A stretch of DNA of 44,158 nt, taken from the NCBI RefSeq assembly GCF_000332335.1, contig NZ_KB235948.1, forward strand, positions 2,804,513-2,848,670, in the 5' to 3' direction. The notes below the pieces were generated by a model that ran no database searches, was not told the origin of the DNA, and saw nothing but the letters and a program-made list of their open reading frames with translations. Of this stretch, positions 1-44,158 are shown piece by piece. How positions within the stretch are numbered: the stretch's first letter is position 1; every line of letters starts with the position of its first letter. A program made the translations under genes and the position numbers. This stretch comes from Oscillatoria sp. PCC 10802 (GTDB lineage Bacteria > Cyanobacteriota > Cyanobacteriia > Cyanobacteriales > Oscillatoriaceae).

Positions 1-969
1 TCGACATCGAGTTTACTAAGGGAATCGTGAGGTAAATCCGGTCTGGGTGAGGAATCTCCCGTCTCTGGGTCGTATATTTCCAGAGGTTCCCTGTAGCTCC
101 AGATGTCATACTGTCGCAGCTGGGTTGCTACCTGTTTTAGTTCTTTTAGTAACTCCACCGGCGTGCTGGTGGCGACGCCTCGTTCCTGCAATCCGGCTAG
201 CATTTCTTTAAGCTGAGCGGCTGAAGGATCGGGACATTTCCTCTCTCCCTTTTGCTGCTGGCGTCTGTCCCTACGGTAGACGGCGTGAAAGATTTCGGCG
301 AGGTGGCGCTGGCGCACAGGGAGAAGTTCCAGCTGTTTGGGTCTGGCTCTATTCAGGAGCGCCCAGTCGCTCAAATGTTTAAAGCCAAAGTCCGATAAAA
401 AATCTTTGATCTCTTGATTTTGTTGGGTTTGCAAGTAGGCCCAGTTGTCCAAGCTCATGCTGGATTTGGGGTCCTGCTTAAAGGTTCGCAAAATCTCAAC
501 GGCAAAATATTTATAAGCCGCTGGCTTCGCTTCACCACTGTCATCCAGAATAAGTTGAGTTTTACCCTCCCTGTCCAGGAGGATGAGACTTTGACCGTCG
601 TCATTCAGGACAAAGGGCAGCAAATCCCGGTAGCTGAAGGATTTTCCCCCATTGAAGAAACGGGCGATTTTTTGGCAGGCTTTGAGGATGAGGTAAGACA
701 CTCTGCACCGCAGGCAAAGTCCAGCTAGAGCGCGAGTTGTGGCGTCAGCAGAAGACTTCTTGGCGTGAAAATAAAAGAGCAGGGCGGCTTGAATCTCCTT
801 ATCCCGATGATGAGTGTTCTGGTTCGAGAGAGCCTGTTTTGCCTCTCTTTGCAGAAATTGTTTCTGAAAGAACTCCTGTGCCGCTGGGACTGCACAGTAT
901 TCGTATTCAACCCTTTCACTGGCCAGACGGATTCGGTAGATTTTCCCGTACCTGGATGGCGCTTCCATA
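1..969 (-). CDS. Hypothetical protein, N-terminal ~320 aa; ORF continues past the window start. Start could be ATG at 969 or GTG at 1067.
   Basis: My manual minus-strand translation gives an uninterrupted frame from ~1095 down to position 1 (..MEAPSRYGKIYRIRLASERVEYEYCAVPAAQEFF...LILLDREGKTQLILDDSGEAKPAAYKYF...LRQYDIWSYREPLEIYDPETGDSS..). It is not in the ORF track because it runs off the edge. I recognise no family. Confidence 0.5.
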
Positions 970-1782
970 ACCACTGCGATGACCTCACGTTGGCTGAGCT
1001 GCTCGTCTACTTGTATCAAAGAAATAGGTGCGCGTGTTTTGAGCTTATGCAGTTCCGGAGCCACCACCCCAGTGCAGCGGGCAGAAATCCAAGACCGGCC
1101 TGCCAGTGTGGCCCGCCGAAGCGAAACGAATCAGCAACAAACAGCTGGCACATTAGATTTAACGGTAATTGCTAACTGGGAAATTGTCAAGGGGGGTTGG
1201 TTCAGTATCCTGGTGAGTTGCTCAAACGCGCCGGTTTTAGCTCTGTTGCCCAGATAGGTCGTGGTTCAGGGAAGTGCTGGCCCCTTTATAGCGTCAGACC
1301 AAGTTCCCCAGAGATGACAGCCCGAATAGTAGTGGAGCCGTTCAAGGATGTGGCCGCCCCACCAGCGAGGAAGCCCTGTGGTCTAGCGGGCTGGGACATC
1401 TTGGACATGGGACGGCGCAAGTTCTGCCCCCCACACTTTGCCGGCGGGCACTGGGGCCAGCCGGCGAAAATCCTTGCGGTGTAAAGCTTTTGGGCTGCTT
1501 GTCACCCCAAAAGCCGGCGATAGTTCTCCCATTTGCATCTCCAAACTGCATAAGTTGATTTCAGTTCCCCCTATGAGGACGCAGGAGGAGGACAAACAAT
1601 GTTTACTATAATGGAGGCCAAAATGGCGTCGATAAGAATTACTGGCGGGGTGCGTGGACAGGAAAAAATGGGGGCAAAGCTGCCGGCTTTTTCCCCTCCC
1701 CCAGCGATGCTAAGCTGGGTTGCGTGCCGGCTGCCGGCAAAAATGATAAACTCAGAATATAGAGTTTAGGGGAATAGTTGCC

Positions 1783-2346
1783 ATGCAACCTGAGGGAATA
1801 TTTGGCGAATTGCCGGCGCTCGAAACTGACCGGCTGCTGCTGCGAAAAATGACCCTAGAGGATGCGGCGGATATGTTTGAATATGCTAGCGATACAGCTG
1901 TCGCCAAATTCACCACCTGGAGGGCGCACAAGTCTGTAGAAGATAGCAAGTTATTCCTGTTTGCGGTGATCGATGAGTACAGTAAACAGGAGCCGTCTTC
2001 TTGGGGAATAGAGGAAAAATTTGAGCGGAAGCTGATCGGCTCCTGTGGGTTTGTTAATTGGAGTCCTTCTGACTTTCGTGGGGAAATTGGCTACGCCCTC
2101 TCCAGAAAATACTGGGGGAAAGGATATATGACTGAGGCAGTCCGGGCGGCGATTGACTTTGGCTTTCGCACTTTGCTGCTGAATCGCATTGAAGCCAGAT
2201 GCGAGATTAAAAATCTTGCTTCCGCCCGCGTCATGGAAAAAGCCGGCATGAAATTTGAAGGGATCTTGCGACAGCACGCCTTTTATAAGGGTGCCTTTCG
2301 CGATTTGAAAATGTACTCTATTCTCAGGAAGGAATGGGTGGAGTGA
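1783..2346 (+). CDS. GNAT family N-acetyltransferase (RimJ/RimL-like)
   Basis: 187 aa: LLLRKMTLEDAADMFEYASD...IGSCGFVNW...GEIGYALSRKYWGKGYMTEAVRAAIDFGF...RIEARCEIKNLASARVMEKAGMKFEGILRQ is a typical RimL-type acetyltransferase fold signature. Confidence 0.85.
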   Translation: MQPEGIFGELPALETDRLLLRKMTLEDAADMFEYASDTAVAKFTTWRAHKSVEDSKLFLFAVIDEYSKQEPSSWGIEEKFERKLIGSCGFVNWSPSDFRGEIGYALSRKYWGKGYMTEAVRAAIDFGFRTLLLNRIEARCEIKNLASARVMEKAGMKFEGILRQHAFYKGAFRDLKMYSILRKEWVE

Positions 2347-2383
2347 GCCTCGATCGAATACCCAGTTGGCATAGATATAGCAG

Positions 2384-2555
2384 CAGTCATATAGCAGTAG
2401 CCACTTAGATTAGGACGTAGGACCGGCGTCTCGCCTGTCCCAGAGATATTGAGGGCACGGAGGGAACGCCTGCCCTGCGCCTTCCCTCCGATAGCGAAGC
2501 GGGACGCGACAGCGTCCTGCCCGTGTCCTAAACTGACTGCCTACTGCTATATTGG
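2384..2555. repeat. MITE-like element (family A/B: ends TATAGCAGCAGTCATAT / TATAGCAGTAGCCACTTAG...CTGCTATA) with internal GC-rich hairpin
   Basis: Terminal inverted repeats tatagcagtagccacttagattaggacg ... cgtgtcctaaactgactgcctactgctata. Related copies lie at 3300, 8945, 13397, 14915, 20614, 28753, 30614, 43745. Confidence 0.7.
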
Positions 2556-3215
2556 TTAGGATAGGGGGAGCAAGGGAGCGGGGGAGCGGGGGAGGCCCGA
2601 TAGAACTGCTGCATCAACTGATGGTTGCCAGCTCCCTCAAAGGTTAGTGGTGCTATCAAGTTCTCGCCTCTAAAAGCGGCTACTATACTTACTCTTGAGT
2701 TGCTGCGACCAGACTTAACGGCGTAAAATCTTTCACTTCTGTCACACCATCCATAGGGATAATCCTCTCGTTTATCTAGACCGAACTCATCAACAAAACC
2801 CAGACTGTCTCGTTATTGGCCCTCAAGAGGCGGTAGAAACGCCTTTCTTGAAACCTCATCCCTTTCTGCGTAACCCTAAGTTTTTTTTTCGGGTGAATCC
2901 AATTTTTTTTAAGGCGCGACTGAACGTGGAAGGACTGATTTCTCCAGGCCAGGCTTGCACCATTTCTGCTTGAGTTTTTTCTGCGTTGGCCAGGACAAAT
3001 TGACGAAAAGACTCCAAGTCTTTGATTTTATGTCCCCATCCCTGTTGATAGCCCGAACCCGGTTTCAAGTTCCCCGTCTCGGACTGACGCTTGCGCCACT
3101 GGTAAATTGTATTGCGGCTCACGTCAAAGACCCGAGCGGCTTCAGCTATACTCATCCCCCGTTCTACGGCACTGATGACTTTTTGGCGCAGATCGTAGCT
3201 ATAGGGTGCTGGCAT
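2556..3215 (-). pseudogene. IS630-family transposase remnant: N-terminal HTH ORF intact, DDE region frameshifted, 3' part replaced by a MITE
   Basis: ORF 2856..3215 = MPAPYSYDLRQKVISAVERGMSIAEAARVFDVSRNTIYQWRKR...KIGFTRKK is a classic IS630 N-terminus. Downstream minus frames give ..VDEFGLDKREDYPYGWCDRSERFYAVKSGRSNSRVSIVAAFRGENLIAPLTFEGAGN.. (DDE core) in shifted frames. The homopolymer A/T runs at 2880-2915 are where the frame is lost. The reading frame then runs straight into the MITE end at ~2556. Confidence 0.8.
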
Positions 3216-3250
3216 ATATCATAGACTCCTAAACGCTTTTTATTACTATT
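2556..3250 (-). mobile_element. Degenerate IS630-family insertion sequence, 3' end deleted
   Basis: Same evidence as the transposase pseudogene; no intact right end found. Confidence 0.6.
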
Positions 3251-3299
3251 TTAGCATGTTCTGACCTAAATGACAAGTGCTATCCCAATTTGGGATTTT

Positions 3300-3382
3300 T
3301 ATAGCAGCAGTCAGATTGGGCACAGACATCAGGCGTTCGCTGCGATCAAAGCTGTCCGCGCCCCAAGTGAATACCGCTATAC
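3300..3382. repeat. MITE-like element (tatagcagcagtcagattggg ... gtgaataccgctata)
   Basis: Shares TIR and internal ggcgttcgctgcgatc hairpin with the copy at 13397. Confidence 0.65.
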
Positions 3383-3397
3383 AGTTCGCCCAGCAAA

Positions 3398-3436
3398 AAA
3401 ACCCCGTGTAACCGGGGTTCACTCTTAGGGATTCAC
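3398..3436 (-). terminator. Rho-independent terminator of the fasciclin gene
   Basis: Minus-strand stem ccccggttacacgggg followed by TTTTTTT. Confidence 0.6.
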
Positions 3437-3461
3437 CGGCTTTCCGGCAGTATGGCTCGCC

Positions 3462-4109
3462 CTACATATTGGGCGGCAGAATCACCTTATCGATGACGTG
3501 GATAACGCCGTTGCTGGCTTCGATGTCCGCCGCAGTCACATTTGCCTGATTCACCATCACCTTGCCGGCATCAACTTTAACCATAACGGGGCTGCCTTCA
3601 ACCGTCGCCACGTCTCCAGACTGCAGGCTGCCAGACTTGACGGCACCGGGAACCACATGGTATGTCAAAATCTTGACCAGTTTGTCTCTGTTCTCCGGCT
3701 TTAACAGCTGTTCCACAGTGCCCTTTGGCAAAGCGGCAAACGCTTCATCCGTGGGCGCAAAAACAGTGAACGGGCCTTTCCCTGCCAGGGTGTCCACCAG
3801 ACCGGCAGCTTGCAGAGCCGCTGTCAGGGTCTTGAATGAGTCATTCTTACTGGCGATATCCACAATGCTAGGGCTGGTCGCGGCTGCAGCAGGACCGGCT
3901 ACCTCAACCTCGACGGCGGAGGTGGGAGACGCCGGCTGAGGGGCGCTATTACAGGACTTCGCCGAAACTGGCATGCTGAGCAAGAAACTGGCACCGGCAA
4001 CTGCCACAAGGCCAGCTAGCTTTCCGCCCCAGGTTTTAACGCTCTCTACCTTCATAGCTTTCTGGTCTTCCTTGGCCCGATTTTTACGAATTGTAAACTT
4101 ATGTTTCAT
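3462..4109 (-). CDS. Fasciclin (FAS1) domain protein, secreted
   Basis: [23 protein letters not shown]...LTYHVVPG...[17 protein letters not shown]1 motifs; N-terminal hydrophobic signal (alternative start at 4049). Confidence 0.85.
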
Positions 4110-4383
4110 TGTATATCATTTCCTGCCGGTCAGCACTGCCAGCCGTGCCGGAAAAATTTCCCCCCTGGCTGAGTAGGAATACTTAGGCATGCCGGAGGGA
4201 ACCCTTGTGCGGTTCTGATTCGCACGAAATCGGGGCGAGCCGGTGGGGCGAGCCGGCAGCCCCCAGCTTTTAAGCATTTAATTGTTATTTTTTCATGATT
4301 ATAAAACTAGGCCAGCAAGTAATTTATATTAAAAGGAGCCGTTTTTATTTAAATCGTTTTGAGGGCAAATTGAATGTGCAGGT

Positions 4384-4450
4384 CCCTAACCCCTAACCCT
4401 TAACCCCCAACACCTCACCCCTCACCCCAACCCCTAACCCCTAACAGCTA
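4384..4450. repeat. STRR-like heptamer tract (CCCCTAA/CCCTAAC variants)
   Basis: ccctaacccctaacccttaacccccaacacctcacccctcaccccaacccctaacccctaac. Confidence 0.7.
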
Positions 4451-4891
4451 ACGCTGCTGCTGCGTCAGGTTCTTCCTTATGGCAGATGGAACCCCAGTGG
4501 CAAATTGATAGGGTAGCAATGGAAACCAATACAGTTCACATTCAAAGTGCGTTCCGCCCCATTTATCCTTGGAGGGGAAAGTTATCAAAAGCTAGGACGT
4601 AGTGACAGCCCCAATCAAAGCCAAGAACTTTGATGAAAACAAACTCTGCGTGCAGTTGCTTTTGGTTAAACAGGTGAGTCTAGCCGCTGGCAGTGCCTGA
4701 AGCCCAACAAGCCTGGATAAAATTAGCGGAACGCGCAGCGGCGCGGAGTGCGCGCGGTGAGCGATTCCCCCGGGAACGGGAGTGGGGCGCGGGGTTCCCA
4801 TGAAAAACCCCACCCTACCAACTACAACCATTTACGGGCAGGAGGGTAGCGGTTATTCCTTTGAAACAACTTTTTTGCAGGAGAAAAAATC

Positions 4892-5164
4892 ATGTGGGAC
4901 ATTATTGCTTGGATTGTCTTAGGTCTGATTGCTGGCGCAATTGCTAAAGCCATCTATCCAGGAACCCAAGGTGGCGGTATGGTTGCCACCATCGTTCTGG
5001 GTATTTTGGGCGCAGTCGTTGGGGGCTGGGTGGGCAGAATGCTGATAGGGACAAGCGCCGGGGCTTCCTACGGGGCGCTGACGCTCCCCAGCATTGCTTT
5101 GGCGGTGCTGGGTGCGATGATTGTCCTTTTCTTGTGGGGTTTGTTCACTCGCCGCGCCGCCTGA
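4892..5164 (+). CDS. GlsB/YeaQ/YmgE family stress-response membrane protein
   Basis: 90 aa, MWDIIAWIVLGLIAGAIAKAIYPG..GGMVATIVLGILGAVVGGW; RBS GGAGAAAAAATC ATG. Confidence 0.8.
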   Translation: MWDIIAWIVLGLIAGAIAKAIYPGTQGGGMVATIVLGILGAVVGGWVGRMLIGTSAGASYGALTLPSIALAVLGAMIVLFLWGLFTRRAA

Positions 5165-5259
5165 TAGCAACACCGCCCGCTCTGCGGGTTCGGATGTTTC
5201 ACTCTCCCCCAGCGCTCAGGCTGGGGGAGCTTTCCGCTTGAGAGTATGGAGGGAGAGCA

Positions 5260-5463
5260 ATGCCCTGGAGCGAAAACAACTATCCAGCCTCGATGAAGAA
5301 CCTCACCGAGGAGGTGAGAGACAAGGCCATTGAGATAGCAAATGCTTTACTCGAAGAAAAGGATTACGATGAAGGTAAGGCAATTCCGATCGCGATCGCC
5401 AAAGCAGAGGAATGGGCCAGCCGGCGCGGCAAGCCGGTGAAACAGCGAGACTATACCGACTGA
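5260..5463 (+). CDS. Small hypothetical protein (67 aa)
   Basis: MPWSENNYPASMKNLTEEVRDKAIEIANALLEE...; GGAGGGAG Shine-Dalgarno 6 nt upstream. Confidence 0.5.
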   Translation: MPWSENNYPASMKNLTEEVRDKAIEIANALLEEKDYDEGKAIPIAIAKAEEWASRRGKPVKQRDYTD

Positions 5464-5523
5464 TGCTATTTTCTAACAAGTCAGCGTTCTGCGGCAACCT
5501 CAACAAGCTTAAGGAGATAGAAA

Positions 5524-6315
5524 ATGCTGGAACTGTATCAATCTGAACTGTCCCCGTACAGCGAGAAAGTGCGGCTGATGCTGGACTACAAAGGGCTGGC
5601 GTACCGGAAAATTGAAGTCACACCGGGAGTGGGACAGCTTGAAGTGTACCGGCTCTCCGGTCAGCCTCAGGTGCCGGTGCTCAAGGACGGTAATGTAGTT
5701 GTAGCCGATTCTACAGAAATTGCCAAATATCTCGACCGGCAGTATCCGGACCGCCCCCTGATTCCCGCCGGTGACAAACAGCGGGGGCTGTGCCTGCTGA
5801 TGGAAGAATGGGCGGACGAGTCGATTGGGGCGAAAAGTCAGAAGCTGCTGTTTTCCGCCCTCAGTTCTGACGGCAGCTTCCGCAGCGCCCTGCTGCCACC
5901 GGCAACCCCCGATTTCCTCAGAACCCTCGTGGAAGCAGTTCCTGCGGACTTGCTCAAGGCGCTCGGCACCGGCATCGGCGCGGGACCTGACACCGTGAGC
6001 GCCGCAATGGAATCCATCAAGCAAGACTTGGAAGCCCTCTGCTTGCTGCTGCAAGACAGCCCCTATTTGGTGGGCTCCCAGCCGACTCTAGCAGATTTTG
6101 CCGTAGCGGGGCTGTCGATATTCCTCAAGTTCCCAGAAGGACCCTATCTGGATATCCCAGAAAGGCTCAAAGGCAAAGGCGTGTCCGGAATTGCTGACAA
6201 TTACCTGTACGCACCGTTTTTCTCCTGGCGGGCTCGCCTGTACGACCAATATCGCCAACCGCTGACGCCCACCGGCACCACCGGCTCTGCGCCAACTTCG
6301 ATTCAAATAGAATAG
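5524..6315 (+). CDS. Glutathione S-transferase family protein
   Basis: N-terminal thioredoxin-like GST fold (LELYQSELSPYSEKVRLMLDYKGLAYRKIEV...PQVPVLKDGNVVVADSTEIAKYLD); RBS AAGGAGA. Confidence 0.8.
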   Translation: MLELYQSELSPYSEKVRLMLDYKGLAYRKIEVTPGVGQLEVYRLSGQPQVPVLKDGNVVVADSTEIAKYLDRQYPDRPLIPAGDKQRGLCLLMEEWADESIGAKSQKLLFSALSSDGSFRSALLPPATPDFLRTLVEAVPADLLKALGTGIGAGPDTVSAAMESIKQDLEALCLLLQDSPYLVGSQPTLADFAVAGLSIFLKFPEGPYLDIPERLKGKGVSGIADNYLYAPFFSWRARLYDQYRQPLTPTGTTGSAPTSIQIE

Positions 6316-6865
6316 TCGGATCGGGGTGGGTAACGCCAGGGAAGCAACTGATTTCTGCGGGGCGCAAGAGTGAGGCGCGCCGGCACGACTGCTCAGAAGA
6401 GCGCCAGTGCGGTGCTTTTCGCAAGCGCTGGCACCCCACTTCTATCCGGTGCCTTGGGTGATGCGAACGGGAGCATCAAGGGTTGTGCGAGCGTTGCCCA
6501 TATCAATGCGACAGTGATTTTAGCCGGGGGTAGGAGGAGAAGAGTTTTGGCCAGCACCCATCCCGGAAATGGGATTGAAACAACGGCACCCAACCCCAGC
6601 AACAGAGCCCACCGGCTGCAAAAGATGCCGGTGGGTTTTGAATTTTCAACCGCCTCCCCTGAAGCGCCCCACGCCCTGACAGAGGCAATTTCCCCTCGCA
6701 CCGGACGCTCCCGCCCGCCAGCGAGTTCGGGCGGCTCCGCCTCCCATTCTAGCACAAGCCGGTTCAACCCCAGCTCCTGTTTCCAGAGAGACAAAACCTT
6801 GCCCCTGCTAGCTATAAAATCAAAATTGATCGTAAGATCAGCCAGAAGCTTGAGAGATTAGAGCG

Positions 6866-8599
6866 ATGAATCTAGACAAACCACTGGGATCGGTTATTCA
6901 AGGTTCTCTCAGTGAGGGGGTGGAAGTCCGGCTGCATCCTGATGTCTCCGTTGAAGAGATGCGGGTGGGCAAGTTTTTGGTAGTGCAAGGCGTGCGAGCG
7001 CAGTTTTTTTGCCTGCTCACCGATGTCATCCTGGGAACCTCTAGCCCCCGCATTCTTGCCGATCCCCCCCTCGCCAGCGACACTTTGCTGCAGGAAATTC
7101 TGGCGGGAAGCAGCACCTACGGCACCCTGCAGCTCGCCCTAATGCTGATGTTCACCCCACCAAACCCGGAAAAAGCCCTCCGCAACTCCGCCCTTAAGTC
7201 GAAAGCGAGCAAAGCGGCGAAATCAAAGCTGGCGTCGTTTGAGGCGCAAACCAGCAGTGACATGGAATTGCTGCCGGTGAAAACCATTCCCAGCCATTTC
7301 TCGCAGGTGTATGAAGCCACCGAGGAAGACTTTCGCTGCGTTTTCGGTTGGGAAGACGATCCCTACCGGCGCAACTTCGCGATCGGCAAACCCATTGACA
7401 TGGACGTGCCGGTGTGCGTCGATCTCGACCGGCTCGTCGAGCGCAGCAACGGAATCTTCGGCAAATCCGGCACCGGCAAGTCTTTTCTCACCCGCCTGCT
7501 GCTGTCTGGAATTATCCGCAAGCAAGCTGCAGTGAACCTGATTTTTGACATGCACTCCGAGTATGGCTGGGAAGCTGTTTCGGAAGGCAAGCAGTACAGC
7601 ACGGTCAAGGGGTTGCGCCAGCTGTTTCCCGGTCAAGTTGAAATTTACACCCTCGATCCCATTTCTACAAGAAGTCGCGGCGTGCGCGACGCCCAAGAAC
7701 TGTTTCTCAGCTACGACCAAATTGAGGTCGAAGATATCGCCCTGGTGCAGCGGGAGTTCAACCTTTCGGACGTCGCTATGGAAAATGCTTTGATCCTGCG
7801 CAACGAGCTTGGCAAATCCTGGATTAGAGATTTGCTGGGCATGAGCAGTGAGGACATTCGGGAATTCTGCGAGACGAAGAAAGGAAACAAAGCTTCGATT
7901 GGGGCGCTCCAGCGCAAGCTCGTGCGCCTGGAGGAGATGAAATACATGCGCGACGACAAGGCAGCTAAAAATTATCTCACCCATATTTTAAACTCCCTGG
8001 ATGCCGGCAAGCATGTGGTGATTGAGTTTGGCTCCCACGCGGATATGCTATCATATATGATGGTGACGAATATGATATCCCGGCGGATTCACGCTAGCTA
8101 TGTGCGCAATTCCGAGAAGTTCTTGCGCACCAAAAATCCCAACGATCGCCCCCGCCAGCTGGTGATTACTATCGAAGAAGCCCACCGCTTTCTCGACCCC
8201 TCTGTCGTCGGCTCCACGATTTTTGGCACCATCGCCCGCGAGATGCGGAAATATTTTGTTACCCTTTTGATAGTTGACCAGCGCCCGTCGGGCATTGATA
8301 ATGAGATTATGTCTCAGATTGGCACCCGCATCACCGCTTTGCTCAACGATCAAAAAGACATTGACGCCATTTTCACCGGCGTTGCGGGAGCTGCCGGTTT
8401 GCGCTCTGTTTTGGCCAAGCTGGATTCCAAGCAACAAGCGCTGGTTCTCGGACACGCCGTACCGATGCCGGTGGTGGTGCAAACTCGCCCCTACGACGAA
8501 ACTTTTTACAGGGAAATTGGCGAGATGGATTGGGAAAATATGCCCACAGAACTTGTGATGGAAGAAAGTGAATCCGCTATGGCGGATCTGGGGTTCTAG
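6866..8599 (+). CDS. HerA-like / DUF87 P-loop ATPase (FtsK-HerA superfamily)
   Basis: 577 aa; N-terminal barrel-like region, Walker A FGKSGTGKSFLT, Walker B-like LVITIEEAHRFL, LLIVDQRPS motif. TATAAAAT -10-like box at 6813. Confidence 0.7.
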   Translation: MNLDKPLGSVIQGSLSEGVEVRLHPDVSVEEMRVGKFLVVQGVRAQFFCLLTDVILGTSSPRILADPPLASDTLLQEILAGSSTYGTLQLALMLMFTPPNPEKALRNSALKSKASKAAKSKLASFEAQTSSDMELLPVKTIPSHFSQVYEATEEDFRCVFGWEDDPYRRNFAIGKPIDMDVPVCVDLDRLVERSNGIFGKSGTGKSFLTRLLLSGIIRKQAAVNLIFDMHSEYGWEAVSEGKQYSTVKGLRQLFPGQVEIYTLDPISTRSRGVRDAQELFLSYDQIEVEDIALVQREFNLSDVAMENALILRNELGKSWIRDLLGMSSEDIREFCETKKGNKASIGALQRKLVRLEEMKYMRDDKAAKNYLTHILNSLDAGKHVVIEFGSHADMLSYMMVTNMISRRIHASYVRNSEKFLRTKNPNDRPRQLVITIEEAHRFLDPSVVGSTIFGTIAREMRKYFVTLLIVDQRPSGIDNEIMSQIGTRITALLNDQKDIDAIFTGVAGAAGLRSVLAKLDSKQQALVLGHAVPMPVVVQTRPYDETFYREIGEMDWENMPTELVMEESESAMADLGF

Positions 8600-8896
8600 T
8601 AGGGGCACCGGGCATGGGTCATTGGGCATCATCGCATGGGGAAGGGGGCATCATCGCATGGGGTTAATTATAAACTTCTCTCCTAAAACCTAAAACCTAA
8701 CCCCTATAGCGTTTTTGATATTCCTGAGGTACTGAAAAGCCCGGTTTCTTAAAGAAACCGGGTTTGGCGCACTCCCCCAACTGAAACCCGCTAAAATGCC
8801 TAAAATATACAGCATTTAATTTGCACTTTTCATTTCTATTCTACCGTTCCGGGGCAGGCACGAAAACCCTCCAATACTGGCAAAATAACGCAATCA

Positions 8897-9106
8897 GGAG
8901 GCTCTGCCTCCTTTCAAGGGAAAAGCAGGTTAAAAGCATAACAGCTTATAGCAGTAGCCACTTAGGTCCGTACATTTCGGCCTCTTTTGCACCCCCGCAC
9001 TCCTGCTCCTATTGTCCTAACCCATATTACTACTGGCATATAGACGTAGGCCAGCGTCTGGCTGCCCTGAAGGTCTAATGTTTTAACCTAAGTGCATACT
9101 GCTATA
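8897..9106. repeat. Cluster of small repeat elements (family 3 element 8897-8937; two MITE copies 8945-9106)
   Basis: ggaggctctgcctcctttcaagggaaaagcaggttaaaagc; tatagcagtagccacttaggtcc ... cctaagtgcatactgctata. Confidence 0.65.
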
Positions 9107-9201
9107 ACTGCTGGGCATGAGGCATGGCAATTTTTAGGGGCGGTTTCATCCAAATCTTTGCCCGAAACAGCCAAATATTAATAAACTCAAAACAGCCAAT
9201 C

Positions 9202-9234
9202 CTGGCCTCCTGGCCTCCTGGCCTCCGGGCCTCT
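9202..9234. repeat. Octamer tandem repeat (CTGGCCTC)x4
   Basis: cctggcctcctggcctcctggcctccgggcctc. Confidence 0.6.
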
Positions 9235-10241
9235 ACAGGACCGGCGCGCCTCACGCCCAAGCTCAACGAGCGTCCTCAAATGTGTCTCACGAGAAAATGC
9301 GACGGGTAACAAACTTTCCAGTAACGCCAGCATAATAATAAAGTGCTGTGGAAATTGAGAGTGAGAGTCCACCGGCTCTGGTGCCGGTGCGGTGCTGCCC
9401 TCTCTGCTGCCGGCATCTGCCTTTGCCATATCTTTCCGCCAACAATACCATGCCGGCTGCAAATTGTCAATCCCCCGCCCGCTGACCGCAGCGCCGCTTG
9501 TGGTGGCGGGCGCAGCGTCACCCAAACGAAGAGCCGGTTGAGCAATCTCACCGTCTGGCTATCACCCTATTTTCCGCCCCCACAGGTTCGGCAATCCCGA
9601 GCCAAAGGGACTTCCCAGTTGCCTGTGGCTGCGGCATCATAGAAATCAGGAGGATTCTGCACTGCCAACCAGCAGCTATTAAGCCAGAATGGGACAGATG
9701 TTGCGTGTCAGGTCATAAGAAGCGCCCAGTGTCACCCACAACACACTCGCCGCCTGCGGAGTGGCGGGCTGCCTCTCACCGGGGCGGCCTTGCCGGTGCG
9801 GAGCGGCCTTCCGAGCGCCTAAATGTCAGTGTTCCCTCATCGGGGAGACCGCCGGCAAATCTGCCCTGCGGGGGATTTGCCCCTGATGCTTTTCCAATTA
9901 TATGTAGAAAAGCTTAATTTTACCGGCATTTTCGGGAAAGCTTAAGAATATAAGAGTTGAGGAGCAACCCAAGACTGTTTACAGGCGTCTAAATGTGGAA
10001 TACTGTAAAAAAAGGCAAACTCATACCGACTTCGAGTTTTAAGCACCTGTCACCCCGTACTGTCTGTTGCCGGTGTGGCGGCCAGGGGTGGCCGGTGTAG
10101 GGGCGGGCCACCGACGAAGACCGCCCTCCGACGCGAGCGACCTTCTAAGAGCTTCAACCGATTCAAACGCGCTCTCCTGCCCTGAGAGTGGGGCAGGTGA
10201 ATGAACCTTTAATTTTCATTTAGGGAGTTCACGACTCACTC

Positions 10242-11246
10242 ATGCCCACAGCAAAGAACCGTACCATGACCGCCAACCCCACTTACATGGGCGCACGGCC
10301 TTCCGCACCGGCTGATATCGTGCGCACCTATCTGCACGAGATCGGACGGGTGCCGCTGCTGACCCACGAGCAAGAAATTGTCTTGGGCAAGCAGGTGCAG
10401 CAAATGATGGCGCTAATTGAAGCGAAAGAAGCGCTGGCCTCCGAGCTCGACCGCGAACCCACTGCGCAAGAGTGGGCCGCTCGCCTGGAGCTTTCGGAAG
10501 CCGAGCTGAACCGGCTCGTACACCAGGGACAGCGTGCGAAGCAAAAGATGATTGAAGCCAACTTGCGCCTGGTGGTGGCGATCGCCAAGAAATACCAGAA
10601 GCGCAACCTGGAGCTGCTCGACCTGATCCAAGAAGGCACACTCGGTTTGGAACGAGGGGTAGAAAAATTTGACCCCACGCGGGGGTACAAGTTTTCCACC
10701 TACGCCTACTGGTGGATTCGCCAAGCCATCACCCGCGCCATCGCCCAGCAGGCTCGCACGATTCGCCTGCCGATCCACATCACCGAAAAACTGAACAAAA
10801 TCAAAAAAGTCCAGCGGGAGCTCACCCAGCAATTGGGGCGGAGCGCCACGCCGGCTGAAATTGGCCAAGCCCTCGATTTAGAGCCGTCTCAAATCCGGGA
10901 GTACCTGACCATGGCCCGCCACCCGATTTCCCTGGACATCCGCGTCGGGGACAACCACGACACGGAACTGCAAGACCTGCTCGAAGATGAAGCCGCCTCG
11001 CCGGAGAGCTTCACCACCCAGGAATTGCTGCGCCAAGACCTCGACAACCTGCTAGCCGAACTGACGCAGCAGCAGCGGGAAGTGATCACCCTGCGCTTTG
11101 GCCTCAAGGACGGTCGCGAGCTGTCCCTGGCCAAAGTCGGCGAGCGACTGAGCCTGAGCCGGGAGCGGGTGCGCCAGCTGGAACATCAAGCCTTGGCTCA
11201 GCTGCGCCGCCGGCAGGCCAACGTGCGGGAATATCTCGCCAGCTAA
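10242..11246 (+). CDS. RNA polymerase sigma factor, group 2 (RpoD/SigA family, no region 1.1)
   Basis: 334 aa with regions 1.2-4.2: [78 protein letters not shown], region 4 [25 protein letters not shown]. Confidence 0.9.
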
Positions 11247-11312
11247 TCGAGCGGTGAGTCGCTGAATTAACTCATCGCCCATCACTCCTCACGCCCGCGC
11301 GGCAAAAAATCG

Positions 11313-11352
11313 GGCTGGGAGCAGCAACTGCTCCCAGCCACATTTTTTGTTA
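11313..11352 (+). terminator. Rho-independent terminator after the sigma factor gene
   Basis: gggctgggagcagcaactgctcccagcc followed by acatttttttgtt. Confidence 0.65.
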
Positions 11353-11522
11353 ATTTTTGTAAACGAATTCGGCAATCAAAGGCGATGAGCGTGAAGGCTT
11401 TCGCTGGCAACTGGGCGCAAATCCGCCCGGATTCTCAACTCAGAAGGTCTTAGTGAAAAACCTAGAGGGAAACAACCAGGGTGCACAACCGGTTTGTCCG
11501 CTTTAGTTCGCCGTGGCATAAA

Positions 11523-12101
11523 ATGCTAAACTGGTTTGACAGGCTCCTAGCCGCGCTCCTCCCAGCTTTGGGGCTAGCCGCGAATGGCCTCTGCACCGCA
11601 CTCACGGCTTCCCACGCCCTTGCGGCTTTTGGCTCAGAGATTGCCCACCCCCCCCCAAAGCAAAGGGTTCACCCCACTGCCGGCGGCGGACCGGTTCTGG
11701 CCCCCGCAATGCCTGCTGAGGAACAGCCTTTAGCCGATGGGATTTACCACTACGGCGAGTCCGCTGAGCCCGAACAGATTGGCAAAGCCTATATGGTGTT
11801 TGAGGTGCGCCAGGGCTTAGCCATAGGAGCCTTTTACATGCCCAGCTCCTCCTTTGACTGTTTTTACGGCAGCGCTTGGCCGCAGCGACTCGACCTCACC
11901 ATTGTCAGCACCTACGAACAGACGGCCTACACCTACTCCGTCCCCCTCGACGAGTTTCAGCCCGTCCCCACCGTCAGCGAGAACGACGAGCGGATCTTGA
12001 GGGTGTGCACCGGCACCTATCAAGAGCGGGTGTGGGAGCGGCAAACTCCCCAGCGCCTAGCCCCAAGCCCCCTCAATACTCAATCCCCGGTTGCGCCCTG
12101 A
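11523..12101 (+). CDS. Hypothetical secreted protein (start uncertain; ORF track begins at a GTG at 11481)
   Basis: N-terminal signal-peptide-like MLNWFDRLLAALLPALGLAANGLC; no recognised domain; 3' end overlaps the cobO 3' end convergently. Confidence 0.4.
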   Translation: MLNWFDRLLAALLPALGLAANGLCTALTASHALAAFGSEIAHPPPKQRVHPTAGGGPVLAPAMPAEEQPLADGIYHYGESAEPEQIGKAYMVFEVRQGLAIGAFYMPSSSFDCFYGSAWPQRLDLTIVSTYEQTAYTYSVPLDEFQPVPTVSENDERILRVCTGTYQERVWERQTPQRLAPSPLNTQSPVAP

Positions 12102-12792
12102 CACCTTGCTCCCGAAACGGATGCTTAATCAGGGTCATTTCAGTCACCAAGTCCGCCCGCTCGATCAGGGCTGCCGGTGCCCCCCTGCCGGTGAGAATGG
12201 CGTGCGTGTCCGCCGGCTTTTCTGCCAAACCGGCCATCACTTCCTCAGCCTGCAAATACCCCAGCTTCATTGCTACATTAATTTCATCGAGCAGCACCAG
12301 CTTAAACTCCGGGTTGCGCAGAAATGTCAAACCCGTTTGCCAAGCCAGCTGGGCTCTCTCAATATCCCGCTCCCTGTCTTGGGTTTCCCAAGTGAACCCC
12401 TCTCCGAGCGCCCGGAACTCTATCTGCGAGCCCCACCGCTCCAGCACCGCCTTTTCCGCCGGCTCCCAGGCCCCTTTAATGAATTGCACAATAGCCACGC
12501 GGTAGCCGTGTCCCAGAGAGCGCAGCACCATCCCCAGCGCCGCTGTCGTTTTGCCCTTGCCATTGCCGGTGTGGACAATAATCAAGCCTTTTTCCAGATT
12601 TCGCTGCGCCAGTCGCTTCTCCTGCACCTGCTTGCGCCGCTCCATCTTCTGCCGGTACTGCTCTGGCGTCAGCCCTGCCGGTGCCAGGGGCGCTCCGGCA
12701 TCCGCCTCCAAATTTTCACCGCCGTCCATATCAGTCTTCGCGTTCATACTTACCTGCTGCGCTCCCTTGTCTAGCCCGCACCCCACTCCCAC
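12073..12792 (-). CDS. cobO: Cob(I)yrinic acid a,c-diamide adenosyltransferase (CobO/BtuR)
   Basis: VHTGNGKGKTTAALGMVLRSLGHGYRVAIVQFIKG...LLDEINVAMKLGYL...ILTGRGAP...HPF; ~50-aa N-terminal extension, so the start may be the internal Met at 12747. Confidence 0.85.
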   Translation of the reverse strand: MGVGCGLDKGAQQVSMNAKTDMDGGENLEADAGAPLAPAGLTPEQYRQKMERRKQVQEKRLAQRNLEKGLIIVHTGNGKGKTTAALGMVLRSLGHGYRVAIVQFIKGAWEPAEKAVLERWGSQIEFRALGEGFTWETQDRERDIERAQLAWQTGLTFLRNPEFKLVLLDEINVAMKLGYLQAEEVMAGLAEKPADTHAILTGRGAPAALIERADLVTEMTLIKHPFREQGVRAQPGIEY

Positions 12793-13074
12793 ACCGGCCC
12801 AGCAACCCCCTCCGAGGTTCCCTCTTCTATATCTTGCGGAAGTGCCGGTCAGACTTGATGATAAACCGGTTAAGCTGAGATTAAAACTGAGTTAAGAAAA
12901 ACACGGCAGATGAAACCGACTTAACCAGCCATCAGGGCCATTCGCATCAAACTCGTGACAGTCGCCGGCCCGCACGGTGACCAGCGGCAGCAACCCCGAC
13001 CGGCTCCCAGTCAGGGGGCAGGAAACACACTAACATTAAAAATACATAAAGTATTGTATATAATGGAGAGAAAT

Positions 13075-13338
13075 ATGGCAGATTCCAGAGATTTTCTATC
13101 TCCTCGAAGCCGCTATCACGGCAAATTCTCGCCGCAAAACTTGGCGTTTGATGCGAACCTGCAGGAGTTCGCTCAAAAAGTGAGCATCATCTGCGCCTTA
13201 GAAACAGGTGGCAAGCTCTCCCCAGAACAAGCCTACGAGGAAATTAGGACCCTCTGGCACCGGCTGAAAACATCCAAAAAGCAGCTGGGGATTGGCGAGC
13301 CCCCCCCTAAGGGCAGCGAGGAAAATAGTGAGGGATGA
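13075..13338 (+). CDS. Small hypothetical protein (87 aa)
   Basis: MADSRDFLSPRSRYHGKFSPQNLAFDANLQEFAQKVSIICALETGGKLSPEQAYEEIRTLWHRLK; TATATAAT -10 at 13054 and GGAGAG RBS before ATG 13075 (in-frame ATG also at 13063). Confidence 0.5.
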   Translation: MADSRDFLSPRSRYHGKFSPQNLAFDANLQEFAQKVSIICALETGGKLSPEQAYEEIRTLWHRLKTSKKQLGIGEPPPKGSEENSEG

Positions 13339-13396
13339 GCGGAAAAAGCAGAAAGTCGGGGCACCCACAACGGCATGGGTGCCAACTCAAACTTAA

Positions 13397-13555
13397 TATA
13401 GCAGCAGTCATATTGGGCGCGGAGATCGCTGGCCTAGGGATAAAAGGTGTAGGACAGGCGTTCGCTGCGATCCTACTGTCTTAACTTAAGTGAATACTGC
13501 TAGAATGAACCGCCAAGACGCCAAGAACGCCAAGAGGAAGTTTCTTGGCGTCCCT
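13397..13555. repeat. MITE copy (13397-13505) followed by family-4 hairpin repeat (CCGCCAAGACGCCAAGAACGCCAAG, 13508-13555)
   Basis: tatagcagcagtcatattggg...gtaggacaggcgttcgctgcgatcctac...cttaagtgaatactgctaga; the family-4 motif is also at 27440-27528 and 37127-37165. Confidence 0.65.
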
Positions 13556-13636
13556 TCAAAGGGGCGGTTGATTGTAAGATTGTTGATTGGTGTGAATTCC
13601 TGTCAGGGATTGAAATAGGAATCGGGGAAGAAGGCC

Positions 13637-14884
13637 ATGTTGCTGGTATTAGAAGCGGAGTCAATCATTTTCAACTTGGTGCGCACCCCGGATGCCGGGC
13701 GGGATGTCGAGAGTGTGGGCTTGCTTGCAGCAAACGGTCGCATTTTAGCCGTGCCGGTGAGCAGCGATCTCGATTTTCCTCACTGGGACAATTCTGCGAT
13801 GGACGGCTATGCGGTACTCTATGATGATGTTGCGGGGTGCAGCCCTTCTGAACCGGCAACCCTGGATATTATAGAGGAAATTCCCGCAGGTGTCAAGCCC
13901 CGGAGAGAAATTCAACCCGGGCAAGCGGCGCGAATCCTCACCGGCTCGATGATGCCGGCGGGTGCGGATACGGTGGTGATGCAGGAGGAAACGCGCCGGG
14001 AGGGCTCTCGCGTGTCTGTCTTGGCCCCACCGGCAGGGCGCGGGGCTTTCGTGCGCCACCGGGGGGCTTTCTACAAGGCGGGGACGCCCCTGCTGCCGGA
14101 GGGCATCGCCCTGGGGGCACCGGAAATCGCTGTGCTGGCTCAGGCCAGGTTAGCGCAGGTGCCGGTGTGGCGGCGTCCAATGGTTGCGATTCTCTCCACC
14201 GGCAGCGAGCTGGTGACGCCCGACCGGCCCCTGCAACCGGGCCAAATTGCCGACTCCAATCAGTACGCTCTGGCGGCGGCAGTGGCGAATGCCGGCGGAG
14301 TGCCGCTGCCCCTGGGCATTGTTGAGGACGACCGGCAGGCGCTCGCAGGGGCGATAGCGCGAGCGGTGGCGGGCGCGGATGTGGTGCTGTCCACCGGCGG
14401 CGTCTCTGTGGGGGATTGCGATTACGTCGAGGAAATTCTCGAAAAGCTGGGAGCGGAAACTCACATCCGGTCTGTTGACATGAAACCGGGCAAACCCCTG
14501 ACTGTGGCGAGGTTTCCCGCTCGTGCCTCCGGGCGGGAAGTGCTCTATTTCGGGCTGCCGGGAAATCCGGTTTCCACCCTGGTGACATTTTGGCGGTTTG
14601 TCGGGCCGGCACTGAAAAAGCTGGCCGGTCTGAAAGACGGCTGGGGGCCCGTATTTGTCCGGGCGCGCTCGCGACAGGAGTTGCGCTCAGATGGCAAGCG
14701 GGAATCTTACCTGTGGGGGAAGCTGGAATTAGTTGATGGCGCTTGGGAGTTTGAGAAAGCCGGTGGGAGTCACAGTTCTGGGAATTTGATCAATCTGGCG
14801 CTTTGCTCGGGTCTGGCGGTGGTGCCGGTGGGTGAGACTCTGATTCCCGCTGGGGAGCTGGTGCTGGGAATGCCGGTGGGATGA
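13637..14884 (+). CDS. moeA: Molybdopterin molybdotransferase MoeA
   Basis: DFPHWDNSAMDGYAV..., ILSTGSELV, VVLSTGGVSVGDCDYV, MKPGKPL MoeA motifs; RBS GGGGAAGAAGG. Confidence 0.85.
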   Translation: MLLVLEAESIIFNLVRTPDAGRDVESVGLLAANGRILAVPVSSDLDFPHWDNSAMDGYAVLYDDVAGCSPSEPATLDIIEEIPAGVKPRREIQPGQAARILTGSMMPAGADTVVMQEETRREGSRVSVLAPPAGRGAFVRHRGAFYKAGTPLLPEGIALGAPEIAVLAQARLAQVPVWRRPMVAILSTGSELVTPDRPLQPGQIADSNQYALAAAVANAGGVPLPLGIVEDDRQALAGAIARAVAGADVVLSTGGVSVGDCDYVEEILEKLGAETHIRSVDMKPGKPLTVARFPARASGREVLYFGLPGNPVSTLVTFWRFVGPALKKLAGLKDGWGPVFVRARSRQELRSDGKRESYLWGKLELVDGAWEFEKAGGSHSSGNLINLALCSGLAVVPVGETLIPAGELVLGMPVG

Positions 14885-14914
14885 GCCAAACCGCCCAATG
14901 CTCAGAAATGGCAC

Positions 14915-15234
14915 TCTAGCAGTATTCACTTAGGTTAGGACAGTAGGTCGCAGGAGCGCCTGTCCTATAGCAGTATGCACTTAGGTTAGTACATGGGCAT
15001 TGGGGCAGTGGGCGATGGGGCATCACGCAAAAGCTGGTAGGGGCGGGTTTACTAACATCTGGTAAAACCCAGAGACATCTTGGGTGAACCCGCCCCTACT
15101 TACCCCATGCGCATGAGCCCGATGCGCATGAGCCCCATAAGCCATGTCATTAATGTCTTAACCAATATGACTGCTGCTATACGCCTTTTATCCCCAGGCC
15201 ACTGATGTCCTAAGCAATATGAATACTGCTATAT
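14915..15234. repeat. Nested MITE cluster (tatagcagtatgcacttaggttag ... ccaatatgactgctgctata with an inserted GC-hairpin element)
   Basis: Same architecture as the 20614-20797 copy, including the gcgcatgagccc x2 motif, plus an inserted ggtaggggcgggttt...aacccgcccctac hairpin also seen at 28795-28860. Confidence 0.7.
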
Positions 15235-15246
15235 TCTTAAGTCGGG

Positions 15247-16848
15247 TTAAAACAAGCCTCTTTTGCCGTTCGGCTTTACCGTCAGCCAGTTGGTTTTGGC
15301 CATAGCCAGCTGCTCGTCGGTGACGCGGGCACCGGTGAGATTGGCTCCGCAGAGATTCGCCCCCCGCAGGTTGGCGTAACTCAGATAAGCCTCGGTGAGG
15401 TCCGCACCTCTGAGATCTGCTCCCTCCAAGCAGGCGTAGCTCATATACGCTTTGACCAAATAGGCGTCCCGCAGACTGGCCTGCTTTAAATTCGCGCGGC
15501 CAAAATTGGCATTGGAGAGGTCGGAATTCTGGAAGTTGGTTTTAGCCAAGTTCGCTTGGTGGAAAATGGTTTCCGCCAGACAGGTTCTCGACAAGTCTAG
15601 CAGGCTGAGGTCGCAGGTGGCAAAATCTCGTCTGCCCTTGGTGTAGGCGGTTTTCAGACTTAGGGCATCCCACGAGCTGGGAATTTTCGCCTTACCGCCG
15701 GAAGCCCCTTTGCCGTCTATCGCCGTCACCCCCCGATTGGACGCCAGACTCCGATTTCCGGTGCCCCCGCTGGGCATGCGGGTAGCGGCGGCGCGGGCTT
15801 TGCGGGCGCGAATTTCCTCCGCCAGTTTCGAGGCGGGCGACGCCCCACCAGAAGAACTGCCGGAATCGATTGCGGTGCGGTCTTCTGGCTGAGCGGCAGG
15901 TTTGGACTGAGCGATCATGCCCTGGTTGAGGCTGTGCCGGTGCAGCTCTACATCCATCGCTCTGAGGACTTCGCTAGCTGACCCGAAACGATGGCGGACA
16001 GAAACTTCCAGCATTTTTTCTAGCACGCGCAGCAAACCGGCACTGACTGTGATATACTCCCGCCAGCGGATTTCGCCGGTGACCGGATCGTGGCCTAAAT
16101 GACTGGGAGATTTGCCTGTCAGCAGATAGATGCAAGTCACCCCCAGGGCGTAGATATCGCTGGCATACACGGGGCGCAGCGACATCTGTTCCGGTGGCGC
16201 AAAACCGGGGGTGCCAATCGCAAAGGAGGTGAGTGCCGTATTTTCTGAGGTGTTGAGGATAGCGGTTTGGCTCACTTGGTCTTTGACGGCCCCAAAGTCA
16301 ATCAGGACAAGCTTTTGGTCGATGTCGCGGCGAATCATATTGGCCGGTTTGATGTCCCGGTGAATCACCCGATGGTCGTGCAGGTACTGCACCACCGGCA
16401 GGATCTCCGCCAGAAATTGTGTGACGCCAAATTCTGTAAAAGGCCCGCTGCGCTTGACTTCTTGTTTGAGGGTCGAGCCGCTGATGTACTCCTGAACCAG
16501 GTAAAATTGCTCGCTGGCTTCAAAGTAGTCTAGCAGGCGGGGCACTTGGGGGTGATCGACAAGCTTGCCGAGGGTTTTGGCTTCTCGCTCAAAAAGCTGC
16601 CGCGCCATGTCCAAGACCTGCGGCGAGGTGGTTGCCGGGCGCAGCTGCTTGATCACGCAGCTGGGGGTTCCGGGCAAAGAAAGGTCTTGGGCCACAAAGG
16701 TCGCCCCAAAGCCCCCTTGGGCCAAAGCTTGTGTCACGCGATAGCGAGCCCGAAGCAGGAGAGTGGCTCCGCACGCTTGACACCGGTGAGCGTGGTCTGG
16801 GTTCTCAGGTTGGGGACAGGCAGGATTTACACAGATACTCATATTCAC
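15247..16848 (-). CDS. Serine/threonine protein kinase with N-terminal zinc-ribbon-like Cys cluster and C-terminal pentapeptide repeats
   Basis: CVNPACPQ...CQACG; Hanks kinase motifs VIHRDIKPANMI, DFG, GTPGFAPPE; C-terminal ANLAKTNFQNSDLSNANFGRANLKQASL... pentapeptide repeats. Confidence 0.9.
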   Translation of the reverse strand: MNMSICVNPACPQPENPDHAHRCQACGATLLLRARYRVTQALAQGGFGATFVAQDLSLPGTPSCVIKQLRPATTSPQVLDMARQLFEREAKTLGKLVDHPQVPRLLDYFEASEQFYLVQEYISGSTLKQEVKRSGPFTEFGVTQFLAEILPVVQYLHDHRVIHRDIKPANMIRRDIDQKLVLIDFGAVKDQVSQTAILNTSENTALTSFAIGTPGFAPPEQMSLRPVYASDIYALGVTCIYLLTGKSPSHLGHDPVTGEIRWREYITVSAGLLRVLEKMLEVSVRHRFGSASEVLRAMDVELHRHSLNQGMIAQSKPAAQPEDRTAIDSGSSSGGASPASKLAEEIRARKARAAATRMPSGGTGNRSLASNRGVTAIDGKGASGGKAKIPSSWDALSLKTAYTKGRRDFATCDLSLLDLSRTCLAETIFHQANLAKTNFQNSDLSNANFGRANLKQASLRDAYLVKAYMSYACLEGADLRGADLTEAYLSYANLRGANLCGANLTGARVTDEQLAMAKTNWLTVKPNGKRGLF

Positions 16849-17685
16849 CCGGATGTAGCTCTGCTGTTTGACAGCTTACTGGCTTGCACAAGTAGATGCG
16901 TTTGCCCCGTCTGGCCTCAAGCATGCTTTCCTCGGTGCCGCTAAGCTTATCCCCTACCTTAAATGATTTAAGGGGATAAACGGGATCTCTTGGGGGCAAC
17001 CCCTTGGTCGCTCCAGTAACTCTGCTTGTGTGGGCAAGTTTTTGGACTGCCGGCACCGGCAGCTCACCGGCACCCCGTTCTAAAAAGTTTCTTCTGACAT
17101 TCAGGCATTTTTCTTATCTTTAAAGTTCCTGAAAACAGGGGGCAAATAACGGTCTGGCGAATTTCTTTACAAAATTTTTACATAATTGTGTTGATTGTGT
17201 GAAGCCGGCGCGCCGGTCGGGCAACAGGGCCGGCGGGCCAGAGCGCGGTGAGGGGCGGAGGGGCTGCCGCCACGCTTGGTGCGGCAACCGGGTTTCTTTG
17301 AGAAACCCGGTTTCTGGAAAATCCCGCCGGCTCTAGACAAAAACTTAGCCGAATGGTAAAATATACGAGATTTTCTGGAAGACTGGCATCGAGATCGGGG
17401 CGGGCCGGCAGTGCCGGTGAGCCAAAATCCTGACAAATCCCTCTTGAATATTAAGATTTGCCGGCCCAATTTTTGCCGCAGGTTATTGCGGTGGCAGATT
17501 CCATTTTAACAGAGCCGGCTTTAGTTGAGTGGCTCTGTCGCCAGCCGCAAGCCGGAAACAGGTACGGTGCGTTCCCCCTTGGGGGGAAGCGCCCCTACTG
17601 TTCAAAGCTTGTGCGTTCCGGCGCTGGCGAGCGATTGAGCTGTATTTTACCGCAGCATTAAGTTTGCTCTAAAATATAGCGGTTC

Positions 17686-17772
17686 TCAGTTGGATGAACG
17701 TTAGGCCCAGAAACCCGGTTTCTTAAAGAAACCGGGTTTCTCAGTACCTCACAAAGGATGAGAAACGCGATA
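17686..17772. repeat. MITE family 2 (TIR tagcggttctca...tgagaaacgcgata; core palindrome GAAACCCGGTTTCTTAAAGAAACCGGGTTTC)
   Basis: Near-identical copy at 40173-40268; partial cores at 8739, 17281, 41477, 42955, 43150. Confidence 0.7.
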
Positions 17773-17800
17773 AACCCTTTAACCCTGTTTTCGGTGCCAG

Positions 17801-19015
17801 ATGAAACTTAGCTTTTGCATTATTGTCAAAAACGAGGAAGCCACCCTGCCCAAGTGCCTGAGCAGTGTCAGAGAGGCGGTGGATGAAATGGTGGTGCTGG
17901 ACACCGGCTCGACGGACCGGACTCCAGAAATTGCGCGAGAATTCGGCGCGAAAGTTTATCACTTCCCGTGGGGCGGCGACTTCGCAGCCGCCCGCAATGA
18001 ATCTCTGAAGTATGTCACCGGCGACTGGGTTCTGGTGCTGGATGCGGATGAAGTGCTCAAACAAGAAAGTGTGCCGCAGATAAAGGAGGCGATGCTTAAC
18101 GAGCGCTATATCCTGATCAATCTCGTCCGCCACGAAGTTGGGGCGGCGCAATCTCCCTACTCGCTGGTGTCGCGGCTGTTCCGCAATCACCCAGAGATTT
18201 ATTTCTCGCACCCCTATCACGCAATGGTGGATGATAGTGTTGCCGAGCTGTTGCGCCAAAAGCCGAATCAGTGGCAGGTGGCTGACCTGTCGCCGGTGGC
18301 GATTGAACACTATGGCTACCAGCCAGGAACGATCGCAGCTCTTGATAAGTTTACCCGAGCGCGGCAGGCGATGGAAGCGTATCTGGCTGAACACCCCTCC
18401 GATCCCTACACCTCCAGCAAGCTGGGCGCTCTGTATGTGGCAGCGGGCGAGGTGGAAAGGGGCATCGCGCTGCTGGAACTGGGTCTGGCAGCGCTGCCAA
18501 AGCCGGACAGGTCTAGCCCTGCGGCAGCGCCGGTGCTCTACGAACTCCACTACCATTTAGGCATTGCCCACACTCGCCTCTCAAAGCTGTCTAAAGCGAA
18601 GTCGCACTATAAAGCGGCGATCGAGCAGCCTATTTTGCCGCAGCTGAAACTTGGCGCTTACAATAATTTGGGCAGCTTGCTGCTGGAAACCGGCGACTTG
18701 ACGGGCGCAATTTCTGCCTTCGGGACTGCTGTCCGCGCTGAGCCGAATTTTGCTCTCGGTCACTTCAATTTGGGGATTGCTCTCAAGCAGAAGGGGCGTC
18801 TGAAGGAAGCGATTGACTCCTACCGGCAAGCGATTGCACTAGACCCTGACTGTGCGGAGGCTTATCAAAATTTGGGGGTGGCGCTGCTGAAAGCCGGCAA
18901 TGTGCTGGAGAGTTTGGATACTTTTCGAGAGGCGATTTCGCTCTACGAGCAGCGCCAGTCGCCGGCAGGCGGTCATCTGCGCCGAAGTTTGAAGGAAATG
19001 GGTTTGAGCGTTTGA
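17801..19015 (+). CDS. Family 2 glycosyltransferase with C-terminal TPR repeats
   Basis: FCIIVKNEEATLPKCLSSV...VVLDTGSTDRT...DWVLVLDADEVL (GT2 DxD); C-terminal AYNNLGSLLLETGDLTGAI..., HFNLGIALKQKGRLKEAIDSYRQAIALDP TPRs. Confidence 0.85.
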   Translation: MKLSFCIIVKNEEATLPKCLSSVREAVDEMVVLDTGSTDRTPEIAREFGAKVYHFPWGGDFAAARNESLKYVTGDWVLVLDADEVLKQESVPQIKEAMLNERYILINLVRHEVGAAQSPYSLVSRLFRNHPEIYFSHPYHAMVDDSVAELLRQKPNQWQVADLSPVAIEHYGYQPGTIAALDKFTRARQAMEAYLAEHPSDPYTSSKLGALYVAAGEVERGIALLELGLAALPKPDRSSPAAAPVLYELHYHLGIAHTRLSKLSKAKSHYKAAIEQPILPQLKLGAYNNLGSLLLETGDLTGAISAFGTAVRAEPNFALGHFNLGIALKQKGRLKEAIDSYRQAIALDPDCAEAYQNLGVALLKAGNVLESLDTFREAISLYEQRQSPAGGHLRRSLKEMGLSV

Positions 19016-19159
19016 ATTCTCTCAGGGGAAGTGGGGTGCTTTTCCGGCGGCGGAACGCACCCCGCAAGTCCTGAGATCGGGCACAAGGGCATCACGCATG
19101 CATGGCATTGGTCACTGAATTCAGGTTAATCAACCCGACATGGTAGAGCAATAAGATGT

Positions 19160-19238
19160 TAGGCTTTTAACCTGCTTTTTCGTTGAAAGGAGGCAGAGCC
19201 TCCAGATTGCGTTCCCAGCCTGAGGCTGGGAACGCTAG
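19160..19238. repeat. Family-3 repeat element (aggcttttaacctgc...ggaggcagagcctcc...gcgttcccagcctgaggctgggaacgc)
   Basis: Copies at 8897, 26452, 27378, 42863-43087. Confidence 0.6.
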
Positions 19239-19640
19239 GATAAAAAATAATGTAAATTTAATGCAGCATAGCTTAGACAGTCAGTTGAGTGCAAGGTATC
19301 TTACTTGCTAGTAGGGACAGGGATTGGAGGGAACGCCTGTCCTAGGTCCGCGCCCTAAGAGCCCAGAGCTATATAAGGTAGCGGCTTTGCCTGTCTTGAC
19401 AGTGCAGTCACTGGAGATTATTGCCTGGAGTTGGCCAAGCCCAGCCAGTCCTTGTTCGGATCGCTGCGCGGCACAGGGTTGGTCGCAGGATGAGATCTCG
19501 ATCCAGAAGCGAGCTTGACCCAACATCCGAGTGAGGGAATGCGCGTTCCCCTTGACAGTTCAAGGGTGGGGAGGGCAATCTAAAATGTGCGATCTCCGGA
19601 TGTTTTTCCATCTGTGGTGTATCCTGGAAAGAAAAACTGC

Positions 19641-19669
19641 TTGACAAATAGATGTTTTGATGTTATAAT
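19641..19669 (+). promoter_or_regulatory. Perfect consensus sigma70-type promoter (TTGACA-17 bp-TATAAT with TG extended -10)
   Basis: cTTGACAaatagatgttttgaTGtTATAATgg; no convincing ORF in the 430 bp downstream. Confidence 0.55.
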
Positions 19670-20117
19670 GGCAAGGCTTACTTTATGGCAGGTGGCTTGC
19701 ATGCTAGCCGGTGCGGTCGCCGGCAACATTGTCAGTTGCGATTTTTCCGCATCTTCTCCCACACCCCCACACATCCAAGACTCACCGCCACCGGTGGGGC
19801 GGAATTTTCTACCGCAACACGAGCACACCGGCAAGTTGAGTGCCGGTGGGAGAGGGGCTGAGGTTTTCGCCACCGGCAAAGGCGGGCAGACTCTGGAAAA
19901 GAGCCGTGCCGGCACAGTCAAAATCTGGAATTTGGCCTCTCCGGAAGGGTGAGAGCCGGTTAGGGGATATGGTTTCCGGCAAGGCGGGGAAAGCTGTGGG
20001 TAGCTCACCTTTGCCCCTGCAAACCTAAAAATTGCCACAGCATACAAGACGAATGCAGCCGGATTTGATATCAGGGGGCTTCAGTCCAGAGAGGTTCCGG
20101 CTTGCCGGTGGCACAAG

Positions 20118-20446
20118 TCAGGAGATCGTCACGACTTTACCGCTGTCCAAGTCGTAACGGGCCCCAACGATTTTCAGCCTGCCCTGTTTGAGCAACTCAG
20201 CTAGAATGGGTTGAGAGGATTTTAATTGCTCCACAACCAGTTTGACGCGACATACCTTTTATTCCCGTCCATCAATGTTTGCAGGGCTTCGTCAGGGCTG
20301 ATGCCGGCGAGAGAATGATCCTTTGCGGCGACACGTTGATGCCCAACCAGCTGGGCTACCAGGGGAGCTCCCAGAGTTCCGAGACTGGCAGCCGCGAGCA
20401 TTTCCCGGCGGGAAAGCCGTCTCAAATGCTTTCTGTTGTCCATCAT
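20118..20446 (-). pseudogene. Beta-carbonic anhydrase paralog remnant (Tat-signal N-terminus + C-terminal 40 aa; catalytic core deleted)
   Basis: ORF 20222..20446 = MMDNRKHLRRLSRREMLAAASLGTLGA...SPDEALQTLMDGNKRYV (twin-arginine signal; matches GDEALQKLMAGNKRYV of the CA at 22596). In another frame 20118-20235 gives LVVEQLKSSQPILAELLKQGRLKIVGARYDLDSGKVVTIS*, matching the C-terminus of that CA. The CADSR/HERCG core is missing. Confidence 0.75.
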
Positions 20447-20613
20447 TTGCTACCTTGCGCAAATGTTCAGTTAATAGAAGTTTAAATCTACTAGCTGGGA
20501 GGGAGCTGATCCTTAAGGTATCCCTCTTCTGTCACGTTGGGGCAATTTGACGAATTTGCGCTATTTCAGGCAACGACAGATCCGGCTTTCACCCTTGTTT
20601 GAAAAAAGAGGGG

Positions 20614-20797
20614 TATAGCAGTATGCACTTAGGTTAGTACATGGGCATCACGCATGCATGGCATCACGCATGCATGGCATCACGCATGCATGGCATCACG
20701 CAAAAGCTGTGAGTCTTTCCCATGCGCATGAGCCCGATGCGCATGAGCCCCATAAGCCATGTCATTAATGTCTTAACCAATATGACTACTGCTATAG
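20614..20797. repeat. MITE with internal 16-bp tandem repeat (catcacgcatgcatgg x3.5)
   Basis: tatagcagtatgcacttaggttagtacatgggcat ... ccatgtcattaatgtcttaaccaatatgactactgctata. Confidence 0.7.
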
Positions 20798-21077
20798 TCT
20801 TTGCAATTCGCTTTTCTGGGCACCTTCGCCCCAGTGAGCGATCGCTTTATCCAATTTTGAATAAAAAACTCAGAAGGTTAAATTTTACTTAACAAACCTT
20901 TGTAAATGTTTACATTGGGCGGGAGCTTGGTGTTGGGGAGAGAAAGGGGGAGAGGTTCAATCTAAAATTGAACGGCTTCCCCGATCCAAATTTTGTACAT
21001 TATTTATATTGCACAATAAATTTGTTTTAGCGGGCGCGCAAGCACCCGCTCAATAAAAGATTGCCAGAGCTTTTATG

Positions 21078-22445
21078 TCACTCGTTCATATTCCTGTAAG
21101 TTGCCACTGCTGAAGGAGATATGCGGCTCAGATAGCGGAATATCCAATACTTAAAGATGGTATCCAAAATCACCGGAAAAGTGGCAATAAACAAAAAGTT
21201 AAAGTCCCGACTTTCTGGCAGTCCAAGATGTCTGGATATGCCTTCTAGAATCACTTCCCAGCCATGCGGTGAGTGGAACCCCACGAAAATATCTGTCAGA
21301 AGGATAATAATAAACGCTTTAGCACTGTCGCTGAGGCCGTAAATTATCTCGTCCATAAAAGATTTCAAAATAGCGATTTCTCGCTTACTGGTGAAAACTA
21401 CTGTGGCAAAAACAGCCGCCGATATCAGGTCAGCAAAGACATTTTTTATGGCGCTGTTACCTTCGGCTCTGTACTCTTCAGCAATTTCCTCAGCTTTGTG
21501 TTTGACCCGCTCCTCTAGCTCTTCTGTGGAAAGGTGAGGTGCCGCGCCTATTAAAATTTTAAATTTCAGCTGCTCTTCAAACCGCGCCAAATCTTCAAAA
21601 GCTTCTTTCTCGAAATCTTCGTTTATAAAGATTTCCGCTGAACTTTCTTCTCGGAAGTGGTCTACTACCGGCCCGACGAGGAAATTTTTTGAGAGCTGCT
21701 GCGTCAGGAGGGGAATTAGAACAAGCAAGAGGATAAACCTCAGCGAAATAACAGTCTTATTTTTGGAATTGCGGAAATTTTGAATAACTTCCTCTTCTGC
21801 TTTTGGGTCGAGGTCTTTCTTTAGCTTTTGAACGGTTCTCAAGATTGAGCGCGGTAAAAAGCCAGTTTTATCAGAAATTGATTCAGACATTTTTGCGAAT
21901 TTTTCGGCTGAATAAGGGACTGTACTGTTCTGTGAGAGGTAGCCTGATTGGGAAGGCTGCTCGCTCTGGCTGTAAGCTACCAATAAGGAGGGAGATGAGG
22001 GGGGATAAGTCACTGGCACTGGAGAAGTGTACTTAGCCAACACCCCATCAATAAACGTCAGCTTTTCTAAAGTAATAGAAGCTTTCTCTCTCAGCACGAT
22101 ATTAGTTGAATCCTGAAAGGACTCGGAAGAATCAATAGAAAATTCTTTCGGCTGGCCTAACTTGGTAGTGGTCAGAAGTGAGTGGCTAATCTTGAAAGCG
22201 GACAAGTTGAGTCTAGCAATATTGAGGTACTTGGTTAACTGACCCTCAAAATACTGAATGACACTCTCACTGTAGTGAGCTGTTTCTGCTGAAATCTTTT
22301 GGCCGTTAAAATGCTGATCCTCGATTGATTTGATGGTCAGGGCTGCATTGTAAGCTTCCTCCAGGGCTCTCTCTGGTGTTGCGGAAAACCACTTGCTGGC
22401 ATCGCGGAAGTATCCTTGGATGTTTGTGAACTGGGGTTTTTTCAT
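21078..22445 (-). CDS. pxcA: Proton extrusion protein PxcA/CotA (CemA family)
   Basis: 455 aa; C-terminal CemA domain ...FVGFHSPHGWEVILEGISRHLGLPESRDFNFLFIATFPVILDTIFKYWIFRYLSRISPSAVATYRNMNE. Confidence 0.85.
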   Translation of the reverse strand: MKKPQFTNIQGYFRDASKWFSATPERALEEAYNAALTIKSIEDQHFNGQKISAETAHYSESVIQYFEGQLTKYLNIARLNLSAFKISHSLLTTTKLGQPKEFSIDSSESFQDSTNIVLREKASITLEKLTFIDGVLAKYTSPVPVTYPPSSPSLLVAYSQSEQPSQSGYLSQNSTVPYSAEKFAKMSESISDKTGFLPRSILRTVQKLKKDLDPKAEEEVIQNFRNSKNKTVISLRFILLLVLIPLLTQQLSKNFLVGPVVDHFREESSAEIFINEDFEKEAFEDLARFEEQLKFKILIGAAPHLSTEELEERVKHKAEEIAEEYRAEGNSAIKNVFADLISAAVFATVVFTSKREIAILKSFMDEIIYGLSDSAKAFIIILLTDIFVGFHSPHGWEVILEGISRHLGLPESRDFNFLFIATFPVILDTIFKYWIFRYLSRISPSAVATYRNMNE

Positions 22446-22595
22446 GTCGCGGCTTGTCTTGGGGATATAAGGCGTTGCAAGGGAGCGAAAGGAGCGAAGC
22501 CAGAGGGCGAAGATATAAGAGAAGAAGAGAGAGTGTGAGGGGGAGGTGACAACCTGTTTACCCCTAGGATTTTCCCCTCTCTCTTAAGCGCTATC

Positions 22596-23306
22596 TCAAG
22601 GAACCAGCTCTACTTGGCCGGTGGCCAAGTCGTAGCGAGCGCCAACAATTTTCAGCTGGCCCATTTGAACCAAGTCAGCCAAGATGGGTTGGGAAGATTT
22701 CAATTGCTCAACAACCATTATAATATTCGCTTTGACCGCGTTGTCAAGGGCATCACCGGCTTTGCCTTTTGCCTTGTCTACGGCTGGTTTGATGGCATCG
22801 ACAAAACTGAAAATGTGGCCAGGGACTGGCTTGCCGTCTAGCGCCGCCTTCACCGCACCGCACCGTTCGTGCCCCAGCACCATAATTAAAGGCACACCTA
22901 ATACCGCTGTGGCATATTCGATGCTGCCGAGAATAGCGTCGTCCAGGATATTACCCGCCACCCGAATCACAAACAAGTCCCCCAGTCCTTGGTCGAAGAG
23001 AATTTCCGGCGGAACTCGCGAATCAGCACAGCCGAGCAGGATCGCAAAAGGATGCTGGCCTTTTGCAACCTCTGCGAGACGCATTGGCGTCTGGTCTGGA
23101 TAAGTGCGCTTTTGCTCAACATACCGTTTATTCCCTGCCATCAATTTTTGCAAAGCTTCGTCACCCGTGAGTGGGGCGGCTTCTTGTGGTATTGCTGTTT
23201 CAGGAATAACGATTTCGGCCATCGCTATAGCAACTAAACCACTGGCACCAGTTAGCGCCGGTAAATCGGCTTTATAGTTTACCTTTAACTGCTGTGTATT
23301 TGGCAT
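22596..23306 (-). CDS. Beta-class carbonic anhydrase
   Basis: CADSRVPPE and HERCGAV zinc-ligand motifs; 236 aa. Confidence 0.85.
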   Translation of the reverse strand: MPNTQQLKVNYKADLPALTGASGLVAIAMAEIVIPETAIPQEAAPLTGDEALQKLMAGNKRYVEQKRTYPDQTPMRLAEVAKGQHPFAILLGCADSRVPPEILFDQGLGDLFVIRVAGNILDDAILGSIEYATAVLGVPLIMVLGHERCGAVKAALDGKPVPGHIFSFVDAIKPAVDKAKGKAGDALDNAVKANIIMVVEQLKSSQPILADLVQMGQLKIVGARYDLATGQVELVP

Positions 23307-23525
23307 CGTTTGCTGCGAGTTAAAATTTAGCTGTCCCGGGAGGGATGTAATTTATTCTAGGATTTTTTCAGCTGAATCGAGCGGTATTCCGGGAAGTGGA
23401 GAGAAGGGGGGACGCTTTTACGAACCTGTCAAAACAGCCCCCGGGTTGGGCTGCACAGTGGCAGCCCGAGCGGGAGTTAAGTTGGCGGGATCTCAGCGGA
23501 GGTTCCCCCTAAGCGCGAGAGCCGG

Positions 23526-23822
23526 TTAATGGATGATTGACTGCACGTCAGAAAGCAGGCAAACACCGCCAAACTTCTTGAGTAAAGGTCTGATGATTTC
23601 CACAAATTCAGTGGCTTTTTCTTCCGTGCAAATACTCATCACATAACCATTGCTGAACGCGGCACCCATTTCTAAATCATTGGACACGACCCCTCGCTCG
23701 CCCTTACCTGTCACCTCCCGAATGATGGTATAGCCAGAAACGCCCACCTCTTCTAAGGTTGACAGCACTTTTTCCAATTCCAATGAGGTGATGATGATTT
23801 CTACCTTTTTCATCCGGTTCAC
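23526..23822 (-). CDS. sbtB: SbtB, PII-like regulator of the SbtA bicarbonate transporter
   Basis: 98 aa, MKKVEIIITSLELEKVLSTLEEVGVSGYTIIREVTGKGERG... PII-like fold; 4 bp downstream of sbtA. Confidence 0.8.
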   Translation of the reverse strand: MNRMKKVEIIITSLELEKVLSTLEEVGVSGYTIIREVTGKGERGVVSNDLEMGAAFSNGYVMSICTEEKATEFVEIIRPLLKKFGGVCLLSDVQSIIH

Positions 23823-23826
23823 AGTG

Positions 23827-24801
23827 TCAACCTCCCAGGGTTTTAATCATTTCCAAGTACACAGGAATCCCCACTATGATATTAAAGGGGAACGTGATGG
23901 CTAGAGCCATCGAAACGTAGAGACTTGGATTGGCTTCGGGAACGGTCATCCGCATGGCTGCGGGAACCGCTATGTAAGAGGCGCTTGCCGACAGTACGGC
24001 AAACAGAAGAGAATTCCCCTCGGAAAGCCCCATCAATTTTGCGAGCAGGATGCCGATAAGAGCATTCAATACGGGGATGCAGACAGCAAAGCTAATCAGG
24101 AAAGATCCTGTTTTCTTAAGGTCTCTTATCCTTCGGGCAGCAACCATTCCCATGTCCAGCAAAAAGAACGTCAGGACTCCGTAAAAAATTCCTTGGGTGA
24201 ATGGCTGCATCTTCTCCCAGCCTTTCCCCCCTGTCAGCGCTCCTACTAAAACGCTCCCAATCAAAAGAAAGACCGAGCCATTCAGGAAAGCTTCTTTGAA
24301 AACTTCTGACCAAGAAAATTCGGAATTTTCTTCTGTCTTTTTGCCAAAGATCCTGACCAGGAGAATGCCCACAATGATGGCCGGCGATTCCATGAGGGCG
24401 AGAGCGGCTACCATGTAGCCGTCAAAATGAATGCTGAGTTTGTCCAGGAAAGAACTGGCACTGATAAAGGTGACGGCGCTGATTGACCCATAGGTGGCTG
24501 CAATAGCGGCAGCATTATAAACGTCTAGTTTGATTTTGAGGATAAAAAACGTGTAGAGAGGGACAGCACAAGCCATGATGATGGCTGCTAGGAGAGTGAT
24601 GATAATTTCCAGACTGATTCCACTCTCGTCCAGTTCATAGCCTCCCTTGAACCCTATAGCCAGGAGAAGATACAGAGAGAAGAGTTTGGGCAAAGGCTGA
24701 GGGATTTCCAAGTCAGACTTAAGAAAAATCGCCATCATCCCCAGAAAGAAGAAAAGAACCGGCGGGTTCAGAAGGTTGAACAGAATAAGGCTTGAATCCA
24801 T
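23827..24801 (-). CDS. sbtA: SbtA sodium-dependent bicarbonate transporter (DUF897)
   Basis: MDSSLILFNLLNPPVLFFFLGMMAIFLKSDLEIPQPLPKLFSLYLLLAIGFKGGYEL... polytopic; immediately followed by sbtB. Confidence 0.85.
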   Translation of the reverse strand: MDSSLILFNLLNPPVLFFFLGMMAIFLKSDLEIPQPLPKLFSLYLLLAIGFKGGYELDESGISLEIIITLLAAIIMACAVPLYTFFILKIKLDVYNAAAIAATYGSISAVTFISASSFLDKLSIHFDGYMVAALALMESPAIIVGILLVRIFGKKTEENSEFSWSEVFKEAFLNGSVFLLIGSVLVGALTGGKGWEKMQPFTQGIFYGVLTFFLLDMGMVAARRIRDLKKTGSFLISFAVCIPVLNALIGILLAKLMGLSEGNSLLFAVLSASASYIAVPAAMRMTVPEANPSLYVSMALAITFPFNIIVGIPVYLEMIKTLGG

Positions 24802-25141
24802 CTAAGCTCCTAAAATGTGTAGCAATCAACACGGAAAAATATTGGCCAAACGAACCGACTAACTCAGCCCTGACTCAGTTATGACAAATTTATAGGAGTT
24901 AGGCGTGTCGGAGGTATGTCAGTAATATGAATATGCTGTGACACCGGCACTGGCCCAGATCGCTTTCAATCTGGGCCTTCCCCACCCTCACCCGTTGCGG
25001 TGTTCGAGTCTGTGCCGGCGCACCCTTGCGGGCAGGGCTGGCACCGGCGCTCTCATATCCGCCTGTCCCTGAGCCCCACTCACCCCTGCGGTGGGGCGCT
25101 GCCGGTGGGCCTGAACGGAAGCGCCTCTGGGTAAAGAAAAA

Positions 25142-26127
25142 TTACGAATTGCCGGCTGCCGGTCGAGCCGGTGGGGTGAGGGGGAGGCGAATCGTGGAAG
25201 TGGCCCCCTTGCGAGCACTGCTGCTAGCGGCGATCTTCCCGCCGTGCGCTTCCACAATGGGCTGCGCAATGGCCAGCCCCAAGCCGGTGCCGCTGCCTTT
25301 GCGCGAGCGATCTGCCGTGTAAAACTGCTCAAAAAGGTGGGGGAAATCGGCTTCGCTGATGCCGGCTCCCCAATCTTGGATTTGCACAGCCACAAAGCCA
25401 CCTCCCACACTCCCGGAGACGAAAACCTCAGAATCCGGCGCAGAATATTTAATCGCGTTGTCCAGCACATTCAGGAAAGCTTGCAACAGCCGTTCTGGAT
25501 CGCCCTTGAACTCAACGTCGGGAACGTCCAGCTCGAAGCCAGGACTGGCGGCTCGCATGCGGGACTCCATCGCCAGCACGCAGCGATTGAGCAACTGTTG
25601 CAGGCTGACCGGCTGCTCTTGCAGCGGCAGGACACCGGCTTCCAGCCGCCCCAGTTCCAGCAAGTCCTGAATCAGCCGCGACAGGCGGGCTGTTTCCTCC
25701 AGCGCCGTCTGGATGAAGCGGTTCCGCAGCTCTTGCTCCTCACCGGCACCGCTGGAGAGCGCCTCCAGCGTCACTGACCCGTTTCTCATATAAATAAGCC
25801 AATCCTGTGACACATTCGCCAGGAACGACCGCCGCTAAAGCTCCAGCGCCGCCAGGCGCACCTCACTAGAATGAGACGAGGGGTCAAATCGGCGAAATCA
25901 TCGTTTTGAGGGATATTCAGCTTGTCACCCAAATGACCTGCCTCCAGCCGGATGGCAAAGTTGCGCATCGCCTGGATGGGCGTGGCGATGCGGCGGGAGA
26001 ACCACAGGCTCACGCAGGCGCAGAGCGAGAACGTCACCAGCACCGTTCCCAGCACCGTCCAAATCACGGCTTGAAACTGGCGCTGGAACTGGGCGAGGGC
26101 TGACAGCAGCAGGCGATTTGCTAACAT
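25142..26127 (-). pseudogene. Histidine kinase (TM-HAMP-HisKA-HATPase) disrupted by frameshift(s); H-box position reads Q
   Basis: ORF 25786..26127 gives TM + HAMP-like segment, then loses frame. ORF 25142..25813 (GTG start) gives FLANVSQDWLIY... (SQ where SHELRTPL is expected) plus an intact HATPase_c (NAIKYS, DWGAGI, GTGLGLAIAQ). Confidence 0.6.
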
Positions 26128-27069
26128 CTTTCAAATTCTGCTATACTTTGCTCAAGACAGTCGCCTAAACCTGAGAACCATCCGGCAAGTTGCTGCTCTG
26201 AAAAAAGCTCGCTCGCAATGCCTCTTCCTCATCAACCAGTAAGACGTGTTGCATGATGGGTTTACCTTGCCTGCAGTCAGCTACTGTACTTTTAATAGGC
26301 ACCTCCTCTCGATCTCATCCCCCCTCTGGGAGATTTTTGCCTGCCTGTCAGGGAAGGTGACATATTTATTTCATCTCCTATTAATTAGGATTTAATTATT
26401 TCGGCCTCCTTGGGAATGCGATTGAGAGCGGGGCGGATCGGTTTTAAGCTCTTAGGCTTTTAACCTGCTTTTACGTTTAAACGAGGCAGAGCCTACAAAT
26501 TTCGTTTTCAGCTTTATATTGAAACGAAAAATAGAGATACATAATGCAAATAAAATGCGCTATATCTTGCTGTCCGGCAGGCAGCCGGTGCCTGCCGGAT
26601 TGGTGCGGCAGCTGTCGGGAGCGCTGCGGCAGTGTTTCACCAAACACGCCGGTGTGCGGCGATCTCCCCAAAACCCCAGAGGCTTCCCGCAGCCCTATGC
26701 CGGCAGCCGCAGCCCCCCTCGCGCCCCACCGCCTCCATCTACAGGCTGCAGTTGAGAAATTCTCCTACTTTCCATGAAAAAGTGTAAATTTTATGGGAGC
26801 CGGCTAATCTTAATTATTTCTTTATGATTGGCGCGAACCCCTTGTGATATGCGGCGGTCAAGCCGGGGGTGATGTGCCGGGGATCGCCCTTCCTGCGGGC
26901 GATCCCATTGACAGTCGGCACAAATGCTGAGATACTGTAATATATAAGTGAGTCTCGGCTCGCCAAAGGGATACGTTTGGGTGCAGATTGTTAAAAACTG
27001 TAAAGTGGGAGACTTTCTGTCTCATTTTGTAGAGGCTTCGAGAAACAGGTTGAACTGAGAGGTTATAAC

Positions 27070-27249
27070 ATGCACGCAAAACAACAAATCCGCTGCCCCA
27101 ACTGCGGCAGTCATGCTGAGCGCGACTATCTGGCCAGCAGTGAGCTGACTCGGACTCAATGCCCCAGCTGCGATTACTTGATGGTTGCCTGCTCCCGCAC
27201 CGGCAGAGTCAGAGAGGCCTACGCTCCGGGGATCTACGCCCGCCGCTAA
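27070..27249 (+). CDS. Small zinc-ribbon protein (59 aa), not in ORF track
   Basis: MHAKQQIRCPNCGSHAERDYLASSELTRTQCPSCDYLMVACSRTGRVREAYAPGIYARR; two CxxC pairs; GAGAGG 8 nt upstream of ATG. Confidence 0.45.
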   Translation: MHAKQQIRCPNCGSHAERDYLASSELTRTQCPSCDYLMVACSRTGRVREAYAPGIYARR

Positions 27250-27539
27250 GGAACGCCTGCGCAAAACCCCCCTCTGCCACAAGAAACCGTCACAGCCCTT
27301 CCGGATCGGGCTTGGGGAGTGGGGGCGGGGCGGGGCGCGGGTTTGTCAAGCTCCTTCCCTGCGCCACAAATATGCTGTTAGGCTTTTAATGCGCTGATTG
27401 GAGAAAGGAGGCAGTCGCTTCGGAATGGCGCACACCGCCACATCTTTCTTCTTCATTCTTGGCGTCCTTGGCATCTTGGCGGTTCATAATTTTAATAAAC
27501 CGCCAAGACGCAGAGAGCGCCAAGGAAAGAAAAAGAATT

Positions 27540-28610
27540 TCACAAATCATTTACAACTGCTGTGGGAGCTTCGTATCTGCCTCCAGCCCGAGAAGCCCGC
27601 AATTGCCCGCAGGCGGCGTCAGCTTCCAAGCCCCGAGAATAGCGCACGCTCACAGCGATGTTGTGCTTCTTCAAAGCGGCAGTAAAACCTTCAATCCGCT
27701 CGCGGCTGGGGCGCTGGTAGTCAGCTTCGCTGATCGGATTGTAGGGAATCAAATTGACGTGACTCTGAAATCCCCGCACTAGATTAGCGAGTTCTACTGC
27801 GTGTTGCGGCAGATCGCTCACACCGGCAAGCAGGATATATTCAAACGTCAGCCGGCGACCGGTTAGCTTGACATATTCCCGACATTCTGCTATCAGCTCA
27901 TCTAAGCGATAAGCGCGAGCGCTGGGAATGAGCTTTTCCCGCAGCGCCTGATTGGAGGCGTGCAGGCTGACGGCGAGGGTGAATTGCAGTTTGTGTTCTG
28001 CCAGCTTGCGGATGCGATTGCGGATTCCCACCGTGGAAATGGTGATATTTCGCTGCCCAATTCCGATATCTTCGTTAATAGAGCGCACCGCTGCTAGAAC
28101 ACTTTCAGCATTGAGCAAGGGTTCGCCCATGCCCATAAAGACAGTGTGGCTGACGCGCCGGCCAAAGTCTTCCTGAACCGCCAGCACCTGATCGACAATT
28201 TCGTGCGCCGCCAGATTGCGCTTGAAGCCGCCAAAGCCGGTGGCGCAGAAATCGCACGCCATCGGGCAGCCCACCTGGGAGGACACGCATACCGTCAGGC
28301 GTTTGTCTGTGGGGATGCCGACAGTTTCCACAATCAAGCCATCCGCCAGCTTCAGGAGATATTTGACTGTGCCGTCTGGGGCAACTGAGCGGTAGTGTGT
28401 GGCAGACCGGCCAATAGGGACATCCGCCACAGTTTCCCGCCACTGTTTGGGGAAAACGGTAATCTCCGCCAGCGAGCGAGCGCCTTTTTCATAGATCCAC
28501 TGGTGCAGCTGCTTGCCCCGGTAAGCCGGTTGCCCCTGCTGCTGCGCCCATTCGGTTAATTCTGCAAGAGTTGCCCCCAACAGCGGGGTCGGGGGTGTTT
28601 GAACTGCTAA
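27540..28610 (-). CDS. rlmN: 23S rRNA (adenine2503-C2)-methyltransferase RlmN (radical SAM)
   Basis: [18 protein letters not shown] radical-SAM cluster, [17 protein letters not shown]; the ORF track extends to 28652, but Met at 28610 fits the RlmN N-terminus. Confidence 0.9.
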
Positions 28611-28752
28611 CATAAAAGTGTGCCGGCTACTGATCCATTTACATGATGACATTTTGAGCCGATAAACGCTGAGTTAACCCAAATTCAGACTTTCTTAACT
28701 GTTTGCCTAATGGGAATTTCAATCCAAAACTCCGCACCCTGTCTGGGATCAG

Positions 28753-29008
28753 ATATAGCAGTAGGCACTTAGGGAAAGGACTTGGGGTTTAACATGATGT
28801 AGGGGCGGGAACACCGACAAAGAGTGCCACACAGGTACAACACCGATAAACCCGCCCCTAACCTCTGATATAGCAGCCGGCAATTGGGCCATAGCGTGTC
28901 CTATGTCCTACCCAATATGACTGCTGCTATACTGCTCTATAGACGTATGTACGGCGTCCGCCGAGCCTGAAGGTTTAATGTCCTAATCTAAGTGGCTAGT
29001 GCTATACT
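28753..29008. repeat. MITE cluster (three nested/adjacent elements)
   Basis: atatagcagtaggcacttagg ... ccaatatgactgctgctata; tatagacgtatgtacggcgtccgccgagcctgaaggtttaatgtcctaatctaagtggctagtgctata. Confidence 0.7.
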
Positions 29009-29217
29009 TTATCTTTTTCTGCTGCAAGATGTTTATAATTTTCTAACAAAGTTGAGCGTGGCGCAGACAAAGGGCAGCCTTTTCTCCCCCGCTGCCGGTG
29101 GCGGAAATCACTGAAGCGCCTGTCATTTAAGTGACAGCCCTACGCCCCAATTGGGAGAGAGAACCTCTCCGACTTCCGCACCCCAGTAACCCAGACCTGT
29201 AGCTGCCCCACAGCCAA

Positions 29218-30579
29218 TTAACTCGCCTTCAGCGCTGCGTGAGCTATCCGCACGATGGGAATCTCAATAACAAACTCTGCCCCCTGTCCGAGTTGCGAGC
29301 AACACTTCAGTTGCCCGCCGTGCTTTTGCACAATAATATCATAGCTGATAGACAGTCCCAAGCCGGTGCCTTCGCCCACCGGCTTAGTAGTGAAGAAGGG
29401 GTCAAATAGCTGTCCCATAACATCAATATCTATCCCGGGCCCATTATCTTTGATACTGATTCTCACCCAATCCCGGTTCAGAACTTGGGTGCGAATGGTA
29501 ATGGTACTGGGGCTGTTTTTAATCTCGTCTGAGGAGCGTGTCTTATCGCGCTCGTTCAGGGCGTCAATTGCATTGCTGAGGAGGTTCATAAAGACCTGAT
29601 TCAAAGAGCCGGCATAGCATTCGACTGCCGGCAAATCCCCGTATTCTTTGACGATTTGAATAGCGGGACTCTCAGGCTTTGCCTTGAGCCGATTGTGCAA
29701 AATCACTAGAGTGCTGTCGATGCCCTCATGAATGCTGACCGGCTTCATTTCAGCTTGGTCAACCCGGGAGAATGTGCGCAACGTCATCACAATCTGGCGG
29801 ATGCGCTCAGCTCCCACTTTCATAGAGCACAGCATTTTGGGGAGATCCTCTCTAAGAAAATCAAGCTCAGTCTCCTCAATTAAAGCTAGGATTTTAGGGT
29901 CAGGATTGACATAGCACTGCTGGTAGAGGTCGATTAAATCCAGGAGAGCCTGAGTGTAGTCCCCAACATAGCTGAGGTTGCCGTAGATGAAGTTGACGGG
30001 GTTGTTAATTTCGTGGGCGACACCGGCAACCAGCTGCCCTAAGCTCGACATTTTCTCGTTCTGAATCAGCTGAGCTTGAGTGCGCTGCAAATCTTGCAAA
30101 ACTCGTTGCAGCTGAATCGCTTTTTCGCGCTCTCGCGCTTCCGATTGCCGCAACTCCTCCTCTTGTTCTTGCCGCAAGCGCAGGTTTTCTTTCAGCTGTC
30201 GCACGCAGTTCAGGGTTTTGCTGATAGTAATTTCTAAATCCTGAAAATCTATGGGCTTGGTGAGAAAGTCAAATGCCCCGCAGTTCATTGCCTTTCTGAT
30301 ATTTGCCATGTCGCTATAGGCGGAAACTACCACTGTTTTAATCAGCGGCGCTATCTCATTCAGTTTAGCCAGCAAAGTCAAACCATCCATAACCGGCATA
30401 TTCAGGTCGGTCAGCACCATGTCGAGGTCGGGGTTATCTCGCACCTTTTCCAGCGCTTCTGCGCCATTGCGGGCAAAAACCAGCTCCAATTCGCCGGTGC
30501 GAATCTTTTTTCTATATTTTTGGCAAATCAGAAGTTCTAAATCCGGCTCGTCATCCACAAAGAGTATTTTAGCTGCCAC
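29218..30579 (-). CDS. Hybrid response regulator / histidine kinase (REC-coiled coil-HisKA-HATPase_c)
   Basis: N-terminal receiver (ILFVDDEPD...[12 protein letters not shown]...KP), H-box [13 protein letters not shown], HATPase KDNGPGID...[14 protein letters not shown]. Confidence 0.85.
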
Positions 30580-30613
30580 AGCACTTATCCTTTTTTGGAT
30601 TTTCTTTAATAAT

Positions 30614-30777
30614 TATAGCAGCAGTCATATGGGTTAAGACAATAGGAGCTTCGGGAGCTCTGGAGCAAGGGAGGCCGGAATGTACCTTCCCTAAATGCCT
30701 ACTGCTATATAGACGTAGGGGGGGCGTCCCGCCCCCCTGAAGGTCTAATGTCCTAATCTAAGTGGCTACTGCTATAT
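30614..30777. repeat. MITE pair inserted between the hybrid kinase and the CheY-like gene
   Basis: tatagcagcagtcatatgggttaag ... tatagacgtagggggggcgtcccgcccccctgaaggtctaatgtcctaatctaagtggctactgctata. Confidence 0.7.
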
Positions 30778-30882
30778 ATCATTTGCTGGCTATTCCAACC
30801 CGTAAAAACGATTCTTTTGGAAAAAGTTTCGCTCAACTGATCGGGACGATCCGGGGGGCAGATAGGTGGGGATTATAGGGGC

Positions 30883-31254
30883 CTAAAACAAGCTGAATAT
30901 TTTTTGTTTCAGTCCCAAAAAGTTAACTGGCTTTGTAATATAGTCATCTGCCCCCAAAGTCATTGCAGTTTTGTAATTTTGAGGGTCTTCGTAAGCGGTA
31001 ATCATAAAGACTTTTAAGCTGGCCAAATCTTTTTTAATGATTCTGAGAAGTTCTAGCCCATTCATTCCCGGCATGTTAATGTCGGAGAGAATCAGCACAG
31101 CGGACGCTTCTCCCCGCTCGTGCAGGTAGTCTAGCGCCGCCTCCGCCGATAAGAAGAAAATAAATTCTATTTGACCGGCTTTGATTTCCTTTCTAAATCT
31201 TTGCTTGAACAGGAGCTGGATATCTTCCTCGTCGTCAACCACTATGACTTTCAT
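30883..31254 (-). CDS. Single-domain response regulator (CheY-like receiver)
   Basis: 123 aa, MKVIVVDDEEDIQ...LILSDINMPGMNGLELL...ITKP. Confidence 0.85.
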   Translation of the reverse strand: MKVIVVDDEEDIQLLFKQRFRKEIKAGQIEFIFFLSAEAALDYLHERGEASAVLILSDINMPGMNGLELLRIIKKDLASLKVFMITAYEDPQNYKTAMTLGADDYITKPVNFLGLKQKIFSLF

Positions 31255-31316
31255 TTATTTTACCATTCCCTTGAACTTGACAGTATTTACCCCGCACAAC
31301 CCATGTTCAGTTTTAA

Positions 31317-31348
31317 AATCCCAAATCCCAAATCCCAAATCCCAAATT
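31317..31348. repeat. STRR heptamer (CCCAAAT)x4
   Basis: aatcccaaatcccaaatcccaaatcccaaat between the sensor kinase stop and the CheY start. Confidence 0.7.
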
Positions 31349-31352
31349 GATA

Positions 31353-34277
31353 TCATTCATGGGCTTGCTTTTTTGGTAAGATGATAATAAACTCTGCATA
31401 GCTGCCTGCTTCCGTTTCCACCTGGAGTTCTCCTCTGTGCTGCTGCACCACAATATCGTGACTGATAGACAGACCCAAACCAGTCCCTTCTCCCGCTGGC
31501 TTTGTAGTAAAAAAGGGGGTGAAAAGTTTATCGCGCACCTCTGGCGTCATACCGGAGCCGTTATCGCGAATGCGGATTTCAACGCGCTCGCCCAGATTTT
31601 TAGTTCGCACGTTCAGGAGCGGAGAAAATTCACTGCCCATTTCTTGTTTCTTTTGATGGGCTGCATAGCAAGCGTTGTTGATAATGTTCAGGAAAACTCG
31701 GCCCATGTCTTGCGGCACGACTTCTACAGAGCCAATAGACTCGTCACAGCCGGTTTCTATGGTAATATTAAAGGAAGCATCCTTGGCCCGCATCCCGTGA
31801 TAGGCGAGATTGACATACTCGGCCAATACACTGTTGATATCCGTCGCCTCCCAGTGACCGCTTTTTCCGCGAGAGTGCAGCAGCATACTGCTAACGATAC
31901 GGTCAGCTCTTTGACCGTGATGGTTGATTTTTTGCAGATTTTGTCTCAGGTCGCTTAACAGGTCGGCAATCGACTCAATGGTTTCGGGATCGAGCCTGCC
32001 GGCTTGATTTTCAATTTCTTCAAATAGCTCTTCCGCCAATTCAGCGGAAAGCTCAGAGAAGTTGTTAACAAAGTTTAAGGGGTTCCTGATTTCGTGGGCG
32101 ATGCCGGCTGTCAAACTTCCCAGAGAAGCAAGCTTTTCTTGCACGACAATTTGTTTTTGCATGGCTCGCAGATTCTCTTCGACCCGCCGGCGCTCGTTTA
32201 TTTCCACCTGCAATTGCTCAACAGTCTGGCTGAGTTCAGAGGTGCGCTCCTCAACTTTTATTTCTAGCTGCTCATTAGCTTTTTGCAGCGCCTCCCGGGC
32301 TCGCACGCGCTCGGTCATGTCGCGCAGAATCACCACATATTCTTGCAGGTCCCGATTGGTTTGCGATGCGTTTTGGGAGAATCGGTCTGAGATGGCAACT
32401 TCCAGGATAAGGGGATTTGGCCCGTGCGGGTTGAGGGTTTGCTCGCACCGGCTCGGCCACTCATCGGGATGATTCCCCAATCCGGGCAGCAGCTGATTGA
32501 GGTGACGTCCGGCCAGCTGGCCGGCGCTCACCCCAAACAGGCGCTCAGCTGCAGGGTTAGCCTGACGAATCATGCCATTTTCATCGAGCACGGCAATCGC
32601 GTCCAGGGCAATGACAAACAGCTGTTCCGCCGCCTCTCGCGCTTCGTCCATCGAGACAACCTGAGGCAAGCTCGTCCAGCAGGCAATCGCCACTCCGACA
32701 AATGCCACACCCTGAATCAGCACCAGCAATAAATTAGAGTTGGCCCTGGGGACGGCATTTAATTTCAGGCCCAAAACCCAGCCGGCGGCAACGGCGCTGC
32801 AGACCAGCAAGATCAGGACTGTCACCTGAAGGGCCACAAAATCTTCTATCGGTTTCTTGGGCCTTTGCCGGTAGCGCTCAATCCACCAGGCGGCGTGAAA
32901 GGGCGCAAATTGAAGGCGGCGCATCGCAGCGTCCACAGCCAAAACAGCGAGGGGAAACAGGAACCCGATGAGAAAGTTGTTCCAGCCCCAAGCACAGCCC
33001 CCAACGAACAGCACAACCACCTCTACCAAAAAGAAGCCCAGCGACGGCCAGGGCCAGCGCACCTCTGGCCTGGCCCGGCCCAGCCACAGTCCCCAATGGA
33101 GGGCCATGAAAGACACCAGCCAGCAAGTATTGGTGATTGCCACGATTTGCGAGACATTTCCCCAAATCAGACAGATGACATTGAGGCACAAGGTAAACAC
33201 CAAGGCCGGTCCGAGTACGCCCCGTCGGGACACAGCGGCGAACACGGATGACAGGTGTCCGTCAAGGCTGAGTTGGTACAAAATGCGGGGGCAATTGGAA
33301 ACTGCGGTGGCGCAACTGAGAAGGAAACTCGCAGAGAGCAGGAATGTGACCATTCCGGAAGCAGACGCCCCCCAGAACGGCTTAGAGGCAGCTAGCAGAT
33401 TTAAGAACGTGTCCTCCCCCAGTCGGGGCTCGGTAGCGAGGCGCATCAGCACCCAGGACCCGCCCAGAAACACCGGCGGCATCAGACAAGCGGCAACCGT
33501 CAGAAAGCGCAGCGTTTCAGCCGGGCGTTTGCTGTCGCCGACAAACGAGGAAGCGGTTTCGCCGGCGTTGGTAACGTAGGTAACAAGGAAAAACCACTTG
33601 GCCCACTCCACAAAGGTGAGGGGCGATGAGCGGCTCGGAAAAAAGCCCGGGCTCGATGGGGAGAAAGCCAGCCAGCCCAGACCTTGCAGGCAAAACAGCA
33701 GCAGCAGTCCGAACGCCGGAATCACGAAACATAAATGCAGGATGCTCAAAGCGCGGGTGCCGCTAAACGCCACAGTAAAGATAACGGCCACAAAGCCGAT
33801 TTTCATCAGGGTATCGGGACAGGCCACACCCAAAGGCTCCAGGTTCCTCTCAATCAGCTTGGTCAGGATGATGGCGGCCACCGGCACATTCGATATCCAG
33901 CTAATGTAATATCCCAGCGCCGCATAGCGGGCAAGCCCTGGATAGCTCTTCAGCAACCGGGCGGCATAGTTGGGCGTTCCACCGGCCATTTCGGGCCATT
34001 GTTCGCCCAAGCGTTTCACTTGCAGGTTTAGCAAGATGCCGGCGATCGCCCCAGGCAACCAGACCAACAGGGCACTGGGCCCAGTAGCGGCGTGGATCGC
34101 TGGAGCGATACTCAGCCATGTGACGTGACCTGTTAGACCAAAGCCCCAGGTTTCCAAGGGTGTCAGGGTTCGCTGCAGGCGCATCCGCGACCTCTCCCTG
34201 AGATTCCCGCCAGGGATTGGTTGAGACGGTTCTGAGTGGGAGCCGGAAGCCTGCTCCTGTTGGGTTTCTAGCACCAT
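31353..34277 (-). CDS. Sensor histidine kinase with large N-terminal polytopic transporter-like (APC/amino-acid-permease-like) domain, PAS, HisKA, HATPase_c
   Basis: 974 aa; ~530 aa of multiple TM segments (GTPNYAARLL...YYISW), PAS (FVIALDAIAVLDENGMIRQANPAAERLFG), H-box GIAHEIRNPLNFV, HATPase DNGSGMTPEV...[14 protein letters not shown]. Confidence 0.8.
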   Translation of the reverse strand: MVLETQQEQASGSHSEPSQPIPGGNLRERSRMRLQRTLTPLETWGFGLTGHVTWLSIAPAIHAATGPSALLVWLPGAIAGILLNLQVKRLGEQWPEMAGGTPNYAARLLKSYPGLARYAALGYYISWISNVPVAAIILTKLIERNLEPLGVACPDTLMKIGFVAVIFTVAFSGTRALSILHLCFVIPAFGLLLLFCLQGLGWLAFSPSSPGFFPSRSSPLTFVEWAKWFFLVTYVTNAGETASSFVGDSKRPAETLRFLTVAACLMPPVFLGGSWVLMRLATEPRLGEDTFLNLLAASKPFWGASASGMVTFLLSASFLLSCATAVSNCPRILYQLSLDGHLSSVFAAVSRRGVLGPALVFTLCLNVICLIWGNVSQIVAITNTCWLVSFMALHWGLWLGRARPEVRWPWPSLGFFLVEVVVLFVGGCAWGWNNFLIGFLFPLAVLAVDAAMRRLQFAPFHAAWWIERYRQRPKKPIEDFVALQVTVLILLVCSAVAAGWVLGLKLNAVPRANSNLLLVLIQGVAFVGVAIACWTSLPQVVSMDEAREAAEQLFVIALDAIAVLDENGMIRQANPAAERLFGVSAGQLAGRHLNQLLPGLGNHPDEWPSRCEQTLNPHGPNPLILEVAISDRFSQNASQTNRDLQEYVVILRDMTERVRAREALQKANEQLEIKVEERTSELSQTVEQLQVEINERRRVEENLRAMQKQIVVQEKLASLGSLTAGIAHEIRNPLNFVNNFSELSAELAEELFEEIENQAGRLDPETIESIADLLSDLRQNLQKINHHGQRADRIVSSMLLHSRGKSGHWEATDINSVLAEYVNLAYHGMRAKDASFNITIETGCDESIGSVEVVPQDMGRVFLNIINNACYAAHQKKQEMGSEFSPLLNVRTKNLGERVEIRIRDNGSGMTPEVRDKLFTPFFTTKPAGEGTGLGLSISHDIVVQQHRGELQVETEAGSYAEFIIILPKKQAHE

Positions 34278-34540
34278 CTATTTAATAGACCGTATTCAGT
34301 GGTTGGCAGCTCGCACCCAAACGGAGAAACACACGGCTTCAACCTCTCAAGGGTTAAGATGCCGGTTGCTGTTCCCCCCTGATCTCTCGCACAGGCGGCA
34401 CGCTTGTGCGGTTCACTGGCAGCGTCAGGATTCATTTTCGAGGTTTAGAATTCCCTCTAGGTGTTTCCTCCGTAACACTTCAATGCCTATTTTGCCTGCC
34501 GGCACAACGTTTTTAACAGAATTAACATTTTTTTTAGAAT

Positions 34541-34778
34541 GTCTTCTTCTCATTTGCGCAACAAACTTAATAATGGGCCGACGCCCAACTACAAACCGAT
34601 CGCCGAGATCTGGCCCTATCCCCGCTCTTTGGATTGCAAAAGGGCCGGCCTGCGGGCTTGTCGTCTTCTCGTTTGAGCAACAAACTTAATAATAGGCCGC
34701 CGCCCAACTACAAACGGCTTGTCGTCTTCTCGTTTGAGCAACAAACTTAATAATGGGCCGCCGCCCAACTACAAACCC
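34541..34778. repeat. Three copies of a ~61-bp repeat (cttgtcgtcttctcgtttgagcaacaaacttaataatgggccgccgcccaactacaaac); the last two are perfectly tandem
   Basis: Copy A 34541-34597 (diverged), B 34657-34717, C 34718-34778. Confidence 0.7.
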
Positions 34779-34884
34779 CACGACAGCACCACCCAGCCGG
34801 TACGAGACGCTCGCCGCTTTTGTGGCCCTTTTCCGCGCTCGCCGGCTGCCGGCGCGCCCCCGAAGCCGTTTAAAATCAATATTT

Positions 34885-35784
34885 ATGGATATTCCCACCC
34901 TACCGTTAGCCTTTCAATTCGCCTCCCCAGGGCCAATCATCTTCCAACTGGGGCCACTGGTCATCCGCTGGTATGGCCTTTTGATTGCCTCAGCGGTGCT
35001 GCTTGGCATCACCCTCTCCCAGTACCTGGCGTCCCGCCGGCACCTGAAGCCAGAACTGCTGGGCGACTTGGCCATCTGGCTCGTCCTGGCGGCTATTCCT
35101 TCCGCCCGAATCTACTATGTCCTGTTTCAGTGGCAAGACTACGCCTCAAATCCAGGCGACATCATTGCCATTTGGAAAGGCGGCATTGCCATTCACGGTG
35201 CCATTCTCGGCGGCACCGCCGCCACCTTAATTTTTTCCCGCCTCCAGAAAATTTCCTTCTGGCAACTCGCAGATTTGGTCGCCCCCTCCCTGATTTTGGG
35301 TCAGGCCATTGGCCGGTGGGGAAATTTCTTCAATTCAGAAGCCTTTGGGGGTCCCACGAATCTGCCGTGGAAACTCTATATCCCCCCCAGCAACCGCCCG
35401 CCGGCGTACATCACTTTCGACTACTTCCACCCCACTTTTCTCTACGAATCCCTGTGGAATTTGATGGTATTTAGCTTATTACTTACCCTATTCTTTCGAG
35501 ATTTAAAGGGGAAGCCCCGCCTGAAAACCGGCACCTTGTTTTTAGTTTACATGGCGGCTTACAGCTCAGGTCGATTTTGGATTGAGGGATTGAGAACCGA
35601 CAGCTTGATGCTGGGGCCGCTGCGCATGGCTCAGATGGTCAGCTTAACCGGCATTGTTTTGGGGCTTGCCGGTTTGGTGTGGCTTTACCTCCTCCACCGG
35701 CCTCTGCCAGATGTTGTCCCCGCCAACCGGCAGCAGCAGGATTATCGCTCTTCCTCTGCCGGTCCGCCCAACAATTCTCCGTAA
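34885..35784 (+). CDS. lgt: Prolipoprotein diacylglyceryl transferase Lgt
   Basis: [13 protein letters not shown] signature, [24 protein letters not shown]; the ORF track starts upstream inside the repeat, but Met at 34885 ([10 protein letters not shown]) matches the family start. Confidence 0.9.
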
Positions 35785-35799
35785 AGGCATTTTAAGGCA

Positions 35800-35845
35800 T
35801 TTTAGAGTTTAGAGTTTAGATTTTAGATTTTAGATTTTAGATTAA
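35800..35845. repeat. STRR-like heptamer (TTTAGAG/TTTAGAT)n
   Basis: gagtttagagtttagattttagattttagattttagatt. Confidence 0.7.
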
Positions 35846-35880
35846 ATTTACTTTTTAGGAATCTGAAATCTAAAATCTGA

Positions 35881-36651
35881 CTAGGCTACTTGTGGGCGCA
35901 ACAGCGAAACTAATTGCTCAATCCCCTTTTGAATCCGCCGCGTCACAGTCATCGGGCTGACGCCAATCCTCTCCGCTACTTCCTTGCGGGGGATATCATT
36001 CAAAAACACAAACTCAATCACTTCTCGGGTTTTTTCTTCCAGCTGGCTCAACGCCCCTTGCAGTTGCTGGCGCTCCTCTTCAGCATTTTGCAGCGCTTGG
36101 TAGTGCGCGTCGAGCAGCGTATCTCCCAGCGTCACCGGCATGTCCACTTGCTGGCCAATTGTGGCATCCAGACTCAGGGGGGTAGAATTTTGCGTGGCCA
36201 ACTGGCTTTCCCGCCACTCTTCGAGAGAAACCCCCAGCTTTCTAGCAATTTCAGCCTCGCTAGGAGAGTAACCGAGAGACGCTGTTAATCGCTCGCGAAC
36301 TTTCTGGCCTTCTTTTTGCAGCTCTTGCCAGCGGCGGGGAATTCTCACCGGATTGCCCTTGTCGCGCAAGAAGTGCAGCATCTCGCCGCGAATGTAAGGA
36401 ACGGCAAACGAGCTAAAGGCGCATCCCTGGCTGGGGTCGAAGCGCTCAATGGCCCGAATTAAGCCGAGATAGCCGATTTGTTCCAGGTCTTCGTAGGGTT
36501 CAGCGCACTGGTGGCTGACTCTGTGAGCAATCTTGCGCACCAAGCCTGCATTCAAGCGCACCAGCTGATTGCGAATTTCGACAGAGCGGTTGTGGTGATA
36601 GGAAACCAGCAGCTCCATACCACGGGAGCGGACAGAGGATTGAATTGCCAT
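35881..36651 (-). CDS. RNA polymerase sigma factor, group 3 (SigF/SigB-like)
   Basis: 256 aa; region 2 DLEQIGYLGLIRAIERFDPSQGCAFSSFAVPYIRGEMLHFLRD, region 4 HTH EVAERIGVSPMTVTRRIQKGIEQL. Confidence 0.85.
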   Translation of the reverse strand: MAIQSSVRSRGMELLVSYHHNRSVEIRNQLVRLNAGLVRKIAHRVSHQCAEPYEDLEQIGYLGLIRAIERFDPSQGCAFSSFAVPYIRGEMLHFLRDKGNPVRIPRRWQELQKEGQKVRERLTASLGYSPSEAEIARKLGVSLEEWRESQLATQNSTPLSLDATIGQQVDMPVTLGDTLLDAHYQALQNAEEERQQLQGALSQLEEKTREVIEFVFLNDIPRKEVAERIGVSPMTVTRRIQKGIEQLVSLLRPQVA

Positions 36652-37413
36652 CCTTAAAAAGCCCTCAACGGTAGAAACCCCTTTGTTTCAGGGAGTTGGG
36701 ATCGTTAACTCATCAGACCAGACGCACCCGACGCTGAAAAGCAGCTGTACTTATTCTCTGTGGCTCCCCCAAGCCGCAACTATGGTTGTTCTACGGAATT
36801 GACTGGGGCGATCCTGCCGCGTCTCAGCACAAACACGTAGGTTTCTACCCCAAACGCCGACTCGCTTTTAGCTTTTCTTAAGGATTAAAGGCTGGCACCG
36901 GCGGGCCGCCTAGGCAGGGCCGGCGAAACATAGGTGAAAATAAGCAGTCCCCAGCAATTTCTTGCCCGGACAATCCGAGGAAAAAGGTAGGGTGCGCTAC
37001 CGAAATGTCTGGGCCGTCTCTGCCGGTGGCCGGTGAGGGTGGCCACGGGGGTTGCCCCTACAGCTTCTGGCTCGGGTTGCGAGACTGCCGGCGAAAAATT
37101 CCGTTTGATTATTTCGTTTTATAACAAACCGCCAAGACGCCAAGAACGCCAAGGAGGAAGAAGAAAGAGGGAGAGGGAGAGAAAATTTAATAGGGGCAAT
37201 TCACCGGAATAGATAGTTGGAGAGGCTGGCGGGGGGAGAAGCGTGCCGGCTGTAACTTAAGAGGATTGACCGGCACCCCACAGGACTCAATCAGCCGGTC
37301 GCACCTGGGTCAGGCACCCTGTTGCTGCGGGCGGTCTCGCTGCGGGCCGCCGAAATATAAGTGAAAATAGGTATAGCCAGCAATCTTTTGCCTTGCTAAT
37401 CGGATGAAAGAAT

Positions 37414-38142
37414 ATGAGCAATACGAGTAATTTCCGCCAAGCCATGCGGGAGGCCAAATACCAGCCGCTGGTAGGCCCAAATGTGATTGCCAACGCCCTG
37501 CCCTACCTGGGGGGCGGACTTGTCCTCACCGCTGCCGGTACTTACGGCGGGCTGAGGGTTTTAAGTGCCAACCCGGGGCTGTTCATGCCCACTTTCTTGG
37601 TGGCTGTGATTCTGGAGTTGGTTCTGTTCTTTGTGGCCCAGAGGGTGGCCGCACAGGGCAACAACAGCACCGCTCTGCCCCTGCTGGCCACTTACAGCCT
37701 GCTGACCGGCTACACCCTCACCGGCTTGGTGTTCCTGGCCTTGCGGACAGCGGGAGTTGGCCTGCCTGGAGTGGGGTTTGCCGCCTTGGGGTGCGGCGTC
37801 ACCTTTATCGCCGCCCGACAAATTGGCTCTAACCTGTCGGAAGAAGACGGCATGGCCGTCACCCGAACGGTACAGCTCGGCATCATTGCCCTGCTGGTCG
37901 TCCTCGTTGGCCAATTATTGCTGTCCCTGTTTGGGGTTTACACGCCCACCTGGCTGGAAGTTGCCATCTCCGGCGTCGGGGTGTTTCTGTTTGCCGGTGC
38001 GGCGGTGGTTGACTTCTTTATCCTGCCTCGCACCTATCGCAACGAGCAGTACCTGAGCGCCGCCCTGTCGATGTATCTGACGTACATCAACTTGTTTATT
38101 TTTATCCTGCGCTTGCTGATCGCCCTCAATAGCCGGGATTAA
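37414..38142 (+). CDS. Bax inhibitor-1/YccA family membrane protein
   Basis: 242 aa, seven predicted TM helices; MSNTSNFRQAMREAKYQPLVG... and C-terminal YLTYINLFIFILRLL typical of BI-1/UPF0005. Confidence 0.8.
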   Translation: MSNTSNFRQAMREAKYQPLVGPNVIANALPYLGGGLVLTAAGTYGGLRVLSANPGLFMPTFLVAVILELVLFFVAQRVAAQGNNSTALPLLATYSLLTGYTLTGLVFLALRTAGVGLPGVGFAALGCGVTFIAARQIGSNLSEEDGMAVTRTVQLGIIALLVVLVGQLLLSLFGVYTPTWLEVAISGVGVFLFAGAAVVDFFILPRTYRNEQYLSAALSMYLTYINLFIFILRLLIALNSRD

Positions 38143-38218
38143 TCCCGCAGGGGCGGGGTGGCTGCAGGTCCGTTGCCCAATCCTGTACAGCGCCTGCAAT
38201 CCCCCCCTTAAATAGAAC

Positions 38219-38262
38219 CGGGGGTGCGTGACGACTTTGGCGTCACGCACCCTAATTTTCGG
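38219..38262 (+). terminator. Rho-independent terminator after the BI-1 gene
   Basis: gggtgcgtgacgactttggcgtcacgcaccc followed by taatttt. Confidence 0.7.
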
Positions 38263-38698
38263 GAAATGTGCTATAATGCCGAATGCGGTCAGTTCCTTAG
38301 TGTGACTCCCTCTCAGGGCTGGCAGCAGCAAGCGATTTGCCACCATATGCTGAGCTATGCTATATTTTGCTCAAGACAGCCACCACGACCCGAAAACCAA
38401 AGGCGGGTGGTTGCTCTGAAAAGTCCAAAACAGCTATCTAAATCCGATTTCCACTCGGTAGGTGGCTGTGTCTAAATCGCCTGAAAGCCCGAACCCCAAA
38501 GGCAAATGGCCTTTAGACTTGATGGAGACAGCTTCTTTCTCAAAGGAAGTCACTTTGTCTGGAGTTTGGACGTTGTACTCGCGGGTTCCCTGCGGGCATT
38601 GGTTGATACGCCTTGGCTATCGAGCTTGCCTCCTGTGCTTATGTATTTGTTACCAATTGACAGCAATTGATAGCAAAAATGTATCGGATTGAAAGATA

Positions 38699-39821
38699 AT
38701 GGAAGTCCTAGACATCAAACGCGAAATCGAAACGCTGTCCTACCGCCTGGGGAAAACCCAGGACTATCTTTGACATACCGGCACTGACAGCCCAGATTCA
38801 AGACCTGGAGCAGCTGGCGGCTCAGCCGGCGTTTTGGGACGACCAAGCCGCCGCCCAGCAGACGCTGCAACAACTGGACGGACTGAAATCCCACTTGCAG
38901 CAATACGACCGCTGGCGAACCAGTCTGGAAGACGCTACGGCAGTTTTGGAACTGCTGGAGCTAGAGCCCGATGAGGCGCTGCTGCTGGAGGCGGAAACGA
39001 ATATAACCCAGCTCAACCGCGAACTCGACCAGTGGGAGCTGCAGCAGCTGCTCTCCGGACCCTACGACGAAAAAGGTGCGGTGCTGAGCATAAATGCCGG
39101 TGCCGGCGGCACAGACGCTCAAGACTGGGCCGAGATGCTGGTGCGGATGTACACCCGCTGGGGGGAGCGTCAGGGGTACAAGGTGCACCTGACCGAAATT
39201 TCAGAGGGGGATGAAGCGGGGATTAAGTCCGCCACCCTGGAAATTGCCGGTCGCTATGCCTACGGCTATCTGAAGGCGGAGAAAGGAACGCACCGGCTGG
39301 TGCGGATTTCCCCGTTTAATGCCAACGGCAAGCGGCAAACCAGTTTTGCCGGCGTGGAAGTGATGCCGGCGATCGACACCTCGGTGCAGCTGGAGATTCC
39401 AGAGAAGGATCTAGAAATTACGACCTCCCGCGCCGGCGGTAAGGGCGGGCAGAATGTCAACAAGGTGGAAACCGCTGTGCGGATTGTTCACATCCCCACC
39501 GGCCTTGCGGTGCGCTGCACCGAAGAGCGCAGCCAGCTGCAAAATAAAGAAAAAGCCCTGGCCATCCTGAAAGCGAAGTTGCTGATCGTCGCTGTTGAGC
39601 AGCGGGCCAAGGAAATTGCCCAGATCCGGGGGGATATGGTGGAAGCCGCGTGGGGCAACCAGATCCGCAACTATGTGTTCCATCCTTACCAGTTGGTTAA
39701 GGATCTGCGCACCGGCGTGGAAACCACCGCCATCACCGACGTGATGAACGGCGAGCTCGACCCGTTTATCGAAGCTTATCTGCGCCAGGAAAACCAGATT
39801 GCCGAAAGCCAGCCGGCATAA
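38699..39821 (+). CDS. prfB: Peptide chain release factor 2, with programmed +1 ribosomal frameshift at CTT TGA C (38768-38774)
   Basis: Frame 0: [24 protein letters not shown] then TGA at 38771. The +1 frame continues [24 protein letters not shown]... into the 308-aa ORF with SPF and GGQ motifs ([18 protein letters not shown]). AGGA SD-like element 3 nt upstream of CTT. Confidence 0.9.
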
Positions 39822-40172
39822 TACCTTCGGGCGCTGCACAGTAGCGGGATGGGAATGTCTGGAGGGCGGCTGCCGACACGGAGGCTGCCCTCACCGTTTA
39901 GGGGCAACGGCGGGGGGATTGCCCCGGGAGCATCCCGTTTTTGCAAAGACTGTCACCCTCTTCCCCCCCATCCCCAGAGGGGGCCCCGAGCCCCCCCTAA
40001 CCCCCCTCTCCCATTAAGGGAGAGGGGGGAAAAATCAAGAATTCTCCCCTCTCCCCAAAGTGGGAGAGGGGCTGGGGGTGAGGGGGATTACAAAAATGGG
40101 ATGTTCCCGATTGCCCCTGCATTTTCATTCTTTTGATGCGCAACGCCCGCCCAAGTCTTAGCGGAATACGAT

Positions 40173-40268
40173 CTAGCGGTTCTCAGTTGGATGAACTATG
40201 GCCAGAAACCCGGGTTGTTAAAGAAACCGGGTTTCTCAGTACCTCACAAAGGATGAGAACCGCTATAA
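40173..40268. repeat. MITE family 2 copy
   Basis: ctagcggttctcagttggatgaac...cagaaacccgggttgttaaagaaaccgggtttctcagtacctcacaaaggatgagaaccgctata. Confidence 0.7.
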
Positions 40269-40486
40269 ATGCTGCAACCCTCTTGACAGAGAGGGTTGTT
40301 CTGTTCTATAACTAGCGCAAAATTTAATGATTCTTTAGCGGTAGCAGAGCAGATACAGCAAGGGTTGCTAAGACTTTTTAAGGTATCGCTAGCACTGCAA
40401 ATGGATATCAGATTTAACCAAAGTTACCGGGAGCGATCCCGGGATCTAGGTTTAGAAACTCCGCTTTTGGAACAAGGTGTTTTGCC

Positions 40487-41467
40487 GTGACTCATCCCCG
40501 TGTTATCTGCCTCGGTGAAATTTTGTTTGATTATCTGGCTGACCAGCCCGGGCACTCCCCAAAGCAGGTTGAGTCTTGGACACCCCATGCGGGAGGCGCA
40601 CCGGCCAATGTGGCCTGCGCTCTAGCCAAGTTGGGGACGCCGGCGGGATTTATCGGCTGTGTTGGCCAAGATGAGCCCGGAGACTCCCTGGTGCGGGTGC
40701 TGTCTGGTGCCGGTGTGGGTGTCACCGGCATCCAGCGCCACAAAACAGCACCCACAAGGGCAGTTTACGTCCTGCGCTCAGAAACCGGCGAGCGGGAGTT
40801 TGCCGGTTTTGGTGAGCGGGACACCACAGAATTTGCCGATACCTATCTCCAGAGTGACCAATTGCCAGAGGAACTGTTTGAAAATGCTGAATTTCTGGTT
40901 TTGGGCAGCTTGGAAATGGCTTATCCCGACAGCCGCAAGGCGATTGAGCGAGCGATCGATCTCGCCGAGCAGCACTACGTCAAAATTGTGCTGGATGTTA
41001 ATTGGCGACCGGCGTTTTGGCCCGATCCCGCCGACGCCCCCCAGCTGATTCTGGATCTGCTCCCTCAGGTCGATTTCCTCAAGCTTTCCGAAGAGGAAGC
41101 TGAATGGCTCTTAGGCGCGACAGATGCCAGTTCCATATCCTACAAGCTCGACTCAGTGGAGGGTGTGCTGATCACCGCCGGCGAGCACGGTTGCTCCTAC
41201 TGTCTGGGAGACACTTGCTCGCAGGTGCCGGCTTTTCCTGTGAAGGTGGCAGACACCACCGGCGCGGGGGATGCCTTTCTTGCCGGTTTTGTCCACCAGA
41301 TCTGCCAGCACGGGATTAGCATTCTCGAAGACCCGCAGATGGCGAAAAAAGTGGTAACATATGCCTGTGCGGTGGGGTCGCTGACGGCGACTAAACCGGG
41401 TGCGATCGCCGGCGCACCTGATGCCGGTGAGGTGGAAGCTTTCTTGCACAGCAGCGCTGTTCACTAA
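40487..41467 (+). CDS. PfkB-family carbohydrate kinase (fructokinase-like)
   Basis: VICLGEILFD, GGAPANVACALAKLG, DTTGAGDAFLAGF anion-hole motif; GTG start. Confidence 0.8.
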   Translation: MTHPRVICLGEILFDYLADQPGHSPKQVESWTPHAGGAPANVACALAKLGTPAGFIGCVGQDEPGDSLVRVLSGAGVGVTGIQRHKTAPTRAVYVLRSETGEREFAGFGERDTTEFADTYLQSDQLPEELFENAEFLVLGSLEMAYPDSRKAIERAIDLAEQHYVKIVLDVNWRPAFWPDPADAPQLILDLLPQVDFLKLSEEEAEWLLGATDASSISYKLDSVEGVLITAGEHGCSYCLGDTCSQVPAFPVKVADTTGAGDAFLAGFVHQICQHGISILEDPQMAKKVVTYACAVGSLTATKPGAIAGAPDAGEVEAFLHSSAVH

Positions 41468-41785
41468 ATCAAGCGGTAAGAAACCGGGTTTCTTTGGGAA
41501 AAACCCGGTTTCTAGTATGACTGCGAGCCGCCACCGCCTTTGAGCCGGTTTAAATTTTGTTAAATTCTTTCAGGCAAGGTTGAATTCTATAAAATACATG
41601 GTAGGGTTGACTCATGGTTTATGGGGAGCATCCCGATTTTGTAGCACGGGCGTCGCGCTTACGCGCCGCTGCGCTAAAGCCGGGGGAATAAAAAAACTCG
41701 CTTGGCAGGCAAGATGCCTGGACGACAAGAGAGGGATTTATAAGAATAGTATGCTCCTTGGTTTATCTTAATGAAGGGAGAGTTT

Positions 41786-42808
41786 ATGAAAGGGCATTTC
41801 CTACTTAGCTTTATGGTAAGCTTGGCGGTTTTGGGTGTGGGAACATTAACCAAACAAACCCCTGCACAGGCTGAACCTGCATCTATATTTAGACCAATTA
41901 TCAGAGATATCCAGAATCGGCTTACCCAAGGAATGGTGATGAGATTGCCGGCTTATTTAGAAGTTATTAATGAGCGAGAAAAGCCAATAACGCTTTATGC
42001 GATTTTGGAGCCTTATAAAGACAGGGAATTAAGAATATCTCTAGTTTCAACACCAGATTGTCGGGCCCGTTTTTGTCAGCTCGGATACATTGCTGCTGTG
42101 CGAGAAGGTTCCGATAACCGACACCTGGATCAAAAAAGCAGCGGTGTTCCAATTAATTTAGGACAGGGAGTTAGTGGGGTTTACGTTGCTGTTAATCCAA
42201 GAGGTGCTTCCAGCGGTCCTTATGGATTGGCAATTTGGGAGCAGAATGGTCTTACTTTTGTAGTAAGTCAGCCTTATTTTCCTGGATTGACCTCAGAGCA
42301 GAACAAGCAGAGAATTATCGACATTGCAAGTTCTATGGCTAATGAACCGCCGATTTATGATAAGTTCACTGCGGCTTCTCGGAATATGACAGCAACGCCG
42401 AAAGTCCCAACCTGGAGACAATTTGTAGAGCGAGGCGGTGGGCGTTACATTCAAGTCGATTTTGACCTACCTGATGAATTTAGAAATGGCTTTGTTTACT
42501 TTAATCAAGGAGCCAGTGTTATTAATGCTTACATCCTAAAAGAGGGGTTGTCCAGCTATCCCGCAGCAATTGAAGGCGGACTCCAACAAATTGATTCTGG
42601 ACTTGCCGAACAATACATCAAATCAGGTCAAGCCATTAGTCTTTTCTGGAATTTGGGCAACTCCGGTCTTAGATATATCAATGATACTGAAGTGAGGTTT
42701 TCCAATTCAGGACATGGGTGTTTTAAAACTATCTGTTTAACGGCTCCTTTTCTCAGTCAGGCAGAAATTAGCCGAATTTTACGTTCAGTGAGAAACATAG
42801 GAAACTGA
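41786..42808 (+). CDS. Secreted hypothetical protein, AT-rich gene (alternative start 41771)
   Basis: Signal peptide MKGHFLLSFMVSLAVLGVGTLTKQTPAQA; no recognised domain; GC visibly lower than neighbours; GGGAGAG RBS before ATG 41786. Confidence 0.6.
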   Translation: MKGHFLLSFMVSLAVLGVGTLTKQTPAQAEPASIFRPIIRDIQNRLTQGMVMRLPAYLEVINEREKPITLYAILEPYKDRELRISLVSTPDCRARFCQLGYIAAVREGSDNRHLDQKSSGVPINLGQGVSGVYVAVNPRGASSGPYGLAIWEQNGLTFVVSQPYFPGLTSEQNKQRIIDIASSMANEPPIYDKFTAASRNMTATPKVPTWRQFVERGGGRYIQVDFDLPDEFRNGFVYFNQGASVINAYILKEGLSSYPAAIEGGLQQIDSGLAEQYIKSGQAISLFWNLGNSGLRYINDTEVRFSNSGHGCFKTICLTAPFLSQAEISRILRSVRNIGN

Positions 42809-42862
42809 AGACGATTAAACCGGGTGCCATTGCCGGTGCGCAGCCGTGTCGGTAAGGTAACA

Positions 42863-43087
42863 GGCTTTTAATCTGTGGAGAAAGTCGGTTCCGCCGACAG
42901 ATATGCGTTCCCAGCTTCAGTCTGGAAACGAGGTTTCTGGGCGGGGGTGCAAGAAACCGGGTTTCTCAATCAATGTTTTCCCCCGGATGGGGGATTCCAG
43001 AAACCCGGTTCTCTCGTTCCCAGCTCAAGCTGGGAACGCAATCTGGAGGCTCTGCCTCCTTTCAACGGAAAAGCAGGTTAAAAGCCT
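42863..43087. repeat. Composite repeat (family 3 ends flanking gcgttcccagc hairpins and a family 2 core)
   Basis: aggcttttaatctg...gcgttcccagcttcag...gaaaccgggtttc...gcgttcccagctcaagctgggaacgc...ggaggctctgcctcctttcaacggaaaagcaggttaaaagcct. Confidence 0.65.
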
Positions 43088-43175
43088 AAGAGCTTCTGCG
43101 TAATTCATCCAAATGAAACGGCTATAATTGGCTATAATTTATCTTATTGTATCCAAAGAAACCCGGTGTCTAGTA

Positions 43176-43682
43176 TTAGCTGGAATGTTCGCTGCCACCG
43201 GCCCGCAGCTCAAGCAGAATCATCCGCACGATTTCCTCTGGCGGCTGCGAGGCGTCGGCAACAATCGCTTCCTCTGGCTCTTCGAGAGTGTCGAACTGGC
43301 TTTGCAGCAAGTCCGCTTTCATGTAGTGGTTCTGGCGCGATCGCAGCCGGTGTGAGATCAGCTCGAAAGATCCTTTGAGGTAAACTAGCCTCATGCGCTG
43401 CAAGTCGCGCAACAGTGACTGGCGATAGGACGCTTTGAGCGCTGAGCACGCCAGCACCGCGTTTGTGTCCCCCTCCAGCCATCCGTCGATGGCGCGCTGC
43501 ATCCGATCGAGCCACGGTTTGCGGTCCGCATCGTCGAGGGGGATGCCCCGGCTCATCTTCTCGATGTTTGCCGGTGGGTGAAAATCGTCGGCATCGCTGA
43601 AGTTCCAGTTCAGTGATGCCGCCAGCAGCCGGCCAATGGTCGATTTGCCGGAACCAGAGACTCCCATGACTATAACTATCAT
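43176..43682 (-). CDS. Gluconokinase (shikimate-kinase-like P-loop kinase)
   Basis: MIVIVMGVSGSGKSTIGRLLAASLNWNFSDADDFHPPANIEKMSRGIPLDDADRKPWL...AVLACSALK. Confidence 0.85.
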   Translation of the reverse strand: MIVIVMGVSGSGKSTIGRLLAASLNWNFSDADDFHPPANIEKMSRGIPLDDADRKPWLDRMQRAIDGWLEGDTNAVLACSALKASYRQSLLRDLQRMRLVYLKGSFELISHRLRSRQNHYMKADLLQSQFDTLEEPEEAIVADASQPPEEIVRMILLELRAGGSEHSS

Positions 43683-43744
43683 CGCAGCGCCACCCGATGG
43701 AAAATGGGGGCGACCGGGCGGGTCGCCCCTACAATTTTAGCGTT

Positions 43745-43851
43745 TATAGCAATATGCACTTAGGTTAGGACAGTAAGACAGGCGAGACGCCTGTCCTACG
43801 CCTTTTGTCCCTACGCCATTGATGTCTTAACCAGTATGACTAATGCTATAG
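43745..43851. repeat. MITE copy
   Basis: tatagcaatatgcacttaggttaggacagtaagacaggcgagacgcctgtcctac...ccagtatgactaatgctata. Confidence 0.65.
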
Positions 43852-43903
43852 CGGTCGGGACAGAGGCCCGGTTTATTGCCCCCCGCTAGTGGCTTCGGAG
43901 GTC

Positions 43904-44158
43904 ATGGGAATGCCGCAAACAATTGTCCTCCCCTGCATGTTACCCGTGCCGGTGGCGCTGCCGGTTCCCGCCGTCGTGTTGCCTGTGCCGGTGCGGCTGC
44001 CGGTTCCTGCTGTTGTGTTACCTGTGCCGGTGCGGCTGCCGGTTCCCGCTGTCGTGTTACCTGTGCCGGTGCGGCTGCCGGTTCCCGCTGTCGTGTTACC
44101 TGTGCCGGTGGGATTGGCTGGTCCCTCCGCCTGGGTGTCAGTGCCGGTGCGGCTGTCG
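43904..44158 (+). CDS. Proline/valine-rich repeat protein, N-terminal fragment (runs off window end); strand and frame tentative
   Basis: GGAGGT then ATG. MGMPQTIVLPCMLPVPVALPVPAVVL then (PVPVRLPVPAVVL)x3, encoded by a 39-bp tandem repeat. The minus frame GNTTAGTGSRTGT is also open. Confidence 0.35.
   Translation, partial: MGMPQTIVLPCMLPVPVALPVPAVVLPVPVRLPVPAVVLPVPVRLPVPAVVLPVPVRLPVPAVVLPVPVGLAGPSAWVSVPVRLS
43982..44158. repeat. 39-bp tandem repeat x ~4.5 (cctgtgccggtgcggctgccggttcccgctgtcgtgtta)
   Basis: Period 39 by position (43982, 44021, 44060, 44099). Each unit carries two TGCCGGTG octamers. Confidence 0.8.

Follow-up and report, generated by a model that had tools for sequence, protein, structure and literature searches.

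HIP1 and the alternative word of PCC 10802

Described words related to the octamer analysed here include: (i) HIP1 (GCGATCGC), which when methylated boosts the transformation of PCC 7002 up to 100-fold (Kamoku & Nielsen 2024) and for which a DUS-like role was proposed in 2026, (ii) rCCGGy, the target of the orphan m5C methyltransferase DmtD, of which the first C is methylated in Anabaena, and (iii) the "alternative HIP" of Oscillatoria sp. PCC 10802. In the latter genome, CACCGGCA is the top 8-mer (647/Mb, observed/expected (O/E) 32) and HIP1 reaches merely 103/Mb (O/E 5) (Elhai 2015, PMC4390886, Table 2), with the word annotated as 'Alternative rCCGGy (DmtD)'. The same study reports an extension to cACCGGCa/tGCCGGTg of 33% (Table 3), genome-wide O/E ratios of 4.93, 5.98 and 0.59 for GCCGGC, GCCGGT and ACCGGT, and, in its supplement, OSC10802-RS19505 as the rCCGGy methyltransferase gene (DmtD ortholog). 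The predicted link of the word to DmtD derives from the homology assignment of this single paper. Cyanobacteria with a DmtD ortholog mostly under-represent rCCGGy (PMC4390886); thus, the excess cannot be caused by DmtD alone.

The window, a stretch of 44,158 nt, is a chromosome segment of this strain (Kamptonema formosum PCC 10802 at NCBI), with 100% identical proteins. Products that match PCC 10802 WP_ entries exactly include SbtA, a group-2 sigma factor, MoeA, Bax-inhibitor, a PfkB-family kinase, gluconokinase, GNAT, SigF, a histidine kinase and HerA-like proteins. The octamer figures of the window are close to those published for the genome (634 vs 647/Mb per orientation, O/E 31.8 vs 32, extension 33% in both), as are the O/E ratios of GCCGGC, GCCGGT and ACCGGT (4.78, 6.08 and 0.57 vs 4.93, 5.98 and 0.59). 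Thus, the finding is already known: the word was published in 2015 as a HIP1 substitute linked to a DNA methylase, and supports the earlier note, which read from the letters a HIP1-like signature whose asymmetric word is based on RCCGGY and pointed to a cognate methyltransferase. The suggested role in repair or recombination goes back to Elhai 2015 (PMC4390886), where it is likewise a hypothesis. A methyltransferase gene was sought within the window and none was found, and the literature searched held no methylome of PCC 10802.

The octamer in the window and in related lineages

The octamer TGCCGGTG/CACCGGCA is confirmed to exceed expectation about 30-fold in this DNA. Exact counts are 56 sites for the octamer (35 on the plus and 21 on the minus strand), 105 for GCCGGTG/CACCGGC and 6 for HIP1; the earlier note, counting by eye, had put these at 45-50, about 80 and about 6, and its composition-based expectations of about 2 (octamer) and about 10 (GCCGGTG) compare with the computed 1.76 and 7.6. 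A 3rd-order Markov model expects 28.6 sites of GCCGGTG/CACCGGC. For the octamer, 100 dinucleotide-preserving shuffles of the window give 1.67±1.39 sites (maximum 7), while Markov models of orders 2, 3 and 4 expect 2.7, 8.1 and 18.7, values that are conservative because the window itself served as the training sequence. The resulting O/E of 32 (composition), 6.9 (order 3) and 3.0 (order 4) lies above the ratio of 1-2 that the note had set as its limit for the higher orders.

The enrichment is graded around the core hexamer GCCGGT/ACCGGC (172 sites, O/E 6.1), which has a G on its 3' side in 61% and a T on its 5' side in 50% of cases and extends to the full octamer in 56 of 172 (33%); flanks beyond ±1 are near-random. 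The window holds 405 CCGG sites in total, with 78 of GCCGGC (O/E 4.8) and just 7 of ACCGGT (O/E 0.57). The rarest transition variants of the octamer are TGTCGGTG and TGCCGATG, with 1 and 0 copies. The T and G flanks fall outside the DmtD site and count against a DmtD explanation.

At least three related lineages beyond PCC 10802, O. princeps-type genomes among them, carry the signature too, with a nucleotide identity of 87-92%. The lineages compared are B (L084/L088/L092), P (L094/L096) and C (L003), in which the octamer occurs at 1.1-1.8/kb and HIP1 at no more than 0.24/kb. The clade that carries the signature comprises at least four lineages: PCC 10802, the O. princeps RMCB-10 type, the Oscillatoria sp. 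Prado101 type and another Oscillatoria MAG. In L004, the next relative, HIP1 stands at 2.2/kb and the signature is absent. The TGCCGGTG sites of the window, with their strand, context and state in the related lineages, are as follows.

3992..3999, minus, in ORF 3462-4109(-); same in B, P
5672..5679, plus, in ORF 5524-6315(+); same in B, P
5897..5904, minus, in ORF 5524-6315(+); same in B, P
5967..5974, minus, in ORF 5524-6315(+); same in B, P
6270..6277, minus, in ORF 5524-6315(+); B differs (TATCGGTG), P same
6626..6633, plus, ORF region 6370-6861; same in P
7272..7279, plus, in herA-like ORF 6866-8599(+); same in B, P
7407..7414, plus, in ORF 6866-8599(+); same in B, P
7471..7478, minus, in ORF 6866-8599(+); same in B, P
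8466..8473, plus, in ORF 6866-8599(+); same in B, P
9382..9389, plus, outside called ORFs; B differs, P same
9791..9798, plus, outside called ORFs; B, P both differ
10068..10075, plus, outside called ORFs; same in B, P
12008..12015, minus, in ORF 11481-12101(+); B same, P differs
12172..12179, plus, in ORF 12073-12792(-), direct pair with 12186; same in B, P
12186..12193, plus, in ORF 12073-12792(-), direct pair with 12172; same in B, P
12564..12571, plus, in ORF 12073-12792(-); same in B, P
12676..12683, plus, in ORF 12073-12792(-); same in B, P
13752..13759, plus, in moeA 13637-14884(+); same in B, P
14028..14035, minus, in moeA; same in B, P
14160..14167, plus, in moeA; same in B, P
14197..14204, minus, in moeA; same in B, P
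14823..14830, plus, in moeA; same in B, P
14871..14878, plus, in moeA; B same, P differs
15935..15942, plus, in kinase ORF 15247-16848(-); same in B, P, C
16393..16400, minus, in ORF 15247-16848(-); same in B, P, C
17054..17061, minus, non-coding; same in B, P, C
17065..17072, minus, non-coding; B differs, same in P, C
17412..17419, plus, non-coding; same in B, P, C
19826..19833, minus, inverted pair with 19841, 7-nt spacer; B differs, C same
19841..19848, plus, inverted pair with 19826; B differs, C same
19871..19878, minus, outside called ORFs; same in B
20103..20110, plus, outside called ORFs; same in B
24942..24949, minus, upstream of sbtA; B, C both differ
25100..25107, plus, outside called ORFs
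25741..25748, minus, in ORF 25142-25813(-)
27198..27205, minus, non-coding; same in B, C, present in distant L005
27821..27828, minus, in rlmN 27540-28652(-); same in B, C
29093..29100, plus, non-coding; P differs
30021..30028, minus, in ORF 29218-30579(-); same in B, P, C differs (TGCCGATG), present in L005
33879..33886, minus, in histidine kinase ORF 31353-34277(-); same in B, P
36133..36140, minus, in sigF 35881-36651(-); same in B, P
37021..37028, plus, non-coding; B, P both differ
37992..37999, plus, in ORF 37414-38142(+); B differs (TGTCGGTG), P same
39095..39102, plus, in prfB 38895-39821(+); same in B, P
40708..40715, plus, in pfkB-family ORF 40487-41467(+), inverted pair with 40723, 7-nt spacer; B differs, P differs (AGCCGGTG)
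40723..40730, minus, in ORF 40487-41467(+), inverted pair with 40708; same in B, P
41422..41429, plus, in ORF 40487-41467(+); same in B, P
42831..42838, plus, non-coding
43569..43576, plus, in gluconokinase ORF 43176-43682(-)
43938..44155, plus, 39-nt tandem repeat with six copies at 43947, 43986, 44025, 44064, 44103 and 44142

The tandem repeat, which supplies 6 of the 56 sites, is coding and reads on the minus strand as a Thr/Gly-rich 13-residue repeat (GTGSRTGTGNTTA) in an ORF that continues past the window end. With the repeat set aside, the density is still 1.14/kb and the strands are not skewed (29:21, p=0.32). Octamer density is 1.35/kb in coding and 1.10/kb in non-coding DNA, and the sites stand 19 sense to 21 antisense relative to genes. 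Of the six frame/orientation combinations, four occur commonly, led by the Ala-Gly, Thr-Gly and Pro-Val readings, and the two that would read Cys-Arg or His-Arg are almost empty. Synonymous-codon shuffles (1000) that keep every protein and the codon usage of each gene leave 6.0±2.2 coding octamers (maximum 14) compared to 40 observed (z=15), and the non-coding sites number 16 vs 0.4-2.2 expected. Codon-pair bias in a single frame, the refutation named in the note, fails on this z value, the use of both orientations and the non-coding excess. None of composition, codon usage, a single frame, longer repeats or strand polarity accounts for the excess.

Retention of sites between lineages

Whole octamers are conserved in 34 of 44 cases against B (18.4 expected, p=2e-6), 33 of 39 against P (19.1 expected, p=6e-6) and 9 of 11 against C (2.9 expected, p=2e-4). 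The conservation tests cover about 27-31 kb of two lineages with a shared history, which leaves their p-values non-independent. Where positions are synonymous or non-coding, octamer sites are retained in 77-85% of cases, far above the 42-49% expected. For Ala-Gly, Thr-Gly, Pro-Val and Pro-Ala dipeptides with conserved amino acids, the codons are identical in 54/60 (B) and 59/61 (P) cases where the motif encodes the dipeptide, and in 61/100 and 55/91 where it does not (p=5e-5 and 8e-8); GCC-GGC dicodons are intermediate (69-79%), and preferred-codon effects could contribute to the difference.

Against P and C, conservation extends to hexamer forms that lack the octamer flanks. By contrast, GCCGGC is not retained above background (37/61 vs 31.9 expected in B; 2/19 vs 7.3 in C), and CCGG sites other than (T)GCCGGT(G), these palindromes included, are not preferentially retained among the compared lineages. 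Lineage-specific GCCGGC is in excess in the window relative to B (24 vs 9), P (18 vs 8) and C (17 vs 2), with the gains in PCC 10802 arising from many kinds of substitution, transversions included (e.g., from GCAGGC, GGCGGC and ACCGGC). At the first C of GCCGGT, all four differences between the window and B are C/T. Preferential retention of the octamer, with GCCGGC not above background, suggests that the asymmetric word is actively maintained; conservation of this kind would look the same under selection and under site-specific repair bias. The sharing by related lineages, the preferential octamer retention and the lack of any such preference for GCCGGC palindromes are new relative to Elhai 2015.

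Forces that may maintain the word

The over-represented word is the published alternative HIP of PCC 10802, probably marked by DmtD and kept by a directional force in the niche of HIP1. HIP1 has decayed almost to background in this lineage, its niche being filled, at about 1.2 sites per kb, by GCCGGT/ACCGGC flanked by T and G, two of the four rCCGGy versions. DmtD methylation would mark the sites, and either selection or site-specific biased repair may keep the marked ones. If selected, the function may be HIP1-like and methylation-dependent, in mismatch-repair strand discrimination or in the stimulation of DNA uptake/recombination.

A tentative alternative, possible but the less probable account, is that GCCGGY accumulates without a function of its own as the neutral by-product of a mismatch-repair ratchet. 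In this model of Elhai (PMC4390886), a nicking enzyme takes G-m5C as the mark of the parental strand, and mutations that create a G beside the methylated C of rCCGGy are preferentially kept. The enrichment of the three G-containing versions and not of ACCGGT fits the model, as do the excess of GCCGGC specific to PCC 10802 and its varied substitutions, which a general fixation bias would give. However, the model would end in a protected GCCGGC, with G-m5C on both strands, yet conservation above background is seen for the full octamer and for one-sided GCCGGT, and not for GCCGGC. The T-1 and G+1 preferences lie outside the model, long-patch repair should shield about 1 kb around a site rather than just the site, a nicking enzyme of this kind is hypothetical, and the pattern in PCC 10802 is one that Elhai himself counts as a dissonance.

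That DNA uptake or recombination recognises the octamer as a signal, selected as an 8-mer with methylation as part of it, appears unlikely on this analysis. The octamer's density of about 1.2/kb without strand or transcription-direction bias, its presence in coding and non-coding DNA alike, a cross-lineage conservation that is strongest for the full octamer and the effect of methylated HIP1 in PCC 7002 would suit such a signal, which likens the octamer to DUS/USS and to the role now proposed for HIP1. The conservation of flankless hexamers suggests instead that the 8-mer may not be the unit, and just two inverted octamer pairs occur in the window, one of them within a gene and not at a terminator.

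More doubtful still is a Vsr-like endonuclease that, paired with an m5C methyltransferase, would repair T:G at deaminated rCCGGy and drive the word by overshoot on near-cognate mismatches derived from T:A. A comparable overshoot toward the methylated word has been proposed for Dcm/Vsr in E. coli. The C/T differences from B, the rarity of TGTCGGTG and TGCCGATG and the mildly low outer-C deamination products of GCCGGC (O/E 0.48-0.79 in four signature lineages vs 1.26 in HIP1-rich L004) are consistent with such repair. But the depletion of T variants is weak (GTCGGT O/E 1.0-1.3, GCCGAT 0.83-0.99), far short of feeding a 6-8-fold excess; ACCGGT is depleted where enrichment is predicted, transversions account for many of the lineage-specific gains, and no vsr gene was found within the window. 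Finally, a bias in amino acids or codon pairs, a family of dispersed repeats or a polar architectural motif like Chi or KOPS is hardly credible as the cause, for although a single coding tandem repeat supplies six sites and the frames are uneven, these are refuted by the codon shuffle, the random flanks, the non-coding excess and the absence of strand skew, with the MITE-like and palindromic families also free of the word.

For the probable reading of a DmtD-marked word in the niche of HIP1, HIP1 itself offers a parallel, with its methylation-dependent effect on transformation (Kamoku & Nielsen 2024) and with its conservation: the retention of the octamer in PCC 10802 resembles the conservation described for HIP1 by Xu et al. 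2018 (PMC5861425).

Abundance and distribution of the octamer

By exact counting in the 44,158 nt (53.6% G+C) of the window, the octamer TGCCGGTG and its reverse complement CACCGGCA occur 56 times (35 on the + strand and 21 on the - strand) and the heptamer GCCGGTG/CACCGGC 105 times; the excess described in an earlier note on this DNA stands, while the counts given there are slightly too low. HIP1 (GCGATCGC), the usual iterated octamer of most cyanobacteria, is present at 6 sites (0.14/kb). The number of octamers expected is 1.76 by base composition, 1.67 ± 1.39 by dinucleotide-preserving shuffles (maximum 7 in 100) and 2.7, 8.1 and 18.7 by Markov models of order 2, 3 and 4, respectively, for which the window itself served as training data. 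The observed/expected ratio (O/E) is 32 by composition (31.8), 6.9 at order 3 and 3.0 at order 4; thus, with 56 sites against 1.76, 8.1 and 18.7 expected, the enrichment lies beyond the limit that the earlier note had set for a word of unremarkable frequency under Markov models.

The octamer is the commonest 8-mer of the window and ACCGGC the commonest 6-mer. The hexamer GCCGGT/ACCGGC has 172 sites (O/E 6.1), and in these oriented sites T precedes GCCGGT in 50% and G follows it in 61%, with the bases beyond -1/+1 near background. The other words of the rCCGGy family include: (i) GCCGGC, with 78 sites (O/E 4.8), which is secondary to the octamer, as is the palindrome TGCCGGCA with 9 sites, and (ii) ACCGGT, with 7 sites (O/E 0.57). 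The remaining NCCGGN words are around or under expectation. The excess is graded, without a sharp boundary at eight nucleotides. Few copies of the word are noted in the low-G+C stretches (46-49%) at 20001-24000 and 30001-32000, which cover cemA, carbonic anhydrase, sbtB and part of a histidine kinase gene, and the octamer is absent between 20110 and 24942. The gene content of the window is cyanobacterial (e.g., cemA, sbtA-sbtB, group-2 sigma factors and a pentapeptide-repeat kinase), and at least ten of its proteins are identical over their full sequence to NCBI entries under the name Oscillatoria sp. PCC 10802 or Kamptonema formosum; the current name of the strain in NCBI taxonomy is Kamptonema formosum PCC 10802.

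The word is spread over coding and non-coding DNA, as had been noted from the sequence, at 1.35/kb in coding sequence and 1.10/kb outside according to heuristic ORF calls (codon-usage scores, trained on Pfam-supported ORFs). The coding octamers are split into 19 sense and 21 antisense, and of the six possible combinations of frame and orientation, four are well represented. When synonymous codons are shuffled within each gene, preserving every protein and the codon usage of each gene, 6.0 ± 2.2 coding octamers are expected (maximum 14 in 1000 shuffles) compared to the 40 observed (z=15), and 37.7 coding GCCGGT compared to 131. Outside the genes, 16 octamers are found where Markov models of orders 1-3 predict 0.4-2.2. 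Codon bias or a single reading frame, and with them the codon-pair bias in one frame that the earlier note had named as a refuting cause, are ruled out by the synonymous shuffle, the 16 non-coding sites and the use of several frames in both orientations.

Six of the octamers reside in a coding tandem repeat, with a 39-nt period, at the right end of the window. The strand split is 35:21 with this repeat (p=0.08) and 29:21 without it (p=0.32), where the density is 1.14/kb; thus, the word is neither a polar motif of the Chi or KOPS type, for which the strand skew is too weak, nor part of a longer repeat. A dispersed repeat (REP/MITE) is likewise ruled out by the near-background flanks of the 172 oriented sites.

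Several other repeats and signals are observed in the window, in which an Rfam scan returned no matches. A MITE-like intergenic family of at least 8 copies (~100-270 nt) has ~35-nt terminal inverted repeats beginning TATAGCAGTAGGCACTTAGGTTAGGACA and variable interiors, and its 10-mer TATAGCAGTA occurs 25 times at no more than one mismatch (0.85 expected). There are 11 copies of the palindromic 13-mer GAAACCSGGTTTC (0.05 expected), often as intergenic pairs spaced by 18 nt, and its kin GGGTTTCT has 18 copies in L092, a retrieved locus of a related lineage (B, below). Heptanucleotide tandem repeats of the STRR type, which are common in filamentous cyanobacteria, are also present. The tandem repeat with six octamers encodes a Thr/Gly-rich 13-residue unit, and the RF2 ORF is preceded by CTTTGAC, the site at which prfB classically undergoes a programmed +1 frameshift, with a PCRF domain match that starts only at profile position 39.

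Repeats and signals of the window
about 2390-2551, 8947-9106, 13397-13504, 14966-15233, 20614-20796, 28754-28931, 30614-30776 and 43745-43850: copies of the MITE-like family
8754, 14562, 17284/17302, 17710/17728, 40223, 41480/41500, 42953 and 43158, all reported on the + strand: the 13-mer GAAACCSGGTTTC
4384-4445, 31316-31347 and 35799-35843: heptanucleotide repeats CCCTAAC, AAATCCC and ATTTTAG
34655-34776: 61-nt sequence duplicated in tandem almost perfectly (2 copies, 98% matches), reaching 24 nt into the 5' part of the lgt ORF (34753-35784)
38768-38774: CTTTGAC, upstream of the RF2 ORF at 38895-39821
43873-44157, - strand, continuing past the window end: ORF with the tandem repeat GTGSRTGTGNTTA (39-nt DNA period, six octamers)

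Published record and relatives that share the word

The excess is thus real and very strong, and the earlier note was right to interpret it as an asymmetric HIP1-like signature that is built on RCCGGY and linked to a methyltransferase; the finding is already known, as both were published in 2015 for the same genome. In a survey of 97 cyanobacterial genomes (Elhai 2015, Life 5:921, PMC4390886), the top 8-mer of PCC 10802 is CACCGGCA (647/Mb, O/E 32), labelled 'Alternative rCCGGy (DmtD)', with HIP1 at 103/Mb (O/E 5) and 33% of the hexamers extended to cACCGGCa/tGCCGGTg. The genome-wide O/E is 4.93 for GCCGGC, 5.98 for GCCGGT and ACCGGC, and 0.59 for ACCGGT, and the putative rCCGGy methyltransferase is the DmtD ortholog OSC10802-RS19505 (Elhai 2015 and supplement, PMC4390886). 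The window has the octamer at 634/Mb per orientation (O/E 31.8), an extension of 56/172 (33%) and O/E values of 4.78 for GCCGGC, 6.08 for GCCGGT and 0.57 for ACCGGT, and is a faithful sample of the published genome-wide property. Elhai 2015 is the sole paper with a match to CACCGGCA in a full-text literature search; later HIP1 surveys cover palindromic octamers only or do not include PCC 10802.

For thirty years it has been asked what HIP1 does, and genomes with another word in its place are the best natural controls. While the finding itself holds nothing beyond Elhai 2015, the relatives now available permit two new tests, of the inheritance of an alternative HIP through a clade and of the active keeping of its sites. 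The additions are modest and can be tested on whole genomes: clade inheritance, synonymous retention of the asymmetric word rather than the palindrome, and a possible palindromic signature in a further locus (L005).

Exceptional HIPs are described by Elhai as events of single genomes that 'occur sporadically, not in clades' (PMC4390886). Syntenic DNA of relatives was obtained from cluster look-ups and, among the matches listed, from a genome scan with RlmN (L-numbers are retrieved loci of other genomes):

Lineages with DNA syntenic to the window
B: Oscillatoria sp. Prado101-type, 152 kb contig (L084, L088, L092), 90.1% nt identity to the window
P: O. princeps RMCB-10 type, 8.63-Mb genome (JGI 3300057162; L094, L096), 91.6% nt identity
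C: uncultured Oscillatoria MAG (L003), 86.7% nt identity

All three have TGCCGGTG as the top 8-mer (1.1-1.8/kb, O/E 31-47), scarce ACCGGT and HIP1 at no more than 0.24/kb. By contrast, the L004 MAG, the next relative by RlmN among the matches listed (71% nt identity over blastn-aligned segments), lacks the CCGG signature, and its 21 kb contain 47 HIP1 sites. The alternative word thus characterises a clade of at least four lineages, including PCC 10802, and is no oddity of a single strain. Where HIP1 positions of L004 align to the window (17913-33999), four of eight retain remnants that are 1-3 nt off (e.g., GCGATTGC at 28014 and ACGATCGC at 18329) and the other four are little alike, which suggests that an ancestral HIP1 decayed in the lineage of the window.

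A related signature may be present in L005, a MAG labelled Microcoleus vaginatus WJT46-NPBG5 (21 kb, 46% G+C; 72% nt identity to the window over 5.3 kb of blastn-alignable sequence). Its top words are GCCGGC (50 sites, O/E 15.5) and TGCCGGCA (11 sites, O/E 47), ACCGGT is absent from the 21 kb and HIP1 is low, and two of the four aligned octamer sites of the window are also CACCGGCA in L005. L005 possibly represents a palindromic flavour (TGCCGGCA) of the CCGG-based signature. In two other loci, L041 (Argonema antarcticum) and L067, GCCGGC is absent from 21 kb each, with GCCGGT at 16 and 19 sites; avoidance of a GCCGGC-specific restriction enzyme may account for the missing word.

Retention of sites and candidate roles

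Retention was measured for whole sites over ~27-31 kb of aligned DNA against the expectation from codon-position-specific background divergence.

Table. Sites kept between the window and each lineage; the p-values of B and P are not independent, as these lineages share history.
TGCCGGTG and B: kept 34/44, expected 18.4, p=2e-6
TGCCGGTG and P: kept 33/39, expected 19.1, p=6e-6
TGCCGGTG and C: kept 9/11, expected 2.9, p=2e-4
GCCGGC and B: kept 37/61, expected 31.9, p=0.2
GCCGGC and P: kept 40/58, expected 32.7, p=0.063
GCCGGC and C: kept 2/19, expected 7.3, p=0.016

At non-coding and third-codon positions, the octamer differs at 6.1% compared to a background of 15.1% in B, and at 3.0% compared to 19.4% in C. 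Other NCCGGN sites are conserved as background. Three-way sharing among the window, B and P is 56% for the octamer, 58% for GCCGGT, 34% for GCCGGC and 32% for other CCGG. A control was provided by Ala-Gly, Thr-Gly, Pro-Val and Pro-Ala dipeptides that are conserved as amino acids: where the motif encodes them, 54/60 (B) and 59/61 (P) have the same two codons in both genomes, compared to 61/100 and 55/91 where other codons are used (p=5e-5 and 8e-8, respectively). The GCC-GGC dicodons are intermediate (69-79% identical), and preferred-codon effects may contribute to the retention.

The octamer is gained about as often as it is lost, with 10 sites private to the window versus 15 private to the relative for B, and 6 versus 7 for P. 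GCCGGC shows a private excess in PCC 10802 (24 versus 9 for B, 18 versus 8 for P and 17 versus 2 for C), arising from diverse substitutions that include transversions. Within GCCGGT sites, the substitutions at any one position are sparse, with no methylation footprint to be read from them. From these alignments, the asymmetric (T)GCCGGT(G) component appears to be old and actively kept, and to be the only form kept, while the palindromic GCCGGC component appears young and labile. Evidence of the same kind was used by Xu et al. 2018 (PMC5861425) to argue that HIP1 is under selection. For the octamer, retention would reflect either selection for function or a site-specific repair bias, which conservation does not separate.

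A candidate role as a DNA uptake signal is compatible with the density, absent polarity and conservation of the octamer, by analogy to HIP1, for which recent work describes a methylation-dependent stimulation of natural transformation and proposes such a role. In the mismatch-repair ratchet model of Elhai, cyanobacterial mismatch repair reads G-m5C as the mark of the parental strand, such that mutations setting a G ahead of the methylated C are preferentially fixed (PMC4390886); in Anabaena, according to Elhai 2015, the base that DmtD methylates is the first C of rCCGGy. GCCGGT, ACCGGC and GCCGGC are thus expected to be enriched and ACCGGT not, and a second round leads to the palindrome GCCGGC; Elhai himself cautions that PCC 10802 is short of this end state and that the flank bias is unexplained (PMC4390886). 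The ongoing gain of GCCGGC in PCC 10802 fits the ratchet, but its lability is the opposite of the predicted 'fixed' end state, and the published model sits uneasily with a one-sided form that is kept better than the palindrome. Very-short-patch repair as the source of the word has little support, since the products expected from deamination show no clear depletion (O/E 0.5-1.3), ACCGGT lacks enrichment and many of the gains are transversions.

No methyltransferase gene is found in the window, and a regex scan of 97 loci for C5-methyltransferase motifs detected two unrelated enzymes (L029 and L043) and none in the Oscillatoria loci; a literature search found no methylome of PCC 10802. A tentative reading, with the odds somewhat against it, is that evolution preserves (T)GCCGGT(G) rather than the DmtD site as such or GCCGGC, and that the O. 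princeps/PCC 10802 clade replaced HIP1 by a signal that is non-palindromic, probably hemi-'G-m5C', and held by selection at synonymous sites. Its role could be in methylation-dependent DNA uptake/recombination or in strand discrimination during repair, and L005 may use the palindromic TGCCGGCA. If so, a clade with an asymmetric word and L005 with TGCCGGCA would form a natural experiment on the role of HIP words. Inheritance through four lineages and the apparent keeping of the asymmetric form alone both matter for the question of whether words of the HIP type act as functional signals or arise as by-products of repair.

Comparison with known word systems

The Dcm/Vsr system of E. coli links word biases around CCWGG to an m5C methyltransferase site. 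The octamer is similar in that such a site is tied to a biased frequency of the site itself and of the words next to it, but its T-variants are not clearly depleted, its enrichment is far stronger and the flanking purine matters. Chi and KOPS/AIMS are likewise over-represented non-palindromic 8-mers; these are strongly skewed to one strand of the replichore, whereas the octamer is split 35:21, or 29:21 outside the tandem repeat. REP/MITE elements have similarity that extends into the flanks, which is not seen at the 172 oriented sites.

The DUS of Neisseria and USS of Pasteurellaceae are short non-palindromic words that occur about once per kb in both orientations, in and outside genes, are common to related species and mark DNA for preferential uptake through a dedicated receptor. 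The octamer would resemble these in density, orientation and conservation only; it is shorter and more degenerate, overlaps a methyltransferase site and is not concentrated as inverted pairs at terminators.

HIP1 is closer. Like HIP1, the octamer is a GC-rich 8-mer found at ~1/kb in coding and non-coding DNA, holds the site of an orphan m5C methyltransferase (DmtD, from Elhai 2015), is kept between related genomes beyond matched controls (as for HIP1 in Xu et al. 2018, PMC5861425) and tolerates 1-nt variants chiefly at its outer positions (for HIP1, Elhai 2015, PMC4390886). The features of the HIP class found in the window are hyper-abundance (O/E 31.8, with the octamer and ACCGGC as the top 8-mer and 6-mer), spread over coding frames and non-coding DNA beyond codon usage, and conservation beyond controls of the type used by Xu et al. 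2018. HIP1 itself is depressed, as in alternative HIPs (6 sites, 0.14/kb, compared to 47 in 21 kb of L004). The class also has a periodic spacing over long distances (10-90 kb; Xu et al. 2018, PMC5861425), a scale for which 44 kb of DNA is too short. By contrast, HIP1 is fully palindromic, with DmtA (GATC) and DmtC (CGATCG) as the enzymes that recognise it, whereas TGCCGGTG differs from its own reverse complement, lies on the DmtD site with only its degenerate core rCCGGy palindromic, and is predicted to carry G-m5C on one strand only. Elhai filed the octamer as an alternative HIP despite its non-palindromic form (PMC4390886). With that alternative HIP (rCCGGy/CACCGGCA) the octamer is identical: the same word in the same genome, with agreement in the count per Mb, O/E, 33% extension, hexamer O/E pattern and low HIP1, and no difference in observation.

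Follow-up and report, generated by a model that had tools for sequence, protein, structure and literature searches.

What are the small repeats that lie between the genes in this part of the Oscillatoria sp. PCC 10802 genome, and how did they get there? An earlier note on this 44,158-nucleotide stretch of DNA (hereafter the window) described four families of MITE-like elements. All four are present where that note placed them or close by, all are far above chance, and all recur at non-syntenic positions in Oscillatoria MAGs and in two metagenomes. The window is chromosomal DNA of an Oscillatoria princeps-like cyanobacterium, and its intergenic spacers carry genuine small mobile repeats. The predominant ones are miniature derivatives of the IS630 family, which target the dinucleotide TA and are often inserted into one another.

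The term MITE-like merges distinct classes, however, since Families 3 and 4 have neither shared terminal inverted repeats nor a demonstrable target duplication. By contrast, the A/B family and Family 2 are MITEs in every testable respect: they have terminal inverted repeats and a TA target-site duplication, they are small, non-coding and multicopy, and their sites are empty in relatives. It is highly probable that several classes of repeat are present and that A/B and Family 2 descend from IS630-family (Tc1/mariner-type DDE) insertion sequences as non-autonomous derivatives.

TA-flanked miniature elements and their partner

Are A and B separate families? The 25-nt end motif TAGCAGYAKNCAYWTNGNTTARGAC has 18 strong matches in the window at up to three mismatches, against 0.02 expected; with weaker ends counted, there are about 26 A/B ends, corresponding to 13 miniature elements and one IS remnant. 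The claim of at least ten copies therefore holds, but A and B belong to a single IS630-family lineage: A is its right inverted repeat and B its left, and the two are unlike. Among 24 typed Oscillatoria-type end pairs, 16 are A+B, eight are B+B and none is A+A, and in the MITEs of Coleofasciculus the two ends are unlike in every case. The modal element size is 100-109 bp. The end motif is found in Oscillatoria, Coleofasciculus, Anabaena, Nostoc, Calothrix and Leptolyngbyaceae genomes, and the inverted repeat TAGCAGTAG.CACTTAGGTTAGGAC spans Oscillatoriales, Nostocales and Leptolyngbyaceae.

At partner ends, which were not chosen by the search pattern, TA follows in 28 of 29 cases against a background of 5.5%, and 51 of 55 end pairs have TA on both flanks. 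The duplication is shown at five orthologous sites and at two nested sites reconstructed inside the window. Empty sites with a single TA are found in the MoeA-kinase spacer of L085 and L088, in the DUF7219-MoeA spacer of L087, and at the 20521/20614 position of L085 and L088, where the window has two tandem insertions. Duplicated TAs have decayed at several sites, to TC at 14915, GA at 13503, TC at 3283 and TC at 40172.

Which transposase could move these elements? An autonomous partner with matching inverted repeats, of the kind the earlier note proposed to look for, belongs to the IS630 family. The complete copy is a 961-bp IS in a sister genome (L042:3482-4442), bordered on both sides by TA, with the ends TAGCACTTGTCATTTAGGTCAGGAC and GTCCTAACCTAAGTGCATACTGCTA, the same as those of the A/B elements in the window. 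Against NF033545 IS630 (cutoff 100) its fused protein reaches 192 bits, and this protein also matches DDE_3 and HTH_Tnp_IS630. The window has an internally deleted copy (2376-3284, minus strand; flanks TA and TC), recognised by a Pfam HTH_Tnp_IS630 match, its reading frames and 92% nucleotide identity to the L042 IS over 2623-3283. The match lies in OrfA (HTH; 2856-3215, minus strand), which is followed by a slippery run of nine A residues (A9), conserved in both IS copies, and by the start of the DDE OrfB in another frame; OrfB no longer has its second D or its E. In L103, L105 and L106 the GNAT-fasciclin spacer is only 67 bp long and the entire IS-remnant cluster is missing.

There is no intact transposase gene in the window, whose sole IS copy is defective, and about 0.95 Mb of related sequence gave a single complete one; for this genome, mobilisation in trans is therefore no more than inferred. 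A transposase made elsewhere in the genome, with the HTH OrfA fused to the DDE OrfB probably through -1 slippage at the A9 run, would bind the ~25-bp terminal inverted repeats, excise the element and insert it at a TA, which would be duplicated. New copies would often land within or beside resident ones, producing tandem pairs with one common TA and nests of up to three levels.

Family 2, the second MITE with TA flanks, has a 33-bp palindrome at its centre. Its core half-site, a GAACCSGGTTTC-type motif (GAAACCSGGTTTC), has 11 matches in the window against 0.05 expected. The copy at 17675-17772 (plus strand) consists of 94 bp with TA on each side and has the inverted repeat TAGCGGTTCTCA around the palindrome (fold z -5.2); it is inserted precisely at CTAAAAT-TA-AATCC, the single-TA empty site of L085, L087 and L088. 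The copy at 40174-40267 (plus strand; 92 bp and a right TA) lies within a 437-bp window-specific insertion cluster, and its right TA, at 40266, is the single TA of the empty site CCC-TA-AATGG in L107 and L110. A third copy, diverged and inverted, was identified by sequence match at 8705-8795 (minus strand). An IS with Family 2-type ends, which would be the partner here, was not found.

The earlier note counted two full copies of Family 2 and five partial cores. There are three full copies, and the cores, rejected as partial MITEs, are independent solo palindromes. One, of the type AGAAACCSGGTTTCT-n-AGAAACCSGGTTTCT, is at 17284-17314, a place also occupied in L085 and L087; another, at 41480-41512, lies 13 nt past the pfkB stop codon, where synteny with L107 stops. 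A split-palindrome unit at 42932-43012, flanked by two inverted Family 3 copies, shares 85% identity with an array of four tandem units at L107:8171-8500.

Might the repeats be mainly selected RNA or DNA signals (terminators, attenuators, mRNA-stabilising 3' hairpins or sRNA genes), which recur by function and not by mobility? Most of them fold far better than shuffled sequences (z -3.5 to -7). Solo palindromes lie 6-180 nt past gene ends in 23 of 31 cases and in convergent spacers in 11 of 31, about twice the expected 17.6%, and one is conserved in the convergent GNAT-fasciclin spacer of three relatives, as is the one at 17284 in its orthologous place. Nonetheless, this explanation is unlikely. 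Every testable A/B and Family 2 site is empty in relatives, copies are nested in one another and in an IS, an Rfam search of the repeats gave no match, and Family 3 shows no significant orientation bias with respect to the gene upstream (9 versus 5). A function of the solo palindromes would be compatible with mobility, as it is for REPs.

Nested and paired insertions

The MITE at 2390-2551 (162 bp including both TA copies; 90% identical to L082:2011-2170) has gone into the right inverted repeat of the IS remnant. Around the insertion the host has TATAGCAGCAGTCA and a TA on one side and a second TA and TTGGTTAGGA on the other; other copies have this end uninterrupted, as CAGTCATATTGGTTA. The nesting claimed for 14915-15233 is confirmed and reaches three levels. 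The outer element is of the 107-bp type (~105 bp of its own sequence; left TA now TC), with empty sites reading GGTGC TA TTCTTAA in L085 and L088; its uninterrupted homologue, from which the insertion was reconstructed, is the solitary element at 43745-43850 (107-bp type; fold z -4.5). The inner MITE, at 14966-15181 (direct-repeat families D4 and D11), occupies the TA of CCTGTCC-TA-CGCC in the outer element. The third level is a GTAG-headed long hairpin at 15035-15099 (GTAGGGGCGGGTT...AACCCGCCCCTAC; fold z -5.5).

The sister of the inner MITE, at 20614-20796 (183 bp; direct-repeat family D10), lacks this hairpin and has an internal 16-bp tandem repeat (GGCATCACGCATGCAT, ~3.6 units). The flanks of the two sisters are 100% and 99% identical and their interiors are different; the identity argues for recent activity, and these MITEs may well be active today. 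The 20614 MITE is in tandem with an unclassified 93-bp TA-flanked insert (20521-20615), and the empty site in L085 and L088 reads AAGG TA GTCTTTGC.

Two A/B MITEs lie apart from these: one of 82 bp, TA-flanked, at 3300-3381 (identified by sequence reading and direct-repeat family D18), and one of 108 bp at 13397-13504, whose right TA is now GA. The latter has the empty site CTGAA TA ATGAACCGCC in L087 and is also missing in L085, L088 and L090.

Three further loci combine an element of the 96-bp type with a short derivative. At 8947-9040 the MITE, identified by end motif and alignment, has its left TA in common with a Family 3 copy and its right TA in common with a derivative of ~66 bp (9039-9106), in which the left end, TAGACGTAGG, is degenerate, the right inverted repeat is normal and a GC hairpin is present. 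The MITE at 28754-28931 aligns with the 96-bp type apart from an internal insertion of 70-80 bp that includes a GTAG hairpin (28797-28866); it is absent from L087, and the derivative at 28938-29006 lies 6 bp away. At 30614-30709 a 96-bp MITE, identified by alignment and likewise absent from L087, lies between a response-regulator gene and a hybrid kinase gene and has a TA in common with the derivative at 30708-30776. As the earlier note had it for phosphorelay genes, the whole insertion separates two co-oriented two-component genes. The three pairs could reflect target preference, aberrant repair or transposition as a unit. The clustering of copies may be due to selection, with few permissive spots, rather than to targeting.

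Have recombination, gene conversion or slippage between existing copies, rather than transposition, been the main means by which the repeats spread? The mosaic interiors would fit, as would the internal tandem repeats (the 16-bp units at 20644-20702, the (GGAACGAG)n tails of Family 3 and the L107 array) and the inversion of a Family 3-like variant in L087. However, conversion cannot make precise insertions bounded by duplicated TAs at unrelated single-copy sites, and a matching DDE transposase exists; this route is quite improbable as the main one.

Hairpin repeats and a promoter-bearing insertion

Family 3 is real (seven motif matches in the window against 0.8 expected), and the five copies originally counted become four copies and two variants. 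Full copies are found at 19152-19236 (plus strand; fold z -5.1) and 43012-43095 (minus strand; alignment and fold); by alignment, the copy at 8887-8948 (minus strand) lacks hairpin 2 and that at 26445-26527 (plus strand) is decayed. In the variant at 42860-42925 (plus strand; alignment) hairpin 1 is different yet paired (GTCGG...CCGAC). The Family 3-like variant is at 27378-27440 (plus strand), and the same spacer in L087 has it in the opposite orientation. The make-up of the family is modular, and hairpin 2 shows compensatory C-G to G-C changes.

Family 4 is the weakest case of the four, with four motif arms against 0.7 expected, although the three copies reported do correspond to three sites. 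A hairpin (ATGAACCGCCAAGACGCCAAGAACGCCAAG...) at 13505-13575 is present in L087 and L090 and missing in L085 and L088; a long hairpin with two inverted arms lies at 27443-27530 (fold z -7.1). The single arm at 37119-37168 (plus strand) is old, because it lies inside sequence that aligns with L107. The GTAG head GTAGGGGCG occurs seven times against 0.28 expected.

Families 3 and 4 are modular hairpin or short-tandem repeats and so resemble REP-like elements more than MITEs. The spacers being too diverged for empty sites to fix the boundaries, either family may have a target duplication that is very short or unusual. The GTAG hairpins and the solo 33-bp palindromes likewise lack demonstrable terminal inverted repeats and target duplications. 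All of these occur alone and as passengers within MITEs, and in behaviour they resemble REP-type hairpin modules or short tandem repeats. As for how they would spread, our best guess is hairpin-specific transposition of single strands, as with RAYT or IS200/IS605, or else slippage and conversion. That all four families are MITEs of one mechanism, Families 3 and 4 being decayed inverted-repeat elements of the same or a similar DDE transposase, is very improbable: some Family 4 copies are palindromic and adjoin a TA (L087, L042), one Family 3 copy has a TA in common with an A/B MITE (8947/8948) and all families are found together in the same spacers, but the two ends of Family 3, TAAGCTGTTAGGC and CTGGGAACGAGA, do not form an inverted repeat, its right flanks lack TA, its hairpin modules also occur without the 5' part, and Family 4 is an octamer-like motif in varied arrangements with inconsistent flanks.

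Outside these families, a 368-bp insertion (38319-38686, plus strand) lies 13 nt upstream of the prfB ATG; L107 and L110 have the empty site, CTCAGGG joined to ATTGAAAG. It carries a promoter-like site, TTGCCA-18-TGCTATATT, detected by promoter scan, and a structured leader (fold z -4.0). Only three full copies are known, those in L087 and L013 preceding other, unrelated genes, and the window has a partial copy of the 5' 109 bp at 26096-26204 (plus strand; direct-repeat family D12). Mobile promoters are intergenic promoter-bearing segments that recur upstream of unrelated genes, and the 368-bp element resembles putative examples in this respect. Peel-and-paste derivatives of IS200/IS605 lack terminal inverted repeats and target duplications; the 368-bp element likewise lacks inverted repeats and any consistent target duplication. 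Unlike IS200/IS605-type miniature elements, it has no Y1 transposase or TnpB partner that could be found, and subterminal hairpins are not convincingly common to its two ends.

Known analogues and share of the intergenic DNA

The closest analogues of these elements are RUP/IS630-Spn1 and the cyanobacterial MITEs. RUP (Repeat Unit of Pneumococcus) reportedly duplicates a TA target. It is a non-coding element of 107 bp with terminal inverted repeats like those of an IS from the IS630 family; mobilisation in trans is the presumed mechanism, and insertion in or near IS elements has been reported (PMC3049150). The modal size, the IS630-family partner and the position of copies in or beside IS and MITE copies are alike here. 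Phylum and sequences differ; the present elements have consistently unlike ends, GTAG-type hairpins make their interiors mosaic, and they nest up to three deep.

Cyanobacterial MITEs (Nezha, MaeMITEa-h and those of Anabaena) are small, fold stably and have both terminal inverted repeats and direct repeats; close relatives differ in which sites are filled, and there is an IS partner with the same inverted repeats (PMC3184786). Microcystis has many IS630-family ISs, including the 956-bp ISMae21, and hundreds of MITEs (PMC2779907). The present elements resemble Nezha (ISNpu3-like partner), the MaeMITEs and the Anabaena MITEs in inverted repeats, IS partner and filled/empty polymorphism, by description and not by sequence.

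[quoted passage not shown] The GTAG-headed, GC-rich palindromes of the window, often in inverted pairs, recall GTAG-tagged REPs/REPINs with RAYT, but their stems are longer (~13-16 bp), the GTAG head is missing from Family 3 hairpins, and no RAYT gene was seen in the window. The small dispersed repeats (SDR) of Nostoc (Elhai et al. 2008) are reportedly very small and inserted inside other repeats of filamentous cyanobacteria. Family 4 (CGCCAAGA-type units), four CCCAAAT units at 31315-31347 in the window and the Family 3 tails are similar in general character to short tandem repeats such as the STRR heptamer repeats.

How much do the repeats shape this region? That they make up most intergenic DNA was an overstatement: detectable repeats occupy ~3.05 kb of ~13.9 kb, or 22% (~27% with the IS remnant), a lower bound given that detection relied on ~0.7 Mb of comparison sequence. 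Their proposed part in driving local rearrangement found no direct support. Palindrome units do lie at one synteny break (41484/43010), and neither the block missing from L087 nor the deletion in the carbonic anhydrase gene could be tied to repeats; no rearrangement could be attributed to them.

The type of element is already well known, and the result is firm, ordinary rather than surprising. Since insertion sites vary between relatives, their suggested use as markers for strain typing is reasonable.

An IS630-family MITE lineage and its partner element

Family A/B is an IS630-family MITE lineage, made up of small (66-183 bp), non-coding, dispersed multicopy elements that have matching inverted repeats, a TA duplication and a partner IS encoding an IS630 DDE transposase. 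There are 13 copies in the 44 kb and non-syntenic copies in several genomes, in which the commonest size is 100-109 bp. The A end (CAGTCATATTGG) and the B end (TAG.CACTTAGG) are the unlike ends of a single family. Among 24 typed pairs of the Oscillatoria type, 16 are A+B, eight are B+B and none is A+A, and the Coleofasciculus MITEs of about 102 bp have two unlike ends in every pair. Assemblies of Coleofasciculus, Oscillatoria, Anabaena, Nostoc, Calothrix, Symplocastrum and Leptolyngbyaceae are among the matches listed for the end motif.

Which element could have mobilised these MITEs? An IS remnant at 2376-3284 forms a 909-bp unit that is 92% identical to part of L042:3482-4442 (L numbers denote comparison loci from related genomes and metagenomes). 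The latter is a complete 961-bp IS from an uncultured Oscillatoria MAG, with the ends TA/TAGCACTTGTCATTTAGGTCAGGAC ... GTCCTAACCTAAGTGCATACTGCTA/TA. When its two ORFs are joined at a conserved A9 run, the resulting 290-aa protein scores 192 bits on the NCBIfam IS630 model NF033545 (cutoff 100), covering model positions 2-295 of 299, and also matches DDE_3 and HTH_Tnp_IS630. In the window copy, the ORF at 2856-3215 (minus strand, 119 aa) is an IS630-type HTH domain; 3' of it, in another frame, the DDE domain begins with the first D region, and the element then ends. The A9 run is kept in this copy, which is non-autonomous because the second D and the E have been lost. Its left end is B-like and its right end A-type. 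The 25-nt motif of the MITE ends also describes the termini of the complete IS and of the remnant, and the complete IS is the kind of autonomous partner that the earlier note had asked for. These two are the only IS630 copies found in about 0.95 Mb of related sequence, and a search of PLSDB plasmids with the IS returned distant IS630 transposases only. Near-identical A/B sister copies suggest recent activity, in which the MITEs would have been transposed in trans.

Is the flanking TA part of the element? A search pattern that fixed one end only found TA after the unselected partner end in 28 of 29 elements (TA background 5.5%), and 51 of 55 pairs have TA on both flanks. Orthologous empty sites were read in syntenic loci from four or five relatives; because of these sites, the TA can be placed outside the element, as a duplication. 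Three orthologous empty sites with one TA each uphold target duplication for A/B, and two nested insertions that can be rebuilt inside the window agree. The MoeA-kinase spacer is empty in L085 and L088 (...GGTGC TA TTCTTAA...) and reads ...GGCAC TC[TAGCAG ... 315 bp ... CTGCTA]TA TTCTTAAG in the window. The DUF7219-MoeA spacer is empty in L087 (CTGAA TA ATGAACCGCC) and filled in the window (CTTAA TA[TAGCAG...CTGCTA]GA ATGAACCGCC). Upstream of a carbonic anhydrase remnant, L085 and L088 are empty (AAGG TA GTCTTTGC), and the window carries two TA-bounded inserts in tandem, at 20521-20615 and 20614-20796.

MITEs derived from IS630 elements are already established, and the window elements leave knowledge of MITEs unchanged. 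The 107-bp RUP is linked to IS630-Spn1 (PMC3049150). Cyanobacteria are rich in MITEs, such as Nezha, MaeMITEs and those of Anabaena, and carry small IS630 elements, for example the 956-bp ISMae21 (PMC3184786, PMC2779907).

Nesting, clustering and the spacers of the window

The MITE at 2390-2551 lies within the TA of CAGTCA-TA-TTGG, the right inverted repeat of the IS as rebuilt in the window. Likewise, the MITE at 14966-15181 lies within the TA of CCTGTCC-TA-CGCC of a 107-bp-type MITE, the uninterrupted form of which is found at 43745-43850. The shared scaffold with different inserts described earlier holds: 14966-15181 and 20614-20796 are sisters that match over 35 of 35 nt on the left and at 99% over 78 nt on the right. 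Their interiors are a GTAGGGGCGGG...CCCGCCCCTAC hairpin (15035-15099) in the first and 3.6 units of a 16-bp tandem repeat in the second. The nesting reported by the earlier note thus reaches three levels, namely the outer element, 14966-15181 and the hairpin.

A 96-bp-type MITE stands directly 5' of a short derivative of about 66 bp three times, at 8947/9039, 28754/28938 and 30614/30708, and in two of the three pairs a single TA is common to both members. The pairs are separate events and not copies of one composite, since the 96-bp element occurs in either orientation. Nine of the 13 A/B copies abut or are nested in another repeat, and 12 are no more than 15 bp away from one. This clustering may reflect survival only at permissive spots. 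A preference for the CTA-TA-TAG junction is the alternative; the ends of resident copies may then serve as a preferred landing pad for IS630-type MITEs, so that nests and tandems arise by targeting and not by selection alone.

The surrounding genes are cyanobacterial housekeeping genes, including cemA, sbtA, beta-carbonic anhydrase, group-2 sigma factors, moeA, lgt, prfB with its frameshift site and two-component genes. The 44 kb have a G+C content of 53.6% and six HIP1 sites (GCGATCGC), and the nearest MoeA proteins come from an ENA metagenome (92% identity) and from Oscillatoria princeps RMCB-10 (88%). Rfam returned zero matches at gathering score over the whole window, which has no tRNA or tmRNA genes. 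About one-third of the window is intergenic by our own gene model. The statement that repeats make up most of this DNA was too strong: repeats detectable by similarity account for about 22% of it, or about 27% when the IS remnant is included. Where spacers can be aligned with those of relatives, length differences (for example, 45 bp versus 362 bp and 67 bp versus 1115 bp) are nearly all due to repeats. The MoeA-kinase spacer of relatives holds other inserts: the one at L087:3560-3700 contains a 21-bp direct repeat (TTAGAACAAGCCTCTTTTGCC), and the one at L090:2680-2735 is a palindrome pair. The spacers are independent insertion hotspots.

Do the repeats also drive local rearrangement, as had been supposed? 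No rearrangement could be traced to them, and the evidence is suggestive only at 41484, where synteny with L107 ends on a palindrome; a homologous palindrome unit reappears at 42932-43010. The cemA-sbtA block (about 6 kb, at about 20.5-26.7 kb) is absent from L087; its junctions lie in spacers, and none of the repeats is visible at the one in L087. The carbonic anhydrase remnant at 19501-20520, whose homologue at L085:15721-16440 encodes a beta-carbonic anhydrase of 239 aa, is probably a pseudogene. It lacks about 395 bp internally, and no repeat is visible at the junctions of this deletion. A 123-aa response-regulator gene and the adjoining MITE pair (30609-31326) are absent from L087, where two kinase genes lie 73 bp apart (12752-12769); no repeat is visible at these junctions either.

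Several other loci stand out in the window. Between the palindrome units, a 345-aa ORF at 41771-42808 has no Pfam match, atypical codon usage and a low G+C content (about 45%); its place in L107 is taken by an aconitase gene, and the ORF may have been acquired. Between prfB and pfkB, 39830-40173 consists of window-specific G/C-rich palindromes (CCCCCCTCTCCC..GGGAGAGGGGGG and others) that recur in other loci (L093), and the 95-aa ORF at 39849-40136 is probably spurious. Tandem repeats include three 61-bp units that lie upstream of lgt or at its 5' end (34536-34776), at least five 39-bp units inside the gene that runs off the window end (43899-44158), and four copies of the heptamer CCCAAAT upstream of a 974-aa kinase gene (31315-31347).

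Family 2, solo palindromes and hairpin repeats

All four repeat families of the earlier note are real. In the window, the A/B end motif has 18 matches with up to three mismatches (0.02 expected), the half-palindrome of Family 2 has 11 (0.05), the Family 3 motif seven (0.8) and the Family 4 motif four (0.7). Each of the four is also found again in Oscillatoria MAGs and two JGI metagenomes, at loci that are not syntenic. Their description as four MITE-like families needs correction: Family 3, the two ends of which are unrelated, is not a strict MITE, and Family 4 is probably not one either.

Family 2 is an element of 92-94 bp with the ends TAGCGGTTYTCA...TGARAACCGCTA and TA flanks, of which three full copies are present in the window and at least six elsewhere; at least six copies have the inverted repeat on both ends. 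Compared with L085, L087 and L088, the copy at 17675-17772 is inserted precisely at a TA, and the right TA of the copy at 40174-40267 equals the empty-site TA in L107 and L110. The inverted repeat is about 67% like that of A/B, with the shared pattern TAGC.G.T...CA.TT.G, and on account of this resemblance a related IS630 transposase is likely to drive Family 2. No partner IS with ends of the Family 2 type was found in about 0.95 Mb of related sequence.

The 33-bp palindrome at the core of Family 2, AGAAACCCGGTTTCT-TAA-AGAAACCGGGTTTCT, is a separate entity from the MITE. It occurs alone 31 times in the comparison loci, on 23 occasions 6-180 nt past the end of a gene. Eleven of the 31 solo palindromes are in convergent spacers, for which the spacer lengths predict 17.6%. 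Three relatives share one in their 67-bp GNAT-fasciclin spacer, where it is conserved, and four units form an array 3' of pfkB in L107. Solo palindromes behave in a REP-like manner, and it is plausible that they may act at the 3' ends of transcripts. A canonical intrinsic terminator (AACCCCG..CGGGGTT followed by T7) lies after the fasciclin gene at 3390-3425 on the minus strand; in the corresponding convergent spacer of relatives, the AGAAACCGGGTTTCT palindrome is found instead.

Family 3 is about 85 bp long (TAAGCTGTTAGGCTTTTAAYCTG..GGAGGCAGAGCCTCC..CGTTCCCAGSC...GSCTGGGAACGAGR). An alignment of 16-25 copies reveals no terminal inverted repeats, the 5' TAAGCTGTTAGGC and the 3' CTGGGAACGAGA being unrelated. 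Its copies have no flanking repeat in common, and orthologous spacers are too diverged for an empty site to be read. Both hairpins are also found without the 5' part, another paired sequence can stand in for the first, and the inner stem of the second changes from C-G to G-C between copies. By RNAalifold the pairs are conserved but hardly covary in the outer stems; the informative change is the inner C-G to G-C swap, read from the copies themselves. The 3' side often continues into (GGAACGAG)n. Two interpretations of Family 3 were discarded. A 3'-UTR element seemed possible because copies in the window looked oriented with the upstream gene, but across loci nine copies have the same orientation as that gene and five the opposite, which is not significant. 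A tRNA-Lys-like anticodon arm at AGGCTTTTAACCT has a poor stem, and ARAGORN finds nothing there.

In Family 4, a 27-nt motif made up of CGCCAAGA-like units forms full hairpins, inverted pairs or single arms, and its flanks are inconsistent. The copy at 37119 is old, since it is shared with L107. Hairpins with GTAG heads (GTAGGGGCG) number seven in the window (0.28 expected) and form inverted pairs at 15037/15099 and 28799/28866. GTAG REPs nested in TA-ended palindromes have been reported in Anabaena, and the window hairpins match their description, a GTAG head on a GC-rich palindrome (PMC3733652). No gene for a RAYT (Y1) transposase was present among the 30 window ORFs scanned.

An insertion with a predicted promoter upstream of prfB

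The 368-bp element at 38319-38686, which lies outside the four families, has been cleanly inserted 13 nt ahead of the prfB ATG; L107 and L110 have the empty site CTCAGGG/ATTGAAAG. A homologous copy at L087:9184-9552 is 8 nt upstream of a zinc-ribbon gene (window empty site, GAGAGGTT/ATAACATG), another at L013:4990-5303 (minus strand) is 70 nt upstream of a GH57 gene, and a 109-bp fragment remains at 26096-26204. The three target genes are unrelated, and the insert is always in the orientation of the gene. All copies contain a predicted sigma-70-like promoter, TTGCCA-18-TGCTATATT, as well as hairpins whose loops are conserved. The roughly 320-nt leader folds strongly (z -4.0), and at a permissive E-value Rfam gave chance-level matches only across 38200-38760.

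The copies always stand directly after a G-rich run (AGG or GGG), and the element shows neither inverted repeats nor a consistent target duplication. It may be a miniature element of the IS200/IS605 type. It may also be a new kind of mobile promoter/leader cassette, consistent with its predicted promoter and its constant orientation towards unrelated genes. We consider these two readings, the new cassette and the CTA-TA-TAG landing pad for MITEs, rather unlikely.

What do these repeats mean for Oscillatoria? The use of the repeats for strain typing, put forward in the earlier note, is reasonable: each insertion tested was species- or strain-specific, and such insertions are therefore cheap presence/absence markers in an Oscillatoria lineage that is under-sampled. 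In their nested copies, cyanobacteria preserve a clean natural record of how an IS630-family transposase targets TA. Recognition of the elements helps annotation, as it prevents the calling of spurious ORFs such as 39849-40136. Only the 368-bp insertion in the prfB leader is of possible wider interest; if it is indeed a promoter cassette, it would rewire expression on insertion.

What the first reader, a model, noticed from the sequence alone, without database searches (positions are those of the whole stretch)
6316..8599. Orphan HerA/DUF87-like ATPase with a 550-bp gene-less leader
The 577-aa FtsK-HerA superfamily ATPase has Walker A GKSGTGKS, Walker B-like LVITIEEAHRF and an N-terminal barrel-like region. 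It stands alone. I see no NurA, SIR2, DUF4297 or other known partner on either side. The 550 bp upstream contains only GC-rich shadow ORFs, including a possible 133-aa minus-strand membrane-like ORF at 6393-6794. HerA ATPases are cores of several anti-phage and DNA-end-processing systems, so a solitary copy, or one with an unrecognised small partner, deserves a look.
Basis: partly seen in the sequence, partly recalled or inferred. Interest (0 to 1): 0.5.

Follow-up and report, generated by a model that had tools for sequence, protein, structure and literature searches.

The report
Conserved cyanobacterial HerA-like ATPase gene
This is the Kamptonema copy of a HerA-type ring ATPase found in cyanobacteria of many orders; it is an annotated chromosomal gene of untested function, not a hidden phage-defence system, and the 550 bp in front of it is ordinary intergenic DNA.

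Summary
The ORF is real: 6866-8599 (+), 577 aa, HAS-barrel plus DUF87/HerA ATPase, with Walker A, Walker B and DQRPS motifs intact. Its predicted fold matches solved HerA hexamers. It is not a defence-island orphan. It is 100% identical to an annotated Kamptonema formosum protein, and relatives were found in at least 579 species genomes. The best 80 are 71-76% identical, nearly all labelled cyanobacteria. By a published table these include Sll0284, Alr3799 and Synpcc7942_0981.

The neighbourhood is housekeeping and partly conserved. A group-2 sigma factor lies downstream on the same strand in 40 of 66 loci.

The 550-bp "leader" is gene-less but is not shown to be a leader. Only two blocks are conserved in close relatives: the intrinsic terminator of the upstream GST gene, and about 70 bp directly before the ATG. 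The rest is lineage-specific filler. Both flagged ORFs look non-coding.

New here: in a non-cyanobacterial sister clade the same ATPase family is translationally coupled to a ~197-aa protein and linked to a NurA nuclease. Neither lies near the gene in 83 cyanobacterial loci.

Most likely it is a soluble hexameric DNA translocase in recombination or DNA-end processing, with any partner unlinked. Function untested. Interest is low.

The parts
5524..6315 (+). Upstream neighbour: glutathione S-transferase-like gene (263 aa). A context gene, not a functional partner.
   Evidence: Pfam GST_N_3 at E 1e-18 and GST_C_2. Found upstream on the same strand in 23 of 74 cyanobacterial loci, with a GST-to-HerA gap usually of 85-330 bp.
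6316..6602 (.). Variable, non-coding spacer between the GST stop codon and its terminator. Lineage-specific filler.
   Evidence: Absent from L085 (HerA 92% identical). Only 6318-6465 is weakly shared with L086 (71% over 148 nt). No family or Rfam hits.
6603..6650 (+). Intrinsic terminator of the GST gene: a 14-bp stem (core CCCACCGGC / GCCGGTGGG) with a 10-nt loop, followed by UUUUGAAUUUU.
   Evidence: RNA fold -27.1 kcal/mol, z -4.34, 0 of 200 shuffles as stable. 98% identical over 50 nt in L085 and 92% over 72 nt in L086, while the flanks are not conserved. The consensus scanner missed it because the loop exceeds 8 nt.
6658..6795 (.). Second stretch without similarity to close relatives. It makes up most of the flagged minus-strand ORF's 5' part.
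   Evidence: No BLASTN match in L085 or L086. L085 carries unrelated sequence at this position and L086 lacks the stretch.
6796..6865 (+). Conserved proximal upstream block: candidate promoter plus short 5'UTR. It has -10-like hexamers TATAAA(AT) at 6813-6820 and TAAGAT at 6833-6838, and purine-rich GAGAG..GAG before the ATG.
   Evidence: 89-90% identical to L085 and L086 over 70 nt, and partly conserved in L087. No stable structure (z +0.37). The promoter role is inferred; the two-hexamer scan found no canonical site.
6866..8599 (+). HerA-clade ATPase gene, 577 aa. By a published table its family includes Synechocystis Sll0284, Anabaena Alr3799 and S. elongatus Synpcc7942_0981.
   Evidence: 100% identical to P0001, 'helicase HerA domain-containing protein [Kamptonema formosum]'. 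Pfam. AF2 model pLDDT 85.5, pTM 0.84. Foldseek best hits are HerA chains. Family names come from PMC7766704; orthology of those three proteins to this one was not checked by sequence.
6887..7138 (+). N-terminal HAS-barrel domain (aa 8-91). In solved HerA complexes this ring is the docking face for partner proteins.
   Evidence: Pfam PF09378, 34.6 bits. Beta strands at 8-58 and 84-96 with pLDDT ~90. G8, G13, L15, E30, G35, G42 and F48 are invariant across phyla.
7154..7264 (+). Low-complexity Lys/Ser/Ala-rich linker (aa 97-133) that is longer in the cyanobacterial sequences. Variable in length and partly low-confidence in the model.
   Evidence: Alignment A2 shows a longer, variable insertion in the cyanobacterial rows. 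pLDDT 46-66 over aa 101-130, below 50 at 118-127.
7460..7483 (+). Walker A / P-loop, GKSGTGKS (aa 199-206).
   Evidence: G199, G202, T203, G204 and K205 are invariant in 41 sequences from several phyla.
8159..8191 (+). Walker B region, LVITIEEAHRF (aa 432-442).
   Evidence: E437, E438, A439 and H440 are invariant.
8273..8290 (+). VDQRPS motif (aa 470-475). Candidate arginine finger/sensor of the ring ATPase.
   Evidence: D471, Q472, R473, P474 and S475 are invariant. This is the best-aligning stretch to all solved HerA sequences. Calling R473 the arginine finger is an inference.
8740..8762 (.). Palindromic GC-rich hairpin 140 nt after the stop codon. Possible bidirectional terminator.
   Evidence: Listed as terminator-like on the minus strand. 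On the plus strand it is followed only by TTTGG. Not tested further.
10242..11246 (+). Downstream syntenic neighbour: group-2-type sigma-70 factor (334 aa).
   Evidence: Pfam regions 1.2, 2, 3 and 4. Same-strand downstream neighbour in 40 of 66 cyanobacterial loci, median gap 779 bp. In Anabaena, alr3799 and alr3800 (SigB2) carry consecutive locus tags.

Best explanation
The gene at 6866-8599 is the Kamptonema formosum member of a chromosomal HerA-clade ATPase family found in cyanobacteria of many orders. By a published table the family includes Sll0284, Alr3799 and Synpcc7942_0981.

Shown here:
- It has a HAS-barrel, a RecA-like ATPase core with intact Walker A, Walker B and DQRPS motifs, and a HerA-like predicted fold.
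- No membrane anchor is evident.
- Relatives occur in hundreds of species at over 70% identity, in housekeeping surroundings, and the sampled cyanobacterial sequences form one clade.
- It most often sits just upstream of a SigB-type group-2 sigma factor gene.

Inferred:
- Like every solved HerA, it assembles into a ring (hexamer) that uses ATP to thread double-stranded DNA through its pore.
- Members of a sister clade of the same family are operon-linked to a NurA nuclease. The S. elongatus gene named as its ortholog is dispensable, mildly UV-induced, and slightly needed when incoming DNA must recombine. The most likely job is therefore DNA-end processing or recombination.
- Any nuclease partner would be encoded elsewhere in the genome, or lost.

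The 550 bp upstream is ordinary intergenic DNA. It runs: GST stop codon, filler, GST intrinsic terminator, filler, then a ~70-bp conserved promoter/5'UTR block. It hides no partner gene.
For: Identity and family:
- Pfam HAS-barrel plus DUF87.
- 100% match to the annotated K. formosum protein.
- Foldseek best hits are HerA from archaeal HerA-NurA, SIR2-HerA and TdpAB, E 1e-25 to 1e-24, TM ~0.6.
- Catalytic motifs invariant across phyla.

Core-gene status:
- At least 579 species genomes encode a relative. The 80 kept loci are 71-76% identical and nearly all are labelled cyanobacteria.
- The cyanobacterial clade is monophyletic in a neighbour-joining tree, 11 of 11 sampled sequences.
- Sll0284 has relative conservation 0.93 in PMC8136920.

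Housekeeping synteny:
- Sigma factor downstream in 40/66 loci and GST upstream in 23/74.
- All window neighbours are metabolic or regulatory genes.

DNA-processing inference:
- Non-cyanobacterial members are 43-48% identical to this protein.
- They have a NurA gene (PF09376, E 1.7e-30) upstream in 21/31 loci with enough sequence.
- They have a ~197-aa gene upstream in 48/65 loci, with a 4-nt overlap in 34 of the 53 pairs.
- Synpcc7942_0981 is non-essential, with log2FC +0.83 two hours after UV, padj 1.25e-7.
- Its fitness is -0.34 (FDR 0.0044) in a natural-transformation screen, and -0.36 (FDR 0.0068) in a conjugation-plus-recombination screen.

Leader anatomy.
Against: - No biochemical or genetic test of this family exists in the papers I could search.
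- The NurA linkage lies in the other superclade of the family. The cyanobacterial clade groups with solitary Gemmatimonadota, Bacteroidota and Chlorobi-like members. NurA partnership may never have applied to this branch.
- I could not search a whole cyanobacterial genome for an unlinked NurA or small partner.
- Loss of Synpcc7942_0981 does not sensitise to UV: fitness +0.07 to +0.14.
- The transformation and conjugation effects are small and below the authors' own thresholds.
- Orthology of Synpcc7942_0981, Sll0284 and Alr3799 to this protein rests on a review table and shared domain annotation, not on a sequence comparison made here.
- Hexamer formation and DNA translocation are inferred from fold, not shown.
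- The promoter assignment lacks a canonical -35 element and lacks transcript data.
Confidence: 0.7

Rival explanations
1. It is the ATPase core of an anti-phage defence system (SIR2-HerA, DUF4297-HerA or a new type). The effector would be unrecognised, possibly a small protein encoded in the 550-bp upstream region.
For: PADLOC HerA models match; the best is PDLC04105 at 105.5 bits, E 6.6e-31. Defence HerAs are among the closest solved structures.
Against: - The matches are family-level only. NCBIfam anti-phage HerA equivalogs score 73 and 62.5 bits against cut-offs of 800 and 850, and sequence identity to solved defence HerAs is 12-18%.
- Distribution is the opposite of a defence gene: hundreds of species at over 70% identity with conserved synteny.
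- The neighbours are GST and a sigma factor.
- The leader ORFs are absent from close relatives and look non-coding.
Confidence: 0.03
2. It is the cyanobacterial stand-in for FtsK: a DNA pump that clears or segregates chromosomes at division. A review reports an FtsK homolog so far only in Anabaena, where it is plasmid-borne.
For: - A cyanobacterial morphogenesis review lists Sll0284, Synpcc7942_0981 and Alr3799 in its FtsK/SpoIIIE row. It states that an FtsK homolog was otherwise identified only in Anabaena (All7666, on a plasmid).
- It belongs to the same ATPase superfamily.
- It is widely conserved in a phylum described as lacking FtsK elsewhere.
Against: - Pfam FtsK_SpoIIIE scores 13.6 bits against a cut-off of 24.
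- There is no hydrophobic anchor. The maximum Kyte-Doolittle 19-residue average is 1.59, inside a confidently modelled beta-strand. No gamma-domain-like extension is seen.
- The same family occurs in other phyla.
- The S. elongatus gene is listed as non-essential.
- The Anabaena 'FtsK' used in divisome interaction assays is All7666, not Alr3799.
- Sister-clade members are linked to NurA, not to division genes.
Confidence: 0.12
3. It acts on RNA or ribonucleoprotein complexes rather than DNA, as suggested by its shortlisting as an RNA-chaperone candidate in Synechocystis Grad-seq.
For: Sll0284 sediments in a large complex (peak fraction 11). It passed the paper's filters, with an RNA-binding SVM score of 0.64.
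Against: [quoted passage not shown]
- All solved relatives listed with a bound nucleic acid are DNA complexes.
- The sister-clade partner is a DNA nuclease family.
- Sedimentation as a large particle is what a ~380-kDa hexamer would give anyway (inference).
Confidence: 0.05

Closest known systems
Cyanobacterial Sll0284 / Alr3799 / Synpcc7942_0981 family (COG0433, KEGG K06915), annotated 'helicase HerA domain-containing protein' or 'DUF87 domain-containing protein'
   Same: Same length class and domain order (HAS-barrel plus DUF87). The window protein is 71-77% identical to homologs from many cyanobacterial orders. Anabaena alr3799 and alr3800 (SigB2) carry consecutive locus tags, which parallels the window's HerA-then-sigma order.
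   Different: Nothing of note; this looks like an ordinary ortholog. The only local peculiarity is a longer than usual upstream gap: 550 bp against a median of 171 bp. I did not align Sll0284, Alr3799 or Synpcc7942_0981 themselves, because their sequences were not held. Orthology rests on the review table and family-wide identity.
Archaeal and Deinococcus-Thermus HerA of the HerA-NurA DNA-end resection complex (S. solfataricus 4d2i, T. kodakarensis 9x1m, Thermus HepA)
   Same: Same fold and domain order, with intact ATPase motifs. A sister clade of the same bacterial family keeps a NurA gene in its operon neighbourhood.
   Different: - Only 16-18% identity to the solved HerAs.
- NCBIfam HerA equivalogs score far below cut-off: 62.8 against 970 and 72.7 against 800.
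- No NurA adjacent here or in 83 cyanobacterial loci.
- No Mre11/Rad50 genes among the window neighbours examined.
- In Thermus, nurA directly precedes and overlaps hepA.
Anti-phage HerA systems (SIR2-HerA/Nezha 8wld, 8j4u; DUF4297-HerA 8ziq, 9c1m; TdpAB 8wfd)
   Same: HerA fold and ring-ATPase motifs. PADLOC HerA models give partial hits.
   Different: No effector gene next to it, and no defence-island context. Broad rather than patchy distribution with strong conservation. Equivalog models are not met.
FtsK/SpoIIIE and E. coli YjgR (DUF853, Pfam HerA_C) ATPases
   Same: Same FtsK-HerA superfamily of ring-shaped pumping ATPases. A review footnote files the cyanobacterial proteins under the 'YjgR family of the HerA clade'.
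   Different: Pfam FtsK_SpoIIIE scores 13.6 bits (cut-off 24) and HerA_C/DUF853 scores 13.9 bits (cut-off 22). Both are below threshold, whereas DUF87 scores 123 bits. No membrane anchor is evident.

Membership tests
HerA clade of the FtsK-HerA superfamily | N-terminal HAS-barrel domain | tested here: met
   PF09378 at 34.6 bits against a cut-off of 25.2, aa 8-91. The AF2 model shows a beta-barrel-type strand set at pLDDT ~90.
HerA clade of the FtsK-HerA superfamily | Central RecA-like ATPase domain (DUF87) with Walker A and Walker B | tested here: met
   PF01935 at 123.2 bits against a cut-off of 23.2. GKSGTGKS at 199-206 and IEEAH at 436-440, invariant across phyla.
HerA clade of the FtsK-HerA superfamily | Overall fold similar to solved HerA protomers | tested here: met
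   The top 50 Foldseek PDB hits are all HerA-family chains (HerA, TdpA), E 1.6e-25 to 1.7e-18, TM 0.5-0.75.
HerA clade of the FtsK-HerA superfamily | Hexameric ring that translocates DNA with DNA-stimulated ATPase activity | not testable with these tools
   Needs purified protein. Only a monomer was modelled.
HerA-NurA DNA-end resection system | HerA equivalog-level sequence match | tested here: not met
   NF040819 scores 62.8 bits against a cut-off of 970. NF040937 scores 72.7 bits against 800.
HerA-NurA DNA-end resection system | NurA nuclease gene adjacent or in the same operon | tested here: not met
   A NurA HMM built from sister-clade neighbours finds nothing in the 44-kb window or in 87 cyanobacterial locus records at E<=1, apart from one chance-level 9.8-bit hit. 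It is present in the sister clade in 21/31 loci.
HerA-NurA DNA-end resection system | NurA encoded elsewhere in the same genome | not testable with these tools
Anti-phage HerA systems (SIR2-HerA, DUF4297-HerA) | Equivalog-level match to anti-phage HerA | tested here: not met
   NF042943 scores 73 bits against a cut-off of 800. NF042944 scores 62.5 bits against 850. PADLOC hits are mostly to the C-terminal half of the models.
Anti-phage HerA systems (SIR2-HerA, DUF4297-HerA) | Adjacent effector gene (SIR2, DUF4297 or another nuclease) | tested here: not met
   The flanking genes are GST and a sigma factor. The leader ORFs have no hits and are not conserved.
Anti-phage HerA systems (SIR2-HerA, DUF4297-HerA) | Patchy distribution and variable, island-like context | tested here: not met
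   At least 579 species genomes hold a relative and the kept loci are 71-76% identical. Sigma-factor synteny is conserved in 40/66 loci.
FtsK/SpoIIIE | FtsK_SpoIIIE ATPase domain above threshold | tested here: not met
   PF01580 scores 13.6 bits against a cut-off of 24.
FtsK/SpoIIIE | N-terminal membrane anchor | tested here: not met
   The maximum Kyte-Doolittle 19-residue average is 1.59, at aa 38, inside a confidently modelled beta-strand. This is a crude test; no dedicated TM predictor was run.
YjgR / DUF853 (Pfam HerA_C) | HerA_C (PF05872) domain above threshold | tested here: not met
   13.9 bits against a cut-off of 22. The review's 'YjgR family' label is not borne out at Pfam level.

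The most novel reading that the evidence does not exclude
The Sll0284-type HerA of cyanobacteria may be a partner-less, free-standing DNA pump with a lineage-specific role, rather than half of a nuclease machine. One possibility is handling the many chromosome copies of polyploid cells in a phylum where a review finds no chromosomal FtsK. Another is a stress function coupled to the adjacent SigB-type sigma factor. A weaker variant: it still works with an unlinked homolog of the ~197-aa protein and the NurA nuclease that accompany it in the sister clade. That would define an undescribed three-component bacterial HerA system.
Probability: 0.12. Interest if true: 0.6.

Novelty: already known. Interest (0 to 1): 0.22.

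Why it matters
For this window, very little. The gene is already annotated and is not a candidate new defence system.

The family deserves some attention for three reasons:
- It is a strongly conserved ring ATPase found across many cyanobacterial orders, with relatives in several other phyla.
- No experiment on it turned up in the library I could search.
- Comparative data now give a concrete lead, namely NurA and a small coupled protein in a sister clade, plus weak Tn-seq effects on DNA uptake and recombination.

Knowing its role would fill a gap in cyanobacterial DNA repair and recombination. That matters for genetic engineering of these polyploid organisms.

Tried and rejected
- **Hidden partner in the leader.** Rejected: no family hits, non-coding codon usage, and not conserved in relatives whose HerA is 91-92% identical.
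- **Riboswitch or ncRNA in the leader.** Rfam finds nothing at gathering thresholds or at E<=1. The only structured element is a terminator hairpin.
- **Leader as a repeated mobile element.** There is no second copy in the window.
- **The 479-aa gene upstream in Microcoleus (L002) as a partner.** It is a pentapeptide-repeat protein unrelated to anything in the leader.
- **Looking for the sister-clade partners near cyanobacterial copies.** HMMs for the small protein, NurA and patatin found nothing.
- **Looking for the small partner in cyanobacteria database-wide.** The profile search returned 4581 homologs, but the 120 listed are all close relatives (the only taxon named is Dehalococcoidia), so it is uninformative.
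- **Structure of the small partner.** The AF2 model is unusable, pLDDT 53.6.
- **Fold search against AFDB50.** The library was unavailable.
- **Iyer et al. 2004.** The paper is not held.
- **Taxon names for distant representatives.** Cluster look-up gave almost none.
- **Divisome link via Anabaena 'FtsK'.** That protein is All7666, not Alr3799.
- **Essentiality table in PMC5464585.** The locus is not listed.
Full report

The ORF table shows an ATG-initiated ORF at 6866-8599 (+) of 577 aa.
- Pfam finds a HAS-barrel at aa 8-91 (34.6 bits, cut-off 25.2) and the HerA central domain DUF87 at aa 172-408 (123.2 bits, cut-off 23.2).
GKSGTGKS is at aa 199-206 and LVITIEEAHRF at aa 432-442. There is also a VDQRPS motif at aa 470-475.
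- The stretch 6316-6865 has no called gene in the public gene call of the same contig.
- Its two long ORFs, 6370-6861 (+) and 6393-6794 (-), have no Pfam, NCBIfam or PADLOC hit.

The descriptive part of the finding therefore holds. The window comes from Kamptonema formosum: the protein is 100% identical to P0001, 'helicase HerA domain-containing protein [Kamptonema formosum]'.

**2. What the 'leader' is**

I fetched close relatives and measured their GST-to-HerA gaps.

| Locus | HerA identity to the window protein | GST-to-HerA gap |
|---|---|---|
| window | - | 550 bp |
| L085 | 92% | 301 bp |
| L086 | 91% | 503 bp |
| L087 | 77% | 167 bp |
| L004 | 75% | 1296 bp |

- Across 74 cyanobacterial loci the gap to the nearest upstream ORF has a median of 171 bp (IQR 100-233). 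Only 6 loci reach 500 bp.
- BLASTN and MAFFT show that only two pieces of the window's gap are conserved in L085 and L086.
- The first piece, about 6585-6657, folds into a 14-bp hairpin (6603-6640) followed by UUUUGAAUUUU. Its energy is -27.1 kcal/mol, z -4.34, and none of 200 shuffles is as stable.
- That is a textbook intrinsic terminator on the plus strand. In L085 it sits about 30 nt after the GST stop codon, so it terminates the GST gene.
- The second piece is the last ~70 bp before the ATG (6796-6865). It is AT-rich, has -10-like hexamers at 6813-6820 and 6833-6838, and has no stable structure (z +0.37). I read this as promoter plus short 5'UTR. That is an inference: the two-hexamer consensus scan found no site there and I have no transcript data.
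- Everything else (6316-6584 and 6658-6795) is missing or different in the relatives.
- The two flagged ORFs lie mostly in those variable parts. Their codon-usage log-odds are -0.10 and +0.03 per codon. Bona fide shadow ORFs inside HerA and GST score -0.03 to +0.02, and real genes in the window score 0.20-0.48.
- Rfam finds nothing, even at E<=1.

Conclusion: this is an ordinary intergenic region, inflated by lineage-specific insertions. There is no hidden partner.

**3. What the protein is**

- An AlphaFold2 model built on a 41-sequence alignment is confident (pLDDT 85.5, pTM 0.84).
- Foldseek against the PDB returns only HerA-family chains at the top. These include T. kodakarensis HerA-NurA (9x1m, E 1.6e-25), SIR2-HerA (8wld), S. 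solfataricus HerA (4d2i) and TdpA (8wfd), at 16-18% identity and TM about 0.6.
- Sequence searches of the PDB agree.
- It is thus a HerA-clade protein roughly equidistant from every characterised subfamily.
- It fails all equivalog models: archaeal HerA 62.8 bits against 970 and 72.7 against 800; anti-phage HerA 73 against 800 and 62.5 against 850.
- It also fails Pfam FtsK_SpoIIIE (13.6 bits against 24) and HerA_C/DUF853 (13.9 against 22). A review's label 'YjgR family' is therefore not supported at Pfam level.
- No membrane anchor is evident.

**4. Distribution and context**

The 80 best are 71-76% identical over the full length, and nearly all are labelled cyanobacteria. They include Microcoleus, Tychonema, Leptolyngbya-like forms, Chroococcidiopsis, Moorena and Hydrococcus.
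- Such identity across orders means strong purifying selection on a vertically inherited gene. Defence genes behave the opposite way.
- I clustered the ORFs of 83 non-redundant loci:
  - A group-2-type sigma factor gene lies downstream on the same strand in 40 of 66 loci with enough sequence (median gap 779 bp).
  - A conserved ~191-206-aa protein with no family match lies beyond it in 28 loci.
  - The GST is upstream in 23 of 74 loci.
  - A pentapeptide-repeat protein is upstream in 24 loci.
- In the window all neighbours between 1783 and 16848 are metabolic or regulatory.
- The literature names family members Sll0284, Synpcc7942_0981 and Alr3799 (PMC7766704). I did not align those three sequences myself. 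Alr3800 is SigB2 (PMC2758279), and its consecutive locus tag suggests the synteny reaches Nostocales.

**5. Beyond cyanobacteria**

- An exhaustive search of 1.84 billion representatives found 244 clusters at E<=1e-30.
- A second homology search from a 38%-identical member listed relatives named as Chloroflexia, Anaerolineae, Thermodesulfobacteriota, Gemmatimonadetes, Rhodothermales, Bacteroidota, Chloroherpetonaceae and Chthonomonadaceae. In the alignment built from these hits the non-cyanobacterial members are 36-51% identical to the window protein (most 43-51%), and the catalytic residues are invariant.
- In 80 metagenomic loci of non-cyanobacterial members (43-48% identical to the window protein) I found a striking conserved context:
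  - A ~197-aa gene lies immediately upstream in 48 of 65 loci, with a 4-nt overlap in 34 of the 53 pairs.
  - A 399-aa NurA-domain gene (PF09376, E 1.7e-30) lies 1.3-2.6 kb upstream in 21 of 31 loci.
  - A patatin gene lies just downstream in 19 of 55 loci.
- The small protein has no Pfam or NCBIfam family. It shows a faint HAS-barrel resemblance (E 0.0038 for the L090 copy).
- HMMs of all three find nothing in the window or within 6 kb of the gene in the cyanobacterial loci.
- Members from a Chloroflexia MAG (followed by PriA), Gemmatimonadota, a Rhodothermales-like genome and a Chlorobi-like genome are solitary as well.
- In a neighbour-joining tree the cyanobacterial sequences are monophyletic. 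They group with these solitary forms, while the NurA-linked forms make up the other superclade.
- The NurA link is therefore a real functional clue for the family. It is not proven to apply to the cyanobacterial branch.

**6. Functional data from the literature**

- No paper in the searchable library tests the protein directly.
- Grad-seq places Sll0284 in a fast-sedimenting complex. It lists the protein as a conserved (0.93) uncharacterised nucleic-acid-binding candidate, 'less so with RNA' (PMC8136920).
- Supplementary tables give values for S. elongatus Synpcc7942_0981:
  - It is non-essential.
  - Its transcript rises 1.8-fold two hours after strong UV (padj 1.25e-7).
  - Transposon mutants are not UV-sensitive: fitness +0.07, +0.14 and +0.10 (PMC9659335).
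  - Fitness is -0.34 (T -3.18, FDR 0.0044) among natural transformants (PMC7125226).
  - Fitness is -0.36 (T -3.66, FDR 0.0068) among exconjugants that must recombine DNA into the chromosome (PMC10653904).
- These effects are small and below the authors' own thresholds. They point the same way as the competence defect of Thermus HepA mutants (PMC5448004).
- The 'FtsK' used in Anabaena divisome interaction assays is the plasmid-borne All7666, not Alr3799.

**7. Best explanation and rivals**

Most likely (0.7 overall; near-certain for identity, about even for mechanism): this is a soluble, ring-forming HerA-clade ATPase that threads DNA. It is a conserved housekeeping gene of cyanobacteria and acts in DNA-end processing or recombination. 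Any nuclease partner is encoded elsewhere or has been lost.

Rivals:
- An FtsK-like segregation pump (0.12). This is attractive because a review finds no chromosomal FtsK in cyanobacteria. It is weakened by non-essentiality, the lack of an evident anchor, and the family's presence in other phyla.
- An RNA-directed role (0.05).
- A defence system with a hidden effector (0.03).

**8. Novelty and verdict**

- The gene is annotated, and its family has been noted in print as conserved and uncharacterised. For this window the finding is 'already known' and ordinary.
- The only unusual local feature, the long upstream gap, is explained by insertions around a terminator and a promoter.
- The worthwhile by-product is the NurA plus small-protein operon in the sister clade. 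It gives a testable lead to the function of a widely conserved cyanobacterial protein.

Noticed in passing
window 9276-10241: About 1 kb of ORF-free DNA upstream of the group-2 sigma factor gene (10242-11246). It is 80.6% identical over 1013 bp to relative L086, and the block 9930-10033 also matches L087 and L030. The HerA-to-sigma gap is never below 370 bp in 44 loci (median 779). This suggests a long regulated 5'UTR or an ncRNA for the sigB-type gene. Rfam finds nothing.
   Followed up: partly
window 6866-11246; loci L002-L087: Conserved same-strand pairing of the HerA-like gene with a SigB-type group-2 sigma factor gene in 40 of 66 cyanobacterial loci. In Anabaena, alr3799 and alr3800 (SigB2) carry consecutive locus tags. 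I found no mention of this linkage in the papers read.
   Followed up: partly
window 11481-12101 (+): A 206-aa protein with no Pfam or NCBIfam match, conserved downstream of the sigma factor gene in 28 cyanobacterial loci (37-50% identity by tblastn). It has a hydrophobic N-terminus.
   Followed up: partly
L091-L170, e.g. L119 1159-7390: A non-cyanobacterial sister clade (the one named hit is Dehalococcoidia) has a conserved gene string: NurA (399 aa), then 1-2 kb of variable small ORFs, then a ~197-aa protein overlapping the HerA start by 4 nt, then HerA, then patatin. The 197-aa family has 4581 database homologs, no Pfam or NCBIfam model, and a faint HAS-barrel signal. The AF2 model failed, pLDDT 53.6.
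   Followed up: partly
L088 4001-8609; L091 4986-9568: In a Chloroflexia MAG (L088) the HerA-family gene is followed within 23 nt by the primosomal helicase gene priA. A related metagenome locus (L091, 76% identical) has a gene of similar size starting at the HerA stop codon, which I did not annotate. This is another hint at a DNA replication or repair role.
   Followed up: no
L086 4498-4680: The GST-HerA spacer of this relative carries an extra ~180-bp insertion with long C-runs and G-runs forming hairpins (CCCCCCCTAGCCCCCCC...GGGGGGGG). It looks like a small repeat element, which shows how these intergenic gaps grow.
   Followed up: no
window 8740-8762: A perfect 10-bp palindromic hairpin (CCCGGTTTCT-TAA-AGAAACCGGG) 140 nt after the HerA stop codon. 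It is flanked by T/A runs on both strands and may be a bidirectional terminator.
   Followed up: no
window 8600-9275: The first ~680 bp after the HerA stop codon are largely absent from relatives L085 and L086, where only short blocks match (8600-8706 and 9105-9186). They contain direct repeats such as 'catcatcgcatgggg' occurring twice. This is probably another lineage-specific insertion.
   Followed up: no

What the first reader, a model, noticed from the sequence alone, without database searches (positions are those of the whole stretch)
19641..20117. Perfect consensus promoter driving ~430 bp with no gene, antisense to a dead carbonic-anhydrase copy
TTGACA-17-TATAAT with a TG extended -10 is rare as an exact match. 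The downstream transcript would contain several local hairpins (gcaacattgtcagttgc; ccaccggtgg; ggcggaattttctaccgc) and no credible ORF. The listed 121-aa ORF has no RBS and a low-complexity product. It also runs antisense into the 3' end of the CA pseudogene. Candidates are a small RNA, an antisense RNA, or a fossil promoter from the duplicated locus.
Basis: seen in the sequence. Interest (0 to 1): 0.5.

Follow-up and report, generated by a model that had tools for sequence, protein, structure and literature searches.

The report
Strong promoter on a gene stump
The perfect promoter is real and conserved, but the "empty" DNA behind it is the leftover front end of a broken WD40 lipoprotein gene, whose first ~180 bases relatives still keep, probably as a small regulatory RNA.

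Summary
The sequence observation holds. TTGACA-17-TATAAT with a TGn extended -10 lies at 19641-19669(+), the only such site in the window.

The region behind it is not gene-free. ORF 19668-19952 (RefSeq hypothetical WP_017717027.1, Oscillatoria sp. PCC 10802) matches the first ~97 residues of a 340/347-aa WD40 beta-propeller lipoprotein. That gene is intact at the same locus (GT-TPR -> WD40 -> <-beta-CA) in two more distant cyanobacteria.

Eight distinct alleles from the PCC 10802 / O. princeps clade share the truncation. All eight keep the first ~180 transcribed bases (19670-19850) above the neutral rate. Seven also keep the promoter and an 80-nt upstream block. The tail 19851-20117 drifts neutrally.

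The promoter, an internal SD-like site plus ATG, and a hairpin/U-tract are absent from the intact orthologues, so they are probably derived in the stump clade. The -10 box overlaps the ancestral start codon.

Codon positions are equally conserved, and frameshifts are tolerated downstream. Rfam gives no match, and there is no covariation support.

Best reading (about 0.42): a lineage-restricted small RNA, possibly dual-function, reborn from a gene stump. Rivals are a short peptide, a dead relic, and an antisense regulator of the carbonic anhydrase. Expression is untested. Interest is modest.

The parts
19560..19640 (+). Clade-specific conserved upstream block. It includes an invariant A-rich tract (AAAGAAAAA, 19628-19636) directly upstream of the -35, which resembles an UP element.
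   Evidence: Identity to the window is 0.85-0.98 in 6 alleles, above the 4-fold-site neutral level in L002, L003 and L090 (P 0.003-0.03) but not in L084 (P 0.23). Only 2 of 21 columns vary in 19620-19640. Indels of 1 and 6 nt show it is non-coding. It is absent from the intact-gene relatives and deleted in L093.
19641..19669 (+). Sigma-70-type promoter: -35 TTGACA, 17-nt spacer, TGn extended -10, -10 TATAAT.
   Evidence: Across 7 alleles, 2 of 14 key positions vary against 6 of 15 other spacer positions (not statistically significant), and spacer length is constant. L093 keeps only TGTTAGAAT.
19675..19850 (+). Conserved transcribed core, with the predicted start near G19675/G19676 (inferred from the -10 position). 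This is the candidate small RNA.
   Evidence: Identity is 0.88-0.96 in 7 alleles, with no indels except one 3-nt insertion. It beats neutral 4-fold identity with P 1e-4 to 4e-7 in four of five tested taxa and P 0.04 in the fifth. Variable columns by codon position are 16/15/20. Third positions are as conserved as first and second.
19668..19952 (+). Stump ORF (94 aa, WP_017717027.1). It corresponds to residues ~1-97 of a 340/347-aa WD40 lipoprotein: signal peptide, lipobox Cys (19737-19739), PPHIQDSP tether and a degenerate first blade.
   Evidence: The start codon ATG 19668-19670 overlaps the -10 box, read directly from the sequence.
19690..19703 (+). SD-like AGGTGG, a 5-nt spacer, and an in-frame ATG (Met12). 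It is invariant in all alleles and absent from the intact orthologues, which have GTG/Val at this position.
   Evidence: Gene callers start P0002, P0005, P0007, P0008 and P0009 here.
19710..19753 (+). Local hairpin: GGTGCGG/CCGCATC enclosing GCAAC/GTTGC, followed by a T-run.
   Evidence: -17.8 kcal/mol, z -2.6. The stems are mostly invariant, with two wobble-compatible changes and three breaks.
19749..19780 (+). Nearly invariant C/U-rich tract CATCTTCTCCCACACCCCCACACATCCAAGA, the putative seed.
   Evidence: 3 of 43 columns vary in 19738-19780 across 8 alleles. 19738-19796 is 80% identical even to the intact gene of L096, where 4-fold sites are 43% identical.
19785..19809 (+). Terminator-like hairpin plus AATTTTC. 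The block GGGCGGAATTTTC is invariant in 8 alleles and absent from the intact orthologues.
19826..19848 (+). Hairpin CACCGG-loop-CCGGTG with a variable loop. Conservation ends directly after it.
   Evidence: -14.7 kcal/mol, z -3.0.
19851..20116 (+). Neutrally decaying tail: a degenerate WD40 blade, then unassignable sequence.
   Evidence: Identity 0.81-0.84 in L002 and L084 equals the neutral level. It is unalignable or deleted in L003, L090 and L093. There are frameshifting indels in L002, L084 and L091.
20117..20446 (-). Dead beta-carbonic anhydrase with a Tat-type signal (EcaB-like by my own recall), convergent with the promoter.

Best explanation
The finding is the 5' stump of a WD40 beta-propeller lipoprotein gene. 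In the Oscillatoria sp. PCC 10802 / O. princeps clade the gene lost six of its seven blades.

The stump clade carries a near-ideal sigma-70 promoter: an A-rich UP-like tract, TTGACA, a 17-nt spacer, a TGn extended -10, and TATAAT. The intact orthologues lack it, so it is probably a gain. Its -10 box lies on the ancestral start codon, so transcription should begin about 7 nt inside the old reading frame, near 19675.

The roughly 130-175-nt transcript made this way is what selection preserves. It contains a 5' hairpin, an almost invariant C/U-rich tract (CUUCUCCCACACCCCCACAC), a hairpin/U-tract that is probably derived (19785-19809), and a final hairpin (19826-19848).

I propose that it acts as a small regulatory RNA. 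The C-rich tract would pair with G-rich ribosome-binding regions of target mRNAs. It may additionally be translated from the derived SD plus ATG at 19701 (dual function).

Shown: the promoter sequence, its conservation, above-neutral conservation of the core, the origin from the WD40 gene, and the absence of the promoter, SD/ATG and U-tract from the intact orthologues.

Inferred: transcription itself, the start and end points of the transcript, the RNA rather than a peptide as the active product, and the pairing mechanism.
For: Origin:
- A profile of the ORF family finds a 340-aa WD40 lipoprotein whose residues 7-99 align to the whole stump.
- That gene and a 347-aa orthologue sit downstream of the same GT-TPR gene. 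In L096 the gene is also convergent with a beta-CA.
- tblastn of P0018 covers residues 1-97 at most, with E from 8e-9 (L091) to 4e-24 (L003); the window gives 9e-14.

Constraint:
- The core 19670-19850 is 0.88-0.96 identical across 7 other alleles, against 0.67-0.89 at 4-fold sites of flanking genes. P is 1e-4 to 4e-7 in four of five tested taxa and 0.04 in L084. There is no indel except a 3-nt one.
- The adjacent tail matches the neutral rate and accumulates indels.
- L093 deleted everything upstream of the -10, and the L003/L090/L093 alleles replaced the tail, yet the core persists.

Promoter:
- The hexamers and TG are conserved, the spacer varies at constant length, and the -10 varies only at its third position.

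Not protein-like:
- Variable columns by codon position are 16/15/20. With the same 5 taxa they are 12/14/17 or 12/14/14, whereas all 38 sixty-one-codon blocks of pxcA and GT-TPR show a clear third-position excess.
- pN/pS is 0.79 overall (P 0.2) and 1.66 in codons 39-61.
- Third positions are more conserved than neutral.
- The C-terminal half is frameshifted in L002, L084 and L091, and the lipobox Cys is lost in L091.

Absent from the intact orthologues:
- The promoter, the upstream block, the SD-like site plus ATG, and GGGCGGAATTTTC.

Not a mobile element:
- It is single-copy and syntenic, with no plasmid or phage match.
Against: - No expression data exist for this strain.
- There is no Rfam match.
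- Covariation is absent: 8 close alleles, and shuffles score as high as the observed structure.
- The global fold is no more stable than shuffled sequence and differs between alleles.
- The first 38 codons show a weak coding signal (pN/pS 0.43, P 0.026, region chosen post hoc).
- The ORF is open in all alleles, and the only core indel is in frame.
- The derived SD plus ATG looks built for translation.
- The C-rich tract also encodes a peptide motif (PPHIQDSP) shared with the intact proteins. Its conservation could therefore reflect the peptide.
- No neighbouring gene start pairs with the tract better than with shuffled seeds.
Confidence: 0.42

Rival explanations
1. The stump is still a protein-coding gene. 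It would make a short lipoprotein from ATG 19668, or a peptide from ATG 19701. Only the N-terminal ~30-45 residues (signal peptide, lipidated Cys, PPHIQDSP tether) would be functional, and the rest would be a disposable tail.
For: - It is annotated as a 94-aa protein.
- The ORF is open in all 8 alleles, and the only core indel is 3 nt.
- The signal peptide plus lipobox resembles that of the intact proteins.
- pN/pS is 0.43 in codons 1-38, P 0.026.
- Residues around the tether (P-IQD-P) are invariant between the stump ORFs and the intact orthologues.
- An SD-like AGGTGG plus ATG 19701, invariant in all alleles, lies 26 nt after the predicted start.
Against: - The conserved -10 box covers ATG 19668, so the consensus promoter cannot express the full signal peptide.
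- A product starting at ATG 19701 lacks a charged n-region.
- There is no third-position excess.
- pN/pS is 0.56 from ATG 19701 to 19781 (not significant) and 1.66 for codons 39-61.
- Synonymous sites are constrained.
- The Cys is replaced by Gly in L091, and the C-terminus is frameshifted in three alleles.
- One WD40 blade cannot form a propeller.
Confidence: 0.27
2. It is a non-functional relic: a decaying pseudogene whose 5' end and a fortuitously strong promoter have simply not yet diverged.
For: - The relatives are close (4-fold identity 0.67-0.89).
- In L084 the core barely exceeds neutral (P 0.04), and its upstream block does not.
- There is no structure, no family match and no predicted target.
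- The neighbouring CA is also dead in this strain.
Against: - The core beats neutral in all five tested taxa, four of them with P <= 1e-4, while the adjacent tail does not.
- Two independent rearrangements stop at the core's edges.
- The hexamers are conserved while the spacer varies, though that difference is not statistically significant.
- Several features absent from the intact orthologues are invariant in every stump allele.
Confidence: 0.18
3. It is an antisense or transcriptional-interference device. The strong convergent promoter would fire into the 3' end of the EcaB-like CA (and the pxcA-sbt cluster behind it) to damp or terminate their expression. The transcript sequence itself would not matter.
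For: - The convergent arrangement with a beta-CA about 440 nt away is conserved in all relatives with enough sequence.
- The locus is a carbon-concentrating cluster: sbtA, sbtB, pxcA and CA.
- The plus-strand terminators are weak.
Against: - Interference would not require a conserved first 180 nt.
- The part that would face or overlap the CA evolves neutrally.
- The promoter and core are fully intact in the window although its CA target is dead.
- The hairpin/U-tract inside the core suggests early termination.
Confidence: 0.1

Closest known systems
Yfr1 (Rfam RF01116), the abundant cyanobacterial small RNA
   Same: Both have an unpaired C/U-rich motif between stem-loops. Yfr1 also ends in a hairpin with a U tail, and this core contains a similar hairpin/U-tract. 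The Yfr1 motif is ACUCCUCACAC (PMC2190773); here it is CUUCUCCCACAC. Yfr1 has been linked to sbtA mRNA (PMC12873609), and this element lies in an sbtA-sbtB-pxcA-CA cluster.
   Different: Yfr1 is 54-69 nt and found throughout cyanobacteria. This core is about 130-175 nt and confined to one Oscillatoria clade. The ultraconserved 11-mer is not present without a gap. No Rfam hit appears even at E <= 10. This element derives from a coding sequence.
Small RNAs born from degraded genes or pseudogene remnants (described mainly in enteric bacteria; from my own knowledge, no paper read here)
   Same: A gene fragment retains or gains a promoter and is kept as a short transcript in a narrow lineage.
   Different: Here the promoter is a full consensus with an extended -10 and overlaps the ancestral start codon. 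Expression is unproven.
Dual-function small RNAs that also encode a peptide, such as SgrS/SgrT or RNAIII/hld (from my own knowledge)
   Same: A short transcript carries both a conserved nucleotide tract and an SD plus ATG with an open frame.
   Different: There is no evidence for either activity here. The frame is inherited from the parent gene rather than evolved within an sRNA.
WD40 beta-propeller lipoprotein P0018 / P0158 (340/347 aa), the parent gene
   Same: The N-terminal ~97 residues, the genomic position and the orientation are the same.
   Different: The stump lacks six blades. It has a different upstream region and promoter, and it carries an internal ATG and a U-tract that would be unwelcome inside a working gene.

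Membership tests
Sigma-70 (group 1) consensus promoter | -35 TTGACA and -10 TATAAT separated by 17 +/- 1 bp | tested here: met
   12/12 match with a 17-nt spacer and TGn.
Sigma-70 (group 1) consensus promoter | Hexamers conserved in relatives more than the spacer | tested here: inconclusive
   2 of 14 key positions vary against 6 of 15 spacer positions in 7 alleles, at constant spacing. The direction fits, but the difference is not statistically significant.
Sigma-70 (group 1) consensus promoter | A mapped transcription start about 7 nt downstream of the -10 | not testable with these tools
   No transcriptome for Oscillatoria sp. PCC 10802 was found.
Yfr1 small RNA | Ultraconserved 5'-ACUCCUCACAC-3' in an unpaired stretch of 16-20 nt (PMC2190773) | tested here: not met
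   The sequence read directly is CUUCUCCCACAC, which needs a 1-nt gap. There is no covariance-model hit at E <= 10.
Yfr1 small RNA | 54-69 nt with two stem-loops, the second a Rho-independent terminator | tested here: not met
   The conserved unit is about 130-175 nt, and its hairpin arrangement differs.
Structured non-coding RNA (any Rfam family) | Match to a curated covariance model | tested here: not met
   There were 0 hits at gathering threshold in the whole window and only chance-level hits at E <= 10.
Structured non-coding RNA (any Rfam family) | Base pairs supported by compensatory changes | tested here: inconclusive
   2 of 43 pairs have double changes. Shuffles reach the observed covariation score in 127 of 500 trials. 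The alleles are too similar to decide.
Protein-coding gene under purifying selection | Excess of third-position (synonymous) change; pN/pS well below 1 | tested here: not met
   Variable columns are 16/15/20, and pN/pS is 0.79 (P 0.2). Only codons 1-38 reach 0.43 (P 0.026). The controls pxcA and GT-TPR show a strong third-position excess.
Protein-coding gene under purifying selection | Reading frame preserved across relatives | tested here: inconclusive
   The frame is preserved through codon 61 in all alleles, then frameshifted in L002, L084 and L091.
WD40 beta-propeller lipoprotein (P0018 family) | Signal peptide with a lipobox Cys, followed by seven WD40 blades | tested here: not met
   Only residues ~1-97 remain. 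At most one blade survives, below the Pfam threshold in P0008 and P0004 and undetectable in the window. This is a truncated remnant, not a member.
cis-antisense RNA to the carbonic anhydrase | Transcript overlaps the target gene on the opposite strand | not testable with these tools
   The promoter is about 440 nt from the CA stop codon. Overlap depends on read-through past two weak terminator-like sites.

The most novel reading that the evidence does not exclude
A working regulatory small RNA (or dual-function RNA) was created from the first 180 nt of a decayed lipoprotein gene by placing a full-consensus promoter on top of the old start codon. It would have been retained since the common ancestor of the sampled stump lineages, inside the sbtA-sbtB-pxcA-carbonic-anhydrase cluster, where it may tune carbon uptake through its Yfr1-like C-rich tract.
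Probability: 0.2. Interest if true: 0.55.

Novelty: new member of a known kind. Interest (0 to 1): 0.35.

Why it matters
If the transcript is real, this is a clean, datable case of a gene remnant converted into a new transcription unit. Intact relatives show the state before, and eight stump alleles show what selection kept afterwards. It would also add a lineage-specific regulator beside cyanobacterial carbon-uptake genes.

In practical terms, the RefSeq 'hypothetical protein' at this locus is probably mis-modelled, because its start codon lies under the -10 box. If the transcript is not real, this is an ordinary pseudogene with a lucky promoter.

Tried and rejected
- Rfam at gathering threshold (whole window) and at E <= 10 (19000-21100): nothing meaningful.
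- tRNA/tmRNA scan: none.
- Consensus folding and pair counting: no covariation signal. The global MFE is not better than shuffles.
- nhmmer with the core against about 80 cyanobacterial pxcA loci: only the known clade.
- Metagenome DNA scan with the invariant tract: only contigs already held.
- Two protein searches with the stump ORFs: the same 9 clusters.
- Pairing of the C-rich tract with start regions of 27 window genes, including sbtA, sbtB, CA and pxcA: no better than shuffled seeds.
- The repeat D15 (19938-19968 vs 23504-23534) as evidence of a duplication: a chance match, E 0.49.
- A recent CA duplication: rejected, since the two CAs are old paralogues.
- Mobile-element or vector origin: no plasmid or phage match, and the element is single-copy and syntenic.
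- Reverse-strand ORF 19580-20047: its frame is broken by the indels seen in relatives.
- Literature: no transcriptome for the strain.

Full report
**1. Observation**

The + strand carries TTGACA (19641-19646), a 17-nt spacer ending in TGT, and TATAAT (19664-19669). It is the only 12/12 promoter-like site in 15000-25000. With the TG included, no dinucleotide shuffle of the 44-kb window produced even a one-mismatch match. By my own arithmetic, an exact hexamer pair is expected about once per 6.9-Mb genome. Rarity alone therefore proves little, and conservation has to carry the argument.

**2. Context**

The window is Oscillatoria sp. PCC 10802, also labelled Kamptonema formosum. On the minus strand lie:
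- sbtA, 23827-24801
- sbtB, 23527-23813
- a beta-carbonic anhydrase, 22596-23306
- pxcA/cemA, 21078-22445
- a dead second carbonic anhydrase, 20117-20446

On the plus strand, a glycosyltransferase-TPR gene (GT-TPR) ends at 19015.

The dead CA carries a Tat-type signal. Compared with the intact orthologue in O. princeps it lacks 394 nt, including all catalytic residues. It is only 78-87% identical, over short stretches, to the CA at 22596-23306. It is therefore an old paralogue and the positional orthologue of the relatives' intact gene, not a fresh duplicate.

**3. Relatives**

A pxcA-anchored genome scan, protein searches and contig look-ups gave eight distinct alleles of the region. All are syntenic wherever the contig is long enough to show the neighbours (GT-TPR -> element -> <-CA <-pxcA). 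They are the window, L091, L092, L084, L002, L003, L090 and L093. No copy exists in about 70 other cyanobacterial pxcA loci, in the metagenome scan beyond contigs already held, or in plasmids and phages.

**4. What is conserved**

Identity at 4-fold degenerate sites of pxcA and GT-TPR between the window and these relatives is 0.67-0.89. Measured against that baseline:

| Segment | Identity to the window | Compared with neutral |
|---|---|---|
| 19670-19850 (core) | 0.88-0.96, no indel except one 3-nt insertion | Above neutral; P 1e-4 to 4e-7 in four of five tested taxa, 0.04 in L084 |
| 19560-19640 (upstream block) | 0.85-0.98 | Above neutral in L002, L003 and L090; not in L084 (P 0.23) |
| 19851-20117 (tail) | 0.81-0.84 in L002 and L084 | Equal to neutral; indels accumulate; unalignable in L003, L090 and L093 |

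L093 has deleted everything upstream of the -10, back to the GT-TPR terminator, yet it keeps TGTTAGAAT and the core.

Within the promoter, 2 of 14 key positions vary across 7 alleles against 6 of 15 spacer positions, at constant spacing. That difference is not statistically significant. The -10 varies only at its third position, and the A-rich tract before the -35 is almost invariant. This is the pattern expected of a working promoter.

**5. What the DNA behind the promoter is**

RefSeq annotates 19668-19952 as a 94-aa hypothetical protein. Gene callers elsewhere start at the in-frame ATG at 19701.

A profile of the nine family members, searched against 1.8 billion representatives, found many WD40-repeat proteins matching only the last third. 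One 340-aa protein (P0018) aligned by its residues 7-99 to the whole ORF. P0018 and a 347-aa orthologue (P0158) are seven-blade WD40 lipoproteins. Both are encoded directly downstream of the same GT-TPR gene, and in L096 the gene is convergent with a beta-CA.

tblastn of P0018 covers residues 1-97 at most in every stump allele, with E from 8e-9 (L091) to 4e-24 (L003); the window gives 9e-14. The region is therefore the 5' stump of that gene: signal peptide, lipobox Cys, a PPHIQDSP tether and one degenerate blade. That blade scores below the Pfam threshold in P0008 and P0004 and is undetectable in the window.

**6. Features absent from the intact orthologues**

The two intact orthologues have AT-rich upstream regions unrelated to the stump clade's block, and no TTGACA-17-TATAAT. 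They also lack three features that are invariant in every stump allele:
- the ATG at 19701, where they have GTG (Val)
- the AGGTGG 5 nt before that ATG
- the block GGGCGGAATTTTC, which forms a terminator-like hairpin and U-tract

With only two outgroups, a gain in the stump clade is the more parsimonious reading, but it is not proven. The -10 box overlaps the ancestral start codon (ATG 19668-19670). A transcript from this promoter therefore cannot encode the full signal peptide.

**7. RNA or protein?**

*Against protein-level selection.*
- Variable columns by codon position are 16/15/20.
- With the same five taxa they are 12/14/17 or 12/14/14. All 38 sixty-one-codon blocks of pxcA and GT-TPR show a larger third-position excess.
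- pN/pS is 0.79 overall (permutation P 0.2) and 1.66 for codons 39-61.
- Third positions are as conserved as first and second, and more conserved than neutral.
- Three alleles are frameshifted downstream of the core, and L091 has lost the lipobox Cys.

*For some protein-level selection.*
- Codons 1-38 give pN/pS 0.43 (P 0.026, region chosen post hoc).
- The frame is open in all alleles, and the one core indel is in frame.
- The tether residues (P-IQD-P) are shared with the intact proteins.
- The stretch 19738-19796 is 80% identical to L096, although 4-fold sites between those genomes are 43% identical.
- The derived SD-like site and ATG form a normal translation start 26 nt after the predicted transcription start.

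*RNA structure.* Two local hairpins stand out: 19710-19753 (z -2.6) and 19826-19848 (z -3.0). The global fold is not better than shuffles and differs between alleles. Covariation is uninformative. No Rfam family matches.

*The C-rich tract.* It resembles the Yfr1 motif ACUCCUCACAC (PMC2190773) but does not contain it. Yfr1 has been connected with sbtA (PMC12873609), which makes the location suggestive and nothing more. The tract pairs with local gene starts no better than shuffled seeds do.

**8. Verdict**

The promoter is real and selected. The 'gene-free' stretch is a gene stump. Only the first ~180 transcribed bases and the upstream block are maintained.

I favour a lineage-restricted small RNA, possibly dual-function, at about 0.42. 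A short peptide gene comes next at about 0.27, then a non-functional relic at about 0.18, then an antisense or interference role on the CA at about 0.10.

All four readings hinge on transcript mapping, which these tools cannot provide.

Noticed in passing
window 20117-20446 (-): The beta-carbonic anhydrase with a Tat-type signal (RRLSRREML) is dead in this strain. A 394-nt internal deletion removes all catalytic residues and shifts the frame. The orthologue is intact (about 239 aa) in L002, L084, L090 and L093.
   Followed up: yes
window 22596-23306 (-): An intact beta-CA paralogue without a signal peptide sits between sbtB and pxcA. L084-type relatives have only about 500 nt of spacer there. 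This strain may have swapped which CA it keeps in the carbon-uptake cluster.
   Followed up: partly
window 14966-15181 and 20614-20796: A composite repeat is present twice at 99-100% identity. The copy between the dead CA and pxcA contains a perfect 16-nt tandem array, GGCATCACGCATGCAT x3.7 (20644-20702).
   Followed up: no
window 8887-8952, 19148-19224, 26445-26527, 43014-43095: A MITE-like dispersed repeat (about 70-80 nt, 84-94% identity, both orientations) with an internal GGAGGCAGAGCCTCC hairpin. The copy at 19148-19224 is part of the extra DNA that separates GT-TPR from the element in this strain.
   Followed up: no
window, about 10 sites, e.g. 2389-2424, 9073-9107, 15148-15182, 20763-20797, 30742-30777, 43817-43851: A family of about 35-nt inverted-repeat ends (TATAGCAGTA..CACTTAGGTTAGGAC and its complement) is scattered through intergenic regions. 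They look like termini of small non-autonomous elements.
   Followed up: no
window 17702-17789 and 40197-40284: An 88-nt repeat (88% identity) containing the palindrome AGAAACCCGGTTTCTTAAAGAAACCGGGTTTCT. A third partial copy lies at 8725-8765.
   Followed up: no
window 4384-4445, 31316-31347, 35799-35843: Heptanucleotide tandem arrays: CCCTAAC x9, AAATCCC x4.6 and ATTTTAG x6.4. They resemble the short tandem repeats of filamentous cyanobacteria.
   Followed up: no
window 43938-44155: A 39-nt tandem repeat (4.4 copies, 92% matches) runs to the window's end. It may be a repetitive coding region.
   Followed up: no
L093 400-480: In this metagenomic allele a deletion joins the GT-TPR terminator hairpin directly to the -10 region. 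This is a natural promoter truncation that still keeps the core.
   Followed up: partly

Follow-up and report, generated by a model that had tools for sequence, protein, structure and literature searches.

Why should a gene for a carbonic anhydrase (CA) lie directly behind the genes for a bicarbonate importer and its putative regulator, and why does a second, broken CA gene stand next to it? The locus that raises this question lies in a 44,158-nucleotide stretch of cyanobacterial DNA (the window), whose source genome is treated throughout as Kamptonema formosum; an NCBI protein from this species matches the intact CA at 100% identity. A sequence-only reading of the window had placed a transporter, a PII-like protein, a beta-CA, PxcA and a CA remnant on the minus strand between positions 20118 and 24801, and all five are there. 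It had also found a CA coupled to a bicarbonate importer odd unless the enzyme lies outside the cytoplasm, a premise that the comparison with other genomes contradicts.

Genes of the cluster and their families

The genes of the cluster are of known kinds. An SbtA-like (SbtA2-type) permease of the Sbt_1 family (23827-24801, minus strand, 324 aa; PF05982, E = 5.5e-127, profile positions 1-307 of 308) is followed after 4 bp by an SbtB-like PII-like protein (23526-23822, minus, 98 aa, or 95 aa if the start is the ATG 9 nt downstream; PF00543, E = 1.4e-16). Beyond a spacer of 219 bp (23307-23525, minus; 89% conserved in three genomes) lies the intact beta-CA, here called CA' (22596-23306, minus, 236 aa; PF00484, E = 6.5e-43), and after another 150 bp the CemA-family proton-extrusion protein PxcA (21078-22445, minus, 455 aa), assigned by NF002703 (615.8 bits against a cut-off of 526) and PF03040 (E = 1.3e-105, profile positions 1-229 of 229). 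A gap of 631 bp then leads to the CA pseudogene (20118-20446, minus; located by tblastn and translations), which is convergent with a plus-strand glycosyltransferase-2/TPR (GT2/TPR) gene found with Pfam (17801-19015) that serves as synteny anchor. The cluster had been described as tightly spaced, which suits the transporter and PII-like genes but not the two wider gaps further on. Its GC content does lie below that of its neighbors, as had been claimed: GC3 is 47-55% in the four cluster genes, with pxcA lowest at 47%, versus 60-75% in the flanking genes, and the same contrast between cluster and flanks is found in Oscillatoria princeps.

The four genes are co-directional, the three spacers between them contain no terminator-like sites on the minus strand, and promoter-like matches in these spacers are at chance level. 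The 150-bp spacer is conserved, like the 219-bp spacer, and both could hold promoters. An alignment of three genomes reveals a conserved hairpin in the longer one (23449-23466), but its folding is no better than that of shuffled sequences (z = -1.14) and covariation among three sequences carries no information. In the conserved region upstream of the SbtA-like gene (24802-25000, minus), a candidate promoter/operator, the proximal ~190 bp are nearly the same in K. formosum, O. princeps and an Oscillatoria metagenome-assembled genome (MAG L011). No significant promoter was predicted in the region upstream of the SbtA-like gene, and the NdhR-type site (ATAG-N8-CTAT) that the sequence-only reading had proposed to look for is not present there.

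At the level of families the names sbtA and sbtB are justified, but these are not the canonical CCM genes. The permease was compared with canonical SbtA (SbtA1, Slr1512-type) in length (~370 aa), in the long cytoplasmic loop between two 5-TM repeats and in closeness to Slr1512. It has the Sbt_1 fold, but it is shorter, Slr1512 residues ~174-214 (~40 residues, the long central loop) have no counterpart in it, and a phmmer comparison with Synechocystis SbtA (7cye) gives a distant match (E = 3.6e-26) in two stretches only; it was therefore rejected as a canonical SbtA. Copies in Nostocales, Oscillatoriales, Pseudanabaena and other cyanobacteria are 70-80% identical to it, and those of the two closest relatives 90-94%. 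Members of the "SbtA-like/SbtA2" family are described as Sbt_1 proteins only ~25% identical to SbtA1 and co-located with a PII-like gene (PMC13187645, PMC11890772), and the K. formosum pair, a permease distant from SbtA1 followed after 4 nt by its PII-like gene, fits that description. SbtA2 is an HCO3- transporter inhibited by SbtB2 (PMC13187645), and the SbtA-like protein of Nostoc is 24% identical to SbtA (PMC11890772). The SbtA2/SbtB2 system of marine alpha-cyanobacteria and the SbtA-like proteins of Nostoc and Microcystis share with our pair a short Sbt_1 permease distant from SbtA1 and a PII-like partner; unlike the K. formosum locus, they are described in PMC13187645 and PMC11890772 with no mention of a linked CA or PxcA.

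Among solved structures, the best relative of the PII-like protein is CPII (5d4n; E = 2.7e-7, full length), and SbtB structures match less well (E = 0.0013-0.011; Slr1513 chains, E = 0.0085-0.011). The CGPxGC motif that defines the redox R-loop of SbtB (PMC13249358) was not found at its C terminus, which ends ...LLSDVQSIIH. With the PII fold and the adjacency to the transporter in place, but this R-loop and closeness to Slr1513 lacking, a Slr1513-type SbtB was rejected. CPII, the carboxysome-associated PII-like protein of chemoautotrophs, is likewise encoded beside an inorganic-carbon uptake system. The transporter it accompanies is of a type different from Sbt_1.

The intact carbonic anhydrase and its decayed neighbor

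The motifs GCADSRV and GHERCGAV of CA' (CADSR, HxxC) align to the same motifs of Mycobacterium tuberculosis Rv3588c. Over the catalytic domain CA' is 46% identical to EcaB of Synechocystis sp. PCC 6803 (Slr0051, Q55136; E = 4e-52), versus 25-29% identity to CcaA-like CAs, and this EcaB-type sequence rules it out as a carboxysomal CcaA. By sequence, both CAs of the locus are EcaB-type. EcaB itself is an "external" beta-CA with a twin-arginine leader and a role linked to NDH-1_3/4 at the thylakoid (PMC11360081). Such a leader is common to EcaB, the pseudogene and nearly all relatives. CA' differs from EcaB in that the RR motif is lost and in that its gene sits inside a transporter/PxcA cluster.

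Codons 1-47 of CA' (23166-23306, minus) form a relic of a Tat signal, in which the SRR position reads YKA. In the three CA' orthologs SRRx is replaced by YKAD, SKAD and YQAD, so that RR is gone from all three, whereas every other Sbt-linked EcaB-type CA inspected (9 loci from genomes and at least 17 from metagenomes) has kept it. The hydrophobic N terminus without RR that had been reported for the intact CA is borne out in both respects. Judged by dN/dS, the catalytic core is under strong purifying selection (0.125) and the leader evolves neutrally overall (1.12). A lipobox Cys is reported for Slr0051, but none was found after the h-region of either leader, that of CA' or that of the pseudogene. 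One relative (P0012) carries a lipobox, LAAGC.

The pseudogene consists of an N-terminal part with the RR leader and the first helix (20248-20446, minus), a 74-aa ORF carrying MMDNRKHLRRLSRREMLAAASLGTLGA with the twin-arginine signal LSRREMLAAASLG, and a C-terminal part comprising the last 43 codons in another frame (20118-20247, minus). In alignment it measures 329 bp versus 720 bp for the intact syntenic gene of O. princeps. A single 391-bp deletion, with its junction at ~20248|20247 (TATGTCG|CGTCAAACTGG), takes out all zinc ligands and the whole catalytic core and shifts the frame. The neighbor is what the sequence-only reading had suggested, a decayed EcaB-like CA with a Tat signal and no catalytic core, and the deletion is now mapped against the O. 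princeps gene. Some 80 bp upstream of the dead gene lies a K. formosum-specific insertion of 276 bp (20519-20794), absent from the O. princeps spacer, and in it lies a MITE-like element (20614-20797) that carries 16-nt tandem repeats; the element has a near-identical twin at 14966-15182 and related copies across the window.

In O. princeps the order is RlmN..Sbt_1-PII-CA(236 aa, no RR)-CemA-CA(239 aa, RR)..GT2/TPR. Both CAs are intact at this same locus, and the K. formosum copy is therefore a recent pseudogene. The related Oscillatoria MAG, represented by a low-coverage contig, has undergone the opposite loss, with CA' truncated. The GT2/TPR gene adjoins the Tat-CA in O. princeps, in this MAG and in Microcoleus vaginatus, where the intact Tat-CA occupies the position of the pseudogene, and it is found near Sbt_1 clusters in several other cyanobacteria.

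The two CA genes had been explained by duplication then divergence, or by replacement. Two EcaB-type paralogs, one of them lost, are indeed seen, but a local duplication is not: in a bootstrapped neighbor-joining tree of 189 columns, CA' groups with Tat CAs of another type (P0003/P0007) in 92% of replicates and with the adjacent lineage in 4%, and its GC3 is like that of the low-GC block and unlike that of the neighboring CA gene. These results do not support CA' as a local duplicate of that gene. More probably CA' descends from a Tat-exported enzyme and was recruited when the low-GC3 block came in.

Recurrence of the gene order in cyanobacteria

Among loci with at least 3.5 kb downstream in 54 cyanobacterial species representatives, the Sbt and PII-like pair is conserved in 50, and the order Sbt_1–PII–beta-CA–PxcA is found in 16. 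Sbt-(PII)-CcaA-like CA-CemA accounts for 14 of the 54 loci and Sbt-PII-EcaB-type-CemA for 2, the latter confined to the Kamptonema/Oscillatoria princeps clade; other loci have Sbt-PII with a CcaA-like CA (5), Sbt-PII with an RR-bearing EcaB-type CA (7), or Sbt-PII without CA or PxcA (23). Because the same gene order recurs in so many genomes, the arrangement is not due to chance.

The clusters of Nostocales and Microseira (e.g., L014, L019, L039 and L044) agree with that of K. formosum in their four families, gene order and orientation, and their spacers are short, but their CA is a tail-less CcaA paralog without N-terminal extension, whereas K. formosum has an EcaB-type CA with a relic leader and then a second EcaB-type gene. 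Inspection of N termini showed that the CcaA-like CAs of such clusters begin at the catalytic domain and carry no signal; four that were compared are ~224 aa long, share 59-67% identity with CcaA and have no counterpart of its C-terminal tail. The PxcA-linked CAs inspected elsewhere are signal-less, and together with the loss of RR from all three CA' orthologs they speak against an enzyme that has to be extracytoplasmic. Conversely, a Tat-exported CA fills the same slot at 7 loci in genomes and at least 17 in metagenomes; the slot therefore does not strictly require an intracellular enzyme.

A candidate carbon-uptake module and its rival explanations

Probably, though with considerable room for doubt, the locus is one lineage's own form of a four-gene module that recurs in cyanobacteria (SbtA2-type transporter, PII-like protein, beta-CA and PxcA), a form in which CA' has been recruited and is now cytoplasmic. 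PxcA is regarded as a proton-extrusion component that supports inorganic carbon (Ci) uptake (PMC11360081). From knowledge of each family separately, we propose that HCO3- would be carried across the plasma membrane by the SbtA-like protein under adenyl-nucleotide control through the PII-like protein, that CA', located in the cytoplasm as the CcaA-like enzyme of other genomes may be, would interconvert CO2 and HCO3- beside the transporter, and that H+ from CO2 hydration would be removed by PxcA-dependent proton export. The net effect would be to trap or recapture inorganic carbon and to buffer cytoplasmic pH. The mechanism is physiologically awkward, because free cytoplasmic CA, as Price and Badger reportedly argued in 1989, should dissipate the HCO3- pool. 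Animal bicarbonate transport metabolons, in which CA is bound to an anion exchanger and works with a proton exporter, offer a functional analogy only: HCO3- transport, CA activity and H+ export are combined there too, but the proteins are unrelated. The metabolon concept is cited in the SbtA2 paper (PMC13187645).

A cytoplasmic CA' is favored over a Sec-exported one, but the K. formosum leader GLVAIAMAEIVI gives some reason to consider the latter. Its best 12-residue Kyte-Doolittle mean (2.43) exceeds that of any Tat leader in the family (1.5-2.0 in the relatives), its n-region is net positive and an A-M-A|E cleavage-like site is present; Sec export or membrane anchoring is therefore possible. 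CA' might then have taken over the periplasmic role, leaving the Tat neighbor dispensable and free to decay, and an external CA would bring CO2 and HCO3- into equilibrium at the cell surface, next to the transporter and PxcA. This is a serious possibility, if one that we think more likely wrong than right. It agrees with an E at the end of the h-region where the Tat paralogs have a basic K, with classical Sec signals (e.g., MKRAIFALIGLIVLVSFVANTMA) in homologs 64-66% identical to CA', with the frequency of Sbt-PII-Tat-CA trios, and with K. formosum being the only one of the three genomes in which the Tat copy is gone and the CA' leader is still hydrophobic. Against it, an Asp immediately precedes the h-region, strong hydrophobicity extends over just 7-8 residues, the PxcA-linked CAs elsewhere have no signal, and the neutrally evolving leader is clearly non-functional in the orthologs of O. 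princeps and the Oscillatoria MAG (VDQLSDE and VDRLSDE), where D, Q/R, S and D interrupt the h-region (Kyte-Doolittle ~1.0).

The low GC3 of the block within a higher-GC genome, the reciprocal pseudogenization in sister genomes and the 23 loci with Sbt-PII alone could also be read as signs that the genes are not functionally coupled at all, i.e., that a laterally acquired, compositionally foreign block owes its adjacency to shared history and that two redundant CAs were lost at random. We consider this improbable. The same order occurs with two unrelated CA subtypes across distant cyanobacterial orders, a sign that adjacency is selected; purifying selection on the CA' core is strong; and a distant Halomicronema MAG (L076) has its Sbt-PII pair between RlmN and GT2/TPR as well, so that the site must be old. 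That the pseudogene is an assembly artefact, the Tat-CA being intact in the organism, is harder still to credit. Independent short-read assemblies break in the repeat-rich spacer and therefore none covers the deletion junction, but no collapsible repeats flank that junction (a few bases of microhomology only), the contig on which the protein is recorded measures 6.9 Mb, and the remaining parts of the pseudogene are otherwise well preserved in perfect synteny.

A bolder extension of the cytoplasmic reading, which we offer tentatively and would not expect to hold in full, is that filamentous cyanobacteria have a Ci-acquisition and pH-balancing unit not described before, made up of an SbtA2-type transporter, a PII-like protein, a beta-CA that is intracellular but not carboxysomal, and PxcA. 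Proton export by PxcA would pull the hydration of cytoplasmic CO2, and the need for an intracellular CA would have been strong enough for a periplasmic EcaB-type enzyme to be recruited and stripped of its Tat signal in the Kamptonema clade. For two carbon-uptake proteins that are still poorly understood, the recurring four-gene order and the lost export tag provide a lead that can be tested.

The cluster and its neighbourhood

In agreement with the sequence-only reading, five features lie on the minus strand: an Sbt_1 permease (23827-24801; 324 aa; PF05982, E 5.5e-127), a PII-like protein (23526-23822; 98 aa; PF00543, E 1.4e-16), a beta-carbonic anhydrase (CA), here CA' (22596-23306; 236 aa; PF00484, E 6.5e-43), the CemA-family protein PxcA (21078-22445; 455 aa; NF002703, 615.8 bits versus a cut-off of 526) and the 329-bp remnant of a second CA (20118-20446), a pseudogene. 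Every part of the cluster belongs to a known family. The gaps measure 4, 219, 150 and 631 bp, and therefore the tight spacing previously described holds for the first gene pair only. The lower GC content claimed for the unit is evident at third codon positions, with GC3 of 47-55% in the four intact genes versus 60-75% in flanking genes. This contrast is equally seen in O. princeps; in low-GC genomes the cluster genes are not distinct from their surroundings in composition.

The labels sbtA and sbtB do not apply in their canonical sense. The match of the permease to Slr1512 reaches only E 3.6e-26, in two stretches with ~40 central-loop residues missing. The best solved relative of the PII-like protein, which has no C-terminal CGPxGC loop, is CPII (E 2.7e-7); SbtB proteins match more weakly (E 0.0013-0.011). 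Judged by sequence, the pair fits the SbtA-like and SbtA2-SbtB2 families. An 'SbtA-like' protein has been noted in Nostoc (PMC11890772); SbtA2-type transporters were first characterised as late as 2026, and HCO3- transport in E. coli has been shown for the SbtA2/SbtB2 family (PMC13187645). The window permease shares 70-80% identity with copies in Nostocales, Oscillatoriales, Pseudanabaena and other cyanobacteria; in its two closest relatives, identity rises to 90-94%.

Two noncoding stretches are conserved: the ~190 bp preceding the transporter gene, and the spacer of 219 bp that separates the PII-like and CA genes. A structured RNA in this spacer was considered and rejected (z = -1.14, covariation uninformative), and an Rfam search of 18500-27500, admitting E values as high as 1, returned only chance-level matches to known RNA elements. 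Counts of terminators and promoters were at shuffle level, with no terminator-like sites in the three spacers between cluster genes. The NdhR site sought upstream of the transporter gene did not materialize: no ATAG-N8-CTAT occurs there, and window-wide counts equal chance.

A histidine-kinase remnant (25142-26127, minus strand; GC 58-61%) is split into ORFs of 113 and 223 aa and lacks the phospho-His box, because its HisKA match spans profile positions 23-66 only. Gene calls for O. princeps show no histidine kinase between RlmN and Sbt_1, and similarity to that genome begins only about the 3' end of the remnant. Two more low-GC patches lie at 41771-42808 (plus strand) and about 30000-31500; the former is a 345-aa ORF that may be foreign DNA, since its GC3 is 34.7% in a window of 53.6% mean GC. 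A GC-rich 39-nt tandem array (43938-44158; ~4.4 copies, 92% matches) continues past the window end; it has an in-frame period and probably encodes a repetitive protein. An 88-nt dispersed repeat (17702-17789, 40197-40284; also 8725-8765) contains the perfect palindrome AGAAACCCGGTTTCTTAAAGAAACCGGGTTTCT and sits just upstream of the GT2/TPR gene (17801-19015).

Leader, selection and origin of CA'

CA' is 46% identical to Synechocystis EcaB (E 4e-52), which upholds the suggestion of an EcaB-like enzyme. It keeps CADSR and HxxC by comparison with Rv3588c, and matches at 100% identity an NCBI protein, encoded on a 6.9-Mb contig, of Kamptonema formosum, the name used here for the same organism. All relatives in the alignment carry the leader S/x-R-R-x-[FLM]-[LIM], with its twin-arginine motif (RR). 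At the RR position the three CA' orthologs instead have YKAD (K. formosum), SKAD (O. princeps) and YQAD (the uncultured Oscillatoria sp. MAG L011). The hydrophobic, RR-less N-terminus noted earlier is thus real in K. formosum, where the h-region reads VAIAMAE, the best 12-mer (Kyte-Doolittle 2.43) exceeds true Tat leaders, and an A-M-A|E site follows. The main rival to an intracellular enzyme is that K. formosum CA' is Sec-exported or membrane-anchored. The corresponding h-regions in O. princeps and L011 are VDQLSDE and VDRLSDE, with Kyte-Doolittle values of ~1.0. Five flanking genes, compared pairwise by identity, point to these two being sisters, in which case the hydrophobic state may be ancestral. 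Between K. formosum and O. princeps, dN/dS is 0.125 in the CA' core (93.7% identity) versus 1.12 in the leader (62%), and therefore the enzyme, and not its leader, has been kept on at least one branch.

Export by Sec has precedents among relatives. In metagenome contigs L098, L099, L101, L106 and L107, classical Sec signals (e.g., MKRAIFALIGLIVLVSFVANTMA) replace Tat leaders, and hence the EcaB-type subfamily uses both export routes. These Sec-signal enzymes are 59-66% identical to CA', some at 64-66%. The metagenome scan found no further RR-less CA' ortholog closer than 66%.

Duplication followed by divergence had been put forward for the two adjacent CAs. In a bootstrap neighbor-joining (NJ) analysis of the 189-column CA core, CA' grouped with the Tat-bearing P0003 and P0007 in 92% of replicates and with the adjacent Tat-CA lineage in 4%. 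The GC3 of CA' is 51%, like the low-GC3 block, versus 60-62% for the neighboring Tat-CA. On the grounds of NJ and GC3, in-situ tandem duplication of the neighbor was rejected. P0003 and P0007 lie on contigs of 46-48% GC with no Sbt cluster close by. We infer from phylogeny and composition that CA' was probably recruited or imported together with the low-GC3 block, not duplicated locally.

Decay of the neighboring Tat-CA

The pseudogene was correctly recognized: a 74-aa ORF (20222-20446) retains LSRREMLAAASLG plus the first CA helix, and the last 43 codons of the CA come after it in a different frame. This ORF is not among recorded proteins. The same locus in O. princeps reads RlmN..Sbt_1-PII-CA-CemA-TatCA..GT2/TPR, with an intact Tat-CA of 239 aa. 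Alignment of the two reveals one 391-bp deletion in K. formosum (329 vs 720 bp); its junction, TATGTCG|CGTCAAACTGG, falls near 20248|20247, and the rest of the remnant shows no second lesion. Contigs with the CA or GT2/TPR gene end short of the junction. Because the intact Tat-CA of Microcoleus vaginatus stands alone adjoining the GT2/TPR gene, this spot is suggested to be its resident position.

A further difference from O. princeps is a 276-bp insertion (20519-20794) in K. formosum, ~80 bp upstream of the dead Tat-CA start, that may have severed the gene from its promoter. It holds a MITE-like element (20614-20797) with a near-identical twin at 14966-15182. The family numbers at least 10 copies in the window, every one intergenic (also 2390-2553, 8947-9108, 13379-13506, 14915-15234, 28754-29007, 30614-30777 and 43745-43851), with inverted ends TATAGCAGTAG.CACTTAGGTTAGGAC ... 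GTCCTAA.CTAAGTG..TACTGCTATA. Perfect 16-nt (GGCATCACGCATGCAT x3.7) and 15-nt tandem repeats occur in the insertion at 20644-20702 and 20722-20750, also at 15103-15138 and about 19105-19135; their CATGCATGCGTGATGCC motif is found again near 19120.

Recurrence and proposed function

Our survey took in 54 cyanobacterial loci from species representatives, each extending 3.5 kb or more beyond Sbt_1 on its downstream side. Sbt-PII only was found in 23, Sbt-(PII)-CcaA-like CA-CemA in 14, Sbt-PII-EcaB-type CA with RR in 7, Sbt-PII-CcaA-like CA in 5, Sbt alone in 2 and Sbt-PII-CemA in 1; Sbt-PII-EcaB-type CA-CemA occurred in 2, confined to the Kamptonema clade. Metagenomes contain at least 17 Sbt-PII-EcaB(RR) trios. 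Wherever their N-termini were inspected, the CcaA-like CAs start at the catalytic domain, and four compared (~224 aa, 59-67% identity to CcaA) lack the CcaA tail. Survey and N-termini together indicate that PxcA linkage accompanies a signal-less CA, the Kamptonema clade being the sole EcaB-type case. In L011 (CAZJNL010000002.1, 11495-11890) the cluster CA is truncated, with ~500 bp deleted and ~87 aa left, and the Tat-CA is intact; this low-coverage MAG contig and K. formosum thus appear to be a case of reciprocal CA loss. Relatives of the GT2/TPR gene stand beside or near Sbt_1-PII in distant cyanobacteria (L015, L076, L036, L041, L044). The RlmN/Sbt_1-PII/GT2-TPR neighborhood is old, since Halomicronema (L076) has the order RlmN-Sbt_1-PII-GT2/TPR.

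We propose that the SbtA-like protein would move HCO3- under control of the PII-like protein, that the CA would interconvert CO2 and HCO3- to equilibrium, most likely intracellularly, and that the protons of CO2 hydration would be cleared via PxcA-dependent H+ export. The chief objection to this mechanism is that free cytosolic CA should dissipate the HCO3- pool, as Price and Badger reportedly argued in 1989.

According to the literature read, neither EcaB nor PxcA yet has a clear physiological role (PMC11360081, PMC9865033). In the literature searched we found no publication linking pxcA with an SbtA-like/CA cluster; an Acaryochloris sbtA study proved unrelated. The recurring SbtA2-type/PII-like/beta-CA/PxcA order gives a concrete hypothesis of joint action by four proteins, and the three sister genomes, with both CAs, the RR-less only or the Tat enzyme only, offer a natural experiment. 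A cytoplasmic location of the RR-less CA would run counter to the principle that free cytosolic CA is avoided in cyanobacteria; Sec export, by contrast, would provide a documented case of a zinc enzyme switching from Tat to Sec. Either outcome would be relevant to transferring bicarbonate transporters into chloroplasts, for which 'additional components may be required' (PMC13187645).

What the first reader, a model, noticed from the sequence alone, without database searches (positions are those of the whole stretch)
29218..34277. Three-gene phosphorelay headed by a transporter-fused PAS sensor kinase
A 974-aa kinase has a ~530-aa polytopic N-terminal domain with amino-acid-permease-like features fused to PAS-HisKA-HATPase. 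Downstream on the same strand are a 123-aa CheY-like receiver and a REC-HisKA-HATPase hybrid. The two kinase cores are paralogous (AHEIRNPLNF / [10 protein letters not shown]; [14 protein letters not shown]). The architecture implies substrate or transport-coupled sensing feeding a multistep relay. There is no DNA-binding output in the window, so the output may be another kinase. An STRR and a MITE occupy the two intergenic gaps.
Basis: partly seen in the sequence, partly recalled or inferred. Interest (0 to 1): 0.5.

Follow-up and report, generated by a model that had tools for sequence, protein, structure and literature searches.

The report
APC-transporter-fused sensor kinase cassette
A cyanobacterial sensor kinase uses a complete amino-acid-transporter-type (APC/LeuT-fold) membrane domain as its sensor and sits in a conserved gene cassette with a small receiver protein and a receiver-gated second kinase; this transporter-derived sensor module recurs widely in cyanobacteria but I found no published description of it.

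Summary
Three same-strand ORFs sit at the stated coordinates: HK1 (974 aa), RR (123 aa, REC only) and HK2 (453 aa, REC-HisKA-HATPase). All catalytic motifs are intact.

HK1 residues ~35-455 are a genuine APC-superfamily transporter domain:
- direct phmmer hits to stand-alone APC permeases (E 1e-16);
- hhalign probability 99.95% over 408 columns;
- family-profile hits to LysP and ApcT;
- AF2 model (pLDDT >90) matching y+LAT1, LAT1 and AdiC at TM-score 0.72-0.74.

Two extra TM helices lead into PAS-DHp-CA. The same APC+2TM(+PAS) module is fused elsewhere to GGDEF-EAL, SpoIIE/PP2C, GAF and hybrid kinases, so it is a modular sensor.

The cassette is conserved in nine genomes from at least five Oscillatoriales genera, in unrelated neighbourhoods. 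Two of them lack the small RR. No HPt domain exists.

The best reading is a ligand- or transport-state sensor driving a two-tier kinase cascade: HK1 phosphorylates the REC of an LvrB-like Rec-controlled kinase, and the RR is a side branch. The final output is unlinked.

It parallels CbrA (SLC5-STAC-HK), so I rate it a new variant of a known kind. Ligand and phosphotransfer route are inferred, not shown.

The parts
31353..34277 (-). HK1: 974-aa APC(12TM)+2TM-PAS-DHp-CA sensor histidine kinase ('type-B' core)
   Evidence: ORF; Pfam; AF2 model pLDDT 82; orthologues 55-66% (N-term) and 72-78% (C-term) identical in L076-L083
32913..34175 (-). APC-superfamily transporter-fold domain (residues ~35-455, TM1-TM12). 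Motifs: TM1 ETWGFGLTG 42-50, AGGTPNY 98-104, TM6 AGETASSFVGDSKRP 238-252, CPRILYQLSLDG 329-340
   Evidence: phmmer to stand-alone APC permeases, E 1e-16; hhalign prob 99.95%, E 1e-38, 408 columns; profile vs LysP/ApcT E ~3e-7; Foldseek y+LAT1/LAT1/AdiC TM-score 0.72-0.74; motif positions
32658..32840 (-). Two extra TM helices (TM13 ~480-506, TM14 ~513-540). TM14 continues as one helix into the PAS N-cap. Conserved junction CWTSLPQVV..EAREAAE at 533-551
   Evidence: AF2 DSSP H480-506 and H513-556; invariant or near-invariant W534, T535, P538, A546, R547, E551 across 50 family members with HK outputs
32313..32624 (-). Cytoplasmic PAS domain (residues 552-655)
   Evidence: Pfam PAS_4/PAS/PAS_8/PAS_9, E 1e-6 to 1e-7; no LOV NCRFL motif (read directly from the sequence)
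31368..32210 (-). HK1 DHp (H728 in AHEIRNPLNF) and CA domain (N box 864-872, G1 905-910, F 919-926, G2 929-937)
   Evidence: The core belongs to a very widespread class, 55-67% identical to cores of GAF/HAMP/PAS kinases of many phyla
31316..31347 (.). STRR-like perfect heptamer array (GGGATTT on the coding strand) x4.6 in the 98-bp HK1-RR spacer
   Evidence: TRF score 64, 100% matches
30883..31254 (-). RR: 123-aa single-domain receiver (D8, D9, D58, T86, K108)
   Evidence: Pfam E 3e-22; best solved relatives Spo0F and CheY; 69-75% identical orthologues directly after HK1 in L076-L081, with stop/start overlap in L078 and L080; residues conserved in the alignment
30614..30777 (.). MITE-like dispersed repeat inserted in the RR-HK2 spacer (303 bp here; 35 bp in L076 and 13 bp in L080)
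   Evidence: Modules recur at window 2376-2416, 8947-9106, 13397-13413, 15153-15182, 20768-20796, 28753-29006 and elsewhere; spacer sizes
29218..30579 (-). HK2: 453-aa Rec-controlled histidine kinase. REC 5-117 (D10, D58, S86, K108), charged helical linker ~118-178, DHp (H189) and CA ('type-A' core)
   Evidence: Pfam; best solved relative LvrB 8vc9, E 7e-30; 100% identical to a Kamptonema formosum protein; 60-74% full-length homologues in Oscillatoriales; motifs
28688..28759 (-). C-terminal remnant (…GAEFWIEIPIRQTVKKV*) of a deleted second APC-PAS-kinase gene ('type A'). O. princeps (L001) and L083 still carry that gene between HK2 and rlmN
   Evidence: tblastn 83% over 24 aa with the last 17 identical; the flanks of the gap match L001 on both sides of its 1156-aa paralogue

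Best explanation
HK1 is a transporter-derived ('transceptor-type') sensor kinase.

Architecture: a complete 12-TM APC/LeuT-fold domain acts as a binding and conformational-cycle module for a small extracellular or periplasmic solute. The solute is unknown. The nearest named relatives are TMAO, ethanolamine and basic-amino-acid permeases. Two added TM helices bring the chain back to the cytoplasm. TM14 runs as a continuous helix into a PAS domain and then the DHp/CA kinase.

Proposed signalling (inferred): occupancy or the inward/outward state of the APC domain is passed through TM12-TM14 and the conserved TM14-PAS junction, and sets HK1 autophosphorylation at H728. HK1~P then phosphorylates D58 of the N-terminal receiver of HK2. 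By analogy with LvrB, this drives coiled-coil formation in the linker and releases the CA domain, switching on HK2 (H189). HK2 in turn acts on an unlinked effector. The 123-aa RR belongs to the same receiver subfamily and is translationally coupled to HK1 in relatives. It is a second HK1 substrate that acts as a branch, sink or modulator, not an obligatory relay step.

Shown here: domain identities, fold, intact catalytic residues, cassette conservation, dispensability of the RR.
Inferred: ligand dependence, direction of phosphotransfer, activation logic.
For: APC identity:
- Direct phmmer hits to proteins that score 108-152 bits on PF13520.
- hhalign 99.95%, E 1.2e-38, covering residues 31-446.
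- Family profile hits LysP 9eyd and ApcT 3gi8.
- Homologues 55-60% identical pass the Pfam GA threshold.
- AF2 pLDDT >90 over residues 30-470, and Foldseek TM-score 0.72-0.74 to y+LAT1, LAT1 and AdiC.

Modular sensor: the same module is fused to GGDEF-EAL, which I infer for 49 of 75 species loci from ORF length plus Pfam scans of three representatives. It is also fused to SpoIIE, GAF-GGDEF, PAS/GAF-HK and hybrid HKs.

Cassette: HK1-type gene followed by REC-HK in the window, L001, L002, L076, L077, L078, L080, L081 and L083, in unrelated neighbourhoods.

RR dispensable: in L002 the HK1 stop is followed after 36 bp by the HK2 start, and in L083 the gap is 30 bp.

Shared partner specificity is plausible: the RR and HK2-REC share the RKxI(K/R)xG insert and a similar alpha1 helix, with all catalytic residues conserved. 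A different sensor with a type-B core (STK-AAA-GAF-HK, 59% identical core) is also followed directly by a REC-HK.

HK2 is LvrB-like. The LvrB activation mechanism is taken from PMC13269768.

No HPt domain and no other REC in the window.
Against: - No experiment or computation here shows ligand binding, transport or phosphotransfer.
- This protein alone fails the Pfam AA_permease threshold (16.1 against 24.6 bits).
- Pocket-lining helices (TM1/3/6/8) are not significantly more conserved than scaffold helices (1.47 vs 1.62 bits, p=0.12).
- Among cassette orthologues the APC domain is less conserved (55-66%) than the PAS-kinase half (72-78%).
- In CbrA, the best-studied fused transporter-kinase, L-histidine did not significantly change kinase activity in vitro (PMC7096432). 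So coupling is unproven even in the model case.
- REC-HK homologues also occur away from an intact APC kinase (L082), although L082 keeps an HK1 remnant.
- A 303-bp MITE-bearing spacer separates RR and HK2 in this genome, so co-transcription here is not assured. Promoter and terminator scans were uninformative.
Confidence: 0.55

Rival explanations
1. The APC domain is only a membrane anchor or dimerisation scaffold, or an autonomous transporter with no signalling role. The cytoplasmic PAS domain is the real sensor of HK1, reading a metabolic, redox or other intracellular cue.
For: The PAS-kinase half is more conserved than the APC half among cassette orthologues. The pocket-conservation test was not significant. 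[quoted passage not shown]
Against: The APC+2TM module is kept intact with at least six different output types, including members with no PAS at all (L060, P0181, P0202). A mere anchor would not need a 14-TM domain with conserved TM1/TM6 signature motifs and an invariant TM14 junction.
Confidence: 0.2
2. The three genes are not one pathway. HK1-RR is a self-contained pair whose CheY-like RR acts by protein-protein contact (for example on motility or another enzyme). HK2 is controlled by a different, unlinked kinase and is merely a neighbour.
For: The HK1-RR spacing is the tightest, with stop/start overlap in L078 and L080. REC-HK paralogues are numerous and some are not next to an intact APC kinase. 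Cassettes often carry two REC-HKs.
Against: REC-HK follows the HK1-type gene in all nine cassettes across unrelated neighbourhoods. It persists when the RR is lost (L002, L083). Even the 'orphan' in L082 has an HK1 PAS remnant just upstream.
Confidence: 0.15
3. A canonical His-Asp-His-Asp phosphorelay: HK1 H728 -> RR D58 -> HK2 H189 (the DHp acting like Spo0B/HPt) -> a terminal response regulator.
For: The best solved relative of the RR is Spo0F, the relay intermediate of the sporulation phosphorelay. The gene order is HK-RR-HK.
Against: No HPt domain is present. HK2 has its own intact ATP-binding CA domain and its own receiver. The RR is absent from two intact cassettes. Rec-controlled kinases of this architecture are allosterically activated (PMC13269768).
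Confidence: 0.05
4. The APC domain is a non-transporting receptor, like yeast Ssy1, that binds ligand but has lost translocation. This is a variant of the best explanation, not an opposite of it.
For: The sequence is strongly diverged from functional permeases (23-29% identity; below the Pfam GA for this protein). ApcT's proton-coupling K158 position is occupied by Ala next to an invariant Pro in the family (alignment; the role of K158 is from my own knowledge).
Against: All 12 TMs and the APC signature motifs are retained. CbrA shows that fused transporter domains can still transport (PMC7096432).
Confidence: 0.3

Closest known systems
CbrA / CrbS family (SLC5-STAC-PAS-HK 'transceptors' of Pseudomonas and Vibrio)
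   Same: A complete LeuT-fold secondary-transporter domain with extra TM helices is covalently fused N-terminal to PAS-DHp-CA. CbrA is described as a rare transceptor that transports histidine and signals (PMC13022988, PMC7096432).
   Different: The transporter family here is APC (AA_permease), not SSS/SLC5. There is no STAC domain; TM14 continues directly into PAS. The partner is not an NtrC-type regulator but a CheY-like RR plus a Rec-controlled kinase. The distribution is cyanobacterial. The same sensor is also fused to GGDEF-EAL and PP2C outputs.
LysP-CadC trigger-transporter pair of E. coli, and the yeast APC transceptors Gap1 and Ssy1
   Same: An APC-superfamily permease acts as the sensing element of a signalling pathway. 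LysP is the top solved-structure hit of the family profile (9eyd, E 2.8e-7). [quoted passage not shown]
   Different: In those systems the permease and the signalling protein are separate polypeptides and the output is not a histidine kinase. Here the fusion is covalent. The role of LysP as CadC co-sensor is from my own knowledge and was not tested here.
LvrA/LvrB of Leptospira (Rec-controlled histidine kinase)
   Same: HK2 has the REC-helical linker-DHp-CA architecture. LvrB is its best solved relative (8vc9, E 6.7e-30). In both cases an upstream kinase gene is adjacent. In LvrB, Rec phosphorylation activates the kinase (PMC13269768).
   Different: HK2 is not an orthologue: NF047466 scores 147 bits against a 500-bit cut-off. 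The upstream kinase is an APC-fused sensor rather than a hybrid HK. An extra single-domain RR is present. The downstream target is unknown.
RedCDEF 'four-component' system of Myxococcus xanthus
   Same: It is an operon of two kinase-type proteins and receiver-only proteins with no DNA-binding output, working as one circuit (PMC2755868).
   Different: The domain arrangements differ (a dual-receiver RedD and a kinase-like RedE). There is no transporter-type sensor and no sequence relationship was tested.
Stand-alone APC permeases nearest NF053774 (TMAO permease TmoP)
   Same: These are the closest non-fused relatives (phmmer E 1e-13 to 1e-16). They share the motifs AGGT(P/A)xY, (C/A)E(T/M)AS…(D/E)xRxP and (P/S)R(I/T)LYQ(L/M)xxDG.
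   Different: They have 12 TM helices only and no signalling domains. Identity is 23-29%. All scores are far below the 690-bit equivalog cut-off, so substrate cannot be transferred.

Membership tests
APC superfamily (Pfam AA_permease PF00324 / AA_permease_2 PF13520) | This protein scores above the Pfam gathering threshold | tested here: not met
   PF00324 16.1 bits against GA 24.6, partial match at residues 312-382. Homologues 55-60% identical do pass: L013 44 bits, L044 53.8 bits on PF13520, P0111 46 bits.
APC superfamily (Pfam AA_permease PF00324 / AA_permease_2 PF13520) | Statistically significant full-length homology to bona fide APC permeases | tested here: met
   phmmer E 1.1e-16 to P0246 over residues 38-447; those hits score 108-152 bits on PF13520. 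hhalign prob 99.95%, E 1.2e-38, 408 columns. Family profile vs LysP and ApcT, E ~3e-7.
APC superfamily (Pfam AA_permease PF00324 / AA_permease_2 PF13520) | 12-TM LeuT-type fold | tested here: met
   AF2 pLDDT >90 over residues 30-470. Foldseek: y+LAT1 8xxi TM-score 0.74 (441 columns, rmsd 4.4), LAT1 8kdg 0.74, AdiC 5j4n 0.73.
APC superfamily (Pfam AA_permease PF00324 / AA_permease_2 PF13520) | Signature motifs in the unwound TM1 (GxG) and TM6 ((G/C)-E…P), and the post-TM8 R-x-L-Y motif | tested here: met
   G45-F46-G47, E240 and R331-I-L-Y are aligned to the corresponding motifs of stand-alone permeases and LysP. E42, G99, G100 and R331 are invariant in 30 diverse members.
APC superfamily (Pfam AA_permease PF00324 / AA_permease_2 PF13520) | Solute transport activity | not testable with these tools
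   Needs uptake assays.
HisKA-type sensor histidine kinase (HK1 and HK2) | H box His, N, G1, F and G2 boxes | tested here: met
   HK1: H728, 864-872, 905-910, 919-926, 929-937. HK2: H189, 332-340, 378-383, 392-399, 402-410.
SLC5/STAC histidine kinases (CbrA, CrbS) | SLC5 (SSS) transporter domain | tested here: not met
   No SSF hit. The domain is APC by sequence and by best fold matches.
SLC5/STAC histidine kinases (CbrA, CrbS) | STAC four-helix domain between transporter and PAS | tested here: not met
   In the model, TM14 (513-540) continues as one helix into PAS. Only a 10-residue amphipathic helix (462-471) lies between TM12 and TM13. No such Pfam hit.
Rec-controlled histidine kinase (LvrB type) - HK2 | N-terminal receiver with D-D-D-(S/T)-K, helical linker, DHp, CA | tested here: met
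   Best solved relative is LvrB, E 6.7e-30.
Rec-controlled histidine kinase (LvrB type) - HK2 | Orthology to LvrB (NF047466 cut-off) | tested here: not met
   147 bits against a 500-bit cut-off.
Canonical multistep phosphorelay (His-Asp-His-Asp) | HPt domain or Spo0B-like phosphotransferase between two receivers | tested here: not met
   No Hpt hit in any of the three proteins. The RR is absent in L002 and L083.
CheY-like single-domain response regulator - RR | Receiver fold only, with D8/D9, D58, T86, K108 | tested here: met
   Pfam 3-119 of 123 aa; residues; nearest solved relatives Spo0F and CheY.
Conserved operon-like cassette | Same order and strand in several genera, in different neighbourhoods | tested here: met
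   Nine genomes. Flanking genes differ: ThrRS/GHMP kinase in L076, aminotransferase/PmbA in L077 and L081, GAF-PAS protein/MFP in L078, lgt/rlmN in the window.
STRR (cyanobacterial short tandemly repeated repetitive sequence) | Tandem heptamer array in an intergenic region | tested here: met
   7-bp unit x4.6, 100% matches. Identity with a named STRR class was not tested.
MITE | Short non-coding element with terminal inverted repeats, multiple dispersed copies and a target-site duplication | tested here: inconclusive
   Dispersed copies of the terminal modules, in inverted arrangement, are present. Full-length copies and a target-site duplication were not established.

The most novel reading that the evidence does not exclude
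The APC(12TM)+2TM(+PAS) module is an unnamed, mainly cyanobacterial family of bacterial APC 'transceptor' sensors. It has at least 224 clusters at 50% identity and rare members in Actinomycetota and Oligoflexus. It couples the alternating-access cycle of an amino-acid/organocation-type transporter to histidine-kinase, c-di-GMP and PP2C outputs.

In Oscillatoriales, one branch has swapped the directly fused 'type-A' kinase core for a 'type-B' core. That core relays to the same type-A core through a receiver (HK2). This inserts a regulatable phosphorylation step between sensor and kinase, with the small RR as a tunable sink.
Probability: 0.3. Interest if true: 0.7.

Novelty: new variant of a known kind. 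Interest (0 to 1): 0.55.

Why it matters
Covalent transporter-kinase fusions are considered rare, and mechanistic work rests almost entirely on CbrA (SLC5).

A second, independent LeuT-fold lineage (APC) fused to kinases, and also to GGDEF-EAL and PP2C outputs, would give a natural comparative system. It bears on how the rocking-bundle cycle of a transporter is read out by cytoplasmic signalling domains. Here the link is a single continuous TM14-PAS helix with no STAC adaptor.

It would also point to an unexplored nutrient or solute input into c-di-GMP and two-component signalling in filamentous cyanobacteria.

The conserved 'type-B sensor kinase -> Rec-controlled type-A kinase' pairing offers a tractable cyanobacterial example of the LvrB-type kinase cascade.

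The practical consequence is annotation. These proteins are currently labelled 'ATP-binding protein', 'PAS domain S-box protein' or 'amino acid permease'.

Tried and rejected
1. **Direct Pfam and PDB sequence searches with the N-terminal domain alone.** These gave only a sub-threshold AA_permease hit and a chance COX7a match. The question was resolved only with the exhaustive phmmer search, profiles and fold comparison.

2. **Recent-split hypothesis.** The idea was that HK2 arose when a foreign [core-RR-REC] cassette was inserted into an ancestral APC-PAS-kinase. It came from HK2's core being 54-74% identical to cores fused directly to APC sensors, against 31-37% for HK1's own core. I rejected it as a recent event. 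Full-length REC-HK homologues (60-74%) are widespread in Oscillatoriales. The same type-B-kinase -> REC-HK pairing exists behind a different sensor. NJ trees of cores and of APC domains are star-like and carry no support values, so only 'same core subfamily' can be said.

3. **First co-occurrence test by pattern-based locus scan.** It suggested the trio was confined to Oscillatoria. This was an artefact of the 8-mer seeding. Context look-ups through HK2 homologues overturned it.

4. **Pocket-versus-scaffold conservation.** Not significant.

5. **Promoter and terminator scan.** Counts were at shuffle expectation.

6. **Rfam scan of the leader and spacers.** No hits, so no riboswitch clue to the ligand.

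7. **Substrate inference from NCBIfam.** The best family is the TMAO permease, but all scores are far below its cut-off. I keep it as a lead only.

8. **Literature searches for an existing description of APC-kinase or APC-GGDEF fusions.** None found in the library. This is absence within that library, not proof of absence.

Full report
**Source and observation.** The window comes from *Kamptonema formosum* or a near-identical strain. HK2 is 100% identical over 453 aa to a protein of that species. The nearest loci are Oscillatoria MAGs at 88-90% identity. Pfam gives the following:
- HK1: PAS 552-655, HisKA 719-762, HATPase_c 855-970.
- RR: a receiver and nothing else.
- HK2: receiver 5-117, HisKA, HATPase_c.

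All phospho-acceptor and ATP-binding motifs are intact. In HK1 these are H728 and the N, G1, F and G2 boxes. In the RR they are D8, D9, D58, T86 and K108. In HK2 they are D10, D58, S86, K108 and H189 plus the N-G2 boxes. The two kinase cores are 34% identical (E 7e-44).

The intergenic claims also hold. A perfect GGGATTT x4.6 array lies at 31316-31347. A ~164-bp element with inverted modules lies at 30614-30777, and its parts recur at ten or more other places in the window.

**The N-terminal domain is an APC transporter domain.** Taken alone, the domain only grazes Pfam AA_permease (16.1 bits against a threshold of 24.6). It finds nothing in the PDB by phmmer. Four independent tests settle the question.
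1. An exhaustive phmmer search of 1.84 billion representatives returns only 224 proteins. Beyond the fused relatives, these are 437-489-aa stand-alone proteins (E 1e-13 to 1e-16 over residues ~38-456). Those proteins score 108-152 bits on AA_permease_2 and are named APC family permeases.
2. A 30-sequence profile of the fused family aligns to six such permeases with hhalign probability 99.95%, E 1.2e-38. The alignment has 408 columns from residue 31 to 446, which covers TM1-TM12. Shared motifs are AGGTPNY/AGGTATY, CETASSFVADSRxP/AEMASTVVAExRDP, PRILYQLALDG/SRTLYQMSxDG and GGxAWGW/GGxLWG.
3. The same profile hits the solved APC transporters LysP (9eyd, E 2.8e-7) and ApcT (3gi8, E 3.1e-7).
4. An AlphaFold2 model built on 50 homologues has pLDDT above 90 across residues ~30-470. 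Foldseek matches that part to y+LAT1 (8xxi, TM-score 0.74, 441 columns), LAT1 (8kdg, 0.74) and AdiC (5j4n, 0.73). The C-terminal half matches PAS/LOV-kinases, ZraS and LvrB.

Close homologues (55-60% identical) pass the Pfam thresholds.

The model has 14 TM helices. These are the 12 of the APC core, then a short amphipathic helix (462-471), then TM13 (480-506) and TM14 (513-540). TM14 continues without a break into the PAS N-cap (H513-556). With the usual N-in topology of APC proteins (established knowledge), the two extra helices place the PAS-kinase in the cytoplasm. The junction CWTSLPQVV..EAREAAE (533-551) is among the most conserved stretches in the family.

**A modular sensor family.** The module is not specific to this kinase.
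- The word-indexed search finds it fused to PAS-HK, SpoIIE/PP2C and GGDEF.
- Of 75 species-level genomic loci, 49 encode a ~1127-aa protein. Three sampled representatives of these are APC-PAS-GGDEF-EAL.
- Others are APC-PAS-HK, APC-PAS-HK-REC, or APC-HK without PAS.
- More distant members add PAS/GAF arrays, double receivers, GAF-GGDEF and PAS-less GGDEF-EAL.

Members are overwhelmingly cyanobacterial. Rare ones occur in an Actinomycetota MAG and in *Oligoflexus*.

The nearest named transporter family is the TMAO permease NF053774. This holds for the stand-alone cousins (152-226 bits) and for the window's domain (33 bits, E 2.4e-8). All are far below the 690-bit cut-off, so this is only a hint that the ligand may be a small amine or organocation rather than an alpha-amino acid.

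Conservation is not significantly concentrated on the pocket helices TM1/3/6/8 (p = 0.12). I could not map it in three dimensions because model coordinates are not exposed.

**Is the three-gene unit real?** The first test misled. Among the 75 loci found by peptide seeding, only L001 had the trio and L002 had HK1+HK2 without the RR. In all non-Oscillatoria APC kinases the core is 54-66% identical to HK2's core but only 31-37% to HK1's own. This defines two kinds of APC kinase. 'Type A' has the [15 protein letters not shown]-type core and stands alone. 'Type B' is HK1-like.

Looking up the genomic context of HK2 homologues changed the picture. The order type-B APC-PAS-HK -> 122/123-aa RR -> one or two REC-HKs occurs in these loci:
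- *Microcoleus* FACHB-68 (L076).
- *Microcoleus* A003_D6 (L077).
- *M. vaginatus* (L081).
- *Aerosakkonema funiforme* (L078, where the first REC-HK is truncated).
- *Argonema galeatum* (L080).

All of these have different flanking genes. tblastn identities to the window proteins are 55-65% for the APC domain, 74-78% for PAS+core, 69-75% for the RR and 70-74% for HK2. In L078 and L080 the RR start overlaps the HK1 stop.

A further genome (L083) has type-B HK, then REC-HK after a 30-bp gap with no RR, then a type-A APC kinase, then rlmN. In L002 the HK1 stop and HK2 start are 36 bp apart with no RR.

So the cassette is conserved in nine genomes, and HK1+HK2 is its invariant core.

In L084/85 a REC-HK homologue directly follows a 1799-aa STK-AAA-GAF-kinase whose core is 59% identical to HK1's. 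The pairing 'type-B core kinase -> REC-gated type-A core kinase' is therefore more general than the APC sensor. HK1's core itself belongs to a very large class found behind many sensors in many phyla.

**Mechanism.** No HPt domain exists in the three proteins. HK2 carries its own complete ATP-binding domain, and its best solved relative is LvrB (E 6.7e-30). LvrB is the prototype Rec-controlled kinase. [quoted passage not shown] HK2 has a comparable ~60-residue charged helical linker.

The RR and HK2's receiver are 36.5% identical. They share an RKxI(K/R)xG insert and a similar alpha1 helix, and keep all catalytic residues in every cassette. Alpha1 is the main kinase-docking surface according to established work on two-component specificity.

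I therefore propose the following. HK1 phosphorylates HK2's receiver, which is the conserved link, and also the small RR, which is a dispensable branch, sink or modulator. HK2 then acts on an unlinked target. The window contains no other receiver. The upstream step is inferred by analogy with CbrA: solute occupancy or the transport state of the APC domain is transmitted through TM12-TM14 and the conserved junction to PAS and the DHp. That coupling has not been demonstrated biochemically even for CbrA (PMC7096432, PMC13022988).

**Local history.** In distant cyanobacteria the slot between lgt and rlmN holds a single type-A APC kinase (L061, L072). *Scytonema* has three in tandem next to lgt (L059). 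*O. princeps* and L083 have the cassette followed by a type-A gene. In the window that type-A gene has been deleted.
- The two ends of the 565-bp HK2-rlmN gap match L001 on either side of its 1156-aa paralogue.
- Positions 28688-28759 still encode its last residues (…GAEFWIEIPIRQTVKKV*).
- The junction is filled with the same MITE-like modules.

NJ trees of cores and of APC domains are poorly resolved. I do not claim how type B arose.

**Comparison and novelty.**
- The closest functional analogue is the SLC5-STAC-PAS-HK family (CbrA, CrbS). This system fails both defining features of that family, since it has an APC domain instead of SLC5 and no STAC.
- The closest APC analogues are non-fused: LysP-CadC, and the yeast proteins Gap1 and Ssy1.
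- HK2 works like LvrB but is not its orthologue.
- RedCDEF (PMC2755868) is a precedent for multi-kinase, multi-receiver operons without a DNA-binding output.

Ten full-text searches found no description of APC-kinase or APC-GGDEF fusions. Database names for these proteins are generic.

I rate this a new variant of a known kind, with interest 0.55. The architecture and conservation are solid and give a second LeuT-fold lineage for studying transceptor signalling. The concept has precedent, and ligand, transport and phosphotransfer all remain untested.

Noticed in passing
window 28653-29217 (remnant at 28688-28759, - strand): The HK2-rlmN gap is the scar of a ~3.4-kb deletion. The deletion removed a second, type-A APC-PAS-kinase gene that is still present in O. 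princeps (L001 13152-16622) and in L083. The last 17 codons and the stop survive, and the junction is filled with MITE-like repeat modules.
   Followed up: yes
window 2376-2416, 8947-9106, 13397-13413, 14966-14985, 15153-15182, 20614-20633, 20768-20796, 28753-28776, 28915-28931, 28966-29006, 30614-30777: A family of short dispersed repeat modules (17-42 nt, 88-100% identical), often in inverted pairs, is scattered through intergenic regions. It behaves like a small MITE or dispersed palindromic repeat family.
   Followed up: partly
window 34655-34776: A 61-bp unit is tandemly duplicated (2.0 copies, 98% match, TRF score 237), with a further diverged copy at 34540-34596. It overlaps the 5' end of the lgt ORF (34753..35784). 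The same repeats are present in L001.
   Followed up: no
window 25142-26127 (- strand): Two overlapping ORFs in different frames together look like one disrupted TM-HAMP-like histidine kinase. ORF 25786..26127 has a TM segment plus a HAMP-like stretch. ORF 25142..25813 has only the C-terminal part of HisKA (profile positions 23-66) plus HATPase_c. This is either a frameshifted pseudogene or a sequencing error. The region is unusually G+C-rich (61.7%).
   Followed up: partly
window 21078-24801 (- strand): A cluster of inorganic-carbon-related genes: CemA/PxcA-family protein (21078..22445), beta-carbonic anhydrase (22596..23306) and an SbtA-type Na+/bicarbonate transporter family protein (23827..24801). 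It lies in a lower-G+C stretch (43-50%).
   Followed up: no
window 38768-38774 and ORF 38895..39821 (+): The RF2 (prfB) ORF starts at PCRF profile position 39. A CTTTGAC motif lies ~120 nt upstream. This fits the well-known programmed +1 frameshift of prfB.
   Followed up: partly
L082 7596-7922 and 8001-9323: In Oscillatoriales USR001 the REC-HK looks like an orphan, but a 109-aa stretch 67% identical to HK1's PAS region lies directly upstream. This looks like a decayed cassette.
   Followed up: partly
L084/L085 2545-7944 and 8001-9425: A 1799-aa Ser/Thr-kinase-AAA-GAF-histidine kinase, whose core is 59% identical to HK1's, is followed 57 bp later by a REC-HK 61% identical to HK2. It is the same two-tier kinase pairing behind a different sensor.
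   Followed up: partly
L059 4158-12752: Scytonema sp. NUACC26 carries three tandem type-A APC-PAS-kinase genes next to lgt (54-55% identical to HK1's APC domain). This points to repeated local duplication of this sensor.
   Followed up: no
L078 7210-7869; L003 1446-2702: In Aerosakkonema the first of the two REC-HK genes is reduced to a 219-aa HATPase fragment. In the Oscillatoria MAG L003 the HK1 orthologue is interrupted after 418 aa (protein P0001). That could be a real pseudogene or an assembly error.
   Followed up: no
window 35881-36651 (- strand): A sigma-70-family factor gene (regions 2, 3, 4) lies two genes upstream of the cassette and is syntenic in L001 and L002 only. LvrB's target is an anti-sigma factor, so this is a speculative place to look for the output. 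It is not conserved with the cassette elsewhere.
   Followed up: no
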